Shown: positions 1 through 64,000 of the stretch, piece by piece
Layout of the letters: each line of letters opens with the position of its first letter
Position numbering within the stretch: the first letter of the stretch is position 1
Source of the DNA: Euglena gracilis
Lineage: Eukaryota
Direction of reading: 5' to 3'
NCBI GenBank assembly: GCA_039621445.1
Contig: CP154954.1
Location: forward strand, 27,268,123-27,332,122
DNA: 64,000 nt
Translations under genes and position numbers: made by a program
Notes under the pieces: model-generated
The model's database searches: none
The model's input: only the letters and a program-made list of their open reading frames with translations
What the model was told of the DNA's origin: nothing

Positions 1-296
1 GCCCCTAAAGGAATTTCAATGGAGAAACTTCACCGGTGAAGTTCACCGGTGAAGTTCACCGCCATGTGTTTCCAATGAAGAGGGGGGGTGCAGGGTTCGG
101 CGTATTTTTCCGCTTCGAAAAATTCGAATTTTTCAAGGTTGAATTATTCGGGGGTGGGGGGGGTCCCGCCCGAAAAACCCAAAGTTCACTGCCTGATCTC
201 CAGTTCAGTTCGGAAGTGAACAGGGGAGGTCCGGGGACCCCCCCTCCCCCCTGTACCTGGGTTCCTTGGACTTCAAAGAGACGTTAGCGTCTCGGC

Positions 297-545
297 CAGG
301 GGTTTTTTTAAGACCGGGGGGGGGGGTCGGCACCCACCCACCCACCCCCTGACCCCCTGGAGTGGGCCCCCCTCGGGGGAGGGGGGGGTCCCGGAGGACC
401 CACCCACTTTTGCCCGAAAATGGCCAAAAAGCGCCAAAAGTAGCAGCTTTTCCAAAATTTTCGGCGCCTTCGGCACCAAAAAAGATATACCCACCAGCCC
501 CTACCCACCCCCCGGGGGGGGGTCCAAGACGAAAAAAAACCCATG
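297..545. mobile_element. hAT-like MITE (CAG-type TIR, 8-bp TSD)
   Basis: Ends caggggttttttt / aaaaaaaacccatg; flanks gtctcggc / ttctcggc. An uninterrupted copy of the host repeat is at ~23316-23360. Confidence 0.7.
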
Positions 546-636
546 TTCTCGGCCCCTTTGGGGCCAGGAGGACAGAAAAAAAATACATTTTGGTTGTGCC
601 AAGAAAATTTTTTGGCTCGCCCCCCCCGGGAAAAAA

Positions 637-1395
637 TTGTTCCTATGGCTGCTTCAAGTGGATTTCAGGAATGCCTTCAACTCCTTGTCACGGGAAAAAA
701 TCCTGCAATCCATCCGTAGACGATGCCCAGAAGTGTGCCCTTGGCTGGATTCGTGCTACGTCCAACACAGCAAGCTGTATTGTGGAAACCATTGTCTGCC
801 TTCCCAGAGGGGAGCTCAACAAGGCGACCCATGCGGACCTGCAGCTTTCGCCTGGGGTGTGCAAGACCTTTGTGAGGGCCTCTCACCTTTGGTCGAATGG
901 CAGGGGTGGTACTTGGATGACGCCCATCTGCTGGGATCGCCAGCCCAATTGCACAATGCCCTTGCCTTTCTAATTCGTGAGGCAGCCACGCTTGGGTTGG
1001 CCGTGAACCCTGCAAAATGTCGATTGTGGGGACCAGCGTTCACATCAACAGAAGGTGTCCCTTGCATTCCCCCTGGCACGCCACAGGATAGCCCCTTACA
1101 TCAAATACCACTGACCGCCTTTGTTGCTGGTTCTGGTATGAAAGTTTTAGGGGTCCCTGTCCACCACCCCCAAGATGACTGCTTCTGTGAAGAAGTTTGG
1201 AATGAGCACATTGAAGACATCCGACGTTCTTGCACAGTACTTCAGCACCTACCTCAATCGCATGTGCAATTCACCTTGCTTCGGTTTTGCTTATCCGCTT
1301 GCAAAGTGAATGACCTCTTGCGCGCCTGCAAAATCTCCTCTGCAACAGCGGCATGCAAGTCATTGTCGGGAATTATTCGGGAAACATTCCTTGAA
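637..1395 (+). pseudogene. Fragment of CRE/SLACS-like non-LTR reverse transcriptase
   Basis: Motifs LLQVDFRNAFNS, GAQQGDPCGPAAF, GWYLDD, GLAVNPAKC, KVLGVP. Truncated at both ends. Confidence 0.9.
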
Positions 1396-3046
1396 GCCTT
1401 GTTTGTGGAAATGTCTGACATTTTGTCCCGGATGTCCCCTGATGCCCTGGGTAAGCAAGAAAAGCTTCTAATGCTTGTGTCCAAAATTCACCCCCTGCAA
1501 TGGAAAGACATGAGATCTGACGAACGCAACCGTGACAAATGTTCGACCTTTGATTCCCTTCAAGAATTTTGGAGAAAGAAAGTCACCGACGATGCCCTGG
1601 AACGTTTTCTGTATTCCCAAGCCACAGCCTTCGGTGGTGAGAAGTCTGCCAAAATCCACCTGATTGGGGAAAGTGATGAGCCAAGTTCGACCAACCCTGG
1701 CAAAGGCAAGTCCAAGGGCAAAGGCAAAGGCAAAGGGTTCAACCAACACAAGCCCCCTGGCCGTGGACCCCCCGCAGACCGCAGCAACGAGCCAAATTTC
1801 AAGGCGAAAATAACCTGCAAATACTGCAAGCGTGTCGGCCATTATGAGGATGCTTGTTGGACAAAAAAACGGGAGGACAAGAAGCGTCTGAATCAATCAT
1901 CGCCTCAGCCGCCCCGTCCTGCCACACAGTCAAACTTGCCTGCCAATTCGCCCCCCAATTCTCGGGAAGACCCTGGAAAGAAGCGCAAATTCGAGTCCAT
2001 TTCATATCTGGGAAAACCAAGCACCACGTTGTATTTGGAAACCAACATTGGTGGAAGAAATGTGCCGGCTGTTCTAGATACCGGGGCCACCACGTCTGCC
2101 ATTTCAACCCGTTTCTCCCAAGGCCTTCCTGTCCAAAGAGAAAAGGCATTCCCGGTCAAGATGGACGATGGAACTGTTGTGTATTCGGAAGGTGTTGCTG
2201 AAACCACCCTGCATCTGGGGAACAACGACTTTCACCAAAAGCTGCTTGTCCTGAACACAACCGCGTTCGATGCTGTTCTTGGAATGGATTTCCTGAACCA
2301 CCCCAAAGTTTCTGGAATACTGTTTTGTCCTGCCCGTCTCGTCATTGGTGATGAGGCAATTCCTCTGCGTGAGGAAAAAGGACACATTTACTCCATGTAT
2401 CGATGTTTGCCACTGAAAGCTATCAGTTGCTACCCAAATTGCGAGCCAAAGCGCTGAATGATCTTGGAATTGAACCAACCAAAATCCGAGTGTGAAAAAT
2501 AAATAATTGTAAGGAAAACAGGCAGGTACTGGAATGAAACTTGAATGAATTTTGGGTGCAAATGGAAAAGAATTGGGTATGGAAAAAGTGGTTGGGAAAA
2601 CCCAAAAGGGAAATTGGAATGGAAATGTTGCGAAAAGACTTGATTTCGTCGCGAAAAGATCGCTGGGGTCAAACCAAAAAGATCGTGGTGGGAGGGTGTT
2701 GAGGGGGAATTTCTGGGGCCAAGACTTGGAGACGGCAAACCCAAAAAAAACAGGTGGTGGACATTTGGGATACGGGGAGATCTATTGATGCCAAGGTCGC
2801 AAAACCGTGTCACATCAGATGGGCGATAAACTGTGGAACCTTGAAACTTTTGAGGGAAACGACTTTGAGCTTGTTTAAATTTGATTCTGTATAAGATTGA
2901 TTCAATCCCAAAGTATCCACTCGTCCGTCATTGGGAAAATTTGCGTGAGGACAGGAAAGTCCATGTCTCGAATGTTTCGCGGGAAGGCTAATCAGTTGCT
3001 CCAAGCCAAATCAGATCTTGGAATTGAACCAACCAAAATCCGAGTG

Positions 3047-3420
3047 GACCTGTTTGCTTCACAAGGCAATGCCCATGAATTGCTCCACTGTTCGAAGGAA
3101 AACAGCGCATGGAAATATGACTGGTCAAAATTGAAGGCCAATGAGTCTGAGTTTCTGTGGGCAAATCCGCCGTGGTCCAAACTGGAAAAGACATTGACCA
3201 AAATTGGGATGCACAGGGCTAAAGTGGTTCTTGTGACCCCTGACTGGGGTGGAGGTTCGAGCACAAATTGGAGAAGACTGTTGGACAGAATGACTGTTGA
3301 TCAGATCAGTGTGCCTGATGAAAAGGTATTCATGCGCGAAAAAGATCAAAGGGTCCTGCCAAAACCCCAATGGGGGACTCTGATTTCTGTGGTGGACGGC
3401 ACCCGAATTCGTGTGTCTGA
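3047..3420 (+). pseudogene. DNA N6-adenine methyltransferase domain (DIRS/Dam-like) inside the Gypsy pol
   Basis: VDLFAS..N, NSAWKYDW, LWANPPW (NPPW at 3164-3175), VVLVTPDW. Same ORF (2897..4597) as the start of RT. Confidence 0.85.
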
Positions 3421-6400
3421 GCTTGACCCAAGACTTTTGGCACACCTCCATCGCAGATGCAAAAATCTTGGTCTGTCTGATCTCAAAGCCATTCACAAAC
3501 CAAAGGAGGTCTTTGTGGAAGTTGATGCCCAAGAGCCAAAACCGCCTGTTCCCTGTACACCATCAAAGCCCTGTGAGTCCAAACTGCCTGAACTCTCTCC
3601 AATTTCCATGAGAGACGATTTTGAGCTTGATTCAACCTGGGATTTGGACTTGTTCATGGCTGAACTGACCCGTGAAGTGGACTCACAAATTTTTCAGATT
3701 GCCGAATTGCTCCAAGATGTTTCAACCGTTGTTCGACAATTCACCAATGGGGGAGAGTGGTCCACCAAGGCCAAACGTTCTTCCCCGTTTCCCGCCTGCC
3801 GAAGTGATTTCCAACAAATTGCATCCATGTTCAACCCAAATGAGCACAATCATCTTCAAATGCAAGCAACCCAAAAGCAGTGGAAGGAATCTGACATTTT
3901 GCATGGCGAGTTCAATCAAGAATTGGAAAAGCTGGACGCAGAGCCCACAATCAAATCGATCCTACAAGAATTTTCCGATGTTTTTCGAGAATTGCCACCT
4001 CCTGGTACCTGCAAGAAACTGGTATCCATGGATCTGGAGCTAAAACCTGAATTTCAAGGTTCTACTGTTCGCGAGAAATGCTTTCCCATGCCGAAGCCTG
4101 ATGTTTTGGAGATGGAAAGACAGGTTGGGGAACTTGTCAGCTCTGGATTGGTGGAAGAATTCAAGGGTTCAGATTTTCCCAGATTCTGTTCTCGCTCATT
4201 CCTGGTGGAGAAGGACAAAGGCAAAGAGACCAAAATTGTGAAAACCAAACGACTTGTTGGTGATTACAGCAAGTTGAATTGCAAGACAGTTCCCGACGTT
4301 GGTTTTCTGCCGGACCTTGAAGCCACTGTTGAAGGCCTGGCCGCCCTGCATTACAAGTCAAAACTGGACATGCGCTCTGGATTTTGTGCAGGTGGAGTTG
4401 ACTCTCAGAGCCCAGGAGTTGACTGCCTTTATTTTGCCAAATGGACGCGTGTACAAGTGGAGGGTGATGCCTTTTGGTCTGAGCAATGCCCTTGGAGTGT
4501 TTCAAGAGCTAATGAACAAAGTCATCGACGATTTTCGACGCAGACCCAAAGCCAAGGAACTCCTGGAGCAAGGATGTGTGGTTGCCGCCTTCTTTGATGA
4601 TGTTGGAATTGGAACCCACACGTTGGAACAACACCATGAGATTTTGAGAGAGTTTTTCGAAGTCGCCCGACAAGATCACCTCAGAATCAAACTTAGCAAG
4701 TGTGAGTTCATGAAAGAAAGTCTGGAGTACCTCGGATATCAACTGGAAAATGGCTGGTGGAAACCCTCGACAAAGAAAATTGAGGCTTTGCAGCGTGTCC
4801 AAGTGAAAGATCTCAAGTCCCTTCAACGTTTTCTCGGATCCCTCAACTTCTATCGCCGCCACATCCCAAGGTTCTCTTTCACATCAGCCATTCTGACTGA
4901 CCTGACCAAAAAGGGTGTTCCGTTCAAATGGACCGATGAACATCAATCTGCTTTTGAGACCTTGAAATCGAAACTTGCCGGTGTCAGAAATTTGGGAGTC
5001 CCCAACAGTGATGGAGAAATTCTGATTGTCACTGACGCCTCTGATGTTGGTGGCGGTGCAAGCCTCTACCAATGGCAAAAGTTGAGCAAAGACAAAACTG
5101 AGTCATTTGGTGCTGTGATCGGAGTCAACCGTGATGGAACCCTGAAACACACCCACACTGAAAGCGAAGTCCTCGTGCCGCTCGGTCATTTTAATTGGAA
5201 ATGGTCGCCCGCGCGCCAAAATTACGCTACCTACGAACAAGAATTGCTGGGTGGGGTGTTGGGCATTGCGTCTCAACGCCGAATCGTCTCACACCTGCCC
5301 ATTGTCTGGCTGTGCGACCAAGCTGCCGTTTCGTACTTTGTTCGCGGGAACCCCCCTGAGAATGCCCGACTGAAACGCTGGTGGGTTTTTCCTGTCCCAG
5401 ACAACCTTTGTGAACTTTTCCAAGCTGACAGTGAAGACCTTGCCCGACAAGATTTCCAAAGAATGGACATCCAGCTTGATCTGAGAATGGAGGCTTTGGA
5501 ACAAATGAAGGACCTTTGCCCCCAGGACTATCAAGAGGAGTATGCACAAGTTTGGGGGAGAATCCAACCTCACAGTGCAACCCTGATTGACGGAACCATG
5601 TTTTACCGCGACGAGAACGAATGGAATGAAAAGAAACTTGTTCTGCCGAAAGAAAAATTGCATGATACCATTGCCCGGTGCCACACGATCAATGGACACC
5701 CTGGAATCGAAAGGACAACCTGGTTCCTGAAAAGCAATTTCCACGTTGACTTGACTCTGAAAGACCTGATGGAAGAAGTTCGGAAAACCATTTTGCCTTG
5801 CAGAATATGTGCTGAAGCAAAACCGAACTCAGCCAAAGACCGAGGATTGGTTGGTGCATTACCGATCCCTTCGATGGTGAATGAAATTTTGTATGTTGAT
5901 TTCATCTCGATGGATGAATATGCTGGCAAGGACTACATTTTGACAATTGTCTGTGGTTTGTCCCGCTTTGCCCAGTTCATCCCCTGCCGCAAACGGATCG
6001 ATGCAGAAGGTGTTCTGGAACTTGTGTTCAGAGAATGGATTCAGAAGTTCGGTCGCCCCAAAGAAATATTCAGTGACAACGATGTGCGTTTCGTTTCAGA
6101 AAGAGGATTTTGGCAATCCGCCCTGAAGGCCATGAAAGTGAAAGTAAATTTCTCAACTCCCCGAAGGCCTGAGAACAATGGTTTGTGCGAAAGGATGAAT
6201 CGGAGTTTCGTACAAAACATGCGGTGTTTGATGGCAAGCCAAAAATCAAAGGACTGGATTCGCCTTGTTCCCCTGTGCACCTGGATGATGAACAAGTTCA
6301 CTCGTCAACCCAACTGTGCCCCGCTGAACTTTTCTTCGGCCGACCCGCCTGGCAACCGGACCTTGTCCCTGAGCCTGATGCCAACCCGAATGTCCAATCC

Positions 6401-6804
6401 TGGATCACCAACCAAATTTCTCTTCAAGAGTCCGCTGTCCAACGGCTGAAAGCCCTCAGAGAAAAGGCGCTTCAGAGAAACAACCGTGGAAGGTCAACCG
6501 CTGTCTATCAAGTCAATGACTATGTCCTGGTCCATCGCAATCGGTTTCCCCAATGGCCAACTGCAAAGTTGGGATCCCAATGGTTTGGACCTTTCCGAAT
6601 CATCCAAGTCAAGCACTCCACTGTTTTGCTGAGAGCGTCCCCGAAACTGGGAGGTGAAGTTGAAGTCGCTTTCAAGTTCCTGAAGCGTTTTCCAAACCAG
6701 CCTGAAGAAATGAGCGACAATGAAGACGAAGCAGAAATTTCCGTTCGGGATGAGGCAAACCAACCTGAAGCCCCACCTGAGGAACCCAACACTGAAGAAG
6801 ATGG

Positions 6805-6990
6805 ATTTTTTGAAGTTGAATCCATCCAGACCCATAAGTACAAACAAGGTTGGAGGTTCCTGACTGTCTGGGAAGGCTATGGTCTCCGAGACGCAACTTG
6901 GGAACCAATCAAAGCATTCATCCACAATGATGGTTGTCTGACCAAAGCTTTTGTGGATTATTGCGAGACAAAGAACTTGAATGTCCCGCT
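6805..6990 (+). pseudogene. Chromodomain at the integrase C-terminus
   Basis: FFEVESIQTHKYKQGWRFLTVWEGYGLRDATWEP in ORF 6185..7063. Confidence 0.85.
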
Positions 6991-7291
6991 GAAAAACGCT
7001 CAAGACCTTGCCTCCCGAATTCCTGTCCGCATGGCTACCCTGTTTTGCTTCTCCGATGAGTGAGCAAACCAAACTCTTCAACTTTGAGTACTTGCCTGGC
7101 ATTTCCGCAAGAGGATCCGAACCTAGTAGGAGCCCATGGAAGCCTGATGTGAGTAACTTCAAGGTTTACTGATCTTTGACCCCAATCCAGACCCAAAGTC
7201 TCTGCTGAGGATGCTGAATTTCAGTAGGCAACCCATTGAGAAACGGCGTTGTTTGTCGCAAACCTGCCCTGCCTGTTTGCGAGTGGGAGAT

Positions 7292-7632
7292 TGTAACGCC
7301 GTAGCCTGATTTACCAGTGCACAGAACACTTTCCTCTTACCCAGGCGTCGCTTTGCGATGTCTCCTTCCTGGCAGCTCCCTGCTGCTCAGGATGGCACCC
7401 ATTAATATCGCACGGTGGTGGGGCGAACCGAATCCACCGACCAGTGGCACTGCCTACTGGATTTGAGTGTTCGGGGGAGATGGAAGCTATGTACAGATGG
7501 GGAGACCCCATGGATAGTCGGAAGTGGTTAGGCAGAGGCAACGGGGATGTAGCCAATTTTTTGGTCCCACCAACAAGCTCAACCAATGAGTCAAGTGATT
7601 ATGTGTCAAATTTGATAGGAGTATTTGTTACA
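7292..7632 (+). repeat. 3' LTR of the Gypsy element (~341 bp)
   Basis: Polypurine tract gagtgggaga (7281-7290) followed by TGTAAC...GTTACA terminal inverted repeat. No 5' LTR in the window to confirm. Confidence 0.75.
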
Positions 7633-8183
7633 GTCTTCCAATTTCTGACCCAACATGCAACAGACTGTGTTTCGATGAGTCAGGGGCCTTCAGCATAATA
7701 ATTGTGTGTGCTTTCTGACCTGAGATGCGACAGTGGTTTCTCCTTTGGGGTTGCGCACTTTTTAGGGAGGTAGTTTCAGACCCTTTGGGTGTGCACACTT
7801 ATGAGGGCACTGCACATAATTTGGGAACTGCGCATAATTAGGGCACACTTATTAGGGGGAGTTTACAGGAGTTCCGATTTCACAAAAAATTTCCTAAAAA
7901 AGAACCGGTCACCGCTGCGGGCCGTGGCAGGTGGGGGCATCGGATTCGCGAGGCCGGTGGGGGGGGGGCGCCCCTGAGCGCGGCGCTGCGGACCTTGTTG
8001 AAGAGGCGCAGGCGCGTCTCGCACTTCCACTCCTGCTCCACCGCTGGCAGGGCCCCGGGGTTTGGGCGACGCCCCCCAACCCCGCTCCGCCCCGGGGCCC
8101 AGGCAAATGAAATGAAAATGCACTGCACACAAAAATTCTGGGAGGTGGGCCTCCTGGCCCGTTGCCTGCTTGGTCTCTTGGTC

Positions 8184-8909
8184 TCACAGAGAGTTGGCCC
8201 CCTCCACACCCGCCAAATTGGCCACCTGCTGACGTGGACGGCGGCGGCCCAGCACGCTGTCCCAGTGGACCTGGCACAGGTCCACCTCCGCCTGCGACCG
8301 CCGGCTGCGGCCAGCCTGCGCGTCGAAGCACAGCTGGTCCAGCTCCGCCGCCGCGTCGGCGGAGGGCACCTGGTCCTTCAGGAGCGTCCGCAGCGCGTAC
8401 TGCAGCACGTCCTTCAGGGCCGTCTCGCCCTTCGGCCCCGCGTCCGGCTCCAGCAGGGACGGCGGACCGACCCAGCCGTCCGGCCAGCGCGGGACCACGG
8501 ACTGGTCCTCGGACTCCTCACCCTCGTCCGCGTCCAGCTCCTCCGGCTGCCGCCGTCGCTCCGGACGCAGGCCCCTCACCGAGGCGTACGTCACCATCTG
8601 GTGGACCAGGCGGTCGGGGGCGTTCAGGGGCGGCCGCAGCTCACTGCCGTCCAGCAGGTCGTCCAGGTTGCGCAGGCAGTCCGCCATCCACCGCCGGTCC
8701 ACCCCGCCCGCCCGCAGCTCCCGGGCGCCGTGGTGCCCCTGCCTCACCAGGAGGTACAGGTCCATCACGTCCTCCACCTCCACCGCCTCCGGGTGCTGCT
8801 GCATGGACCCGCCCAGCCTGCTGAGGGTGGCCTCGTTGACCTCCTCGGAGAAGCAGCAGGCGGGCAGCTGCTCGTGCCACCGGTCCCACATCAGCAGGGC
8901 GCACCACAA
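8184..8909 (-). pseudogene. GC-rich coding-like ORF of unknown product, possibly a DDE transposase C-terminal fragment
   Basis: Strong G/C third-position bias. LPACCFSEEVNEA loosely resembles the Transib/RAG1-type catalytic-E segment. Confidence 0.35.
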
Positions 8910-9122
8910 CCATCCGCCCGCCCTCCCGCCCGCGCCAAGCAGGCCGCCTCACCCCTACCGTCAGCCACCCCAGCCGTCAGCCACTCAAGCCGTCCCTCTG
9001 CGCCTTATATTGAAGATGGGCCTTGCCCGTTTTCCTCCTGCCACTGGTCGGTGGACTCGGTTCGCCCCACCACCGTATATAAAGGTCATCATAGTGAAGC
9101 CCCCGGTAAAGCCTGTGTTGGT

Positions 9123-9194
9123 ATGCGTGTGTGCGTGTGTGGGTATGGGTGTGTGTGCGTGTGTGGGTGTGGGTGTGTGGTTGTGTTGTGTGTG
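9123..9194. repeat. (TG)n-rich microsatellite
   Basis: Imperfect TG/GTGG repeats next to the poly(A) end of the minus-strand element. Confidence 0.85.
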
Positions 9195-10118
9195 TTTTTT
9201 TTCGCATACCTCCTCCCGTGGTTAACGGAGGACGTGGTTGGGTTGTAAGAGGTGGAGCAAGGCGATGGCCACATTTTGGTAGATTTCCGCTTGCTTGGTT
9301 TCGCGCTCAGCGCCTTTGGGCACAGCCTACTGGGTTTCGTCAGAGTTCGAAGGAGGGGGGCTATGTACAGATGGGCGCAGCCCATGGGCAGTGTGGTTGT
9401 TTGCGGTGGCAAGGTAGGGGGTAAGGGGGATTAGCAGTGGGGCCAGTGGGCTTCAAGGCGGTCGTGTAAGTGCCGGAGGTCGACTACTGTTGGTGGGGTC
9501 GGAGCCCTTCGGGCAACCTGGTCCGTTGTCGGAGATCACGTTCACGGCTGCGGGGCAAGGTTGTTGGCGGTTAGGCGGCTTTGTGGGCCACCGTTTGGCG
9601 GCTTTGTGGGCCACCGTTTGGTTCTCGGGCCGCGGTTCCTGTTTCCGGGCGTTGCGGTGGCCGGAGGGCGTGATGACGCGATCAGCGCGGAGTCGATCAG
9701 GGAGGTCAACGAAGGAAGTGTTTCGGGCGTAGCATCTGTGCCACTTGGCGGAAGAGGGCCAACGCGATAAGCTGATAGCCTTCGGCCTGTCGTGTGCAAC
9801 GCACGTCGCCCTGCTCCCACGTAGCGGTCCGTTTCACCATTCTGGCCAGTAGTTTGGCACTTTCCGGTCCCACCCCACCCCACGTGCCCATTGCCACAGT
9901 GGCGAACGACCAACCGCCGTTGCGACAGGGGACATCGTATTTGGCGTGTTTCGCTTGCTCCCGCCGCTTAAGGAAGGTTCTCCAGCGTTCCCGGGTCCCG
10001 CTTTGCTTGCCGGGGTGAGCAGACGTAGCCACCGCCAGTGTTGGCCAGTCCAGTAGATCTCCTCCCAGACGTCGTCGGGCGCCAGGGGGGGGGATGGGCT
10101 CGCCGGTCCCCCCGGGCG

Positions 10119-10175
10119 AGGCCCCGGGTTATCCTCGATATCGCCGCAGCAGAGGATATCCCTGTGGCAGAGCTG
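10119..10175 (-). other. 2A-like StopGo peptide coding sequence
   Basis: QLCHRDILCCGDIEDNPGP matches D(V/I)ExNPGP. Confidence 0.85.
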
Positions 10176-11505
10176 CCTCGAGAGGCCGGGGCGACTGTGA
10201 CCGTCGGCGTGATGCCACCCCATCGTATGCCCGTGGCGCCGACCCCCCCGAGGGGCGGTAGCCGGCCGCCCTCCCCCCCCCATCTTGGGGCTGCGCGCAG
10301 GGGGGATACATGAGCAGCTGGACGTCGTCGTCCGCCAGGTCAGACCAGGTGCGACCGGGGGGGTGGGGGGGCAGGGGGGAAGCGGTGATATGGATTCCCT
10401 CCAGCCAGTGGTCCACGAGGACTTTTTTTGTTTTTTTTTTCTGGACCCGGTCCATTCCCCCCAAATGGAGGCGTCCGTCGAAGACAGCACAGACCAATCG
10501 TCTGCTGCTGAAATCGAGTTTGTCGGCAGGTTGGCCGGGGCTCTGGAACTGGCTGCTAAGGTGTGCTCCTTTTTTTGTGCAGCCCTTTTTTGATCCACCA
10601 GGTCGGTGACCATTTTCTTTTCCTCAGTGGACCTTGTCCTGAGTTTTTCCAAAATCCTCTGGATTTGGGGTGTTGTGGTGCATTTTTTGGGGGGGGGCCT
10701 TGGCCCAGTCCTGGGTGTGACTTCAAAAACTTCTGCCCCCCCCCCCTCTTCCACTCCCCCCCCCTTCGATTTGGCAGGGCACAAATGAAGGAGATGGTGG
10801 GAGGGAGGGTCCAGAGGGTCCAGCTGCCATTAAGAGCGGGGCATCGGTAGCAATGGACATGTGGCTGCCATTTGAATTTAAATTTAAATTTGGAACATTT
10901 CCAAGCAGCATCCACATGATTTGTAGCAGCAGTTGTCGCAGCAGGTCGGTGGGGAGCTGCAGCCCTTGGTTGGCTGTTGCACTGGCTGTCATGGTGGGGG
11001 TGTTCCTCACAGGGCCCCCCAGGAGGCTGCCCATCTGGGCCCCCATTTGGCTGCCCATTTGCCCCATTTGGGGCTGCAGCTGTTGCTGCTGTTGCTGATG
11101 TGGCTGCTGTTGTTGCTGGGCAGTCCTTCCGGGCTTCCCCTGGGGATTTAAAAGTGTGTGGTGTGTGTGGTGTGTGTGTATGTGTTCAAGCCAGGGGGGC
11201 GGTAAGGGCTGCTCAGGCTGGTGTCGGAGGTGGCGGGGGGGGATGTATCGGCTCTGGTGTTTTTTTTTTGAGGAACTCCTCATAGGCTTCGTCTTCTTGT
11301 CGTCTCCTTTTTCCCGGTCGTCCTTCCTCCACCTTGTCGGCCAGCTCTTCCACTTTGCTTGCTAATACCAGCATATTCTGAGCCACCAGGCTCACTTGCT
11401 CCAGCACCGAATTCATTTTTTTGTTGAGGATGACGTTGTCCAGCGGCACTTCCAGCACGGCTGGCGGGTCTTCTGGGGCCGCGGCCCCCGACATGGCGGT
11501 TTATG

Positions 11506-11533
11506 CGAAAAAAAATAGACACTCAGAAAGTGT
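11506..11533 (-). other. Euglenid spliced-leader exon sequence (genomic copy, not an SL RNA gene)
   Basis: Reverse complement is ACACTTTCTGAGTGTCTATTTTTTTTCG, the Euglena SL. Followed by CATA rather than a GT donor, 11 nt upstream of an ATG. Confidence 0.92.
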
Positions 11534-11951
11534 GGTTAGGAGGCGTTGGCTTCACTATCAACTGCTTCGCGGACAGTTTCGCTACTGTAATTGTAAATTA
11601 CTCTCACCTCCTCTTCACAGTTTTGGTTTTATTCGTTGATTGGCAGTGCACATTACGTGCTTTGCCTGTGGCTGTGTCTTGGACAAGATTATAACAAGAG
11701 GTAGGATATTTCAAGTTTGGAACTATCAAGTTGGTTGGAGAAGTTCCAGTTCAAGGAGAGAAGTTTCAACCTCCGCACCCTGACAACACTCTTTTGTACA
11801 TTACACCAACAGTATAAGCTACCCGCAACCTGTGGCGGCACAGGGAGTCACAAGGGGGTTCCTCTTGTGGCGAGGGCCAAAAGAGACGTTTCCCTGGGCC
11901 CGCGGCACGGTTTGGGTGAAGCTGTGCTACCCACCGTGAATGAAAAACTGA

Positions 11952-14900
11952 GTGTATTCATTAACAGCGCAACAGCAAACACCAAGGCTGGTGGTGGTTG
12001 ATACCAGGGAAACCCGGAAACGTCGAGCAGAACGAGATCCGGACTCATCAGATTCGGATGCGGACAGTGGTGTCTTCCATTGCCCCTTTGCCCCTTGTGC
12101 GAAGTCATTGCGACGGAATTTCCAAGGCTGGAATGCGAAGCGGTTGATGGTCAACCACGTGGCGACAGTGCATGTGGCAGCCAATGAAGTGCCATCTGCA
12201 TCATGGCTGCTACAGACACAACGGTGGGTGTGCAGGCATTGCTTGCGTCTGCTACCGGAAGGAAAGCGACTGCTTTCGGGTGCGAGCGGATCCCGTTCCT
12301 TCCAGATTACCGCCAGTGTCACACCCAGCACCACCACCACCTGCTGCTTCCTCGCGCCAAGGCTTGACAACATCATTGGACACCCAAAATGCAGCCATGG
12401 CCGGGGCAATCAATGAGATCCTGTCCCTCTCACGGCCGCTCTTTCGGCACATCCCACGTGGAGCAGTGACAGTGTGGGGTGTGGCATGGGCAGAGGTGCA
12501 ACAACGCCTGTGCAGAAAGCGGTCATGGGAGTCATTGTGCGATTGGGCACTGTTCCAAAAGGTGACCTTGTGGTCCCCAAGGGGGGGCAAGGAGCACAAA
12601 GGCCAAGCAGTGGAGCTGATACGCTCACGAGTGCGGCGATTCAAGGACGGCGACATCATTTCTTTTTGGGAAGAGCACTGCCAAAGCTTTCCTCGACCAG
12701 GGCGCAAGATAAAGAAAAGCGACGTGTCCTTATCCTTACAAGACAAAGTGGAGAGACTGCAAGAACGACCCTTTTTGAACGCCTTGCGAGGACTCATGGA
12801 TGACGGAGCATTCGGGAAAGCAGTGAAGCACATGATGTCGGATGGTCTGCACGACCCGGTGGATCTCAACGTGCAATCCAAATTGCGAGACTTCCATCCA
12901 CGGAGACCGCAAGTGGCCTGTCCCAATCCAGTGGAGGCTAGGCACAGCGGGGGGGGGGGGGGGCTGGGGGGGGCGGGGGGCGGGCCGGGCGGCGGCGGGG
13001 GGGGGAGGGGGGGGGAGGGGGGTCCAAGGGCGGCCGCGCGGGCGGAACGCATCCTAAAATCGGTGATTTTCGGGTCCAAAAAGTGGTCATTTTTTGCCAT
13101 TTTTGGGCCATTTTTGACCAAAAAAAGTGCTTTTTTGGCCGCGCGCAGAGCGCGCGGCCCCCAAATTTGCCATTTTGGGTCCAAAAATGGTCATTTTTGG
13201 TCATTTTTGGGCCTCAAAAAATCGCGATTTTTTTACCAAAATTTTTTTTCTTGGCTATGCTAGGCACAGGGGGGGGAGGGGGGGGGTCCAGTGGGGGGGG
13301 AGCGGCTGCGCGGCGGTCCGCGCGTGGGGGCCTCGCGGGGGGGGCGGGGGGGGTCCCGGACCCCCCCGTCTGGTCTCTGGTCCCGGACCCCCCCGAGCGG
13401 CGCGCCTAGCCTCCAGTGTTGAAGAACCTTCCGTTCCCCAATGAGAATTCGAGTCAAGACCTTCGTGATTTGCAGAAACTTCTACGAGAAACATTGCTTT
13501 CGTTTGCAGCGGGCGTCCGCAGCGGGCCCCGATGGGTTGAGACCGCAGCATTTGCAAGACATTGTGCGGGTGGATGCAGGAGCAGCGCCTCTCGTGCTGT
13601 CAGCATTGAGCTCCTTCACCAAGGCAGCGCTCGAAGGACACTGCCGCCGTTAGCCATGCTCTGCATCGCTGATCCCTTTGAAGAAACCGGGTCCTGGCGG
13701 CAACATCAAATATCCGCCCAGTGGCCGTCGGGAACACAGTACGCCGGTTTGTGGGGAAGTTTGGCATGAATTCCGCAGTGGTGAAGCAACGTGCAGCAGA
13801 TTTGCTACCAAATCAAAGTGGGGTGGCAATGGATGGAGCCTGCGAGACCATCGCCCAAGGACTGCAGTCCTTGACGCAGAACACACCCGGGGAGGCGTGG
13901 GCCATCTTGCAGGTCCACCTCCAGAACGCCTTCAATGCGGTGGATCGGCAAGCTCTGTTGGATGCTGTGCGTTCACGTGCACCGTAATTGGAAGCCTGGG
14001 CTCGCCTGTCATATGCGTCACACTCCGTCTTGTATCTCGCCACATCAAGGCAAGGCGCACAAGGTGCCCTTGGGACCGCTCTTCTACACCTTGACATGGC
14101 AAGATCTGGTGACAAGACTCCCCGGGATCGTGGGCATGGAGATTTGGTGACAACTCCCGGGGAAGCTCCCGCGATGCTGCATCTGCAAGATGCCCCTTGG
14201 GCACGGAGGCCTCTCTCTGGAAATGTTGCAAGCTCCAGTCGCCTCGGGGTGCACCTGAATGAAGCGCTTTTTGCAAAGCCCAAACTTGAACTGCCTGCGT
14301 CCTCCCATGGAAAGTCCCCTGGCTGCCTGGCCATGGCAACAAAGTTTCGCAAAAAAGATGCACGTTTGGGGATCAGATGCAAAAGAGATGCAGGTTGTGA
14401 TGCCATGCGTGATGCCGATGTGAGTGGAGCATGAGCGTGTTTGCCCTTGATGTGCCTTGTGGCGCATGCCGTGCGTGCATGCTTCTTGCTTCCCAATGGA
14501 GCACCCAACGTCAACATTCGCATGCACGGTCGGACAATGCCACTTGAGCAATCTCGCCGCAGTGTGACAAATTGGATGCGCAAATGCACTCCCCCTGCGC
14601 AGCTTCCGGGCAAGGATGCACGCATCACGCCGCACGTGGGACAATGGTCAGCCAGTGATGACAGTGGGCGCAATGCACCCTCCCCCTGCGCATATGGCGG
14701 GGTTGGGAATCAAGGATCCGATTGTGTTGCAAGCGCCGGCAAGGATGGCATGCATTTTATCCTCACAAGAACGCCACCAGGTGCTCAAGTTCCCGCCGGA
14801 GGCATGCGTACTGCCCCCTAACTTTGTGAATGTGGCGACGGAGCTCCAAAAGCATTTGGGACAACAATTTGCACCTCTCAAAGAATGGGTGGAGAAGCGA

Positions 14901-15844
14901 AAGCCCGTCGACGCAGAAGCGGACCATGCAAGCCAACAATGGTGGTCCGAGAAGGTGCACTTGGCACGCAAGGATCCTTTGAAGAATGCCCTCTCCCTAC
15001 GAGATTGTTGCCGGTTGCGATTACAATCAATGCCACACACCACAGCGTGGGCCAAGACTGTGCCCAACAAAGGCATCGGAACCCAAATCCAGCATCGAGG
15101 TACCGGCTGTTGCTAAGATGGTGGCTGGGGGCAAAGGTGTTGACATGCGCAGCAGGAGCACCGTGCCGATTGTGTGGTGAAGCCCTTGATCCCTTTGGTG
15201 ACCATTTGCTTTGTTGCAAGAAGAACAAGCTTGTGCAGCGACATAACGCTGTACGAGGTGCGCTTGCAATGGTCCTCAGAGAGAAAGGGGTGCACACCCG
15301 CACGGAAGTGGCAATTGGCAGCAAGACGCGCCCGGCGGACATTGCCTTGGATGGGGTGGATCCAGCAGGGCCGCTGGCAGTCGATCTCGTGGTGTTTCAC
15401 CCATTGCGCAAAGACTTCACGTGGGACGAGACTAAGACATTGAAGAACATGGCAAGCATGGAGAACAAAAGAATCACCAAGCACCAACCAATATGCGAAG
15501 CAGCAGGATGGTTGTTCAGCCCTTTGTCTTTTCACCCATGGTCCGGCTTGGGCCCACTAGGCTCTGGCCTCATCAGCCGTCTCGTCAAGCAAGCACTGGG
15601 TGACAGTCAAGGTTGGGCCAGGCCGCATATGTCCGCCGACATTTGGCAACGCATTTCAGCAGCTTTGATGTCATTTGTGGCAGAGGAGCTCTCGCCGACA
15701 ATGTCAGTGAAAGGGCAAGACCAGCTCTCACTGACAGTGACAGCACAGGAGGTGCGACTGCCAAGACGCCGACAAACCTGCACCCCTGATGGCAGTCTCA
15801 CCCATGGATCTGGATGGGTGGCAGCAAGAAGAAGAGCAAGGTGA
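11952..15844 (+). mobile_element. Near full-length degenerate CRE/SLACS-like RLE non-LTR retrotransposon
   Basis: C2H2 finger CPFAPC..HVATVH plus CRHC; GPDGLRPQHL; AVGNTVRRFVGK; LQNAFNAVDR; GLGI; CCHC CRLC..HLLCC; RHN..RPADI..AVDLVV..K..KH. Many frameshifts and stops. Confidence 0.9.
12934..13413. mobile_element. MITE with GAGGCTAGGC TIR and 5-bp TSD (CAGTG)
   Basis: Removing it rejoins ORFs 12172 and 13416 in frame (..CPNPV|LKNLPF..). A short copy lies at 20473-20545. Confidence 0.85.
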
Positions 15845-16684
15845 TGGGACAAATGTGGGTCTCATCCGCATTCAATGCTCCCGACCGCACCAAGAGGAGC
15901 CCGGCAGGAGGTAGCCCCTCCAGCTCAGACACACACACACACACACAAGGGAAAAAAAGACAAAAGGGCCCACGCCCCTCAGGGCAAGGCCAGCGAGAAT
16001 CGAAGTCAAACCAAACATTGACAGGCGGGTGCAACGGCTCGCGGTGACCCGTCCCGATGGCAAAGAACAGCACGCCGTCATGGGCGACGCGCTCGCACGG
16101 GCGACGCGCGAGCACGACACACGCGAGACACGCGCGAGCCGTGCCAAGCTGTGCCGAGCCGTGCCGAGCCGTGCGCTTCCAAAGACCCGGCCGGCTAGCC
16201 GGCCAGCCGGCCAGCCGGCCAGCCGGCTGCGTGGAGGAGGCCCTCCACCCATGGTAAGTCCCCCCCCACCGCAAACCACACCAAAAGCGAGCAAGACCAA
16301 GACCAAGACGGCCACAACCCACAAAGCGCGGAGGTTAACCACGGAAACGCCCCCCCCCCCCCAAAAGGCGGCCCCCCGGTGTCACCGCTATGGTCGCTTG
16401 CCCTTCACACGGGCTGTAGAAGGGGCATTTCGCGGCAGCGCTCACAACGTGGACAACACCGGCTATTTCGGCTGGCCCAGGATTTGTTACCTCTGCCCCC
16501 GGGAACCGCAAAAAACGCTCACCCCCCCCCCCCCCCAAACCTCATGATTGACCCCCCTGGTTTGGGTCCCAACTCCTCGTTTAGCCCGAGATACGGCCAA
16601 TTTACGGTTTCGGGCCTCGAAATGGCCAGAACTGGCAAAACTGGTTGGCCCAAACCGCACATACCGATCGATAGGGAGTTCCTA

Positions 16685-16792
16685 TAAGAAAAAGCGGGGT
16701 CCGATCACGATTCCCGGTGGAGAAACGGGGGGCGCCGTAGGCGCCCCCCGTTTCTCCACCGGGAATCGTGATCGGACCCCGCTTTTGTCTTA
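16685..16792. repeat. Long palindrome (47-bp perfect arms, GTA loop)
   Basis: aaaagcggggtcc...ggcgcc GTA ggcgcc...ggaccccgctttt. Confidence 0.95.
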
Positions 16793-18095
16793 AAACCGTT
16801 AACCAAGTTCACGGGCTTCCTCGCAGTAGGCAAGCGCTTCCTAACGAGATGCCTAGGGGGTCAAAAATCTCGTTTTTGGCGTTCACGGGTGAACTTTGGC
16901 CGTTCACGGGTGCCGTAGTGCGCACCCGTGAACGGAATTTCCGTCCACGGCTGCCGTGCGTGCACGCGTGAACCGACCACGGTTGCGCAAGGTGTTACCC
17001 GTGATCGGAATTTGAATTTTTTGGGTTTTCAACATTTGTGTTTCTGTCTGTCTGCTGCTTTTCCCCACAGTCCGATGAAGCGTTTTGCCAACATGATGGA
17101 AGCACAGATGCCCCGCCCCCCCAACGTAGATGAATTTCTGGCTGTTTTACGTGGTGCTGGCTCCCTAGGAGCTGCTGCAGTGGATGCCCTTTTAGGCAGT
17201 CTCCCCACCGGTGGTCAAAATTGTGACTTGGGCCCCAAGAACCATGCCGCAGTAAAGTGTTTTTTGGGGTATATGGATGTTTGCAACCGGCATGGCGTTG
17301 TTCTTAGCTCTTTGGACGAAGTTTTGGTGGGATGGGCCAGATGGTGCGTTGATGCTCGTGAAGTTTTCAAGACGCAGCAGGAAGCCGATGCCTGGGTCCA
17401 GACAAGGCAGGAGAAGGTAGGAAAAGATGGGCGCCTTCGCTCCATGCCAGTGTCCAGTTTTCGGACCTATGTAAATGCTGTAAGCAACATTTACAAGGCA
17501 TTGGCTCCCGTTTATACCATCATTGTACCATCGTCTGTGTCCCAGTTCCCGCAGTTCAATGTGTTAATGAAGCCACTCGTCACGCACGAAAGGGCCAAAA
17601 AAGCAATGGAGGCTTTTAGTGACACGGATGTGGGTGCAGCCAAAAGTGTTCATTGTTCCGTTTGTGGCGAGACGTATCATTTTGTGTGTGCTGAGCTGCG
17701 TCGCGCGCCGAAAAAAGCGTGGATTTGTCAGGGTTGTCGTTGAGTTATCCGTCCTGTTGTTCCTCTGACCATGCCGAAAGGCATCGCGAGCATGTGCCTC
17801 GCACCGAAATTTAGTTTGCCGCGTGTCAGTTCCCTATGCCACCTCTTGCATTCCTGCCCCCACCCCTCAAGTTCACCAGGTTCGCCATTTGTTTCAAATC
17901 CTCTTCCCTAGTGCATAAATCTTTTCCCTTTTTTAAAGGCAAAATTCCGTCCACGGCTGCCGTCTGTGCACCCGTGAACCGACCACGGGTGCGCATATGT
18001 GAAAACGGGGTCCGTTCACGGGTGCCGTAGTGCGCACCCGTGAACGCACCCCGTTTCCTCACGTGGGGAAGCCCGTGAACGGTTAACGGTTTTAA
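16790..18095 (+). mobile_element. TIR-bounded, internally deleted tyrosine-recombinase-family element
   Basis: TIR ttaaaaccgttaacc(aa)gttcacgggcttcc at 16790-16820 and 18067-18095; subterminal gttcacgggtg..cacccgtgaac hairpins at both ends. Confidence 0.7.
17075..17743 (+). CDS. YR N-terminal (core-binding-like) domain fused to a partial PHD finger; catalytic domain missing
   Basis: Aligns by eye with the N-terminus of 18862 (EFLA.L, LD...V..A.W, TYVNA....YK, VP...SQFP). Ends CSVC..YHFVC..WICQGC. Pyrimidine tract plus AG just before the ATG. Confidence 0.7.
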   Translation: MKRFANMMEAQMPRPPNVDEFLAVLRGAGSLGAAAVDALLGSLPTGGQNCDLGPKNHAAVKCFLGYMDVCNRHGVVLSSLDEVLVGWARWCVDAREVFKTQQEADAWVQTRQEKVGKDGRLRSMPVSSFRTYVNAVSNIYKALAPVYTIIVPSSVSQFPQFNVLMKPLVTHERAKKAMEAFSDTDVGAAKSVHCSVCGETYHFVCAELRRAPKKAWICQGCR

Positions 18096-18116
18096 AGTCG
18101 TCAAATGAGGTCGCCG

Positions 18117-20158
18117 TACCGGGGGGATTAAAATACCGCTCGGTAGTAATACTGAATGGATTAATACCGCTCTTTAATAAAGCCTCCCATACGCCGGGGC
18201 TTTGGCAGGGGGGGGAGGGGGGGTCCCGAGGTCTGATTTTTTTTTGCATTTTTGGCACTTTTTGCTGTACTGTCTCAACACAGGGGGGGGAGGGTCCTGG
18301 GGTCCCAACTGTACTGCCAAACCCCCCCCTCAAAAATTGGCCAAAAACCGGCGCCGAAGGCGCCGGAAAAAATTTTTATGGCCTTTTTTTGGTCCAAAAA
18401 GGCCATTTTTGGTCCAAAAAGGCCATTTTTGGTCCAAAAAGGCCATCTGTCTCTGACCGTTCGGCACTAGGGGGGGGGTCCCAAAAATCCCAACTGTACA
18501 GGGGGGGGAGGGGGGGGTCCCCAAAAAACCCCAACTGTACTGCCATCGCCCCGCCTGATCGTTATGATGTGAGACAGAAAAAATGCACTCCGCGATCCAG
18601 ATAAATTTTTGCTCGATCCTAATTCCGGCCGCCGTGCCAGAAAAATGCCCAGATCGCCAGTCACGGAAACTCGCCCAGTGAGCGGAATTTATATCAGGAA
18701 AGACCCCCCCTCCCCCGACTTTGTCCTGAGTCGGAGGGGGGGTCTTGCTATAAGTCGGTGTACCAACCCCCCTCCGACTCAGGACAAAGTCGGTGTACGC
18801 CTAATGAGGAAAAGTGTCACAATTACGTTTTCAACCAATACATTTGTCTTTTTACAGCTCCATGTTGCCTGCACAGGTCGTGAACGTCGCTGAAGCCGCC
18901 CTGGGACCCCTGCCATCACCCGCAGAGTTTTTGGCAAGGTTGAAGGACGCCGTGGAACCCCAAAACAAACCTTCTGCGGACACAGTGCTTTTTGGAGATA
19001 CTTTCAGTCAAACTGTGTCCCAGCCTTATAGCAGCGCCAAAAATCAGAAGGGGGGATTTGTCGCCCTCACCAATTTTCAAAAAATTTGCGAAATGCGAGG
19101 CTATGCCACCACGGATTTGGATGATTATGTGGTGGCATTTGCAAAGTGGGTGCTTTCAGTGCACGCTTTGCATGACACAGAAGCTGAAAAGATTGCCACT
19201 AAGGCACAAAGGCAGCTTTTGTGTCAACAGGCTGGGGTGCCCATGTATGAATGGGCTCCGCAAACGTTGACAACGTATGTCAACGCATTGGCTGTGCTGT
19301 ACAAACAAACAAAACCATTGCATTCCATCGTCCCAAAGGCCAAAAGCCAGTTCCCAAATTCTGTCCGATTTGTGACCGCGGCAGCATCACGGCTGAAAAA
19401 GATGAAGGCACGAGCGCCGGAGGTGCGTGTGATGGACGATGAGGACATGCTAAAGTTGCACGCACAGACCAAATGGGGTTCCTGGTACGAGACACAACGA
19501 TACAACCTCCTGGTGCTGTCGTACAACTTGGGGCAAAGGGCAGAGTCCATGGAACAGCTTCGCATCGGCAATTTTCATCCGGACGTTACTGACGAGGGCC
19601 ACAAAATTATGAAAGTGAAGTTTGGCAAAATGAAGAATTTGCAAGGCAGTTCGTCCAAGGATGCCCATGAGCAGATTCTGTTCCCGCACGAGAATGAAAA
19701 AATATGCCCCATTGTCGCTTACCACCGCCAAGTATCCATTGTTGGGACGGACGATCGCAACGGAGCACTTTTTCTTGGCGGCGGTAACGCACCTGCTGCC
19801 CGCGACAGCCTGAAACCGACAGACCTCAGCAACGATGTCCACCTTCAAAGGAGCCATAGCTTGGGCACGTGGGGTTCTTGGGAGGCCAGTGACGTTCCTC
19901 TTCCCTCTTCCCTCCTGTGCCTTGCTTTCACCATGAGCATGGCAGCCGCAACCAGTATACAATGGTTAGAAAAATGGATTGCTCCAGAAGAAAGGGGGTC
20001 CACCGGACTCAGGACAAAGTCGGTGGACCCACCCCCCGACTTTGTCATCCCTGAGTCCATCGTAGGGTACACCGACTTTGTCCTGAGTCGGAGGGGGGGG
20101 TACACCGACTTAATCCAATCGACAATCAATGCTGAGCGGTATTTTCATCCCTCCGGTA
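18117..20158 (+). mobile_element. Crypton-like tyrosine recombinase element with inverted repeats
   Basis: Imperfect IR 18117-18164 / 20110-20158; inner inverted motif ccgactcaggacaaagtcggtgtac on both sides of the ORF; GC-rich MITE-like insert at ~18183-18545. Confidence 0.7.
18862..19900 (+). pseudogene. Tyrosine recombinase (Crypton/DUF3504-like), C-terminally truncated
   Basis: RYNLLVLSYNLGQRAES (catalytic R), KMKNLQG (catalytic K), ICPIVAY, ALF. HxxR and catalytic Tyr not seen. Confidence 0.8.
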
Positions 20159-20678
20159 ACTTTCCATCAACTCCGCAGCGTTTTCGAGATATTTTGAAAT
20201 TTTTGATTTCTTGACCCCCAGCCCGGCCACCCTCGAACCCCCGCAGGGGCCCCCGAATACGCAAAAATGGCCCAAAATCGCACAACCAGACCCCGGGAAC
20301 CCCAAAAAACGGTCAAAACCCTCCCTAAACCTCATGATTGACCCCTTGGTTTGGGTCCCAACTCCCCGTCTAGCCCGAGATACGGGCAAATTACGGTTTC
20401 GGGCCCCGAATGGGGCCGAAATGGCCAAAACTGGCCAAACTGGCCCAAACCCCCAAAACAGCCATATCTTGGGAGGCTAGGCACAGTGGGGGGAGGGGGG
20501 GGGGTCCCGGACCCCCCCCCCCCCCGAGCGGCGCGCCTAGCGTCCCTTGGGCTAGGCGAGGAGTTGGCCCAAACCGCGCATACCGATCGATCGGGCGTCC
20601 CAAAGTTGTGGAATGACGTCCCCATCACTTTCCCTCAACTCCGCAGCGTTTTCGAGCTATTTTGAAATTTTCGATTTT

Positions 20679-21014
20679 TGGGTCATCATGGGCATCGTTG
20701 GCCATCAATGGTCATGATGCGCATCATGGGTCATCATGGGCATCATTGGTCATGATGGCCATCATGGGTCATGATGTGCATCATGGGTCATGATGGCCAT
20801 CATGGGTCATGATGGCCATCATGGGTCGTGATGCGCATCATGGGTCATCATGGCCATCATTGGTCACGATGGCCATCATTGGTCATGATGGCCATCATTG
20901 GTCACGATGGCCATCATTGGTCATGATGTGCATCATGTGTTAGGATGGCCATCATGGGTCATGATGCGCATCATGGGCCATGATGCGCATCATGGGCCAT
21001 GATGGCCATGATGG
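20679..21014. repeat. 19-bp minisatellite with a palindromic core
   Basis: Unit CATGATGGCCATCATGGGT, roughly 15-17 degenerate copies. Confidence 0.9.
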
Positions 21015-24000
21015 GCTGGGGGTCGAAAACCGCCAATTTTCGGCTCGAAAACACTTTTTCCGGGTTCAGGAAGCCAAAAAACATGCTTTTGGGCAAAAAA
21101 AATTTCGATTTTTTTCGACTTTCGAAAACGGCTACCCCCCCCCCCCCCATTGTCCCACCGACCTCGCCCGACCGGACAATAAGGGGGGGGACAACAAGGG
21201 GGTACCAAAGGAATTTCATTGGCCGAGCCAAAAAAAGCCCCCGTCAGCCGGGGCCGAGGGACAATAAGGGGGGGGACAATAAGGGGGGGGGGGTAACTCG
21301 GACAGTGGAAAAAGTGTACAAAATGGTCCAAATTGGCGGAAAATGGACAAAACTCGGGCTGGGCAGGGAGTTGCGGGGAAATCAAAATACCAGTAGATAG
21401 GGCGTTCCAAGGGCTTCAATTTAGGTCTCCGGACATTTTTTTTCAAGTCCCCACCACTTTGGAGATATTTTGTAAAAACTGGTTTTTTGGCCCGTTTTGG
21501 GCTCCAAATGGCAGAGTCCCCCTATGGCGAAACCACAAAACGACCATATCTCGGCCCAGGCGTGGAGTTGGCTCAAACCGCGCATACCGGTGGGTAGGGC
21601 GTCCCAAAGTTGTGGAATGAGGTACTCTTTACTTTTTCTCAACTCCCCAGCGTTTTCGAGATATTTTGAATTTTTCGATTTTTTTTGACCCCAAAAATAA
21701 CCCCCTTTTGCCGGTCCAACAAAAGTTCTTTGGAAAAAATAACGGTACACAACTTTTTTGCTCGGGCCAGATCTCCGGACTACCCCCGCAGGGGTCCCCG
21801 AATACCCAAAAATGGCCCAAAATCGCACAACCAGACCCCGGGAACCTCAAAAAACAGTCAACCCCCCCCCCCTAAACCTCATGATTGACCCCCTGGTTTG
21901 GGTCCCAATTCCCCGTCTAGCCCGAGATGCGGGCAAATTACGGTTTCGGGCCCCGAATGGGGCCGAAATGGCCAAAATTGGCAAAACCCCAAAACAGCCG
22001 TATCTCGGCCCAGGCGGGGCGTTGGCCCAAACCGCGCATACCGATGGATAGGGCGTCCCAAAGTTGTGGAATGAGATCCTCTTCACTTTTCCTCAACTCC
22101 GCAGTGTTTTCGAGATATTTTGAAATTTTCGATTTTTTGCCCCCAAAAATGACCCCTTTTGCCGGTCCAACAAAATTTCTTTGGGAAAAAAACGGTAGAC
22201 AACTTTTTTGCTTGGACCATATCTCCGGACTGGCGGGGAGTTAGAGGCAAAATGAGGGCTTGTTAGAAACTTGAAATCTTCTCCTAACCTACAGGCTATT
22301 AACTTTTCTGGTGAAGAAATCCAATCACATCGATAATCGCGGGGTTTCCGGACCTACCCAGCAGGGGTGTAGAAAGTGGGGGTCGGGGGGGGGGGGGCGG
22401 CGGCCGCCCCCCCCCGGGATTTTGGAAAGAAAATTTTTTTGGCAGGAGCATGATATTTTTCTTTTGCAATGCCATGATCAATGGTTCAAAGGGCGTTACC
22501 ATCTCGGCTTCCTTCGGCAGCCACCTTACCAGTTAAAATCACATTTCTGGAAAAATGAAATTGCAAAATCCATTACCGTCTCGGCCGCCCTTGGCAGCCG
22601 AAATAAAGCCCTTGAGAAAATGCTCATTTCACCTCCCTAAAACCCATGGCACTTCTTGATGTCTAATTTTGGCCACAAACCGACCCCTTTCCCCTCCTTT
22701 GATACTAATTGTTTTTTTGGGACCCCACAAACCACTTTCACCTTGGCTGTTTGAATACAACCCGATTCCCCATGAGTCCCCCCCTCCATTTTCTTGACCA
22801 GCTGAGTTTGGGGAAACTCTGCAGGTCAATTTCAATGAAAAAAACAATTTGCGCAAAGTGAAAAAAAAACGCTTCTTCGCAACCCCCCCATCCCAGGTTG
22901 CAAAGTCGAAAGTTGGGTTGAGTTGGGAGGTTTCCAAAGGGGTTCTACCCATGATTTCGCTTTCTAGTTTTTTGGGGGGCATTGGAGGCTTGTCCACTTC
23001 GGGACCCCGGACTCCCCCTCCCCCCCCCCCTGTTCAGTTCACTTCGGAAGTGCACAGGGGGGTCCTGAGACCGACCCCCCCCCTCCCGTGTACCTGAATG
23101 TGCTTGTTCACTGTTCACTTCGGGAAAAAACTGAAAACGGAACGACGGGCGAACACCGAAAAGGGCATTTTTCAAAAAAATTTTGGCGCCTTCGGCGCCG
23201 GACCCCCCCCTCCCCCCCCTCCGGGAAGTCAACATGTCCAGTTCAGTTCGGAAGTGAACAGGGGGGTCCGGGGCTCCATTGGGCTCCATTGTACTGGGTT
23301 CCATTGGGCTTCAAAGAGACGTAAGCGTCTCGGCCCCATTGTGGCCAGGAGGACAAAGAAAAATCCATTTTGGTTGTGCCAAAAAAATTTTTCGGCTCGC
23401 CCCCCCCCCCCCCCGGGAAAAAATTGTTGTTACACCTTTTGTACCCAAGGGGGCTGGGGGGGCGGGGGGGGGGGGGTCGGACCCCCCGTCGCTGGGGTGG
23501 TAAGCTTCGCTCTTACTCTAAAGAGATAAGAGCTCAGCGACCCCCCCAAATAATACCCCCCCCAAATAATAAACCCCCCCGAGGACCGACTTCGGCCCAA
23601 ATGATAAACCCCCCCTCTGGCAGGTGTGAGGGCAAAGAAAAAAAAGAGTCAAAAATTAGCAGAAATGTTGCAAAAAAATTCACAAAAATTGATCAATTTG
23701 GTGCAGAAAATATGCCAAAAAAGCACCCAATTTTCAAAAAAAAAGCCCAAAAATGTCAAAAAAGTGACCATTGGAGCCTGTGGAGGGGTTTTTGGGTTGA
23801 TTTTTGATTTCGAAATTTTTGCCCAAATAATTAACCCCCCCAAATAATAAACCCCCCCTGGAGCTCGACTTCGGGTGTCCAAAAAATAAACCGGGGGGTT
23901 CATTATTTGGGGGGGGGGTTACCTAGCCTCTAATGTCCGTCCGTGTCTGTTTATGGCCGGGGCCAACTTCGCTTCTGGCCCAGTTTGTGTGGTGAGTGGC

Positions 24001-24814
24001 CAGGGACCCCTTTCATCAGGACCCCCCCCCCCCGGGCAGTTGTGGAAAACAGGTGTTTGCTGGAGTGGATGGTGTCTAGGGGAAGTGGTCTGGCAAGCTG
24101 CCAGGCTGGGCTGAGCTGGTACCCTAATGTCAGCAAATCCAGCTGGATCGGAATTGTTCAGCCAAAAATTTGAGACAAGCCCTCAAAGAGCCTTAGAAAA
24201 TGTCATTCTTTGGTCATTTTTGTTGACCACTCCCCCTCCCCCTCATTGTCTCCCCTTCTTGCTGTCCCTTGTTGTTCCTTCCGACAAAGGGTTTTTTTTG
24301 CCAGGCCAACGAAATTCCTTTGGCATACTCTTTTTGTCACCCCCCATTTTTTTTGTTGGCTAGATGCTGGCTGGTTGGGCCTTATTCCCCCTTGTTGGAA
24401 GTTCAAGGAGGGGTGTGCCACATGGGAAATTGAACATCATGCACCCGACCCGAGTGCATTTGTCAATTGTTCTTTCCACGTGCAAACAGCTCAGCACCAA
24501 GGGGCCCCACCACCCACCCACCAGTGCAAGACCCACCCTCAAAATTACGTGCCATCTAAAGGCACTCCCCAAAAATATTGGCGCTTTGTGCCAAAACCAA
24601 CCCAGGCTGCCCGGGATCCGTGCGGGGGGAGGGGGCTGCTCCCCGATGTGTGGTGCAAATGATTGGAAACACAGTCCTCCTAAAGGGGCTGATAGCGAAC
24701 CCCCAAAACTCTTTCGCCTTTTCAATGTATGGTAGTTTACAAATTCATTTTTGTATTTCTGTATTTTTGTCTTTCGAAATTGAAATTCCTATGATAATTT
24801 TTGTATGTAATCAG

Positions 24815-27800
24815 GCTGACATTATTGTCACCACCTCAGTGAAAGGGGGTGATTGTTTTTGTTCAGCATGCAGCCGGCTTAATTTCAAGAACGAAGGAGC
24901 GCGTGTACGCCGTGTCGCTTGCAGAATGGTGTGTTTGAAAAATATATTTTTTGAATTAATGTAACCCCCCCGTTTGAAATTAAAAATCAAAAAAGGCCCC
25001 CCCAAAGCAGATTTTTACATATATCTAACTTTTGCACATTTTTGACGTTTTATTTTAGGTTGCCTACTGCCTCAAATTTGTGATCAAGCATTTTGACCCA
25101 AATATGCTGTTTTTTTGTTGTTGTTTTTTGATGAAAATTCATGCTTTTCTGCCTTGCTTTGTTTCCCTCTCTTGGGTGTGGCAGGGAGGGGGCATATTTT
25201 TGGGCAGCCGAAGTCGGGTCAAGATTATTTGGGGGTCATGCTCCCATTATGATGGAAGCAGAAGCAGTAAAAGCAGGTGATGGTGGCAGCGGTGTTTAGG
25301 CCCTGTTTTACATCTAACACTCGCAGTTTCTGGGATGTTTTGCCATAATTTTTGGTGCTTTTGCCAATAATTTTTGTACCTTTTAGAAAACATTTTTGTA
25401 CTTTTTGCCATAATTTTGGACGTTTTGCCAAAAATTTTGGAACTTTTTTGAAAATGAAGAGAGTTGTTTTGACAGAGATTTGGGATTCCCTGTTCTGGCA
25501 GTTTTGGAGCTTTTTTGCATTTTTTTTTGGGACTTCCAATTTTTTTTGTTCCCCTTTGCCTGCAGTGTGTTTTTTGGAATCCTTGTCCATCCAAACCCCA
25601 GCGAAGCTGGCAGCTCGTTCAAAACGAAGCCAAAACAGATGCTTTTTTAAAAGATTTTTCAAAAAACATGTTTTTTTTTCTTAAAGCAAAACATTCCAGC
25701 TGTGCCGGGTTGAATGCGACACATACAGCCCGTGGACCAAGAGGGTGTTATTGCCGTCTGACTGAGGATAATTTGGAGGACATCTTCTGCAGCAAAAACT
25801 GCTATTTTGATGCATACTGTCTCTGTCTGTCTGTTTGTCAGACGCATACTGTCTTTCCTGAGCCTTGCATTTTTAAACACAGGACTCAGGATGGAGGGCC
25901 CACTGGCAGAGCTAGCCAGTCAAAAATTTTTTGTACTCGTTTGCCTAAAATGCCCATTTTTGGCACAAAAGTACCCTAAAAATACATTTTCCTCGCCCCC
26001 CAATTGGCTAATTGGTCTCCGGGACAAGACGGACCAATTTTGGCAAGGCTGCAAAAGGGCTGAGAAAGCCTCCAAAAACGTCTGTTTCGACATTTTTAAT
26101 ATTTGTCAAATTAGAAAAGTCATCACGAATCCCACTATGCACAAAAAATCAACTAATTTTGCACAGGTAAAAAAATTAGGGGTGGGGGGGGTCCTCGAGC
26201 CCCCCCAATTGTTCCCCAACCCCCTAATGTCTCACCCCCCTCCACCCTTCAGGCACAAAAAAAATTGCCAGCCCAGAGAAACGGACACTTTGGGGGGTCA
26301 AATTTGCTTTCAGCACCTTCGGCGTCAAAGACAAATGACCACTTTCTTTGAGGGGGCAAATTTGGCAAAACGTTTTGGTCATTTTGGTGGGGACACTGAG
26401 AGGGGGGGGGTGAAGCATTTCCACCGAGTATGATCTGATTTACATCTGCTGTATTGCTCTAAAGAGCCGTGGGGTTACAGTGGTTTGTTCAGTGATTTGT
26501 TGGATTTAGAGTGTTTGCAAAAAAGTCCACCAAGCAAGAAAGTCCCTGCAAACAAAACCTCAAAAATTTGACAACAGTCTCAAAGATTTTGGCGAAAGGT
26601 CCCAGGCGTTTTGGCAAAAGAGCCCAAAATTATGGCAAAATATGTCAACAATTTTGGCAGGAAGTCCCAAAATTGTGAGTGTCAGGTGCATTTGAAGTGG
26701 GATTTTTTCAGGAATTATAGATTTTTCAAACTTTTCCAAAGTTTTTTTTTCTTCAAGGGGTTTAAAGTGTTGAATCATTTTTCTCAGAGACGAGAAGAAG
26801 AAGAAGTGCATTCTAGCAGAAAATAGTTCTTCAAAAATTTGCATTTTTTTGCATTTTTTCTTTTTGGATTTCTTATGAGATGTCTTGTTGCATTCCCCTT
26901 CTGTTCAGCATTTTAATTTACCATCACCCCCCCCCCCCTAAACGACTCCCCCCCCCCCTAAATGGCCCTCCGGGGTCCCGGCCCAGACAATGGAAAATTT
27001 TTCAAGAAAAAGTCTTCAAAATTGACCGATTTTTTTGAGATTTTCAGAATCGTGAGTTTTCCTTCTAGTAGAAATGTTGCCAGAGAACACAAATTTCACA
27101 AAAAAAATTCCGAAAAAAGGGTGGGGGGGTGTCCGAGACCCTTTTTTCCCAACCCCCCCCTAAGTGACCCCCCCCTAAGTGACCCTCCGGGGTCTGGGCC
27201 GGGACAAGAGGGGGGTCATTTAGGGGGGGTAATGGTATTTAAGAAGACCCCCCAAAAAAACAGAAAAGAAGAATTTTTATATTCAAAAAAGGGGTGTGGA
27301 AGCCAGTTTTGTCGTAAACCCGGCGTCCGGGCATGCCAGCTGCCTACAGTTGTCAGAACGTTGGCCCCTCGCGCCAGCTATTATTTGGCCCAGAGTTACC
27401 AAAACATTGGCACCAAAATGGTGCAAGTTTCTGCAACAGGGCACTTGGTGCCAAAGTTTTGGCCACCAAAGGACAAAATAGTGGCACGCGGTGCCTGGGT
27501 TTTGGCAACTCTGGGCCAAATTACTGGCCGCCAAGGGCCACGGTTTTGGCCACTGTGGGCCAAAACAATGGCGGTTAGCTGTAAAGCGGCGTTTCAGGGC
27601 CGTCGGGTTCAAAACCGGCGTGGCCAACCTTTGGTCAAAGGACCCCCCCAGAATCAATTTCCGACTTCTACCACTCCCACCCCCCCCCCCCCATATTGTC
27701 CCCCCCATGTTGTCCCTCGGCCCTGGCCGACGGGGGTTTTTTTTGGCTCGGCCAATGAAATTCCTTTGGTACCCCCATATTGTCCCCCCCCATATTGCCC

Positions 27801-30800
27801 GGTCGGGCCTCCCGGGGGGAGGTCAGTGGGACAATAAGGGGGGGGGTAATCTTCAATTTTACACAACTTTGCAACTCGCCAACTTCCGACGATCACGAGC
27901 GTATCTCTGTTCAAAGCTCTTTTCATCAGACCACCAGCGATGGCCAGCAAATGTAGCCACATTAAACAGAATTATTGTCTCCTGTCCCAGAGGAGTCCTG
28001 ATTGCAGAATATTTTTTGCCCCTTGGATCCCGATTCTGGTTGTTTCCGCTGGTTCTGTTGTGAACCTGGAGGCCCAAACGGTGGTTTAAATATTTTAAGG
28101 TTTAAAAGTTGCCTTAAAAAATGGACCTGGTTGTGTTGCAACAGCAGTGGCAGTGCTAACTTTTGCAACTGGTACTGCAGCTGCCTCTCATTATAACGGC
28201 GGCAACAAAACAGCAGTTGTTGTCATTAAATCACAATTGTTTGCATTTGACGTGTTTCAATGCATTCCCAAGAAGAGCCGTATTTTTTTTGAAATTGTTT
28301 GTTGCCTATGATATCTCCAGTTGCTTCTCTTTACAGAAACGTCAACTGAAACGAGGTGAATGGAACTGCCCGAAATGTCAAGCTCTCAATTTCCAGCACA
28401 GGTACCTGACTTCCAAGCACACATGCCATTCACCATTCTTATTATTCGCCCTTAAGTGCCCTTAAGCACCTGCAGTCCGGACAAAAAACGACAAGGAACA
28501 AGGATGGGAAGCCACCCGGTTTTTCCCATCATGTTTTCCGTTATTTTTTCCCCGTGTACCCTTTCTACACCCTTTTTGAGAACCCATGCTCACGGGTAGT
28601 CAACTTTCAGACACAAATGCATTGCATTTTGACATATGTTCATTTTTGGGTTTTTTTTGGAAACCACAGAAAAGACGCCCAGAAGACCAATTTGACCAGT
28701 TTGACAGAATTTTTTTTTTGAACGTTTTTCGAGGGTTTTATTAATTTTTGTGAAAAGGGAATTTTTAGAACATTAATTTAGCCAATTTTTTTATCTCATT
28801 TTAAGCTTTTTGACATCTTTCATGGAACAGCCTTATTGCACGAAACTCCATATAAATGTCTCAAATTCTGTGTCATTTTTTCCACAAAAGTCTGTCAAAA
28901 TATTTTGCGAATTCTGTCAAAAATCCAAATGATTTTTGAAAAGGTTAGAAACTCTCTCAAAAAGTTCCAACAACCTGTTCTCTGGAGTTTCATTCAAAAT
29001 GTCGATCCGTTCCAACAGCAGGGGCGTTTGCTGTATCATTTTCACATTTTTTTTGCCACCTCCCCCATGTGTCACAGCCCCCCCCCCCCCCCGGCTATCG
29101 ACCCCCTGGGTTGTTGGGCCCAACTTGAACCCCTGAAATTTGAACCCCCCCCTCCTCCATTGGGCCAAACCTGGCCCCTAGGAAAAAAATTCCTGGGTCC
29201 AAGAATGTACACGGGGAATGATTTCCGTGTAGAGATGCCTGACGAATTGGTTGGGAGACATCGAAAACACACATTTCCCAAAATGTTGTCCAATGTTGAT
29301 AGGATGTCTCGGAAATTCATCCAGTTATGTGGCACATGAGTTCAAGTATAGGGAAAGTGACCTCCCTGGGCCAATGGGCATGACTTGAACTCCCTTGAAG
29401 GTGACCCCCTCCTCTGTTGGGCCCAACCCAGGTCAAAACCCCTGGGGGGCACCAAAAGTTCCTAGACAGTTTGACAGTTTGAGTCGATGGTTTGAAAACC
29501 CAGCCCATCGCTTCGCAATGGGGCGAAATCATCGCATTCAGGGGTTTGAGAAGGGTCTGGGCCATGCCATTGCTTAAAGTGAGTCCGACCCCCACCTACC
29601 CCCACCCGGGAGGTGGGGGTCGGTCACTTCGGCCATTTGGGCCAGAATAGCTTAAAATCCATGGATTTTGGCCCCCCAAAAAACCCGCAATTTTTTTTCT
29701 GGCTCCTTTTGCCCCGGGTGGCCACTTTCTGCCATTCCTGGCTGACCCACCTCGGGGGTCTGGGGCCAAAAACCGGTCAGTCACCTGGGGGGGGGGTGAC
29801 TGTTTGAAAGTGGAAATTGACCGGATTGACTGGTTTTTGAAAGTGGAAAGTGGTTTTGGTGTTGCTGGGAAACAAAGGAGAAGGCCTCCGGTCTTAGAAC
29901 ATTAGTGGACCCCCAATCCCCCAATCCGGCGCACCGGGCCCGACCCCGGCCACCAAAGACCCCTCTTCGTGGCCAATGCCAAGGCCTCAGCCGCCCGGTG
30001 CTGTGCCAGGTGCGGGGAAATCAAAATACTGTTAAATAGGGCATTTTAAGGGCTTCAATTTAGGTCTCCGGACATTTCCTTTGATTTTGCTTCATTTCCG
30101 AGATATTTTGGAAACATCGAATTTTTGACCCCCCCCAAAAAACAGTCCAAAATGGCCCAGAAAAGGGCCAAAATTGGCCGAAAATGGCCTAACTCGGGTT
30201 GCATAAAGGGTTGGGGGAAAAGTAAACCATGGTTGGATAGGGCGTTCCAAGGGCTTTATTTTTGCTCTCCTGACTTTTCTTTTGATTTTGCTTCTTTGTG
30301 GATATATTTTGAAAATTCCTTTTTTTTTGGCCCAAAAACGGCCCAAAAAAACACCCCAAAATGGCCGCAAAAGCGCACTGGAACACGCACCAGGCATGTG
30401 GGCGGCCAAAACGGCGAACGGGGGGTGATAGAGGGCCTCCGGGGGTGCATTTCATCAGACCGATGTTTCCGGAGAAAATGTGCATTTTCTCAAGATATTT
30501 TTGAAAAATCAATTTTTTATCAATTTTTTGGACACGACGAAATGGCAGAGTCGGAAGGGGGGGCGGGCCAATCCTACCCAGTTTGAACCCCTTTGCGGGT
30601 GAAGAACTCAGGCCTGGCGGTGAGTTAGGGGTCAAACAGAGGTGATTCGGAAACTAGAAATCCAGTCGCTCACGACTGAAAAATAAATGATTACGAGAAG
30701 CGGGCCGGGATCATCATGATAATCCGCCGGTTCTCCTGGTGGCCCCGACCCACCCCGCTTCCCTGGAGGTAAGCTTCGCTAAGAGCTCAGCGACCCCCCA

Positions 30801-33800
30801 CATATACCCCCCCCCTTCGGCTGACCAACCAAACAGGATCCTATAAACCCCGAGGGGTTTATAAGTGGGGGGGGTTAATTCCAACCTCCAAAAAAATGCT
30901 CAAAAAATAAGCCTCAAACAAACTCATAACTGCAGACAAAACTTGAAAATGTTTGCTTAAACTGAGATTGGCCAAACCCGACAGTCCCTTCCCCTTGACA
31001 TCTGTGGCAACCCAAAGAAACACAGATATGGGGTCATATGTCTTGGAAACCCAGGAACATTGTTTTTTCAAACCTCATATTTGCAGCCAGGGGATTTCTT
31101 AAGCCGGAGGGTACCCTACCCCCCAGGGGGGGTCCAGCCAGCCAGCCAGCTCAAATCCAGCAGCAGCCCAAATTCGGACTGGGAGCCCCCTCCCCCCCCC
31201 CCCGGGGGTCGAGTGAAATAAAGTCGGGTCCAGCCGGCCGGAGGCCGGGCCAGCCGGCCGCAGGCTGGCCAACCAACTGGGCTGCCCAGGTCACCTATCC
31301 CTGCATTTTCCCCTATCCCTGCATTTTCCCCTCATCGCAGCTTCCTCCATCACAGCCCCCCAGCCTTGATCTAGCTCCATTCACCAACATGTCGAAAATG
31401 GCAGAGAAAATTAGAAAATTTTGTTTTTCACCGGCCTGGCCAGCCCAGCCCCCTCCAGCCCCGGACCCCCCCGGGGGGTCCAGCTAGCCAGCTCAAATCC
31501 AGTCAGCAGCCTTTTTGCCAGCCGGAGGCTGGACCCCCCCGGGGGGGGGGGGGGCTTAAAAATTGTTTGCAGCAAAATTTGACTCGCATTTGTAATGGAG
31601 ATTGGACATTTGGTCCTTTGGACGCCCCTCCTCCCCCGGTTGGACATATAGGCAGGTGGGAGGTTGGGCCCCTCTGGTGAAAGAAAGGGGATTCACTACC
31701 CCACCAAAGCAGTGGCGCAGCCACAGCGGGCAATTTGGCTGGGTGCAAACCTTGACGGCCGTGAAGCAAATGTGCATTTTGCCAAAGAAACCCCAAACAG
31801 TCCGCGGTCTAGGGACTGGCGGTGCTTGAAAAAACCAACCCGGAATGGCATGCTTACATGCCGCGAAACTGGCACACAATTTTGGCCCCCAATTGCGCGC
31901 AAAAGCGCTTGATGTGAGGTTTGGGCGTCTCCAGTGTGGCGTGTGCCTCGTTGCCTGGGCACCAGAATAAACGGCAGCACTGAGAGGACCAACAATGTCA
32001 CGCAGTCATCACTGCTCACCCCCCCAGTGGTTGGGGGCAACAAGTCCGCCGCCGAAAAACTGCAGCCACACACAGCAGGTGGCAAGAATGCAAGCCCGTG
32101 TTGGAGACCGCGAGCCAGAGGGAACAACACTCAGCACCGAACCGCGCGCACCTGCGCCTGTGGACATGCACACTCCATTTGCACGCGTTTGTGAGCTGGA
32201 TGAGGGACCCTGTGGCCTAAGAAAACCCAGGCAGAGACATGATGCTTGTATGTGCGTGCGTCAGACACCCAAACTTTTTTTTGTATGGGACGACTCCCAT
32301 TTCGAAGCCTCTGCCAACAAACATGACGCAGGGAGGCCCCCATTGTCCCCTAACTCCCCGCCTGGCCTGAAATATGGCCAATTTACGGCCCAAAACAGCA
32401 CGGCAGGCTTGCGCCTTAGCCGTTTTCGGCCGCTTTTTGGGGTCAAAAAATCAATTTTCCAAAAAAATGCTGAAAAATGGTGGGGAATCAAAGGAAACGT
32501 CCGGAGACCCAACTGAAGCCCTTAAAATGCCCTGTACAGCATTTTGATTTCCCCGCAACTCCCCGCCTGGCCTGAGTTTTACGGTCATTTTTCGGCCAGT
32601 TTTGGCCACTTTGTTGTTTTGACTTAGCCATTTTCGGGCATTCTGGTCAAAAAAGTCAAAATAATCGAATTTTTTTAGCCCAAAACGATGTTTTTTTGGC
32701 CTCCCGGTCCCGGAAAACCTTTTTTTGAACCCTAAATGAGCGGTTTTTTTTTCCACCCGCCAACACGGGTTTCGGGCCCAAAACGAGGCACCAGCGGGGC
32801 GAAAAACGCTCATTTTCAGCTCAGAAACAGGTTTTCCGGGTCAGGAGACCAAAAAAACATTGTTTCATACAAAAAAAATTTCGATTTTTTTCGATTTTTT
32901 TGACCCGTTTTTGACCAGAAGTTGGTGGCCTAAAACGGGGTGGAGTTTAGGTCAAACAGGTCAAAAAGGCTGAAAAAAAAATCCAACAAAACGGGTATGG
33001 GGTGTATGGTGGGGTTAACATTTCATTTGCATTTCAGAATTTGCTGTAACATCACTGAATGGACGAAAATGTCATTTTTGATGATGTTTGGTCTCAAAAA
33101 ATTGCCGAAAAATCAGTTTTTGGGTGGTTTGCGGCCGAAAAAATCGTCCCCGGCAGCTTTTCATTTTTCTTCCTGGGGGGGGGGGTTATAAGTTCCAGTT
33201 TAGTTGGTCGGCCCGAGGTTTGACCCAGGAACAAACTGCAAAAAAGCATTCCAAAAACAGCAAAAAATGAAGAATTATTTTCTTTACCCGGAATTTGAGG
33301 GACCCATTTTGTCCATTTTTGGCCCATTTTTGGATTTCAAAAAAACTGTTGGCTTCCAGAGGCCCCCCAGAGGGCAGATGGACAGGAATTAAAATTTGTT
33401 GATGGGGGGCCAAGGCTGGAAAAAGGCTGTTTTGGCTGGCTCCCCTCTGGCCAGGGGCACCATTTTGATGCATTGATGAAAGCTCTATGTCCTTATTTTC
33501 AAGGGGTTTTATTGGTGGGGGGGTTTATAAGTGGGGGTTAAATCCACAGTGGGGTCGGGGGGGGGGTGGAGAAAATGCCCTCAAATGGTCTTTTTTTTGT
33601 CGTTGATTCCAGTTTCATTTGCAGTTTTGCAGCAACATTTTGTTGTAACGTTTCTCATCTCGCAGTTATTTTAAGGTATCAACCTGGAACATGTGTTTTA
33701 TAATTTCAGTTTTTGTTGTTTAATTGCTCCAAACAGAACCAGAAGAAACATCGAAGAAACATTCATTGGCAGCATGGTTTTGGTCAACAATTTTCTTTGC

Positions 33801-36800
33801 CAAAAATACGAGTTTCAAAACAGGTTGTTTAATAGGACTTCTTTATCTTGCATTCTCACACAATGTTTTTACATATCCATTCACTTGGCATTGATGGCCA
33901 CAAATTTAACCGTGCCAACTCCACCCAAGGCGTGAAATTTCGCAATCAGACCGTCGGATTTGGTAAGTTACTTACGCTTTTTTGTGTGTTGGTTGTGAAC
34001 CATGTTTTTTGTGACTGAATGTGCATAATGCAGTTCCTCCTCGCTCAATACTCAACAGGGCGCTGTGTCATGCTTGCAAAGAAGAGCGAGAGGACATCAA
34101 AAAATTTCAAAGTGTGATTTGGCAAATTTGCAATCATTGCCACGACTGAGTATTTATTGTTTGTTGGTTCTGTTCCCTGTAGTTGTTTTTTTTTGAATGC
34201 CAGGCAAATTGGATGATCTGCAATCGCAATTGGGGGGAACAAACAATACCAGAGCAAATCAGACAATCAGGGCACAATTCCTCACCAGGCTTCTTTGTCA
34301 GGGGCAAAGGAATAATTATCTCAAGCTTGGCAAATGGCATTTTATTTTCAATATTAAGGAATTTTGCTACAATGTCATTCCCCACAGAGAATGGTGATTG
34401 GATCTGTAATTGTGGAGTGATGAATTTCAAGAGCAGAAGTGCTTGCCGTATGTGCTCGGTATAACCTTGTTGCTGATTAATGCTGGTGGATGCCTTTTTG
34501 TTCAAGGATTTTCAGTGCCTCAGGAAGATTTACAATTAGGTTTTGATGAAGGAAGGTGAATTGGGGGGAACGCGAAGGTGGGGGCCCGGGGGGTCACAAA
34601 CACTTTTTCGTTTTGCAATTTTCAAATTTGGCAAAATTTGTGTTGTTTGTGCATTTTTTTTTGCATTTGTTGTGTTCTTTTCCCCAGTGATTTTGCGTTT
34701 TCTTGCTGGAAAAGTTTCGCATTTTTGCCAGTTTTTTTTTCCCTGCAGACTGACCTTTTTGCCAATTTTTAGGGCATTTTTGAATTTTTTTTTGGCCAAC
34801 AAAAATTCTTACAGTTAGCAGACACCCGAGTAGGTGCTTTCGGACAAAATGAAGATCCCGGCCAAGTTTTGTTGTCCCTCGCGAACACCTTCCCGAGAAC
34901 CCCCCCCGGACACAATTATTAATCCCTAATGGACAAGAAATTTAAACCCCCATAGACATTTTCTTTGAGCCTCCGTGGACACTTCTGTGTGAGACTGGTG
35001 ACGCTTTTCTGGGTGGATGGAAAAGACTGCAAGGAGCAAACCAGACCTCTACGAACTCCTTCTTCCCTATTAGTTGTGTTGCAGATGCACAAAAATTTTA
35101 AGGGTAAATTGGTTGTATTTACACTGTCTCTTGGCGGGCTGCACCCCCTTTTTAGCCTGAGGGGGAGGGGGAAATGCCCGGGCCACACCTTTTAGAATAA
35201 CAAACCCCAGAAAACAGCGATTTTCTTTTGTCGGGTTTCACAAAACAGAAAGGTCTGAAACAACCTTTTGAGTGAACGATATTGCATGTTCGTCAACCAG
35301 AATGATTTATGATTTGTCAAAACCAGATGATATTATCTATTTTGTGACCCAGATCACCTAGTGATGAATCAGGCGGGATGACAGGTCGTTGAGGTTTCTT
35401 GAAAAGCAGAAATTTCTTCCGGTAAAAGCATTTTTTCGTGAATTTTTAGGTGGACAAGTTTGGTTTGGTACATCGGAGGGGATGTCCAGGAACACCTCTC
35501 TGTCTGGTTCCACAGCTGGCTTTTTTTTAAAAAAAAATAACAAAAGAACCCCCAACTTTTTTTGTTCTTTATTGAATTTTTTGAAGGCGACTGCAGAGCC
35601 CCAAAGGGTTTTGAAAAGCAGTGCGTCCCCACATTCGCTGTGTTTCGTTGTTCTGTGCGTCCCCACATTCGTTGTTTTGCATGATGTGCAGTGATCACAT
35701 AGCTGTTTTTTTTAGTTCAATGTGAACACAAAATGATTCTTTAGGAAAATTTCGAGAAGTTTTCCTAAAGGAAATTTCTCAAAAAGAAGAGAGAGAAAGG
35801 TTGCCTGCACCCTAGAGTTGCTGTCAGAGAAAAAATTTTGGAAGCAAATGTAAAGTGTGGCCATCTGTGTGAATGTATGACATTGCAGTGCAAGACCCAG
35901 AGGAACATCTTTGGAGCAGTTGTTGGATGATTCCTTCGCCTCCCACACTTTGTGAGACTTTGAGAGCCAGCTTTGCCCCACCTTTTGGGTGGAAGATGCA
36001 AAGTCATTTTGTACAATCAATATGCACACTCTCAAAAGATATTCCCACCAATCTTAGCATCTTCTGTGAAATTATAAGTTCCTTAATTCAGATTGTTTTA
36101 GACTGGATCAACAGTTGGCCTAATTGTGTAATCGGACGTTGAATTACCAAGCATATTTCCTATTTTGTGCATTTTTCCGAAAGTTAAGGTCTTTTTGCAC
36201 AAATTTAGGTCGCTTAATGGGGGAGAATATGCAAAGATTTGAGAATTTGCATTTTTTGCATAATTTTCACTTTTTTGCACAATGAAGAATTAGGAAAAGT
36301 CGCATTTTTGCATGTTTTGCATTTTTTTTTATGTTTGGAGCCACAGAAAAGGTCCCCTATTTAGCATATGGTTAAAATCATGTGAATCCCTACCTTATCT
36401 AAAGCTCCCTGCTTATTAACATTCCCCCCATTTGGAATTTTTCAAAAATTACCCTAGATTCTTATCACTGTTTGCAATATTTTCATTCTTTTGAGGTTCA
36501 TTTCTTATTTATGAACTTTTTTTGAGGTTTATGCCCCTCATGCAGTCTCAGTTCAGGAAAAAAAATTAATTGTGGCCATGTGGACCCCATTTCTTTCAAA
36601 ATTGCATAACATCTCCTCAAATGGCCTAGACTGGGCATTTTCGAGGCTTGACTTTGGGTGCCTAGTCATAATTGCTTTGCACAGTTTCTCCATACCTTGC
36701 CCAAGTGGGATGCAAAAATCTGAATTTTTGGCGTGACGCACCGAAGGGACTTCGCTCTTTCTCTAAATTCAGAGACCCATCTGTCACAGTCATGCAGGAG

Positions 36801-39800
36801 AGATGACCAATAGGAGGAGAGGTCAGTCCCCCCCCCCCCACAGCAAGGAGGCATATTTTTGGCAGTTTGTTTCCGTTTCACCCCTTATAAAAAATATGTG
36901 GAATAAGGTGCCATCGCAATAATCAATAATCTGGCATATAATCTTTTGCGGACAAAGTAGGCACCCACCCATCCTCCCACCCGAAACCCACCCCAAAGCC
37001 CAAAAGAAAGGTTTTGAAAAGATTTTTTAGACTTGGCCAAAAGGCCAGGTCAGATTGATTTCCGAACCAGCATCCAAGGAATCGCGACCAATTTCGCCCC
37101 AAATACCCTTGTTTAGGACACTTTTGGGCGATTTTGGTCAGAATTGGTCGCCAATCAAAATGGGTAGATTTTACACTTCTGACGCCATGTTACCCATCAA
37201 TCGAAGCTCTCCTCAAATGCTTTTGACAGATGGCAACAGAATTCAGCCATATTGCACACAGCGCTTATTTTCAGCGATCATGTATCCAAAAATTTGACAT
37301 CTTAATTTGTCAAATTCCAAAGTTCAGGTTCCAGACAGCATATCAATTGAAAGTTCTCCCCAAGACCTTTAGCTTGGTACCCTCAGAACACAGCCACACT
37401 GCACGACGCTCTGAAAATCGGCGATCGCATGTTCCGACCGTATTTGCAAATTCGAAATTCCAATGTTTCACCTGCCATGTTGCCCCTTGATTGAAAGCTC
37501 TTCTCAAGGGCTTAGATTTCAGCCATGCTGCATGGTATTCTATTTCAGAAATTCCACAAATTTGGCCAAAGGGGAATCATTGCACAAAATCCCCAATTTC
37601 TGGCCTAAGACCCCCCAAAACTGCTCACATATGTTTGCCACATGTCTACAAAGCATTTTGGATACTTTTTGGCACTTTTTCTTCTGGGTCCCCAGGGCAC
37701 CGGCTTCACGCCCGAACTAGCGCCCCAGGACGCCAGTTCGGGCGTGAAGCCAGAGCCCCTAGACACAGTTTCAATTTCCAGGATGTTTTGCCATAATTGG
37801 CGTTGTTGCCAATAATTCTTGTACCTTTTGGAAATGTTCGTACTTTTTGCCATAATTTTGCACACATTTAACAAGAATTTTGGAACCTTTTTGAAAATTT
37901 TTGAGCTGTTTTGTCAGAGATTTCGGATTCCATGGTCTGGAAGTTTGAAGCTTTTTCGCAATTTTTTGGGACTTGCCAATTTTTTTGTTCCCTTTTGCCT
38001 GCAGTGTGTTTTTTTTTGGAACGCCTGTCCACCCAAACGCCGGCACAGCTGGCAGCTCGTTCAAAATGAAGCCAAAAAGGGCAAAGACAAAAAAAGACAC
38101 CAAGACAAAAATAACACCACTGAGGGTTGTAGGTGATTTTTTTTTCACTCCAGATGCAAGCCATTTTTTTCATCTTTAGACCATGTGAAGTCAAAGTTTG
38201 GATGGTTTCAACAAGAAAATTGATGATGATGGTCTCAACAAGAAGAAAAAAAAGTGATCGAAGTTGCTGACTTTGTGCATTTTTTTTTGTGTGAATTTGA
38301 CCAAAATTCTGAAATTTTTCATTTTACCCTTGCAATCAAGGTTAATCTGGTCTCATTGTTTTTTTTTGATTTTTTTTTGATATTTTGTTTCCAAAAAAAA
38401 TCATAAGAAATTTTTTTTAAAGGAACAAAAAAATCCAGCTGTGCCGGGTTGAATGCTACACACGCAGCCCGTCGACCAAGAGGGTGTTATCGCCGTCTGA
38501 TCAAGTATTCACTAGATGACATCTTCTGCAGCAAAAACTGCATCTTAGACGCATACTCCGTCCTGAGTCCTGAGTTTTACACACAGGACTCATGACGGAG
38601 TCCCGGGGGGGGGGGGGATCTGCTGGCAGGGCCAGCTGGTGGAAAATCTTTAGAACCCACTTGACCAAAGTGCCCATTTTTGGCAACAAAATCAGCCAAG
38701 AAACAAATTGCCCTCGCCCCCCAGGGTTTGATATAAGGCGGGCGTACATGGTTTAGGTGGGGGGGGGTGTCCCCCCCCCCCCCCCCTCCTGGCCCGCAGG
38801 GGGGGGGGGTCCGGACCACCCTGGGGGGGGGGTACCCGGGACCCCCCAAAAAGGGTCAATTTTTTCCTCCGGCGCTTTGCGCCGATTTTTTTTTGCATTT
38901 TTGGCACATTTTTGCCCAAAAAGTGCCCAAAATGGCACTTTTGGTCGTTTTGGGGGGTCCAAAATTTTCGGTCACCCAGACCGCGCCACTGTTTAGGTGG
39001 GGGGGGTGTCCCCCCACCCTCCCCCCCTCCTGGCTCGCAGGGGGGGTCCGGACCACCCCCCCACCTGTCCTTGTATCGAACCCTGTCGCCCCCCCCAATT
39101 AAGGTTCAACCCCCCCCCCAATTAGCTAATTGGCCTCCGGAGACAAGACGGGCCAACCAATTTCAACAAGGATACCAAAAGGGCCCAGAAACCTCCAAGA
39201 ACGTCCGTTTCGAAAATTTTAAAGTTTGCCAGATAAGAAAAGTCATGACGAATCCCACCATGCACAAAAAATCGACCAATTTTGCAAATTTCAAAATTAG
39301 GTAACCGATATCTCACCCCCCCCCCCCCCTCCATGCTTCAGGCACAAAATGGCCAACCCGGGGGAACAGACATTTGGGGGGGGGGGGTCAAATTTGCTTT
39401 GGGCGCCTTGAGGGGGCAAATTTGGCAAAAGTTTTTGGTCCTTTCAGAAGTTTTGATGGAGGGGTGTTCTTTCATGGTCCATTTCCACCGGGTATGATCT
39501 AATTTGCATCAGCTCTGAAGAGCCGTGGGGTTGCAGTGGTCTGTTCAGAGATTGCACATTTTGTGATTTGTTGGATTTAGAGAGCTTTTGCAAGACGTCC
39601 CAAAAATTTTGGCCGCCAGTGTGAAAATCTTTGCAATGGAATCTCAAAAAATTGCCCACCAGTCTCAAAGATTTTGGTGAAAGGTCTCAGGCGTTTTTAC
39701 AAAAGAGCCCAAAAATATAATTTATAATTTATAATAATTTAATTTAATAATATAATAATTTATAGTTTATATTTATTATTATTGTAATAAAATAATTATG

Positions 39801-42800
39801 GAAAAGTGGTCAACAATTTTGGCAGGAGGTCCCAAAATTGTGAGTGTTGGGTGTGAGTGAGTCCATGTATGGTCCCACAAGGTCGGACCCCCAGGGGAGG
39901 GTCATGGGTGGGTTTGAGCCCAGGAAGTGCCCCGAGTGCGGGTTTTCTGAAATGCATGAGAGTCAGGGCTAAAGTTTGAAAATGGGGTGTCTCATTGAAC
40001 ACATTTTGCGCCAATTTTTTATCAGTTGAGAAATCCCCACCCCCAGGGGCGCTCCATTTTTTAAGGCAGTTTTTTTTTTATGTTTAAGGCATTATTAGCA
40101 TTTTTTTAAGGCTTTTTAAAGCACTTTAAGGCATTTTAAAGCACTACCAAGGGCGGTCCAGGCATCGAAATTCTTTTGAGTTTTGGGTGGATAAACAACG
40201 TTCCAGCAATACCAAAAATCATTTCCTGAGGTGTTAGCTTGTTTTGTCGAGATTTTACGACTTCGTTTTTGCTCGGTTGGAGAGAATTCTGCCAGTCCGA
40301 TTTTTCAAGGCAATTTTTCTTGCCTCAAAATAATAATAATGCCTGGCGGGGTGGTTCCAGAGGATACATTCATTTAACCCCTGTGTGGCCCTCACCCCCC
40401 GGGGGGGGTTGTGAGTGGGTGGGTAAATGTCCGGGGGGGGGGGGTTGTGGTGTGTGGTGTGGGACAGGTTGGTTGTGGTGTGGGGGGGTTGCGGTGTGTG
40501 TGGGGGTTGGGACAGGTCAGCCCAATCCCACCGACGGCAGGGTTGGTCACGAAAATTCTAAGGGTTCTGATTGCTTTTACCCACTGGGGGAGATCCCTCG
40601 GGGTATTTAATGACGTATGGGAAAACGTTGGGGAAACAGGGGTTTGAGGGATGCAGATTTGGTGGCCGTGTGCTTTGGGCCGATCCTGTCAGTGACGCCA
40701 GCGCGACGCTTTGGGGGGCTCTGCGGAGGCGAAGTTAGGGGCGGACCCTCGGTCGCCCCAGTCAAAAATCCACACCGGACCCTGAACACGCCTCCACCCC
40801 CCCCTCCAGTTTCGGAAGGGAGGGTCCCCCCTCCGAGATTCCCATACAAACCCTGGGCAGGGTCGACATAAGGAGGATGTAACCCCCCCCAATAGAAGCA
40901 CGGGTGCGCTTATAGCGGACCACCGCCTCCAGCGGTGGGGTTTGCGCTGCAATTAGGACCCTACCTGTGCGATTTTTGTTGATTTTTTTTCTTCAGAAAT
41001 CCCATCAAAATGGGGGGTGCGATTGCAGTGGACCGCCACCTTCGGCGGCGGGAGGTGCCTTTTTATTTGGACCCTGCACTTGCAGCGGCCCCGCGCTTCT
41101 ATTTGGGGGGGTTTCAGGGTTAGGTGGGGGGTCCCCCTCCCCCCACCTGTCAAGGGGGTGCAGACCGACCCTGGGGGTACCTGGGACCCCCCCCAAGAAG
41201 GTCAAATTTTTCCTTCCGGCGTTTTGCACCAAATATTTTTTTTGCCAAAAATGTGCCCAAAAATTTTTTCGGCTTGGCTCTTCGCCTCCGGCCGAAAATC
41301 AGTCACCCAAACCGCACCACTGTTAAGGTGGGAGAGGTGCCCCCCCCCCCCAATGGCGCTAGACCGGAGGGGGGGTCGGGACCCCCCACCTGCCTTTATA
41401 TCGAAGCCTGGTGGGGGTCGACCCCACCTCCTACCTCCTGGGTGGGGGTCAGCTCCCCCATCCAGGCCTTCCTGTCCAGCCCTGACGGGGGGGGGGGGGG
41501 TTGATACAACACATATGACACGAACCTGGGTGAAGACAGGGTACTAGGGTGGGGAGGGAGATAGGAATGGGGACATTCCTAAAGAGAAGCAGAGGTTTGG
41601 GGTTTTATGTTTGGTACAGGGCTAGAATTAGGGTTTGAATTAGGAGAAGGATTGGGGTTAGCAATGAGATCTGCGAGGGGGTGGCAGGGCAGGGGGGAGG
41701 GCGGGTTCCCGGGTTTGAGCGAGTTCTGGAAACCGAACTCACTGCTGAGGGGCACTCATCCCATTCCATTTTATTATGCGTATGCAATTCACGAAGGCAA
41801 TGAGAACCCCAGAAATAACATCGCAGAAAAAAATCAAAGGGATCATGTCAAACAAATTATTCTTGCTTGTCTGGATCGTTGTGCATCCACGGCAGTCTTG
41901 TTTGCGCACCGTTTTTCTCATTTTGCACATTGTCTTCAGGTGCCCAATGCCACAGCAAAGTATGCTCTTGATTTGTGAGGGATAAACCTCAGTTGGGAAA
42001 ATTGGGGTTTAAGTATCATTTTTTTTTAATTGCTTGTTTGTGCAAGGGTTTCTGCAAGTTGCATAATAATCGTAATTAGTCACAATATGTCGTTATATGG
42101 ATTGTTAGTAATAGTGTTAGGTTTCATTTAGGCTCAAACGTTGACCTAATATTTGGCTTAATTTTCAATCTACCTTTTTCAGAATGGAAGGGCAGCCTCT
42201 TCCACCAGAATCCCTAGACTGAAAACCCAACGTTGCATTTTCCACATTTTGAACTTATCTTGCATTATAAGTTTCGTAAATTCTTTCAGGAAACCTCTGG
42301 CGTTCAAGTTTTGGTGAAAAACCCCCAGAAAAAATCTCTTTGTATTTTTCTTTCAGTATGTACGATCAAAGCAAGCACAGTTCGTGTTTTCAACAATCAG
42401 TCACTGCTGGTGTCATCAAAGGATATTCAGTAAAGTGTTGTTTGTCCTTCCAATGTGTTCACCCATTGCACCCATGGATGGATTTGTACACACATGGAAA
42501 TCAAGTTTATCTTTCAGAAATATCATTGTGACACATGTGCAGGTGTGCAAGGTGTACAACAAAGTCTTGTATCATGACTCGTGTATCATATTTGTATCAT
42601 GGTACAATAGAGTCGATGATGTCAGCGAGAAATATTTCGAAATGCCTGCAAAACACTTTCTGAACGCAGCGTTCTAAATATTCTGTTGTGTGCATTTACA
42701 GGTCCGATGTGGAATTACCAAAAGGAGACTGGGCATGCAAGTGTGGTGAGCGCAACTTCCGCAAAAGGTGATCCTCCTCCCGGCCTACTTTGCTTTTGCC

Positions 42801-45800
42801 TTCTTTTGATTGTCGTGCTTTGATTGCTGTGATGCCCACTCCAAACCTGCAGGGCCAGCTGTCGGCGCTGCAAGGAAATGAACCCACAGCTGGATGACGC
42901 TTTGGAATCGGGGGATTGGGTCTGCCCTTCTTGTTCCGGTGTGTGTGTTTTTATGAGAGTACACAACGCTTATTTCAAATGCATTTTCAAGCAACAGATT
43001 TGTGGGCCAAGACAAACGCAATCATGGGATATGGATCAAGGACCACTAACCACATTCGATAGTTTTGTGTGTAAGTGAATAATGTTCTTGTTGTCGTTTC
43101 CCGATTTCTTTTTTTGTTTCATTGAATGTGCATTTTTTTTCCAAATGTCCAGCCCCTTTTTTTGTTCTTCTGGTGGCGAACTTCCTTCAAAGCAACTGCT
43201 TCCTTCAAAGCAGAAAAAATGGTTGCAGTTTTTTTCCTGCTGGCATAGGTGTGGCGTATTTTCCCATTTCCCCCTCAGTTATCAACTTCGCCACCAAATT
43301 CCAGTGCGTCGAGTGTAAACAGTTTCGACCAGCAGATTCGTCTCCACAACAGAAGTTGCTGCCAGGTGTTCGGTGGGCGGTGTTCCCCCCTCCTTTACCA
43401 GAGGGGTCTGGTACAGGACTCCCCCCCCCCACCTGCCAAGGCCTGTCTGGGCCGACCCAGGGGGGGGGGTTACCCGGGACCCCCCCAAACGGTCAAAATT
43501 TTCTTTCTGATCTTTTGTGTTTTTTATACATTTTTTCATAAATTCTTGCCCAAAAAGTGCCCAAAATGGCATTTTCGACGATTTTTGGGAGGCAAAATTT
43601 TCATCCCAGCTCTTTGTGCCAGGCCGAAATCGATCACCCGGACGACACCTGCCCCCCCCCGTTGTTTTTTTGACCCCCAGCGGCCTGAAAACAGCCAAAA
43701 ATAGTCAGTTTGGCCTTCAAAAATGAGCTGCAACACAGGTCAGGGGTGCAGGCATATGGCGTATGACATTCGGGGGAGATAGAGGGTACATTTCGCCTTG
43801 CCGCCTTTTTTTATAAAAAAAATCAATGTTTTCTCCAGATATTTTGGATTTTTTTTTTAGCCCCAAACTCAGCTTGACAAACTGGCATCGAAAATGGGGG
43901 CGATTGGTCCTACCCAGTTTGGACCCCTTGTCGGCCGAATAACTCGGGCCTGGCAGGGAGTTGGGGGGCAAACAAAGATGTTTCTGAGAGCCAGGATCCA
44001 GTCGCTTGTTTTGGGGGGAGGGGCAGAGCCAGTGAGTGGAAATTTTTTTCCAGTGACCGCCGCGAAACACCAAAAAATTTTGGGACCCCAACAATGGCCA
44101 AAAATGCCCATTTTTTTGGCCGTTTTTGGTATTTTTTTTGAATAAAATCAGCCAAAAAGCCTATTTAAAAAAACCTCATTTCCATCTCGGTGCGCAGTCT
44201 GGAGGATTTTTTTCCTTGTTGGGGGACCCCCCGATCCCCCCTCCCCAGTTAGGGGAGGGGTCGCTGAGCTCTTATCCCTTTGTGTGTAAGAGCGAAGCTA
44301 ACCCCTGGCGAAACCCCCCCCCCCCCCGCCATACCCCCGGGTCGGGGCCACCAGGAGAATGGACGGTTTATCACCATGATCCTGGCCTGGTTCCCGGAAT
44401 TTTTTTTTCAGTTGTGAACGACTGGATTTCTAGTTTCCGAATCACCTGGGTTTGACCCCCCAACTCCCCGCCAGGCCCGAGTTATTCACACGTGAAGGGG
44501 TCCAAACTGGGTAGGATCGGCCCGCCCCCCTTTTAAGCCCCCCCCCCTTTGGACTCTGCCATTTCAGCCAAAAAAATGTCAATTTTCAAAATATCTCCAA
44601 AATGAGGCCAAATCAAAGGAAATGTCCGGAGACCTAATTTGAAGCCCTTGGAATACCCTATCCAGCCATACTTTGATTTCCCCGCAACTCCCCTCCTAGC
44701 CCGAGATATGGCCGTTTTCGGCCAATATGGCCGTTCTGTACACTTTTCCCACTGTTCGACAGCCGTTTTTTGTGGGGGGGGGGGTGGAGGTCAAACAATG
44801 AATGTTTTCAAAATTTCTCGAAAATGATGCAAAATAAGGAAATGTCCTTTGACCTAAATTGAAGCCCTTGGAACGCTCTATCTACTGGTATTTTGGTTTC
44901 CACGCAACTCACCGCCTAGCCCGAGATACGGCCGTTTTTTGGCCAATTTAGGCCATTTTGTACACTTTTTCCACTGTCCGACTTGGCCGTTTTCCGCCAA
45001 AAAAAGTCAAACAAAAATCGAAAAAAAAAATTGCCCGAAACTGTGTTTTTTGGCCTCCCGGACCCGGAAAAGGTGTTTTTTTTTGCAGCGCAGCAGTTAC
45101 CAAACCTACCACCGCCCGGGACCCAGCACCCGACAACAAAACCATTAACCAGCCCCAGTCCCGTAAAGTAGCACCTGGGTAACGGGCGCCCCCAAAAACG
45201 TCATTTTTCGGCCATTTTCATTTTCGGCCGAAATCGGCTGCGTCGGCGCTCCAAAAACGGGCGCTCTGCCCCGGCTAGAGGTCGGCGATCCTTTACCTAA
45301 TTGTTGCGAAGGGCGGCGGGCGGACAGGCCCAAGTTTGCCCGCGGCGGGCGTGCGTAAAACGCAGCAGTTACCGCCCGGGAGGCGCAAATTAGCACGTGT
45401 GTGACAGACGTCCCAAAAACGTCATTTTTCGGCCATTTTCGGCCGAAATCGGCTGCGTCGGCGCTCCAAAAACAAGCGCTCTGCCCCGGCTAGAGGTCGG
45501 CGATCCTTCACCTCATTGTTGCGAAGGGCGGTGGGTGGACAGCGCCCCGTTTCGGGCACAAAACCCTTGCATTTCAGTCAAAAGAGCTCCATGGAGTGGG
45601 CCGGTTTATATGGTGGGTCAATGAAGGGGTGGGTGAGCGCTTTTTACGAGCTCAGCACTATTCAAAACCTGGTCCAGCTGGTCCATTTTTCCAGTGTGTC
45701 CAGCAAAATGGCCGGCCAGTGGACCCCCCTGGTCCTCAAGCAATGGCCTGTTTGTGACTGCACTTTTTCTCGGTCAGAGAAAATTCTGCCAGTCCAATTT

Positions 45801-47727
45801 TTGAGGAATTTAAAGGCATTTAAGGCATTTTGAAGTTTTTAATGTGTTTTAAAAACTTTAAATAACGCCTGGCTGGGGTCCTTGTTTGTGCTCCGTTCTT
45901 CCAACATACCTTGAGGTGGGTGGTTGGGCACCCCCTTTCCCCAGTACTGAGCCTCGCTTTTACTCTTAACAGAAAACACCTCAAACACCCCACCCAGAGC
46001 CCTAACTCTCAGTGAGTGATTGTATTTTTTTGAATCTTATTAAATTAAAGTGGACCTCAAAAAATGAACAAAGTTGAACATTTTTGTTTTTTATATAATT
46101 TTTTCTGCATTTTTTTGAGGTTCCCTGTTGATGTTTTCTACCCCCCTGTCCTGTTCTCAGGAGATTGGATTTGTCCACAGTGCCACCGGCTGAACTTCTC
46201 GGCACGCTTCACTTGCATCTCCTGCTTTGCGGGAAAGGCAGCTGGTACAGCGGCGGATGCACAGGTGAACAGTCTTCTTTATTCATGCCCTCCCATCTTT
46301 TGATATTAGGAAGCCATGGTCCCACTGTCAGCAAAAATTTAGGAAATACAAAAGAATTGAGGTTTCAGATTTGCATTTTTTTTGAATTAGTTAGTTTTTT
46401 TTTTTAAAGCCTCGCCTCACAAAACTGCATTTGCAGCACACTATTCTCTGTATATTGCTTGCTGCCAGGAAATTGCGGTCGGAAATGTTCCCGCTGCTGT
46501 GGCACGCGGGGAGATTTGGGTGCAGACACCGACGCTCCTCTTTGCTGTAACCGATCGTGCTACTTCATGTGCTGCTTCCCATGGTTTTCTGTGGTTTGCA
46601 AATGGATTTTTTGGGTGTCTGTAAGGTGTATGTTGCCATTTGCCGATGGCTTTGCCAACAAGCAACAAAGAGGTGCCAATCTGTGGGTAGTAAAACCCAT
46701 CCAAATATGAAGCCCCCTAAATTTAGAGCTTCCCAAATGAAAGCTCCCCCAGGGTCTGATTTAGCTATTCATGACCCTCCCCCAATGAGTGCTCGGGTGC
46801 GCATTTTTCAGCAACCATTTTTTTTTTGATAAGGACAGTTACAAAACTTGCAAAAAAAAGTCACAAAACAGCAGGGGGCAGGGCTAAACGGGAATCCCTA
46901 CAAGCCGACAGGCCTTCCCGTATTTCCGGGGGCGTTTTAGGTCAAATTTACCTTCGCCTCTTCGGCGCCAAAGAAATTATCTCTGAGCGGGTACCGGGTG
47001 GGGGTCGACCCCCCCACCTCCCGGGTGGGGGGAGTCTAACAACCCCCCACCAGGCCTTCCCGTACACCCGGGTGGGGCACAAGGTGCCTGGGCACTCGGC
47101 CAAGGCATTTCCAGAGCCGAAATGCTGTATGCCCAGAAAGCCCTTCGTTTGGACACTTTTGGGCCCAGACCCAGGCAGACACCCCAGGGGTCGTGCCTGA
47201 CTGCCCAGCATTCTAGGCACCCTGAGACCTCCCCTGCACGGTTGGTCAGATTCCACCTGCCACAGACCAGTGCGGCGAAAGTTCATAGAGCGCAACACAA
47301 ACCCTTTTTACGCAAATACAACCCCCCCCCAAATGCAAAGCCCAACAAGGCGGCGCAGCCCACTGATCCAATTTTTTTCGGCACAATGGCAAAAATGTTC
47401 AGACTTTACCCGGTCCAGGGTGTGTGTTGTTTGTAACACTGTCCTCTTTCCTCTGTCCCCCCCCCCGGCCCTGAAGAAATTCCCTGATTTGATTATGTGT
47501 GACCAGTTTCGGGTTTTGAATTATGGATGTTTTTATATAAGGCATCATCTCACCAAAACTGCTTGTCAGTATCCTGCCATTATTTTTCATGCAAGCCACA
47601 CACCCACACACAAGCATCTAGGTTCCTCTAGCTGTTGGTGCCTGCTGGAGAGTGTTGTGCCTGTGGCGAATCCAATGACTCTCAGATGGTGAAGTGCCAC
47701 AATTGCCGTAGCCGGGGTTTTGTTCAG
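24815..47727 (+). CDS. Multi-exon gene for a protein with tandem RanBP2-type zinc fingers (partial model; 5 intact and 2 degenerate fingers)
   Basis: GT-AG exons with consistent phases: 24815-24928(?), 28337-28401, 34059-34111, 34388-34458, 41940-41959, 42702-42767, 42853-42938, 43279-43365, 46161-46264, 47632-47727(?). These give repeated G(D/E)W.C..C...NF.....C..C. Start and stop not located. Confidence 0.85.
25325..26690 (+). repeat. Dispersed ~1.4-kb intronic repeat, second copy at ~37775-39850
   Basis: Colinear shared blocks, e.g. ggatgttttgccataatt, ccagctgtgccgggttgaatgc, gaatccca..tgcacaaaaaatc, gtcccaaaattgtgagtgt. Confidence 0.8.
38722..39085. mobile_element. hAT-like MITE, 8-bp TSD TCGCCCCC
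   Basis: Ends cagggtttgata / tatcgaaccctg; exact TSD at 38714-38721 and 39086-39093. Related copy at ~48415-48573. Confidence 0.8.
40881..41113. mobile_element. TIR MITE family (aaccccccaatagaagcacg), second copy at ~60269-60502
   Basis: Terminal inverted repeat and colinear internal sequence in both copies. Confidence 0.75.
45190..45545 (+). repeat. Local tandem duplication (~140-bp shared block)
   Basis: cccaaaaacgtcatttttcggcc...gctagaggtcggcgatcctt occurs twice. Confidence 0.85.
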
Positions 47728-49089
47728 GTCTCTGAAGCTATAAAGTGGTTGGTATCATGGTATCATTTGGGAACCGAGGTTTCACACTGGGCTGTTCGTG
47801 GTGGAGGGTCTTCACTGCCCCCATTGGCCCAGCTAAAATGGAGGGGGCAATTGCTTTTTTGTTCCGATGAAGCCCAAAATGGACCATTCTGCGGCAGCCA
47901 GCCAGCCATGGCTTGCTTCCCGGTCTCAGTGGGAACCGGGCAACCCTGCATTTTGTGTTGAGGGATTTTCTCTCCCCACCTCTGGTTGGAGTGGGCCAGC
48001 CTTGTCCATTTGGGGGTGGGGGGGGCGTATATGACATTTCTTTCAAGGAGGCAGAGTGGAGAACGCTTTTTTTGGTTTCCCCAAGGACGTCTGGAAGTTC
48101 TTTCGGTGGTTTGTCACGAAGAGTCTGGGACCACCCCTCTCCCTCCTTCCCTTTATTACCCCTTCTCATTTATTACCCTGCCCCCGGAGAGGAGGTTGGG
48201 TGAGTTGTTTTTCAAAAACAGATTGAAAGTGAAAGTGACAGTAATTGTCGCATGTCTGGGCCATACCATCAATGCTCCAGGCGTATCATTGCTTAAGGTG
48301 TCTCCGATCCCCCCCGACACCCCCCGCAGGGTGGGGTTGGCAAGAAGAGGCCGAAAGTGGCACACCCGGCGCCGAAGGCACTCAGATTTTTTTTGAGAAA
48401 AGTGGCAGGAGTCCCAGGGTTCGATACGAGGAGGGCCAAAAATTAGTCACGTGGATTAAGCTACTGTTTAGGTAAATGGGTGTCCTCCCCACCAAAACAG
48501 TAGCTCGGTCCAGCCCCCCCCCCCCCAGACAAGAGGGGGGCGACCCCCCACCTGCCCTTATATCGAATCCTGCTCCTTACACTTCAAACTTCTCTGCACA
48601 CCGCGGGAAAATTTTTGGAAGGTGATTTTTTGAATGTCGATTGTGCGATGGCTTGGCACTTCACCAGAGATTCCTTCAAGAAATTGCCTTTAAATGCCTT
48701 TTGAATGCAGTTATTCTTTGTTTTGTCAAAAGCTCACGTCAATGAAAGCCAATACTGAAAGGAGGTGGAAGGAGCCAGCCCATTATTGAGTAGTTTCGGA
48801 AAACAACCCTGTTTCCAAATTGAGGTCTGAGGAAAAAGGGTGCATATCAAAAGTAATTTCATATTTTAGAGCTATTACACTTTTTCTGGTTGAGATTTTT
48901 GTGCGGATTGGAACGGTTTGCTTCATCATCAACATTCCGTTGGCATGCCCCGTCAATTTGGCTTCCATGTTGGCGGCAACCAGCTTCTCTTGTACAGTTG
49001 TCCAGCAGCTTTGGAGGGGGAGATCATCAAGCATTACGGTGCATTGTCGAAGCCAGGTGTCATTTGCAAACTCGTAAATCAGAAAGCAC

Positions 49090-49511
49090 CAGGCTCTTGC
49101 TTAAGGGATTGCAGTACCCCCCCCCGGGGGGGGCTGGGCTGCAGCTAGTCCAAATTTGGCTAGTGGGTTTTCTAGCAGACCCCCCCCGGGGGGGGGTCTG
49201 CTAGCAGGGCTAGCTAGTGGAATTTTTTTTCCAGTGACTGGTGCGAAGCTCCGGAAATTTTTTTGGACCCCCAAAAATGGCCAAAAATGCACGTTTTTGG
49301 CCATTTTTGGGAATTTTTGGAACAAAATCAGCCAAAAACCCATTAAAAACCTCCTTTCCATCTCGGCGCGCAGCGCTGGAGGAAAATTTTTTTTCCAGTT
49401 GGGGGGACCCCCAGACACCCCCCCGGGGGGGGGTCTAGAAAGTCCACTTTTCCCAGTGCCTAGCCGATTAGCTAGCCAGTACCCCCCCGGGGGTCCTTAA
49501 GCAAAAGCTTG
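49090..49511. mobile_element. hAT-like MITE, 8-bp TSD GAAAGCAC
   Basis: TIR caggctcttgcttaagg / ccttaagcaaaagcttg; exact TSD at 49082-49089 and 49512-49519. Confidence 0.85.
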
Positions 49512-52500
49512 GAAAGCACTCCATGTTCAAGCAGGGGGAGCATTCGCGTTTTTGTGCCAAACCCCCTTCTCAAATACCCCGCCGGGGTTTATTTTTTTGC
49601 CCGAAGTCCCGGCTCAGGGGGGGGGTATTATTTGGGAGGGGTAATAGCACTCCCAAAATTTTCAAAATTTGTTGAAGTCCCTTAGGACCCAAAACAGCAC
49701 CCCAAACCCTCGTTTTTTTGTCTTTTCTCATGAAATTTAGCATTTTTGGAGCCAGATAATCCAGAAAAATCAATTTTTTTTTCTTCGAAATTTGTTATCA
49801 GAGATTGTGATTTTTGCCTGCATTTTCAGGTCAAAATCCGGGTCGTCAGCCCGAGGGGTATTAACTCGGTGGCCGAAGTTGGACCCCGAGGGGGGGGGGT
49901 ATTATTTGGGGGGAGGGTTTATTTTGCACTTTTCAGTTTTGGCTTTTATTCAACGGGTACTTTTGTTGCTTTCTACCTGGGAAGCGTTCAAATGCGACGT
50001 CATACTTATGAGTTTTTTTTGCTGGTGCTGTGACACAGAGCTGGCAAGAAGAAGAGGGGCAAGCCACCAGACACCATTGTCATTGACCAATCCACGGATT
50101 GCCTCCCGCAGGAGTGAACGCCATTGTCGACATCAAATGGATTTCGTCGAAGACAGATGGTCAGCCGGACGCGTACGTTCCGTTCTTTGCCATCAGAAGT
50201 TGCCTCATGAAGGCTATCTTTTGAAGAAGGAAACCAATTTGGAGAGGTTTCTTTTGCTAAAGACTGCTCTTCCCCTCCCTTCCAAAGAAATAATTGTGGT
50301 GTTTGTTGCAAGTGTTGTATTTTTAATGGCTGCGCACAATGTCTCCTCTGTGGACTCCACCCCAGTCCGTTGTTCGCCCCCATTGTTAGCATTTCATTCG
50401 GATCTCATCATACCATATGAAAGACCCTTTGACTTTGACATGGATGCCCCGCTTTTGTACACTGGAGGGGGGGGACACCACACCTCAGCGACGCTCCAAG
50501 CCCAGGGGTGACCACTGCGTTCTTAAGAAATTTGACCCCCGGGGGGTCCAGCCAGCCAGCAGCCTTTTTCCAGCCAGCAGCCTCTTTCCACCCGGAAAGA
50601 TGGGCCAAAAATGGGTCAACAATGGGCGACAACGGGTCGGGAAAAAGCTGTCCAGGACGTTTAGGGGGGTCAAGAATTGATTGTTTTGCGTAATTGTCAG
50701 TTTTTTTTGTGGGATATTTTTGCGATTTCGATTTTTTTTGGTGCCCGGTTCGACCCCAGATCGGGCCCAATTCCAGCTGGAACCCCCATGGGGGAGGGGT
50801 GGGGTCAACCAGCAGCTTTTTTCAAGCCAGCCCAAATTTTCCAGCCTCTGAGCTTGACCCCCCAGGGGTCTTTAAACAACGCTCTGGTGGTGACTGATTG
50901 TACACCTGGTTCCCCTGGTAGGCAGAGAACACAGACGCGAAACAGAATTCAAGCCTAATGGCACTGGCCATCGCTGTTCCTGAGCTTGTTTTCGCCGTTC
51001 AAACGGAAACCCAAATTGATCTGTGTGTGTGTTCCTGGTAGGGCGTTGGTCTGAAGCGGATGTCGGCTCCTCCTCCTCAGAATCATTTTCTGTTTTCTTT
51101 GCCTTGGTTCATCCCCTCCCCCCTTGTGCTGCTCTGAGGCTAAGAATGATGTGAAGTTGAGTTTTTTTTTGAAGTAGCATTTCTGCCCCGCCTCTGCCCA
51201 TGCTGGGAGGGGATGGTCCCTATTGTGGTGATGGCCTCCGTGACAAGGTATTTGTGCCAGAGGGTTTCTAGATTGTGGTCACAGTATTCAACCGCAAAAG
51301 AAGGCGACATCCTGATGGAATTTGGAAATGAAATTTGTTGAAATTCCCCTCTTTCCCAACATTGTGCTGACCCCCCCCAACAAAATTTAGGCCACAGCTG
51401 CGTAAATGTGGGTTCTCGGCCAATCTTCTTTATGATTTCCAACCAACTGGCCGTCCAACCCCGGCCTTGCCACAGGGAGATCACATTCGCCACCCCGCAC
51501 ATGTGCCAGCAGGCTGCGCAGCTGTCGTTCCCGGATGGGTTTGCCCCCGGCGGGCGACCCTTCACTAAGCTGAAGTCGGCAAAGCCTGATTTGCAGGTGC
51601 TGCTCGCAAGGGTTTCATAGGCACTCATTGTTGCGTCATCTGGGGCACTTCTTTTCGTTTCATCTCTGTGGTCCACGTTTCCAAAGCGCGCTCTTCTCTG
51701 AACCTTATGGAGGTTCTTTTAACACTGATTTTTTTTGATTTTTCAGCATTTTGTGCTTTTCTCAAAACAAGTGAGGAGCTGATTTCTTTTTCTCTTTTTT
51801 AAAAAAAAAATCATTTCCCTCCTCTGAACAGATTAAATGTTAAGGGAGGCCAACCCTGGCAGACACAAAAGCAGGGGTTTTCTTGTGCCGGGGGACCCTG
51901 CCCCCGGGGCTCCAGCCAGCCAGCACCTTTTTTTCCAGCCAGCACTTCCCGCTGCAGACCCCCCCCTCCCCGGGGGTCCGCTGAAATATAGATTGGGCCA
52001 GTCGGGCAAAGCCTTTGCCAGGCTGGACCGGAAAAAAAAAATGTTGGCGCAAAGCGCCGAAAAATTTGGAAAAGGGGCTAAAAATGGCCAAAAATGGCCT
52101 TTTTGGGGTGGTTTTGGGGATTTGTTCACCAAAATTTTTCTGAAAAATCCAAACCCAGCTGGATTTGAGCTTTTTTCGGGCCTTTTTATGGTACCCGCCG
52201 GGTCCAGCTGCCAGCCGAGTTGGAACCACCTCCCTGGACCCCACCCCCAGGGGGGTCCAGCCAGCACCTTTTTTCCAGCCAGCACCTTTTTCAGCCGGCG
52301 ACCCCCCGGGGTCCTTAAGAAAAACTGTGGTGCAAAGGGTTGGGAGTGGGGGAATTGCAATTGGGACCCCTAAAAATGGACACAATTGTCCTCTTTTTTT
52401 CCCTTAGCAATCTTAACAAAATTTTGCTCAAAATGTTCCAAGAATTGCATGTTTGGGGTAAAAATTTATGGCCTGGTATGAAGTGCCAGACCGAAAATGA

Positions 52501-55500
52501 TTCATTTTGGCCATGCGGGGAGGGGGGAGGGGCACTTTTTTGGTGCAGGGGTTCGGACGCCCCTACGTCTCGTTGTGGCTTCATGGACCTCATGGAGATC
52601 CCAGTCATCACTCTTTGGCCGTTTCCCTTCATCCCTGTAAAGGAGAGCTTGGTTGGATTGCTCTAAAAACGTTCTTGGTTCTTGTGAAATGGTTGTCCTG
52701 TCCTGTCCTGTCAAAACCATGTTCACAAGTGGATTGTGTATTTTTGGGTTACCTCCCAATCCCTCCCCCTCTGACAATTTGGCTTTGGGCATTGAAGGCG
52801 GTGTGCGTCGATTTGTCTGCACCTCCCATGCCTCGACGGGATAACCGTTGGGGGAAAAGAGCTTTGACGACAGGTTGAAAAGAATGGGCAGAAAACATTC
52901 GCCATCCGAATGAGGTTTTGAGCGATTCAAGTTCCGTCCTTTTTTTTTGCAAGAGTCCATGAAGCCTACCACAGTCAAACTCTCATTTTCTCTTCCAAGG
53001 CATCCCTCTTCAAATGGTTTGATGTAATTTTCTAAGTTTAACCCCAGCAACTAAGGAGTGGCATGTCTGGGTGCAGATGGAACCAGAAGAGGAACTTAGC
53101 CAAAATCAAATGTCTGCGCCTCGGAGCAAACAACCCAGAATACCACCAATGGCGATGAAGAATTCCCGATGAAAATGATTGTTGATTTTTTGATGTTGAT
53201 CATTTGATTGATGATTTTGATGTTTTTTTCAAATTGAATTTTACAACCTGGGGTTCTTGCTTGTACAATTCCGTGGGATGCTTGGGATCCCTCCATGCAC
53301 AACTCCACACTCAAAATTGAGGCGATTATGTGCTTTAGTGCCTGGGTGCCTGGTGGCACGTGCCTCCCCTGGGGGGGGTCACGCGGGATTTCCTCCCCTG
53401 AGGTCCTGCATCAAGTTCGATGCATGGGCAGGTTGTGGAGGAGACTCTTTTATATGGTCAATTTTCTTCCAGCAAAGTTCTCTTTGGCCTTGAATAATAA
53501 ACAATTAGTTCCACTGTTCCAATTGTTCACAAATCCCGGCAAAGTCCAGGATTGCCAAAATATGGCTATTTTTGGCCATTTTTTTCTCTTTATGGGTCAT
53601 TTAAAAATTTCTGCTCTGACACACCTCATCCTGCCCCACCTCTGAACGAACCCAGCCTTTTGAGACTGAGAATGGGACAGGGAGGTGGGAAACATTAAAA
53701 AAAAATACATTCGCCTTTTTCAAAATTGTGCAAATTGTATTTTCGCTGTTTGGCAGGGCAAGCGAAATCCGGAGGGCAAGCCCAGCAAGCTCAAGAGAGC
53801 ACGCGAAAGGGCAGGCACAGGTGAAGAAAACAAGCTCAATGAAGAGGGCCGCCCAACGGCAGTGGACACCTCCATGCCGAAATTACGCAAGAAGAAACAA
53901 CCGAAGCCACCGTGACTGCATCACTCTATCTCTCTTTTGCATTCCATTCTGTTTCACTGAAGCGATTGTTTTGATTTTTTTCTGCATTGCGCGCCCATCC
54001 ACAGTGGAGATTAATTCTCATCATGTGCATGTGATGTATTTGAAATTGGGTTTACCCATAATAGCAATGGGTTTCTTTGGGAAGGTGCGGCTCCACGTTG
54101 AATGCGCAAAAGAGATAGTTGGTTTTGCCTGCGAGCTTTGGGAACCCCGCAGCTGTATTTCTGTGAAATATCTTTTGACATCTGTCAGGTGCAAGGCGGT
54201 CCATAAGGGACGGGAATTTTTTTTTGAGGACTGCCCCTTGAGGACCGCCCTTCTGAGGGATGGCCAAGGGCCAAACTGAGATTTGAATGTGGTCAAAAAA
54301 TAAAAAGTCGAAAAGCACATTTTTTTCGATGTCTTTGGGTGGATGGACGATTGTCCAAGGATGCCAGAAATCATCCCCCCCCCTGAAGTCGACCTGTTTT
54401 TTTTTTGCCAAAATATAGCCATTTTCAGCCAATTTTTTTTATGGATTTTCATTGAATGTGCTGGGACAGGAAGTTTTTTTTCCCCACGAAGGACCGCCCT
54501 GTTCAGTGACAAAATGCTGAATTCAGTGGATTTCCAGGAAGAATGCTTGACTGGGTGTGATAATGTTTTCATTTGCAGGTTTAAGTCAAAGATCAGATAT
54601 TGGGGAGGGGGGGGGGTGGCTTGAAAGGAAAAAAAATTGTCGTGGGAAAAATTCCGGACGAAATTTCGTCCAGGATTTTCCCCCTCAAATTTCAGAGAAA
54701 TCCAATTTCCTCCAGTGAACACCCAAAAATTTTCTTTGGCATTTTGTGCCGATTCTTTGAATGTTTTTTTTTGTTGTGCAGTGACATCCAAAATGAAGAA
54801 TATGCTTCAATTCACCAAATTATGCCAAATTTCACCAATTTTTGAACGTTGGATTTGGGAAAACCTCAAGATTTCGATGTGAATTCAGATGGATTTTTTT
54901 TGAAAAATGGGCTCAAGAGAGTCTTTCGTCCAGACTTTCCCCCGGCGTTTTTAAGGATGCATCCAATATTTTTCCTGACAGAAGTTTTCCCGTCAGCAAT
55001 TGTTCCCGGTCAGAATTCCCCCCTCGCTGTGAGTTTAAGAGCTTAAGTGTTGGTTTGATTTCTTTCAGGGCAGTTCATGGAGGATGAGTAGGACCTTTAG
55101 GCCAATGGCCAAAGTGCAGATCTGGAGCTCGAACAAACTCAAGAATAACATAAAGCTGCAAGCAACACAATTTCGTCCTAAGTGGATCGGCGATGGTCCA
55201 AGGATGCCAGAAATCAAATTTTTTCCCGGTGTTGACCTGTTTTCAACGAACAATCCGGAATTTTTTCATCTATTTTCTTGTGGCTTTTTTAGTTGAATTT
55301 TTTGGGTCATTTGTCTTTTGTTAGTCATTGCTTTTATTTTTTCCTCTCATTTTGTCAGGTTGCAATGGCAACGATTTTTTGGGTGTCAAAAAAAAAAAAA
55401 CTCGGTGCTTCGCACAGGTCACTAAATAAATAGCTGGGGTGCATGCATCTCTTTGAGGACCCGGGGGGAGGTTGCTGGGCTAGGGCTAGAAATTTGGGCA

Positions 55501-57395
55501 GGCCAGCCCCCCCCCCCCGGGGATGGGGGCTGGACACCAGGTGGACCTGATCTAGGATGGGCTAGGCCGAAACCGGATACTGCCCCCCAAAAAATAACCT
55601 GCAAAACACAGTTTTGAAGAAAAAAAAGAGCATCTGACAACCCCCAAAACACCCCCAAAACACCCCCAAACCACATTTTGGTGTTTTTTTGAATTTTTTT
55701 TCCAAATATTTTAGGCGCGTTGGACGGAAGATTTTTCGGCTGGACCCTCCAAAAGGGGGCTGACTAGCAGGCTAAGAGCACCCCTCCCCCTGGGGAGTGC
55801 TGCTGCGGGCTGGGCCAAAAACAGGGCTGGCTGCAGCAGCCCCCCCCCCCAGGGTCTACAAAACCTTAAAGAGATGTATGCTGGGGCTCTGGCAAAATCC
55901 ACTGACCGATTTTTAGGCGCTCCAGTCCACCCCCCCCCCCCCCCCAGGGCCCAAAACACACACAAAAAAAAACAACTAAACTCAAGCAGCTCCCATAAAA
56001 CAATTTTGTTGGGGGAACCCATAAATGCCAAATAAGTGGTAAACTGTGGAGAGAACAACAAAAATTGATATGTACACTTTGTCATGATGCCAAAGTTGAA
56101 TGATCGAAAGCCCAAAGCAATGAAAAAGACCCTGGCCAAAATAATAAAGACCCTGCATGTGTAAACCCCCTCCTGACGATGCGATGCATGGTGAAAAAAA
56201 TACTGATTTTTTTAATAAAAAAAAACCAACTCTGAGGCACAAAATAAAAAAATTCCAATTTTAAATTTTCGAAATCTCAATTTGCACTAATTTACAGATT
56301 GCACAAATTTGAAGATGGAATTGAAAAGAAAAAAAATTAATGTTTTTAGGAACCCTAATATTTATTCTTATTGTGGTGCGTGTCGGTCAAGGAAAACTTC
56401 CGAAATAATATCGAAAGATTTGATTGGTGGGTGGGTGGGTGGGTGATCTCTCAAAATAACCTTGCCAAAGCCCCTGCTGCTGCAGCGTTGGTTTGTAATA
56501 CCCCTTTTGCAGACCCATTTACGGACTCATTCACTGCTTTCCCCCGATGCTCCTTTTGAACCATATCCTTTTTTGTTTGTCTTTTTGGTGAGTACTGGTG
56601 CGGTGACTTGTCCTGTGGGCCGGCTGGACAAACGTGCTGACTGGAGAAAAATGGACCCCCCCCCCCGGGAGGTTGGTGGGTGTCCGGCCGATTGGCATCT
56701 GAACCCAGCTGTGACCCCAGAGCAGGCAAAAAGGCCAAAACCCAGCTGGGTTGGCATTTTTTTTTCAGTCAAATTTTGGAGGTGAAAAAACCAGGCCACT
56801 CAAAGATGCCATTGTTGGCCATTTTTTTACCCTTTTTTCAAAAGAATTCTGCGCTGTGCGCCGAAACTCTTCTTCTTCACCAGGCTGAACCCAACTTTAT
56901 TGCAGCGGACGCAGGGGGGGGGGTGTCCCCAGCCTGGCTGGGAGGTGCTGGAACAAAGATGCTGGCTGGCCCCCCAGAAGGTAGGCTCCCCTCCGGCTGA
57001 AGAAAACCTCTGTCATTTTCCTGATCGAAAACCATTTTCATATGGGCGTGAAGCTGGTAGAGATTTTTTTTTCGCAGTTGGGGGAGAACCCCCCAACAAA
57101 ATTAGTGCAGTCTCCTGTTCTTCGACGCCCATTCCCGGTATTACCATATTCACTTTGAGCGTTTTGAAGATCGGGAGAAAAATGAGAACCGGTTTAGCCA
57201 AATGTGAAGTTTCAAGGGGTATTCATCTTCCTGACTCACCACCATTCACCTGGAAGCCCCAAAGGATTTCTATTTCAATACCTTGGAAAGTTGGGCACGG
57301 CGAAGCTTTTTTTCCAATTATGTTTTTTTTTTGAAACGGCACCCTGTCCCGCCCCCCCCCTCCGCCCAGCCCTTGGGTGCCATCATCCGCATTGA

Positions 57396-60300
57396 ATGGC
57401 CGCCTTGGCGAAGCAGATCCTGCTGGCGGCGGACACAGAGGAGTACGACCTGGATGGCTTCGGCCCTGATGACTGTGACGAGCTGGCGGCGGAAGTGTTC
57501 AAGAACCCCATCCCCTGCCCGAAGATGTTCCGGTGTGTGACGGGGCATCACTCCCAGGCGGATTCCTTGGGGCCATGTGCCAAAATCTGACACGTGGGGG
57601 CGTGGGGGCACACTGCCAAAAAGTGTGCGGCAGGCATCAATACACCAGGTGCACAGAATGGGCTGTTTTTTTTTCGGCGTGTGTACGACTGGCCCCCTCC
57701 CCTGCTTTAACCCCGGCGACGAGCTTTATCACTTCTCAATGCGATATTTGGAGGGTTTCACACGGTCTCCTTGAACCTCCTGCATGTTTCACCGAAGACA
57801 GCGGCTCTTTCAGTCACCGGCCTCCGTCTTCTCGGCATTTTCAATGATCTTGGCAGAGTGTGATCAGAGTGGCCAGAGTTACCGCCCCGGGGGGGGGGGG
57901 CGGACATGGCAGGCTTTCAAAGAATTGACCAACAACGTTTTTGCCAGTAGAAAGCGACAGCAAGTAATGTTTTGGTCCGGTCCACCACTGCCTTCGCCTT
58001 TGTGCCTTCTTAGTCGACAGTTTTTGCTTTAGCCCAAGTTGTGCTTTATTTCATGCCGTCAAACCTACCTTCCTTTCTTAGACAGCCCATATCCCTTTAT
58101 GCAAATAACTGCTTTTGAAGATGGTTCAATGCATGAGAAATATGCAATGTGCAAAGTGTATGGAGAGATTTCTACGCCGAGAGGTGAAAAGATTTCCTCT
58201 TCATCTCTATGGCCATGTTTTATGGGATGGGAGTGTCTTGGACTACTCAGGAAACAGATTGCCTCCCACCCCTCCTCTCCTGGCAGGCAAAGGTGGAGGG
58301 GGCAAGCCCGGGACACACAGTGTTTGGGCGACCTGAAGCCTGGAGGGCGGCATTTCTCTTCAAGGACCATCAGCATCTTGTTCATTTTCTTTTTGAGCCA
58401 AAGCCCTTGTGCCCTTTGCATTTCTCTTCTTTCTCAGGGTCACATTCGTTGTTGGTGGCGGAAAGAAGGTCCGACAGAAGTACAGCCCATGCCATGCTTC
58501 CATCTCACCATTTTGCTGCACCCCATGGGAGGAAACGTTTGCATGTCGCTGTTGTGTACAAAGTGTATTCATAGCGAGCCATTCCAGTGGTTTGTGTCTG
58601 TCTTTGCCCTGGATTTGTCATGCATTCCAAAGGAAAGGAGCATGCCCCCGACCTCCCAAAGTTCCTCTCTGATGCGCTGCGGGCTGTCGGGTATGAGGAG
58701 GACAAGGGAGCGGCCGTCTCACTGGACTCTCAGGTCAGTCGACGGTGGTGCATTCTTGAACGTGGAACGATCTGATATTCTTGAAAACCTGCCCGAATAT
58801 GGAACCAGGGGGTCCTTATATTTGGTTGAGGGTTTACCCAGGGGGGGGGGTACAGGAATATTCCTTCGAAATGTTGTGATAATAGCTTCTTTTAGTAAAC
58901 CCAGTGGTTTTTTTTTGGGCCGCCTTTTCTGGGGGGGTGCATTGGTGGCCCCCCAAGCTGGCCAAGTGACCCCCCCCCCTCTGGGAAGCGCTGGCAAGTG
59001 CCTCGGCAGCAGCGCAAGATGGGGCAGTCCCATTTTGTAACCGTCCTCGACAATGATCAGGTCCAAAAATGGTACCCAGGTTGAATTTTGCTTAAAAAGG
59101 TGGAATTTGCGTTCTAAATGGCATTGGGATACACACACATAAACTTTTGGTTGAAAAGGGTCTAGTTTTCCCAACCGCCTTGAGGGTCTTGAAAGTCCCC
59201 CCAAATACAAAACTGTGGGGTACATTTTGGGCGGGGGTGGGAGTGCTATCACAAAGTCATTTGCCGACTAGCCGCCCCTGGTGGGCAAATTGGTTTTTCA
59301 GAGTGACCGATTGTTTTCTGACCCCTCCTCCCCGGGGGGGGGGTCAGCAAAAAAACCACCAAAGGGATTTCTTGAGCCGGTCCCCACCCGATCCTCCGGC
59401 CAACCAGCACATTTTTCCAGCCAGCAGCTCCGGCCAGGCCATGGACCATCGAAGTTGGTGGAGAAAACGGCCAAAATCATGGGGTTGGTCCCATTTGTGT
59501 GACGTGGGGGGGTTGAAAGACACACCCTGTCATACTAGTGGGGCCCCTGGGGGCCCACCAGTATGAGGCTACCAGAATCACTTGAAGAAGGATCCTGGCT
59601 TGTGTGCATCTACATCTGGTCTCCGTCTTTGTCCACAGATCATTTGAGGTTTCTGTTCCTCGCAGTTTGACAGAAACCCAGACAACACCAAACTCTGGTC
59701 TCTGCTCTGGCCACCAATTTTTTTTACCGACCCTCGGGGGGGGTTATTTCCTCTCTTCCCAAAACCAGTCAGACAGTTTTTTTTTGAAAACCAGTCAGTC
59801 TCTATTCCCGGGGGGGGGGGGAGTTGGATCTGGGATCCAAGAAAAAACGACCGCAAACATGAAGAAAGTGAGTTAAATAGTTTGAATAATGAAAATAATT
59901 ATAGAAAGAAAAATTTTCCAGTACTTTCTTGCCGGATTCAGGGTTTTTTTTAAAGCCCTCCCGGGGGGGGGTCAGTCAGCCGGCAGGAAAAAGGTGCTGG
60001 CTGGGCAAAAAAAGTGCTGGCTGGATCCCCCCAGAGGTGTCCACTCCCTGCTGGCTGCTGGCTGGACCTGGCTTTCACCCAAAAACAGGCAAAAAAAAAA
60101 CTCCCAAACCCACCTCGGTTGGTTTTTAGCCAAATTCTGAAGGTGAAAACCCCCCCAAAAAGTTTCTCCGAAATGCCATTTTTAGCAATTTTAACCCCCC
60201 TTTTCCAAAAATTTTCAGCACCTTCCGACTTTTTCGGCCCAACCTGGCTGCACCAAACTCAAAACCTTAACCCCCCCCCAAATAGAAGCACGAGTGCGCT

Positions 60301-63300
60301 TATAGCGGACCGCCGCCTCCGGCGGCGGGGGGTGCGCTTCTATTTGGACCCCAGCCGCGCGATTTTGGTTGATTTCCTTTAGAAATCCCATCAAAATGGG
60401 GGGTGCGCTTGTAGCGGACCGCCGCCTTCGGCGGCGCGGGGTGCGCTTTTATTTGGACCCTGTGCTTGCTTGTAGTGGCCCCGTGCTTCTATTAGGGGGG
60501 TTCGTTCCACTCAATCCCGCCTCCCTGGGGGATTTCGTTGGGATGTTTTGGTAGTTTTATTTGTGCGGATGCGAGTTCTGGATCCCCCATGAAAAAGGAC
60601 TAGGGTTTGGGACAAGGAATAGAGTCAGGGCCTAAATCCATAACCCTGGCCCCTATCCTTGTCTTCAACACCATTCTTCCGAATCGGTATCCGGAAAATC
60701 AACTGAAACCCAGTGAAATAAGGTTGATTCCCGGGACCACTAAAATCCGGGTACCGGTGCGCCATGCTTTGGGTGACGGGTCCGGTACCAGGCCCCCCGT
60801 CATACTTAGTATGAGGCTGCCGTGTTTCTTTCAGTTGATTTGTCCCGACCACATGCATCCCAGATGAACCTCCTTGAGTTGTGAAAGGCCGATCAATTAT
60901 GGTACAGTAATAATTTCAGTGGTTAGTTTCCGATTTGAGCTATTTGTCCATCCAAACAGAAGCTGCATCTGATGCCTCCCATTTCCTCACACGTGCAGGG
61001 CAAGTTCAAGTATCAGCATGACACAGGAAAGGATTTGAAATACATCCATGTGTTCCCCTTCGTCAAAATTCAAGAAGAATCTGACGGCACCATGAGGATC
61101 GCTGGTGTGCAGTGATACGCAAGGTGCATGCGATGCTTTGTTTTTAAAACCCATTTCTCAAAGGATTTAAAAGTCAATGTTTGTGCTCATCGTCCGAGTT
61201 GGTGCACCTTTCTCCCAAACACCGAAAAGTTTTATTGCATATGGTTTGAGATTTGCATTTGGAATGTATTCTCAGCAGCTTCCCGCAGGGGAACCTAGGC
61301 CCCTGGGACTGGGCCCAGCCGGAGGTCAAACGGGGTACCAAAGAATCAAAGCTGAAAAAATGCCTCAAAAATGCCTGCAAATGAAGCAAAAAAAATGCTC
61401 TGTTTACCAAAAATTTGAGCTGGGCAGCCTTTCCAACTGTTTATTTTTTTGCTCATTTGATCCATCTCATTTGGTTTCAGATGGGTGCAGGGCGTCCACC
61501 TCCTGGTCTGCACGGACCCACGCCCACCAAGGCTTTTGCACTGGAAAATGTTCATAATGGACTTAAATGAACCAAAATTAAATTTTGGGGTGGTGAGGGG
61601 GGTGGGGACATAAGTCGGCCAGGGCACTTTTTCAGTGGGGGGCCGTCGCCCCCGGGGCACAACGCAGGCTGAAAATTCCCCAACAAACCCTTGTGACATT
61701 TTTTTTGTGTTTCTGTTGCAGGGTATCGAGTGGATGACATGCCCCCCGAGATCAAGTGCACGCTGTGCGAAATGGAAACCTTCAAGGACCTTGTGAAGCA
61801 GAAGTGCCCCACCTTCACGCAGGTCTATTGCATGATCACTTCTCTTGTGCATTTCGTTTGTGGGATTGCTTAATCTCAGTCGAAGTTGTGTGGTATGGAT
61901 CCTTGCACTGCGCACAATTGTTCTGGGTTTCGCGCACGTTAACAAGTGCCAGTTTTTTCCCCACGTCAACGGCCAATTGCCAGCTGGGGATCACAGTGCC
62001 CCCCCTTTCTTGTTCGGTCGACCTGCCTCCCGGTCCCCCCGAACACACAATCAAGGGGGGGACAATCATGGGGCACCAAGGGAAAAGTCAAGGCACGGCC
62101 AAGACAAAGAACCTTCTGTCGGTGGTTCCCAGGGACAACTGGGGGGGGGGCAATGGGGGGTATTTCCAACTCTTCATTTGTCCCCACTGACTTTCCTTTG
62201 TATCCGGTCGCTGAAGGACGACTGGCTGGTTTTTTTTTTGATTTGGTGGACGCCAATCGGGGAAAAAAAACGTGCGAACATTTAGGCAAAAATGGGCTCG
62301 AAATTCGGCTGCCTCGCCCAAAATTTTTGGTTTTTTTTTCCATCCTTTCAGTTGTCATTATATATTAAAAATATTATTATTGCCATTCAAAATTCTGTAT
62401 TTTTATCACATATTGGTATTGTTATTGTAATTTTATTATTATGTTATTTATGCATATAAACCTACATTAGATCTCAATTGGTTTTGTCTCAAGGAAGGAC
62501 AACTGAATTGAGACCACCCACCACTCTCAGTCAGTCACCAGTCGGAAACCACCCCAGCAGTTACCCCCCTAAAACCCCGCCAGGATATGCACCATGGCGG
62601 GGCGAACCCCCACCACTGGGGGTTGATGGATGGCCCGACCGAACCCTTTGGGCCGCCTCCCCCCCCCCCCCCGGGTCGTCCTCAGAAGCGCTGCCTTTTG
62701 AAGGCCATGAAGGGCGTCCAGGGCCGCTTCGAAGAGTTCGAGCAGCGCATGGCCGCCCTGCGGCCCGGCTGCTTTGTGGGGGCGGGCCCACTGACGGGGC
62801 CGGGGCCATTCCCTGCCGTGGGGGGGGGGTAGGACGGCCCAAGGTTGGCCTGGAGGGACCTCGCCCAACCTCCACCCACCGCGTTTCCAACCCGGGGTTC
62901 CCTTAAGGTGGAGGGGACCCTACCCCCTGGGGGGGGTCCAGCCAAGCCAGCACCGTTTTTCCAGCCAGCACCTCCCAGCTTGGCTGTGGACCTCCCCCCT
63001 CCCCCGGGTCCGCTGAAACAAAGTTCGGGGAAGCCCGGCGAAGCCGGGCAGGACCGAATTTTTTTTGGCGTCACGCCAGAAATTTCGAGAATGCCCCAAA
63101 AGGCATTTTTGGGTCCTTTTTGGGGTTTTTGCCTCCAAATTTTGGCTGAGTAATGCCAACCTGGCTGCATTTGGGCTTTTCCGGACATTTTTTTGCGTAC
63201 CTGCCGAGTCCGGCTCCCAGCCGGCCGGAACCCCCACCCCACCCCTGGACCCCTACCCCCCAGTGGGGGGAGTCCAGTCAGCACCTTTTTTCCCAGCCAG

Positions 63301-63533
63301 CACCTTTTTCCAGCCGGCCCACAGGACCCCCCCACGCCCTTAAGAAAACACCTGTTCCCAACTGTGCCTGGCCGCAAAGGAGCCGGGGGGTAGCCGTTGA
63401 CGGCCGAGGAGCAGGAGCTGTATGAGGGGCAGGTGGCCATGGGCAGGGCAGGCTGAAGTGGGGGGGGGGGACAGTCGTCAGTCTGCTCTGAGGAAGGCTG
63501 AGAAGATGGACGACCTGACCAAGCAAGTGCAAG
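57396..63533 (+). CDS. Uncharacterised protein gene, at least 8 exons, probably continuing beyond the window
   Basis: Exons 57396-57532, 58438-58489, 58650-58733, 60999-61104, 61722-61822, 62686-62761, 63392-63426, 63491-63533 splice in frame: MAALAKQ..VTFVVGGGKKVRQKYSPDLPKFLSDALRAVGYEEDKG..GKFKYQHDTGKDLKYIHVFP..MAALQPLTAEEQELYERKAEKMDDL. From memory it resembles a conserved protist protein; not verified. Confidence 0.85.
58490..58649 (+). other. Euglenid nonconventional intron
   Basis: No GT-AG at these ends; catgcttc (+4 onward) pairs with ggagcatg (to -6); removal gives KYSP|DLPK. Confidence 0.7.
62762..63391 (+). other. Euglenid nonconventional intron
   Basis: Y|R...Y|R junctions; ccggctgctttgtgg pairs with ccgcaaaggagccgg in the +4/-6 register; removal gives MAAL-Q-PLTAEE. 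Confidence 0.85.
63427..63490 (+). other. Euglenid nonconventional intron (64 nt)
   Basis: CAG at +4..+6 and CTG at -8..-6 with an extended stem; removal gives ELYE|RKAEK. Confidence 0.75.
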
Positions 63534-63594
63534 GTGCGCCATTGCAGTCCCGCCCACAGAACGGACAAGCTGTGCAGCCATACTCTCATCATAG

Positions 63595-63814
63595 CAGGGG
63601 TTTTTTTTCTTGGACCCCGGGGGGGAGGGGGGGTAGGGCAGGTGGGTCCGGCCGAGACCCCCCCCCGGGGGATATACTTTTTGGCGCCGAAATTTTTTGA
63701 AAAGGGTGCTATTTTTAGCATTTTTGCAATTTTTGGCCATTTTGGGGGAAATGTTGGTGGGTCCCCCCCCCCGACCTCTCCAGGCCCCCTCCCCTCAGTC
63801 TTAAAAAACCCCTG
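63595..63814. mobile_element. hAT-like MITE, 8-bp TSD CATCATA(G/A)
   Basis: Ends caggggtttttt / aaaaaacccctg; same family as 297-545. Confidence 0.8.
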
Positions 63815-64000
63815 CATCATAATTTTGTCCCTTGCTCCAACGTTTTCTGATTTTTTTCTTTGCCTCTGCCAATGCGTTACTCATCTTCCTCCTCGGTGGC
63901 AACAGGACCGAAATGCTCCCCCCCCCCCCGGCTCTGATGCCAGAGGCTCCACAGAGGCAACCAATTTTGTTTGCAGGCATGTCTGAAAAAAAAAACCAGG

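Follow-up and report, generated by a model that had tools for sequence, protein, structure and literature searches.

A retrotransposon-derived unit headed by a complete spliced leader in the Euglena gracilis genome

A spliced leader outside the SL gene array

The stretch of DNA analyzed here (the window) comprises 64 kb of Euglena gracilis contig CP154954.1. On its minus strand lies a unit that begins with a complete E. gracilis spliced leader (SL), continues through a short leader into a long reading frame, and ends in a 3′ module that is shared with other copies. The SL occupies 11533..11506 and reads ACAC TTTCTGAGTGTCTATTTTTTTTCG. In this 28-nt form, with the leading AC, it is identical over 28/28 nt to the SL-specific primer printed for E. 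gracilis (PMC5654406, in excerpt). In the 26-nt canonical form (ACTTTCTGAGTGTCTATTTTTTTTCG, 11531..11506) it is identical over 26/26 nt to the published E. gracilis SL, which is given as 26 nt long (PMC6242988, in excerpt). The match is unique in the 64 kb even when three mismatches are allowed; 0.00 matches were expected, and none of 100 shuffled sequences gave one.

The SL is separated from the start codon (ATG, 11494..11492) by an 11-nt leader (CATAAACCGCC, 11505..11495), which follows the SL with CA, not GT, and is itself directly followed by the ATG. An earlier note on this DNA had described a full 28-nt SL placed 11 nt before the first ATG and lacking the GT of an SL intron, and that description is exact. 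For a control, metagenome contigs were scanned with the 24-nt SL core, which yielded seven matches at six loci (L001–L006). All seven are true SL RNA genes, and in every one the SL is followed by GTAT; the bases before the SL are ACAC in five of them and ACA in two. A 5S rRNA gene is present in 5/6 of these contigs. The spacing between the SL RNA gene and the 5S gene in these five euglenid loci is ~100–200 nt, and locus L003 additionally carries a U2 snRNA gene. Tandem linkage of SL and 5S genes in E. gracilis goes back to Keller 1992, as cited in PMC10679874 (in excerpt).

None of this organization is seen in the window. There, the SL continues into CATAAACCGCCATG, with neither the GT intron nor the Sm-type AATTTTTGG site of an SL RNA gene, and tandem 5S linkage is absent. 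No Rfam family reached its gathering score in the 64-kb window, and the vicinity of the SL site gave no 5S or SL RNA match even at E ≤ 10. Because there is no GTAT intron, no Rfam family, and no nearby 5S or SL RNA match, the window SL does not belong to an SL gene array. What is found is a DNA-encoded SL joined directly to a 5′ UTR, which is the arrangement of a retrocopy. Among the public contigs listed, none bridges the SL junction.

The reading frame behind the SL

The frame that opens at this ATG closes at a TGA (9708..9706), so that it spans 9706..11494 on the minus strand, and it comes to 595 aa after six corrections. As assembled, it meets a stop after 93 codons from the ATG and is dispersed over six frame pieces with five frame hops, each break falling within a homopolymer run. 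Homopolymer lengths differ between the window and short-read contigs at 11260, 11235, 10429–10432, and 10242. At 11260, the contigs have one base fewer (181.8 of a depth of 539.2 in run X1, 7627 of 10317 in X2, 206 of 392 in X3, and 5 of 5 in X15). They have two bases fewer at 10429–10432 and one C extra at 10242, in both cases at all of the depth in runs X1 and X3. Removal of one base at 11260 alone extends the frame from 93 to 256 aa. When all three contig-supported corrections are combined with three further ±1 homopolymer changes, an unbroken frame of 595 aa results, which includes NPGP and ends with KHFLR. The further changes (at 10736–10764, 10273–10281, and 10085–10093) were inferred from the frame and not from reads, in a search that allowed up to three extra edits over 14 homopolymer runs.

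Given that the breaks all lie in homopolymers, that contigs display the changes at several of them, and that the corrected frame is continuous over 595 aa, we conclude that the SL heads the element's own single long frame. The frame breaks are largely errors of the long-read assembly. The homopolymer differences across 9700–11500 indicate systematic indel errors, and apparent frameshifts elsewhere in the window should not be taken for decay.

The part of the protein that precedes the 2A peptide (~455 aa) has no relatives at near or longer lengths, nor does its middle part, and it gave no usable Atlas match. A neighboring ORF matched only unnamed Atlas clusters, and Pfam reported no family for any of the 10 ORF pieces of the SL-headed unit and its neighbor. 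To judge from the continuity of the frame and from a repeat-like cover by contigs, this protein probably does belong to the element. Several contigs from three runs map to the ORF1 region, and one of them (at 11383–11495) is ~10% diverged, which hints weakly that the region is itself repeated. Three runs guessed to be DNA have contigs that match pieces of the SL-headed unit at 97%–99% identity. In run X15, which was guessed to be RNA, small contigs (depth 3–6) cover parts of the unit and of the upstream flank as well; since the flank is covered too, these contigs are no evidence on expression.

2A peptide, pol C-terminus, and family identity

Toward the end of the frame, motif and conservation predict a 2A (StopGo-type) peptide, QLCHRDILCCGDIEDNPGP, at 10175..10119 on the minus strand, with the core CCGDIEDNPGP at 10151..10119. 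The pattern D[VI]ExNPGP occurs once in the six frames of the window, at this site. Among the 11 relatives of at least 500 aa (found as described below), five have CGD[IV]ExNPGP upstream of a reverse transcriptase (RT), two of these five being cluster mates of others. We had considered CHRDILCC as a CCHC finger, a candidate that was rejected when the relatives were seen to have a true 2A peptide. Such peptides are known in APE-type non-LTR elements (PMC3708506, in excerpt).

The 2A peptide is followed, after only some 45 residues, by the last ~98 residues of pol, the C-terminal end of a pol/endonuclease domain (SGTRERWRTFLKRRE...KHFLR, 10002..9709, minus strand) recognized by its phmmer relatives. 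Against 1.84 billion representatives, phmmer returned 123 proteins at E ≤ 1e-3, 39 of them at ≤1e-10 and two at ≤1e-30; the best match has E 8.4e-32, and the matching region is always the C-terminal end of the relative. Ten relatives were scanned for domains, and half of them have RVT_1 (P0009, P0016, P0023, P0084, and P0111); the other five, which are the shorter ones, gave no family. A comparison of P0023 with the PDB gave RT chains at E 0.13–0.36, which is not significant. In the long relatives (alignment A1), the order is a variable N-terminal protein, the 2A peptide, ~330 aa, RT, CCHC, an RPAD...DVTV core, and the conserved C-terminal end. In P0009 the N-terminal protein is Dam-like, scoring 28.3 bits where the cut-off is 28.1, and P0016 falls just under the cut-off. 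Within the window, the last ~100 residues are also 30% identical (E 5e-12) to the C-terminal end of a plus-strand ORF at 14822–15841, which comes after RT-like motifs.

The unit thus has the homologous C-terminal pol domain and the upstream 2A peptide of this family, and no RT domain is present within the window copy. On these sequence comparisons, it is best classed as an RT-less, internal-deletion derivative of a non-LTR family with 2A, RT, CCHC, and restriction-like endonuclease. The earlier note had spoken of a retrotransposon copy; membership in the family is borne out, but the unit is a deletion derivative and not a full element.

The deletion junction lies at 10007/10003 on the minus strand, as placed by alignment A1 and by contigs that diverge from both sides. 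It joins the region behind the 2A peptide to the last ~98 codons of pol, and what would lie between them, namely RT, CCHC finger, and endonuclease core, is absent. One contig of run X2 matches the window down to 10007 and departs from it there; from the opposite side, two contigs of run X3 match it as far as 10003 and then depart. The X3 overhang, read by hand on the minus strand, gives VAHGWQAAE and then SGTRERWRTFLKR, the conserved core of the relatives. At most 5 nt are shared at the joint, and none of the public contigs listed bridges it. Because the contigs diverge at 10007/10003 into the conserved core, longer, undeleted relatives are present in the same sequencing runs. The window copy itself is nonautonomous, having lost RT and endonuclease core through the internal deletion. 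A match of RRLGGDLLD to the PD motif is probably spurious, because significant homology starts at about residue 31–46 of the 140-aa query and the undeleted contigs diverge at 10007.

The 3′ end and its flanks

The 3′ untranslated region runs from 9705 to 9319 on the minus strand, and its last ~69 nt (9387..9319) are the start of a 3′ terminal module of 103 nt that is common to another copy at 7513..7412. The terminal 38 nt of the module (TGCCACTGG...CACCACCGT) are found at 9039..9076 in inverted orientation, on the plus strand. When joined in silico to 9319, they continue it colinearly with the other copy, with a 4-nt overlap (TGCC). The breakpoints of the 280-bp segment between them (9039..9318) are complementary to the missing 3′ end, and we infer that this segment was inverted, either after insertion or in assembly. 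Twin priming was considered as the cause and rejected for its topology, as the inverted tip lies beyond the body of the unit and not beside the SL end. There is no poly(A) tail; the family terminus is ...CACCACCGT.

Beyond 9076, 82 contigs of run X2 and 38 of run X3 have unrelated flanks (agreement 0.34–0.35), whereas before 9039 the contigs share the upstream part of the 3′ module. This argues that 9076 is the end of a dispersed repeat, as expected for 5′-truncated non-LTR copies, and the diversity of the flanks argues against a fixed target site. Summed contig depth, a figure that is not a copy number, is far above that of the surroundings at 9039–9076 and at 11802–11940 (plus strand) in all three runs guessed to be DNA, with repeat boundaries at 9076 and 11940. 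Both intervals probably represent 3′ ends of elements that are short or 5′-truncated and very abundant.

The trypanosomatid elements CRE1/CRE2, SLACS, and CZAR are non-LTR elements specific to SL RNA genes, with halves of the gene on both sides. The Euglena unit resembles them in coming from the Euglenozoa, in the C-terminal restriction-like endonuclease of its family, and in its physical association with an SL. Unlike them, it has no intron, Sm site, or 5S neighbor, no SL-gene halves are found at its flanks, and the 3′ flanks of its family are diverse, with no fixed site within SL RNA genes. The link that the earlier note had drawn to such SL-gene-targeting elements finds no support in the many different sequences that adjoin the family 3′ end in the X2 and X3 contigs.

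Once the 280-bp segment is turned back, the unit is bracketed by an 11-nt repeat, ATAGTGAAGCC, of which one copy lies 14 nt upstream of the SL (11548..11558, minus strand) and the partner 14 nt past the 3′ end (9091..9101, plus strand). The 5′ flank (167 nt) and the 3′ region share no other match of at least 9 nt, and this one brackets the unit only in the un-inverted arrangement, where the flanks read ATAGTGAAGCC AACGCCTCCTAACC on the SL side and ATATAAAGGTCATC ATAGTGAAGCC on the 3′ side. The pair could have arisen as a target-site duplication, with fillers of 14 nt, or the repeat could have existed in the target beforehand. In the latter case, the insert would extend exactly from the first base of the SL to ...CACCACCGT. 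Because 14 unexplained nucleotides lie at each end inside the repeats, the 5′ edge of the insert may not coincide exactly with the SL.

The earlier note had also seen no remainder of an SL gene at the 3′ flank. This stands as far as intron, Sm site, and 5S gene are concerned, but a weak SL-like piece (GTGTGTGTTTTTTTTCGCATA, 9188–9208, plus strand) lies there in inverted orientation, mirroring the 3′ end of the SL plus CATA. It forms a 21-nt inverted repeat with 11502–11522 (19/21 identical), and the 14-mer TTTTTTTTCGCATA occurs at these two places only (0.06 expected). A 19-nt SL test that allowed up to three mismatches did not detect the piece, which has four mismatches in the 9 nt before its T-run. 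The inverted repeat may be due to chance, or it may be a sign that family members join SL ends. The A8 tail of a fragment at 9222–9326 (minus strand), inside the inverted segment, accounts for the piece as well. That fragment is 5′-truncated and consists of the last 34 codons and stop of a second pol, 80% identical (E 3e-15) to the C-terminal end of the metagenome protein P0001, followed by TATGCG, A8, and a (CA)n tract. One X2 contig (joint 9075 to 11508) carries the family 3′ tip, then 33 nt with AATTTTTGG, then an antisense SL, and its AATTTTTGG resembles the Sm site of SL RNAs. GTATAT, which follows the 3′ end, was considered as an SL intron and rejected, as the GT belongs to the shared 3′ module that ends at 9076.

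Origin of the SL-headed unit

The reading that we favor, with a probability of roughly 0.6, is that a trans-spliced mRNA of the element was reverse-transcribed up to its cap-proximal 5′ end. A euglenid non-LTR element would have been transcribed, and its RNA would have received the SL by trans-splicing 11 nt upstream of the ATG, as most Euglena mRNAs do. The RT of the family would have copied this mature RNA into DNA up to the first nucleotide of the leader, which would leave a DNA-encoded SL. The loss of ~0.9 kaa of pol may have been present in the RNA template already or may have arisen when the RT jumped at a microhomology of ≤5 nt, and the window copy, being nonautonomous, would have to have been made in trans. 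The 280-bp inversion of the 3′ tip would have come later. Trans-splicing as the source of the SL and retroposition as the route are thus our reconstruction from the present arrangement of the locus.

Several findings favor this reading: an exact, complete, and unique SL that is joined without a GT intron to the 11-nt leader and ATG; a frame behind it that leads to a 2A peptide and on to a pol C-terminus with 123 relatives; a shared 3′ module whose tip borders many different flanks; and an 11-nt direct repeat on both sides of the unit when the inversion is reversed. Against it are the single SL-headed copy, the missing poly(A), the 14 extra nucleotides at each end, and an N-terminal protein without relatives; nor was a parental outron with AG acceptor seen, or a bridge over the SL or deletion junction among the public contigs listed. 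The finding rests on one rearranged, RT-less copy. Reverse transcription of an element RNA to its extreme 5′ end, as the earlier note had suggested, is the best-supported reading in view of the SL set directly against leader and ATG, without intron, Sm site, or 5S gene, and it is drawn from that one copy.

The SL could instead have come from DNA, if a master copy lay directly behind an SL exon (of an SL RNA gene or an orphan SL) and was co-transcribed with it, a strategy like that of CRE/SLACS/CZAR. The family does have a C-terminal CCHC and restriction-like endonuclease (alignment A1), as do the SL-gene-specific elements of trypanosomatids, and the 14 nt upstream of the SL inside the 11-nt repeats would fit a read-through template. 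Two junctions point the same way, namely the X2 contig that links the family 3′ tip to an antisense SL and the SL-like T8CG+CATA that adjoins the antisense 3′ end of the P0001-like fragment, although the latter is the piece with four mismatches before its T-run. We nevertheless consider an SL taken from DNA unlikely, as neither flank has an intron, Sm site, or 5S gene, insertion was not site-specific given the diverse 3′ flanks, and the GT after CACCACC is the element's own, inside the shared module. It is quite improbable, too, that the unit is a chimera made when the RT switched from the 3′ part of an element RNA to an SL-capped host mRNA, so that SL and N-terminal protein would be host-derived. 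Chimeras of L1 with cellular RNAs are known (PMC13174262, in excerpt), the ~455 aa before the 2A peptide have neither relatives nor a Pfam family, and the upstream protein differs in relatives (the Dam-like domain of P0009/P0016). Yet the N-terminal frame runs in phase into the family's 2A peptide, and the cover of ORF1 by contigs of three runs, one of them ~10% diverged, hints weakly at repetition.

An artefact seems very unlikely. It would mean that a transcript copy bearing an SL had entered the contig through a mis-join, or through a long read that was chimeric or came from cDNA. The many homopolymer errors of the window, the odd 280-bp inversion, and the lack of a bridge over the SL and deletion junctions among the public contigs listed would be in keeping with an artefact; but the SL is embedded within a 64-kb contig between stretches of repeat sequence, the 11-nt repeat occurs in both flanks, and pieces of the unit recur at 97%–99% identity in three runs guessed to be DNA.

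More doubtful extensions of the favored reading, reverse transcription of a trans-spliced element mRNA, concern the family as a whole. It might propagate as an SL-capped RNA that needs no promoter, or its endonuclease might nick at SL sequences, and we hold either to be improbable. If the former were true, each full-length retrotransposition would write an SL into DNA, read-through transcription and renewed trans-splicing would express the new copies, and the SL would be a heritable 5′ terminus. If the latter were true, SL copies would be both product and target of the family; the hint for this comes from the two junctions in which an SL 3′ end meets the antisense 3′ end of family members.

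Comparison with known systems

Internally deleted or spliced LINE copies and LINE-mediated processed pseudogenes lack RT and are made in trans by the enzyme of the family. The Euglena unit is like the deleted LINE copies in being RT-less, in keeping both ends, and in having been made, on the favored reading, in trans. It is unlike them in that its 5′ end is marked by a trans-spliced leader, which would be direct evidence of a mature mRNA template.

The closest precedent, as far as the excerpted literature goes, is provided by the DinoSL-tagged retrogenes of dinoflagellates, where SL-tagged retrogenes and relict spliced leaders have been described (PMC6050394, PMC5585692, PMC12014239, and PMC3942190, all in excerpt). 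In those sources, the DNA-encoded SL was regarded as proof of the reverse transcription and integration of a mature trans-spliced mRNA. The Euglena unit shares with these retrogenes the DNA-encoded SL at the 5′ end of an intronless copy. Unlike them, it comes from a euglenid, the tagged RNA is that of the retrotransposon and not of a host gene, and it has a single complete SL, without a truncated relict SL behind it.

With L1Tc, ingi, and other 2A-bearing non-LTR retrotransposons (PMC3708506 and PMC1874656, in excerpt), the Euglena family shares a 2A peptide before the pol region. Those elements are of the APE type, unlike the Euglena family with its C-terminal CCHC/restriction-like endonuclease and an SL on a copy. 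The internal promoter of L1Tc gives rise to unspliced transcripts (PMC3708506 and PMC1874656, in excerpt).

Among the papers listed, by title and abstract, for Euglena with retrotransposons and SL and for SL-tagged retrogenes or retrotransposons, none describes a DNA-encoded SL or an SL-headed retrotransposon in Euglena. The excerpted text of the chromosome-level genome paper (PMC11252322) offers repeat statistics only and is silent on spliced leaders and trans-splicing, and in that of the draft-genome paper (PMC6366073) we found no mention of retro-elements, pseudogenes, or reverse transcriptase. The present case would extend a phenomenon of dinoflagellate host genes to euglenids and to mobile elements themselves. 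A DNA-encoded SL is a molecular timestamp, in that it would record a mature trans-spliced mRNA as the template and its copying to the very 5′ end. Because >70% of Euglena mRNAs are reported to be trans-spliced (PMC10679874, in excerpt) and about half of the 2.37-Gb genome consists of repeats (PMC11252322, in excerpt), the mark could be used genome-wide, both to list retrocopies and to date the activity of retrotransposon families. It could also tell families that are expressed via trans-splicing from those that use a promoter of their own.

Neighboring features of the window

Head-to-head with the SL-headed unit is a second, degenerate non-LTR element (11950–15850, plus strand). It has an N-terminal C2H2-like finger, pieces of RT motifs (RPVAVGNTVRR..., 13682–13984), and, in the ORF at 14822–15841, a CCHC finger and RPAD..DL core; it has no 2A motif.

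The body of a Ty3/gypsy-type LTR retroelement lies at 1138–6449 (plus strand), with aspartyl protease, RT, RNase H, and integrase. Its middle ORF (2963–4597) has a weak match to a Dam-like methyltransferase (E 8.6e-4, below the cut-off); in P0009 and P0016, a similar Dam-like domain is found at the N-terminus, before the 2A peptide. Farther along the plus strand, an ORF at 17075–17743 has a PHD finger at its end (E 7.7e-5, narrowly short of the Pfam cut-off), and a neighboring ORF of 450 aa, at 18862–20214, gave no family. The region 20624–21053 is a tandem array with a 19-nt unit of palindromic character, in which 15 registers were found.

Follow-up and report, generated by a model that had tools for sequence, protein, structure and literature searches.

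CAG-ended miniature transposons with 8-bp target-site duplications as a plausible source of nonconventional introns in Euglena gracilis

The origin of the nonconventional (NC) introns of euglenids and the mechanism of their removal are long-standing open questions. An origin from MITEs was proposed in 2014 (Milanowski et al., PMC3935182), when, according to the accessible part of that paper, no euglenid transposon was known, and the idea recurs in the accessible parts of a 2016 study (PMC4770533) and a review (PMC11282704). A 64-kb stretch of Euglena gracilis nuclear DNA, analysed here as a whole (the window), raises the question in concrete form: a first-pass annotation had described several MITEs with CAG...CTG ends and 8-bp target-site duplications (TSDs), and had suggested that such elements generate introns when they land in exons.

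All four of the MITEs that it named are present, each with inverted ends of the CAG type and 8-bp repeats flush with them (8/8 in two, 7/8 in two), and the observation of CAG-type MITEs with 8-bp TSDs is confirmed; the variant 3′ ends that it allowed for occur in two of the four (ATG in M1, TTG in M3). Two further TSD-bearing copies (62892-63354 and 50513-50886), three copies with no TSD, and one candidate complete the set:

297..545, unstranded: M1, family A, 249 bp, ends CAG / ATG (5′ end CAGGGGTTTTTTT, 3′ end CCCATG), host a Ty3/gypsy element; TSD 289-296 GTCTCGGC and 546-553 TTCTCGGC, 7/8
38722..39085, unstranded: M2, family B, 364 bp, ends CAG / CTG (left terminus CAGGGTTTGATA, right CGAACCCTG); TSD TCGCCCCC at 38714-38721 and 39086-39093, 8/8
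49090..49511, unstranded: M3, family C, in gene A, 422 bp, ends CAG / TTG (left terminus CAGGCTCTTGCTTAAGG, right CCTTAAGCAAAAGCTTG); TSD GAAAGCAC at 49082-49089 and 49512-49519, 8/8
63595..63814, unstranded: M4, family A, inverted relative to M1, 220 bp, ends CAG / CTG (left terminus CAGGGGTTTTTTTT, right AAAAAACCCCTG); TSD CATCATAG and CATCATAA, 7/8
62892..63354, unstranded: M7, related to family C, 463 bp, ends CCG / CTG; TSD TTTCCAAC and TTCCCAAC, 7/8
50513..50886, unstranded: M8, in a gene A intron, 374 bp, ends CAC / CTG; TSD GGGGTGAC and GTGGTGAC, 7/8
60861..60971, unstranded: candidate M5, 111 bp, ends CAG / CTG; flanks ATGCATCC and ATGCCTCC, 7/8
48415..48572, unstranded: family B copy, 158 bp, good CAG...CTG inverted ends; TSD absent, flanks agree at 2/8
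41115..41410, unstranded: family B copy, internally deleted; flanks agree at 5/8, hence no clear TSD
51872..52327, unstranded: M7-like family copy, ends CAG...CTG; TSD absent, flanks agree at 1/8

The terminal inverted repeats (TIRs) are 12-17 nt long, the elements measure 158-463 bp (candidate M5, 111 bp), and none has coding capacity. The 5′ terminus is CAG in M1-M4 and candidate M5, with the variants CCG in M7 and CAC in M8. Families A, B and C have 2-4 copies each per 64 kb, and sequence comparison places M1 and M4 in one family in opposite orientations. DNA word depth is ~16,000 to 520,000 over MITE bins, against ~60-300 in unique bins. M7 was first spotted by eye and afterwards recovered in the scans described below (score 10); the ends of M8 were placed by eye, its TSD being already visible, and the scans did not recover it. 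Candidate M5 is uncertain because its terminal stem is weak and a second copy, looked for within the 64-kb window, was not found.

An unbiased scan (TIR match of at least 11/14 and flush 8-mer of at least 7/8) returned 80 rows, which included all four of the MITEs first described; many others were low-complexity or belonged to a 19-bp tandem array. At a score of at least 12 there were 8 matches at the true register versus 2-5 at nine shifted control registers, and matches with CA starting both ends numbered 4 at the true register and 2, 0, 0, 1, 3, 0, 1, 0 and 1 at the controls. The excess of the generic scan over its shifted controls is only modest, and because background is high in this repeat-rich window, the stronger tests are motif-defined pairs, the flush register, empty sites and family relations. 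Ends defined from the TIR motif alone gave five complete pairs, four of which have a flush repeat of at least 7/8; the chance of such a repeat is 3.8e-4 per pair and, by our own arithmetic, ~1e-13 for all. Flush 8-mers matching at 7-8 of 8 positions occur in six of nine TIR-defined copies, and in these six TSD-bearing copies the match is confined to the flush register, 12 outward shifts and 6 offsets giving 0-6. Two paralogous empty sites lie in the window:

23270..23420, unstranded: M1 empty site in repeat D19, 8-mer present once
25821..26080, unstranded: M2 empty site in repeats D9 and D12, 8-mer present once

The M1 empty-site model is identical to 23270-23420 in 116/130 columns, in one ungapped block across the junction. 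The M2 site is less clean because the filled copy has ~25 extra nt past the junction.

The accessible part of a PNAS paper of 2025 (PMC12501133) gives the NC intron code as N3-CAG...CTG-N5(6) followed by a purine, established by knock-in mutagenesis and synthetic introns. According to the same text, neither CAG nor CTG can be dispensed with, ~12 bp of pairing is required, and splicing occurs in wholly synthetic 50-bp introns designed from these rules alone; the ends must pair, the permitted motif form is N3-C(not C)G ... C(not G)G-N5-6, and single substitutions in CAG/CTG abolished splicing. Against this code as it is set out there, the arithmetic of the first-pass annotation is correct: spacers of 3 nt and 5 nt add up to one 8-bp TSD. 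Cuts placed 3 nt ahead of CAG and 5 nt past CTG would therefore remove the element with exactly one TSD copy and leave no scar.

The elements insert with an 8-bp TSD, and their ends are inverted repeats of the CAGG...CCTG type. If such a MITE landed in an exon, its transcribed ends would pair from the first base, and the NC machinery would be expected to cut 3 nt upstream of the paired CAG and 5 nt downstream of the partner CTG. The element and one TSD copy would leave the pre-mRNA; the left copy would supply positions 1-5 of the remaining 8-mer and the right copy positions 6-8, and the original reading frame would be restored. We consider with moderate confidence that at least three related families of MITEs, most likely mobilised by a hAT-type transposase, are plausible NC intron generators. 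In literature figures, positions +7/-9 of NC introns are G/C in 31/55, i.e., CAGG/CCTG, and the junction consensus is pyrimidine/purine on both sides, with A and then C at exon positions +2 and +3; this consensus may be what a single duplicated 8-mer has left behind. Further support, beyond what the annotation cited, comes from a newly gained intron: the junctions of the strain-specific gapC intron of E. agilis carry direct repeats of eight nt, which its authors, in the accessible part of their paper, read as double-strand-break repair (PMC4770533).

The individual copies follow the code to different degrees. Among M1-M4, M7, M8 and candidate M5, CAG and CTG are both intact only in M2, M4 and candidate M5, in which 8-10 of the 12 adjoining bases are complementary; with the TSDs taken as spacers, these three have both motifs, and one motif fails in each of M1 (ATG), M3 (TTG), M7 (CCG) and M8 (CAC), that is, in four of the six firm copies. 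Minimum-free-energy folds of whole elements as RNA pair the ends from the first base in 5/10 copies (M1, M2, M3, M4 and 48415-48572), and the stems of M3 and M4 extend to the last flank base. The would-be first exon base is TSD position 6, which is set by the target site and not by the element; it is a purine in 3/7 on the + strand and 3/7 on the - strand, and the purine is absent in both orientations of M2 and in the host-gene orientation of M3 and M4.

RNA covers 20 kb of the window, and M3, M8, M7, M4 and candidate M5 all lie there in introns modelled as GT-AG. M3 begins 33 nt into a modelled intron of gene A (GT donor after 49056). In gene B, M4 is 61 nt downstream of an RNA-supported GT donor after 63533 and M7 is within the inferred GT-AG intron 62776-63393; candidate M5 is within the GT-AG intron 58734-60998. 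By the gene models, exonic MITE copies are absent from these 20 kb, and the copies in the window appear to be bystanders in GT-AG introns, other transposons and spacers. Two introns are, or may be, of the NC type:

58490..58649, + strand: NC intron I2 of gene B, 160 nt, RNA-supported
63446..63491, + strand: candidate NC intron, 46 nt, proposed from reading-frame continuity alone

I2 obeys the N3/N5 geometry: it reads TGC-CAT...ATG-CCCCC, followed by the G of a downstream exon that begins GAC, with pairing from +4 and -6, non-GT-AG borders and boundaries that do not slide. It is absent from mature mRNA; 17 X22 reads that stop at 58489 run on into the letters of 58650-58670, and bin depth fits its removal. 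The candidate has the layout GGG-CAGGCTGA...TCAGTCTG-CTCTGA and slides over AGG. The annotation had counted three NC introns without a clear TSD; only the RNA-supported and the inferred one were found, and both do lack a clear TSD. The check that it had proposed, identity of 8-mers in the 5 + 3 register across the two junctions, gives agreement at 4/8 positions in I2 and 3/8 in the candidate. The body of I2 matches no MITE family and has no second copy in the window, nor does any intron body match the MITE families. The suggestion that these MITEs generate introns thus stands in so far as the elements and their 8-bp TSDs are real and the published code fits them; the gene models place no copy of the RNA-covered 20 kb in an exon, and no intron body matches.

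The chief alternative is that the fit is a coincidence: these would be ordinary hAT-like MITEs with no part in intron birth, CAG...CTG and the 3/5 spacers being a requirement of the excision enzyme, and NC introns would arise otherwise, e.g., from double-strand-break repair or unrelated sequence. We regard this as unlikely, though it is the strongest competitor. It accords with the gene models, which place no copy in an exon, with a local NC intron (58490-58649) that bears no relation to the MITEs and lacks a TSD, and with the broken motifs of most firm copies. A CAG-type terminal motif is a typical trait of hAT elements. TSDs of 8 bp are likewise general in hAT (PMC10368747, PMC2803484), and break repair is offered for the eight-nt repeat in the accessible part of PMC4770533. 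However, coincidence needs four independent matches (the CAG/CTG ends, G/C at the fourth base, a spacer sum equal to the TSD length, and pyrimidine/purine at both junctions), and the repeat of the newly gained intron described in that same text is exactly eight nt long.

The MITE-origin idea itself is old (2014); what is new is a set of concrete candidate source families and the link 8 = 3 + 5. An 8-bp TSD superfamily, the 3 + 5 = 8 relation and actual MITE families are not named in the accessible parts of PMC3935182, PMC4770533, PMC11282704 and PMC12501133. As far as those texts describe them, euglenid NC introns share with the MITEs here paired CAG(G)/(C)CTG ends and offsets of 3 nt and 5 nt that equal the TSD length, and their junction repeats have been called 'TSD-like', one new intron having eight-nt repeats (PMC4770533); whereas that work reasons from intron features to a MITE source, here the MITEs themselves are observed, though not in the role of introns. 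In the accessible part of PMC11282704, the introners of Micromonas and other algae are short DNA transposons with TIRs and TSDs whose insertion yields a removable intron with the TSD in the splice junction. Their TSDs are 3 nt long and removal is spliceosomal, one splice site coming from the element and one from the TSD, whereas Euglena MITEs would leave without the spliceosome, under the CAG/CTG helix rule, and the cuts would fall within both TSD copies.

Given families whose ends are of the right type and a TSD length equal to the sum of two experimentally fixed spacers, the intron-generator idea becomes testable. If it is true, the exon-side consensus is reinterpreted as a target-site footprint, and a non-spliceosomal case joins the 'introner' route of intron gain. 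More tentatively, most Euglena NC introns (~70% of all introns in E. agilis) might be fossil hAT-type MITEs, with a non-spliceosomal excision tuned to the hAT insertion product and measuring 3 and 5 nt outward from paired CAGG/CCTG transposon ends; the pyrimidine/purine-A-C consensus could then be a transposase target-site footprint seen twice, beyond a splicing signal.

The elements are non-autonomous cut-and-paste DNA transposons, most likely mobilised by a hAT-type transposase, an assignment that rests on TSD length and end motif. The hAT elements Hermes and hobo share with them 8-bp TSDs and short TIRs and have a weak target pattern, nTnnnnAn in Hermes (PMC10368747, PMC2803484), that recurs here only in part: among seven TSDs, T2 is present in 4/7, A7 in 4/7 and both in 2/7. 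Many Hermes TSDs end in AC, as do 3/7 here (P ~0.007), and 6/7 end in C; these endings also fit the A and C at exon positions +2 and +3 of NC introns. Another superfamily with 8-bp TSDs (Merlin or P-like) is an improbable source, and the intron link could hold even if the hAT partner were wrong. Merlin families with 8-bp TSDs are known from E. gracilis itself (PMC8101967), and a search for a hAT transposase partner among the window's 10 longest open reading frames found none, Pfam giving gypsy domains only; but Merlin TIRs begin with GG in all families, those of E. gracilis included (PMC8101967), whereas every copy here begins with C, and M1-M4 and candidate M5 with CAG.

That the MITEs descend from excised circular NC introns copied back into DNA is very improbable. 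NC introns do leave as full-length circles according to the accessible part of PMC11282704, and a retrocopy in the window bearing the spliced leader (SL) shows reverse transcription in this genome. An intron excised under the N3/N5 rule, however, would bring 3 + 5 nt of flank; the exact CAG/CTG ends of the copies, together with fresh 8-bp duplications of unrelated targets and clean empty sites, are a transposase signature. Least credible is that mobile elements are absent and that the inverted and direct repeats arose by chance in low-complexity DNA; the high background of the generic scan lends this something, but it is ruled out by the empty sites, the copies within families and the 7-8/8 matches specific to one register.

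Gene B is also trans-spliced:

57369..57370, + strand: trans-splice acceptor of gene B, with a spliced-leader tail on reads ahead of the site

The SL tail, like the SL-bearing retrocopy, marks the organism as a Euglena. The loose end ATTTTTTTTC at 57369 occurs in 27 reads of X21 and 20 of X22; the sequence of the SL 3′ end is given in PMC4778363. The SL-bearing retrocopy lies within the same window.

The four CAG-starting elements proposed in the first-pass annotation lie exactly at the positions given there, end in CTG or a variant, and are flanked by 8-mers that agree at 7–8 of 8 positions. Small, non-coding and multi-copy, with terminal inverted repeats (TIRs) and 8-bp target-site duplications (TSDs), these elements are MITEs. 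The nine TIR-defined copies measure 158–463 bp, and the first four bases are CAGG in all families here, M8 excepted. M1 and M4 belong to the same family, inverted relative to each other. The copies are as follows.

297–545: M1, ends CAG/ATG, flanking 8-mers 7/8
38722–39085: M2, ends CAG/CTG, flanking 8-mers 8/8
49090–49511: M3, ends CAG/TTG, flanking 8-mers 8/8
63595–63814: M4, ends CAG/CTG, flanking 8-mers 7/8
62892–63354: M7, TSD 7/8, first found by eye and then picked up by TIR/TSD scans
50513–50886: M8, TSD 7/8, found by eye only, its ends not independent of the TSD
60861–60971: M5, doubtful candidate of 111 bp
41115–41410, 48415–48572 and 51872–52327: TIR-defined copies with good ends and without TSD

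The CAG-type ends with flush 8-mers are a real feature of these elements. When ends were set by the TIR motif alone, flush 8-mers agreeing at 7/8 or better were found in 4/5 complete pairs, the chance of such agreement being 3.8e-4 per pair. TSD-bearing copies match at 7–8 positions solely at the flush register, and at 0–6 positions at all 18 other registers tried. At the paralogous site lacking M1 (23270–23420), a model consisting of the left flank with TSD and the right flank aligns with 116/130 columns identical and with no gap at the junction. In the M2 paralog (25821–26080), the 8-mer is present once, though past the 8-mer the filled copy carries about 25 additional nt. The TIR-motif, register and empty-site tests are stronger than a generic scan blind to end letters (80 rows), which recovered M1–M4. 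Scans of this kind have a high background here: 8 matches scoring at least 12 at the true register versus 2–5 at nine shifted control registers, and 4 matches with CA at the start of both ends versus 0–3.

The interval 16922–18025 (TIR 14/14, TSD 8/8) was rejected as artefactual, being produced by a palindromic unit of 36 nt that is repeated directly (16900–16935 and 18012–18047) and flanks an ORF (16919–17743) similar to the ORF at 18808–20214, with a Pfam match in neither; the stretch 16900–18047 is an unclassified mobile element that mimicked a TIR and TSD match. A tandem array of about 22 copies of a 19-bp, partly palindromic unit (20624–21053) also floods TIR/TSD scans. Scanning metagenomes with the M3 end (17 nt) gave 42 loci, which were dismissed as chance matches rather than euglenid M3 copies because similarity extended past 21 nt in 0/42, and Rfam gave 0 matches on the window.

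CAG-like ends are typical of hAT elements. These have 8-bp TSDs with a weak pattern, nTnnnnAn (PMC10368747, PMC2803484), which the MITE TSDs follow in part, with T at position 2 in 4/7 and A at position 7 in 4/7. Merlin elements with 8-bp TSDs are also known in E. gracilis (PMC8101967) and share the TSD length, but GG starts all Merlin TIRs, whereas the MITEs in the window begin with CAG. Since no transposase was found among the window's 10 longest ORFs (Pfam) and the hAT target pattern is partial, the MITEs appear hAT-like rather than proven hAT.

The code for splicing of euglenid nonconventional introns has been dissected by knock-in genetics. According to PMC12501133, neither CAG nor CTG is dispensable, the spacers have to be 3 nt on the 5′ side and 5 nt (6 being tolerated) on the 3′ side, the first exon base is preferably a purine, and about 12 bp of pairing adjoining the motifs is required; synthetic 50-bp introns with these features alone get spliced. 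A MITE in the form 8-mer–CAG...CTG–8-mer would contain this whole code except for the purine, which would be set by the target, and cuts at −3 and +5 would remove the element plus eight nt and rebuild one 8-mer. The arithmetic of the first-pass annotation, that 3 + 5 nt make one TSD copy, is thus correct for the published spacers of 3 nt and 5 nt. Folded as RNA over their full length, 5/10 copies (M1, M2, M3, M4 and 48415–48572) have the first base paired with the last. Counting against MITEs as a source of introns, CAG or CTG is mutated in 4/6 firm copies, a change that by the published mutagenesis would block splicing, and a purine is often absent at the position of the first exon base.

Two plus-strand genes, A and B, were modelled in the RNA-covered region 44001–64000 from loose ends and bin depth of RNA reads (three public runs) together with sequence.

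43324–53915, plus: gene A, expressed, RanBP2-type zinc-ribbon exons (Pfam, below cut-off)
57370–57532, plus: gene B exon, then GT-AG intron
58438–58489, plus: gene B exon
58490–58649, plus: gene B nonconventional intron, from reads
58650–58733, plus: gene B exon
58734–60998, plus: gene B GT-AG intron
60999–61104, 61722–61822 and 62686–62775, plus: gene B exons
62776–63393, plus: gene B GT-AG intron, inferred
63446–63491, plus: candidate nonconventional intron of 46 nt, inferred from reading frame only
to 63533, plus: last modelled gene B exon, ending at a GT donor after 63533 (RNA-supported)

Every intron delimited in gene A is flanked by GT...AG. Pfam searches of 10 exon translations gave the zinc-ribbon below cut-off in 2/10 and nothing in 8/10. 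Over the gene A region, 1–5% of sites show a mismatch between the RNA reads and the window, so the reads come from another strain or allele. Gene B starts at a trans-splice site (57369/70), where 27 and 20 reads carry the loose end ATTTTTTTTC immediately ahead of 57369; PMC4778363 quotes ATTTTTTTTC as the 3′ end of the spliced leader (SL) of Euglena gracilis. Exon 1 of gene B (45 aa) scored with 0/6 candidates among transcript-derived proteins.

The gene B intron at 58490–58649 is of the nonconventional type. In 17 reads that end at 58489, the letters that come next match 58650–58670, the borders are TG...CC with no sliding possible, and bin depths agree with the model, 58008–58674 being covered as 77 exon nt at about 100-fold rather than 237 nt. 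The intron has the layout N3 (TGC), CAT, ..., ATG, N5 (CCCCC), then G, and its ends form eight base pairs starting at +4/−6; the N3/N5 geometry therefore holds in this genome, here as a CAT/ATG variant. Against a MITE origin, this intron is related to none of the MITEs, and the 8-mers in the expected register agree at 4/8 here and at 3/8 in the 46-nt candidate.

By the gene models, none of the MITEs is exonic: M3 and M8 are in introns of gene A, and M5, M7 and M4 are in GT-AG introns of gene B. M3 was considered as an exonic insertion and rejected; the frame is open through its TSD, but beyond it RNA depth falls to about 0.7, and 49056 is followed by a GT. M2 lies inside another repeat and M1 inside a gypsy element.

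220–6449: Ty3/gypsy polyprotein (protease, RT, RNase H, integrase), interrupted close to its start by M1

At about 23230–23420 lies a related gypsy copy without M1. The window is repeat-rich, with numerous G/C-run repeats. Repeat units of 220 bp and 215 bp, each present about twice (44583–44982, 45219–45552), have a DNA word depth in the millions and are thus very abundant in the genome. A GC-rich-hairpin repeat family beside truncated MITE copies (40883–41083, 60273–60489) may represent one more nested mobile element.

A MITE origin of nonconventional introns was put forward in 2014 (PMC3935182), and TSD-like junction repeats, with CAG/CTG read as TIRs, are discussed in a 2024 review (PMC11282704). 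Within partial coverage of the literature, no paper was found that reports real Euglena MITE families carrying such ends, specifies a superfamily with 8-bp TSDs, or equates 3 + 5 nt with a TSD. The proposed route from MITE to nonconventional intron is a sound, sharpened form of the published hypothesis. E. agilis gapC intron 4, present in a single strain (ACOI 323) and therefore recent, is bordered by direct repeats of eight nt, which exceed those of every other intron in that study; the authors suggest break repair as their source (PMC4770533).

In the published set, position four is a G pairing with C in 31/55 introns, so that intron ends read CAGG/CCTG; the junction consensus is pyrimidine|purine at both ends, with A at exon +2 in 43/55 and C at +3 in 30/55. 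A duplicated 8-mer cut between positions 5 and 6 at both junctions would present one motif, NNNNY|RAC, twice. The MITE TSDs end in AC in 3/7 and in C in 6/7, a small sample, and AC also ends many Hermes TSDs. AC-ending TSDs as the source of the junction consensus are a lead, not a result; the symmetric consensus could equally reflect an enzyme preference instead of a duplicated target.

At 11380–11530, on the minus strand, an SL-like stretch runs directly into a 5′ UTR and an ORF opening with ATG, an arrangement that looks like a processed retrocopy of an mRNA, with the SL still attached. The full leader-like stretch occupies 11506–11530 (minus strand) and ends in 12 nt that match the E. gracilis SL end quoted in PMC4778363 exactly. 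Together with the SL-tailed reads at gene B, this stretch identifies the window as Euglena nuclear DNA.
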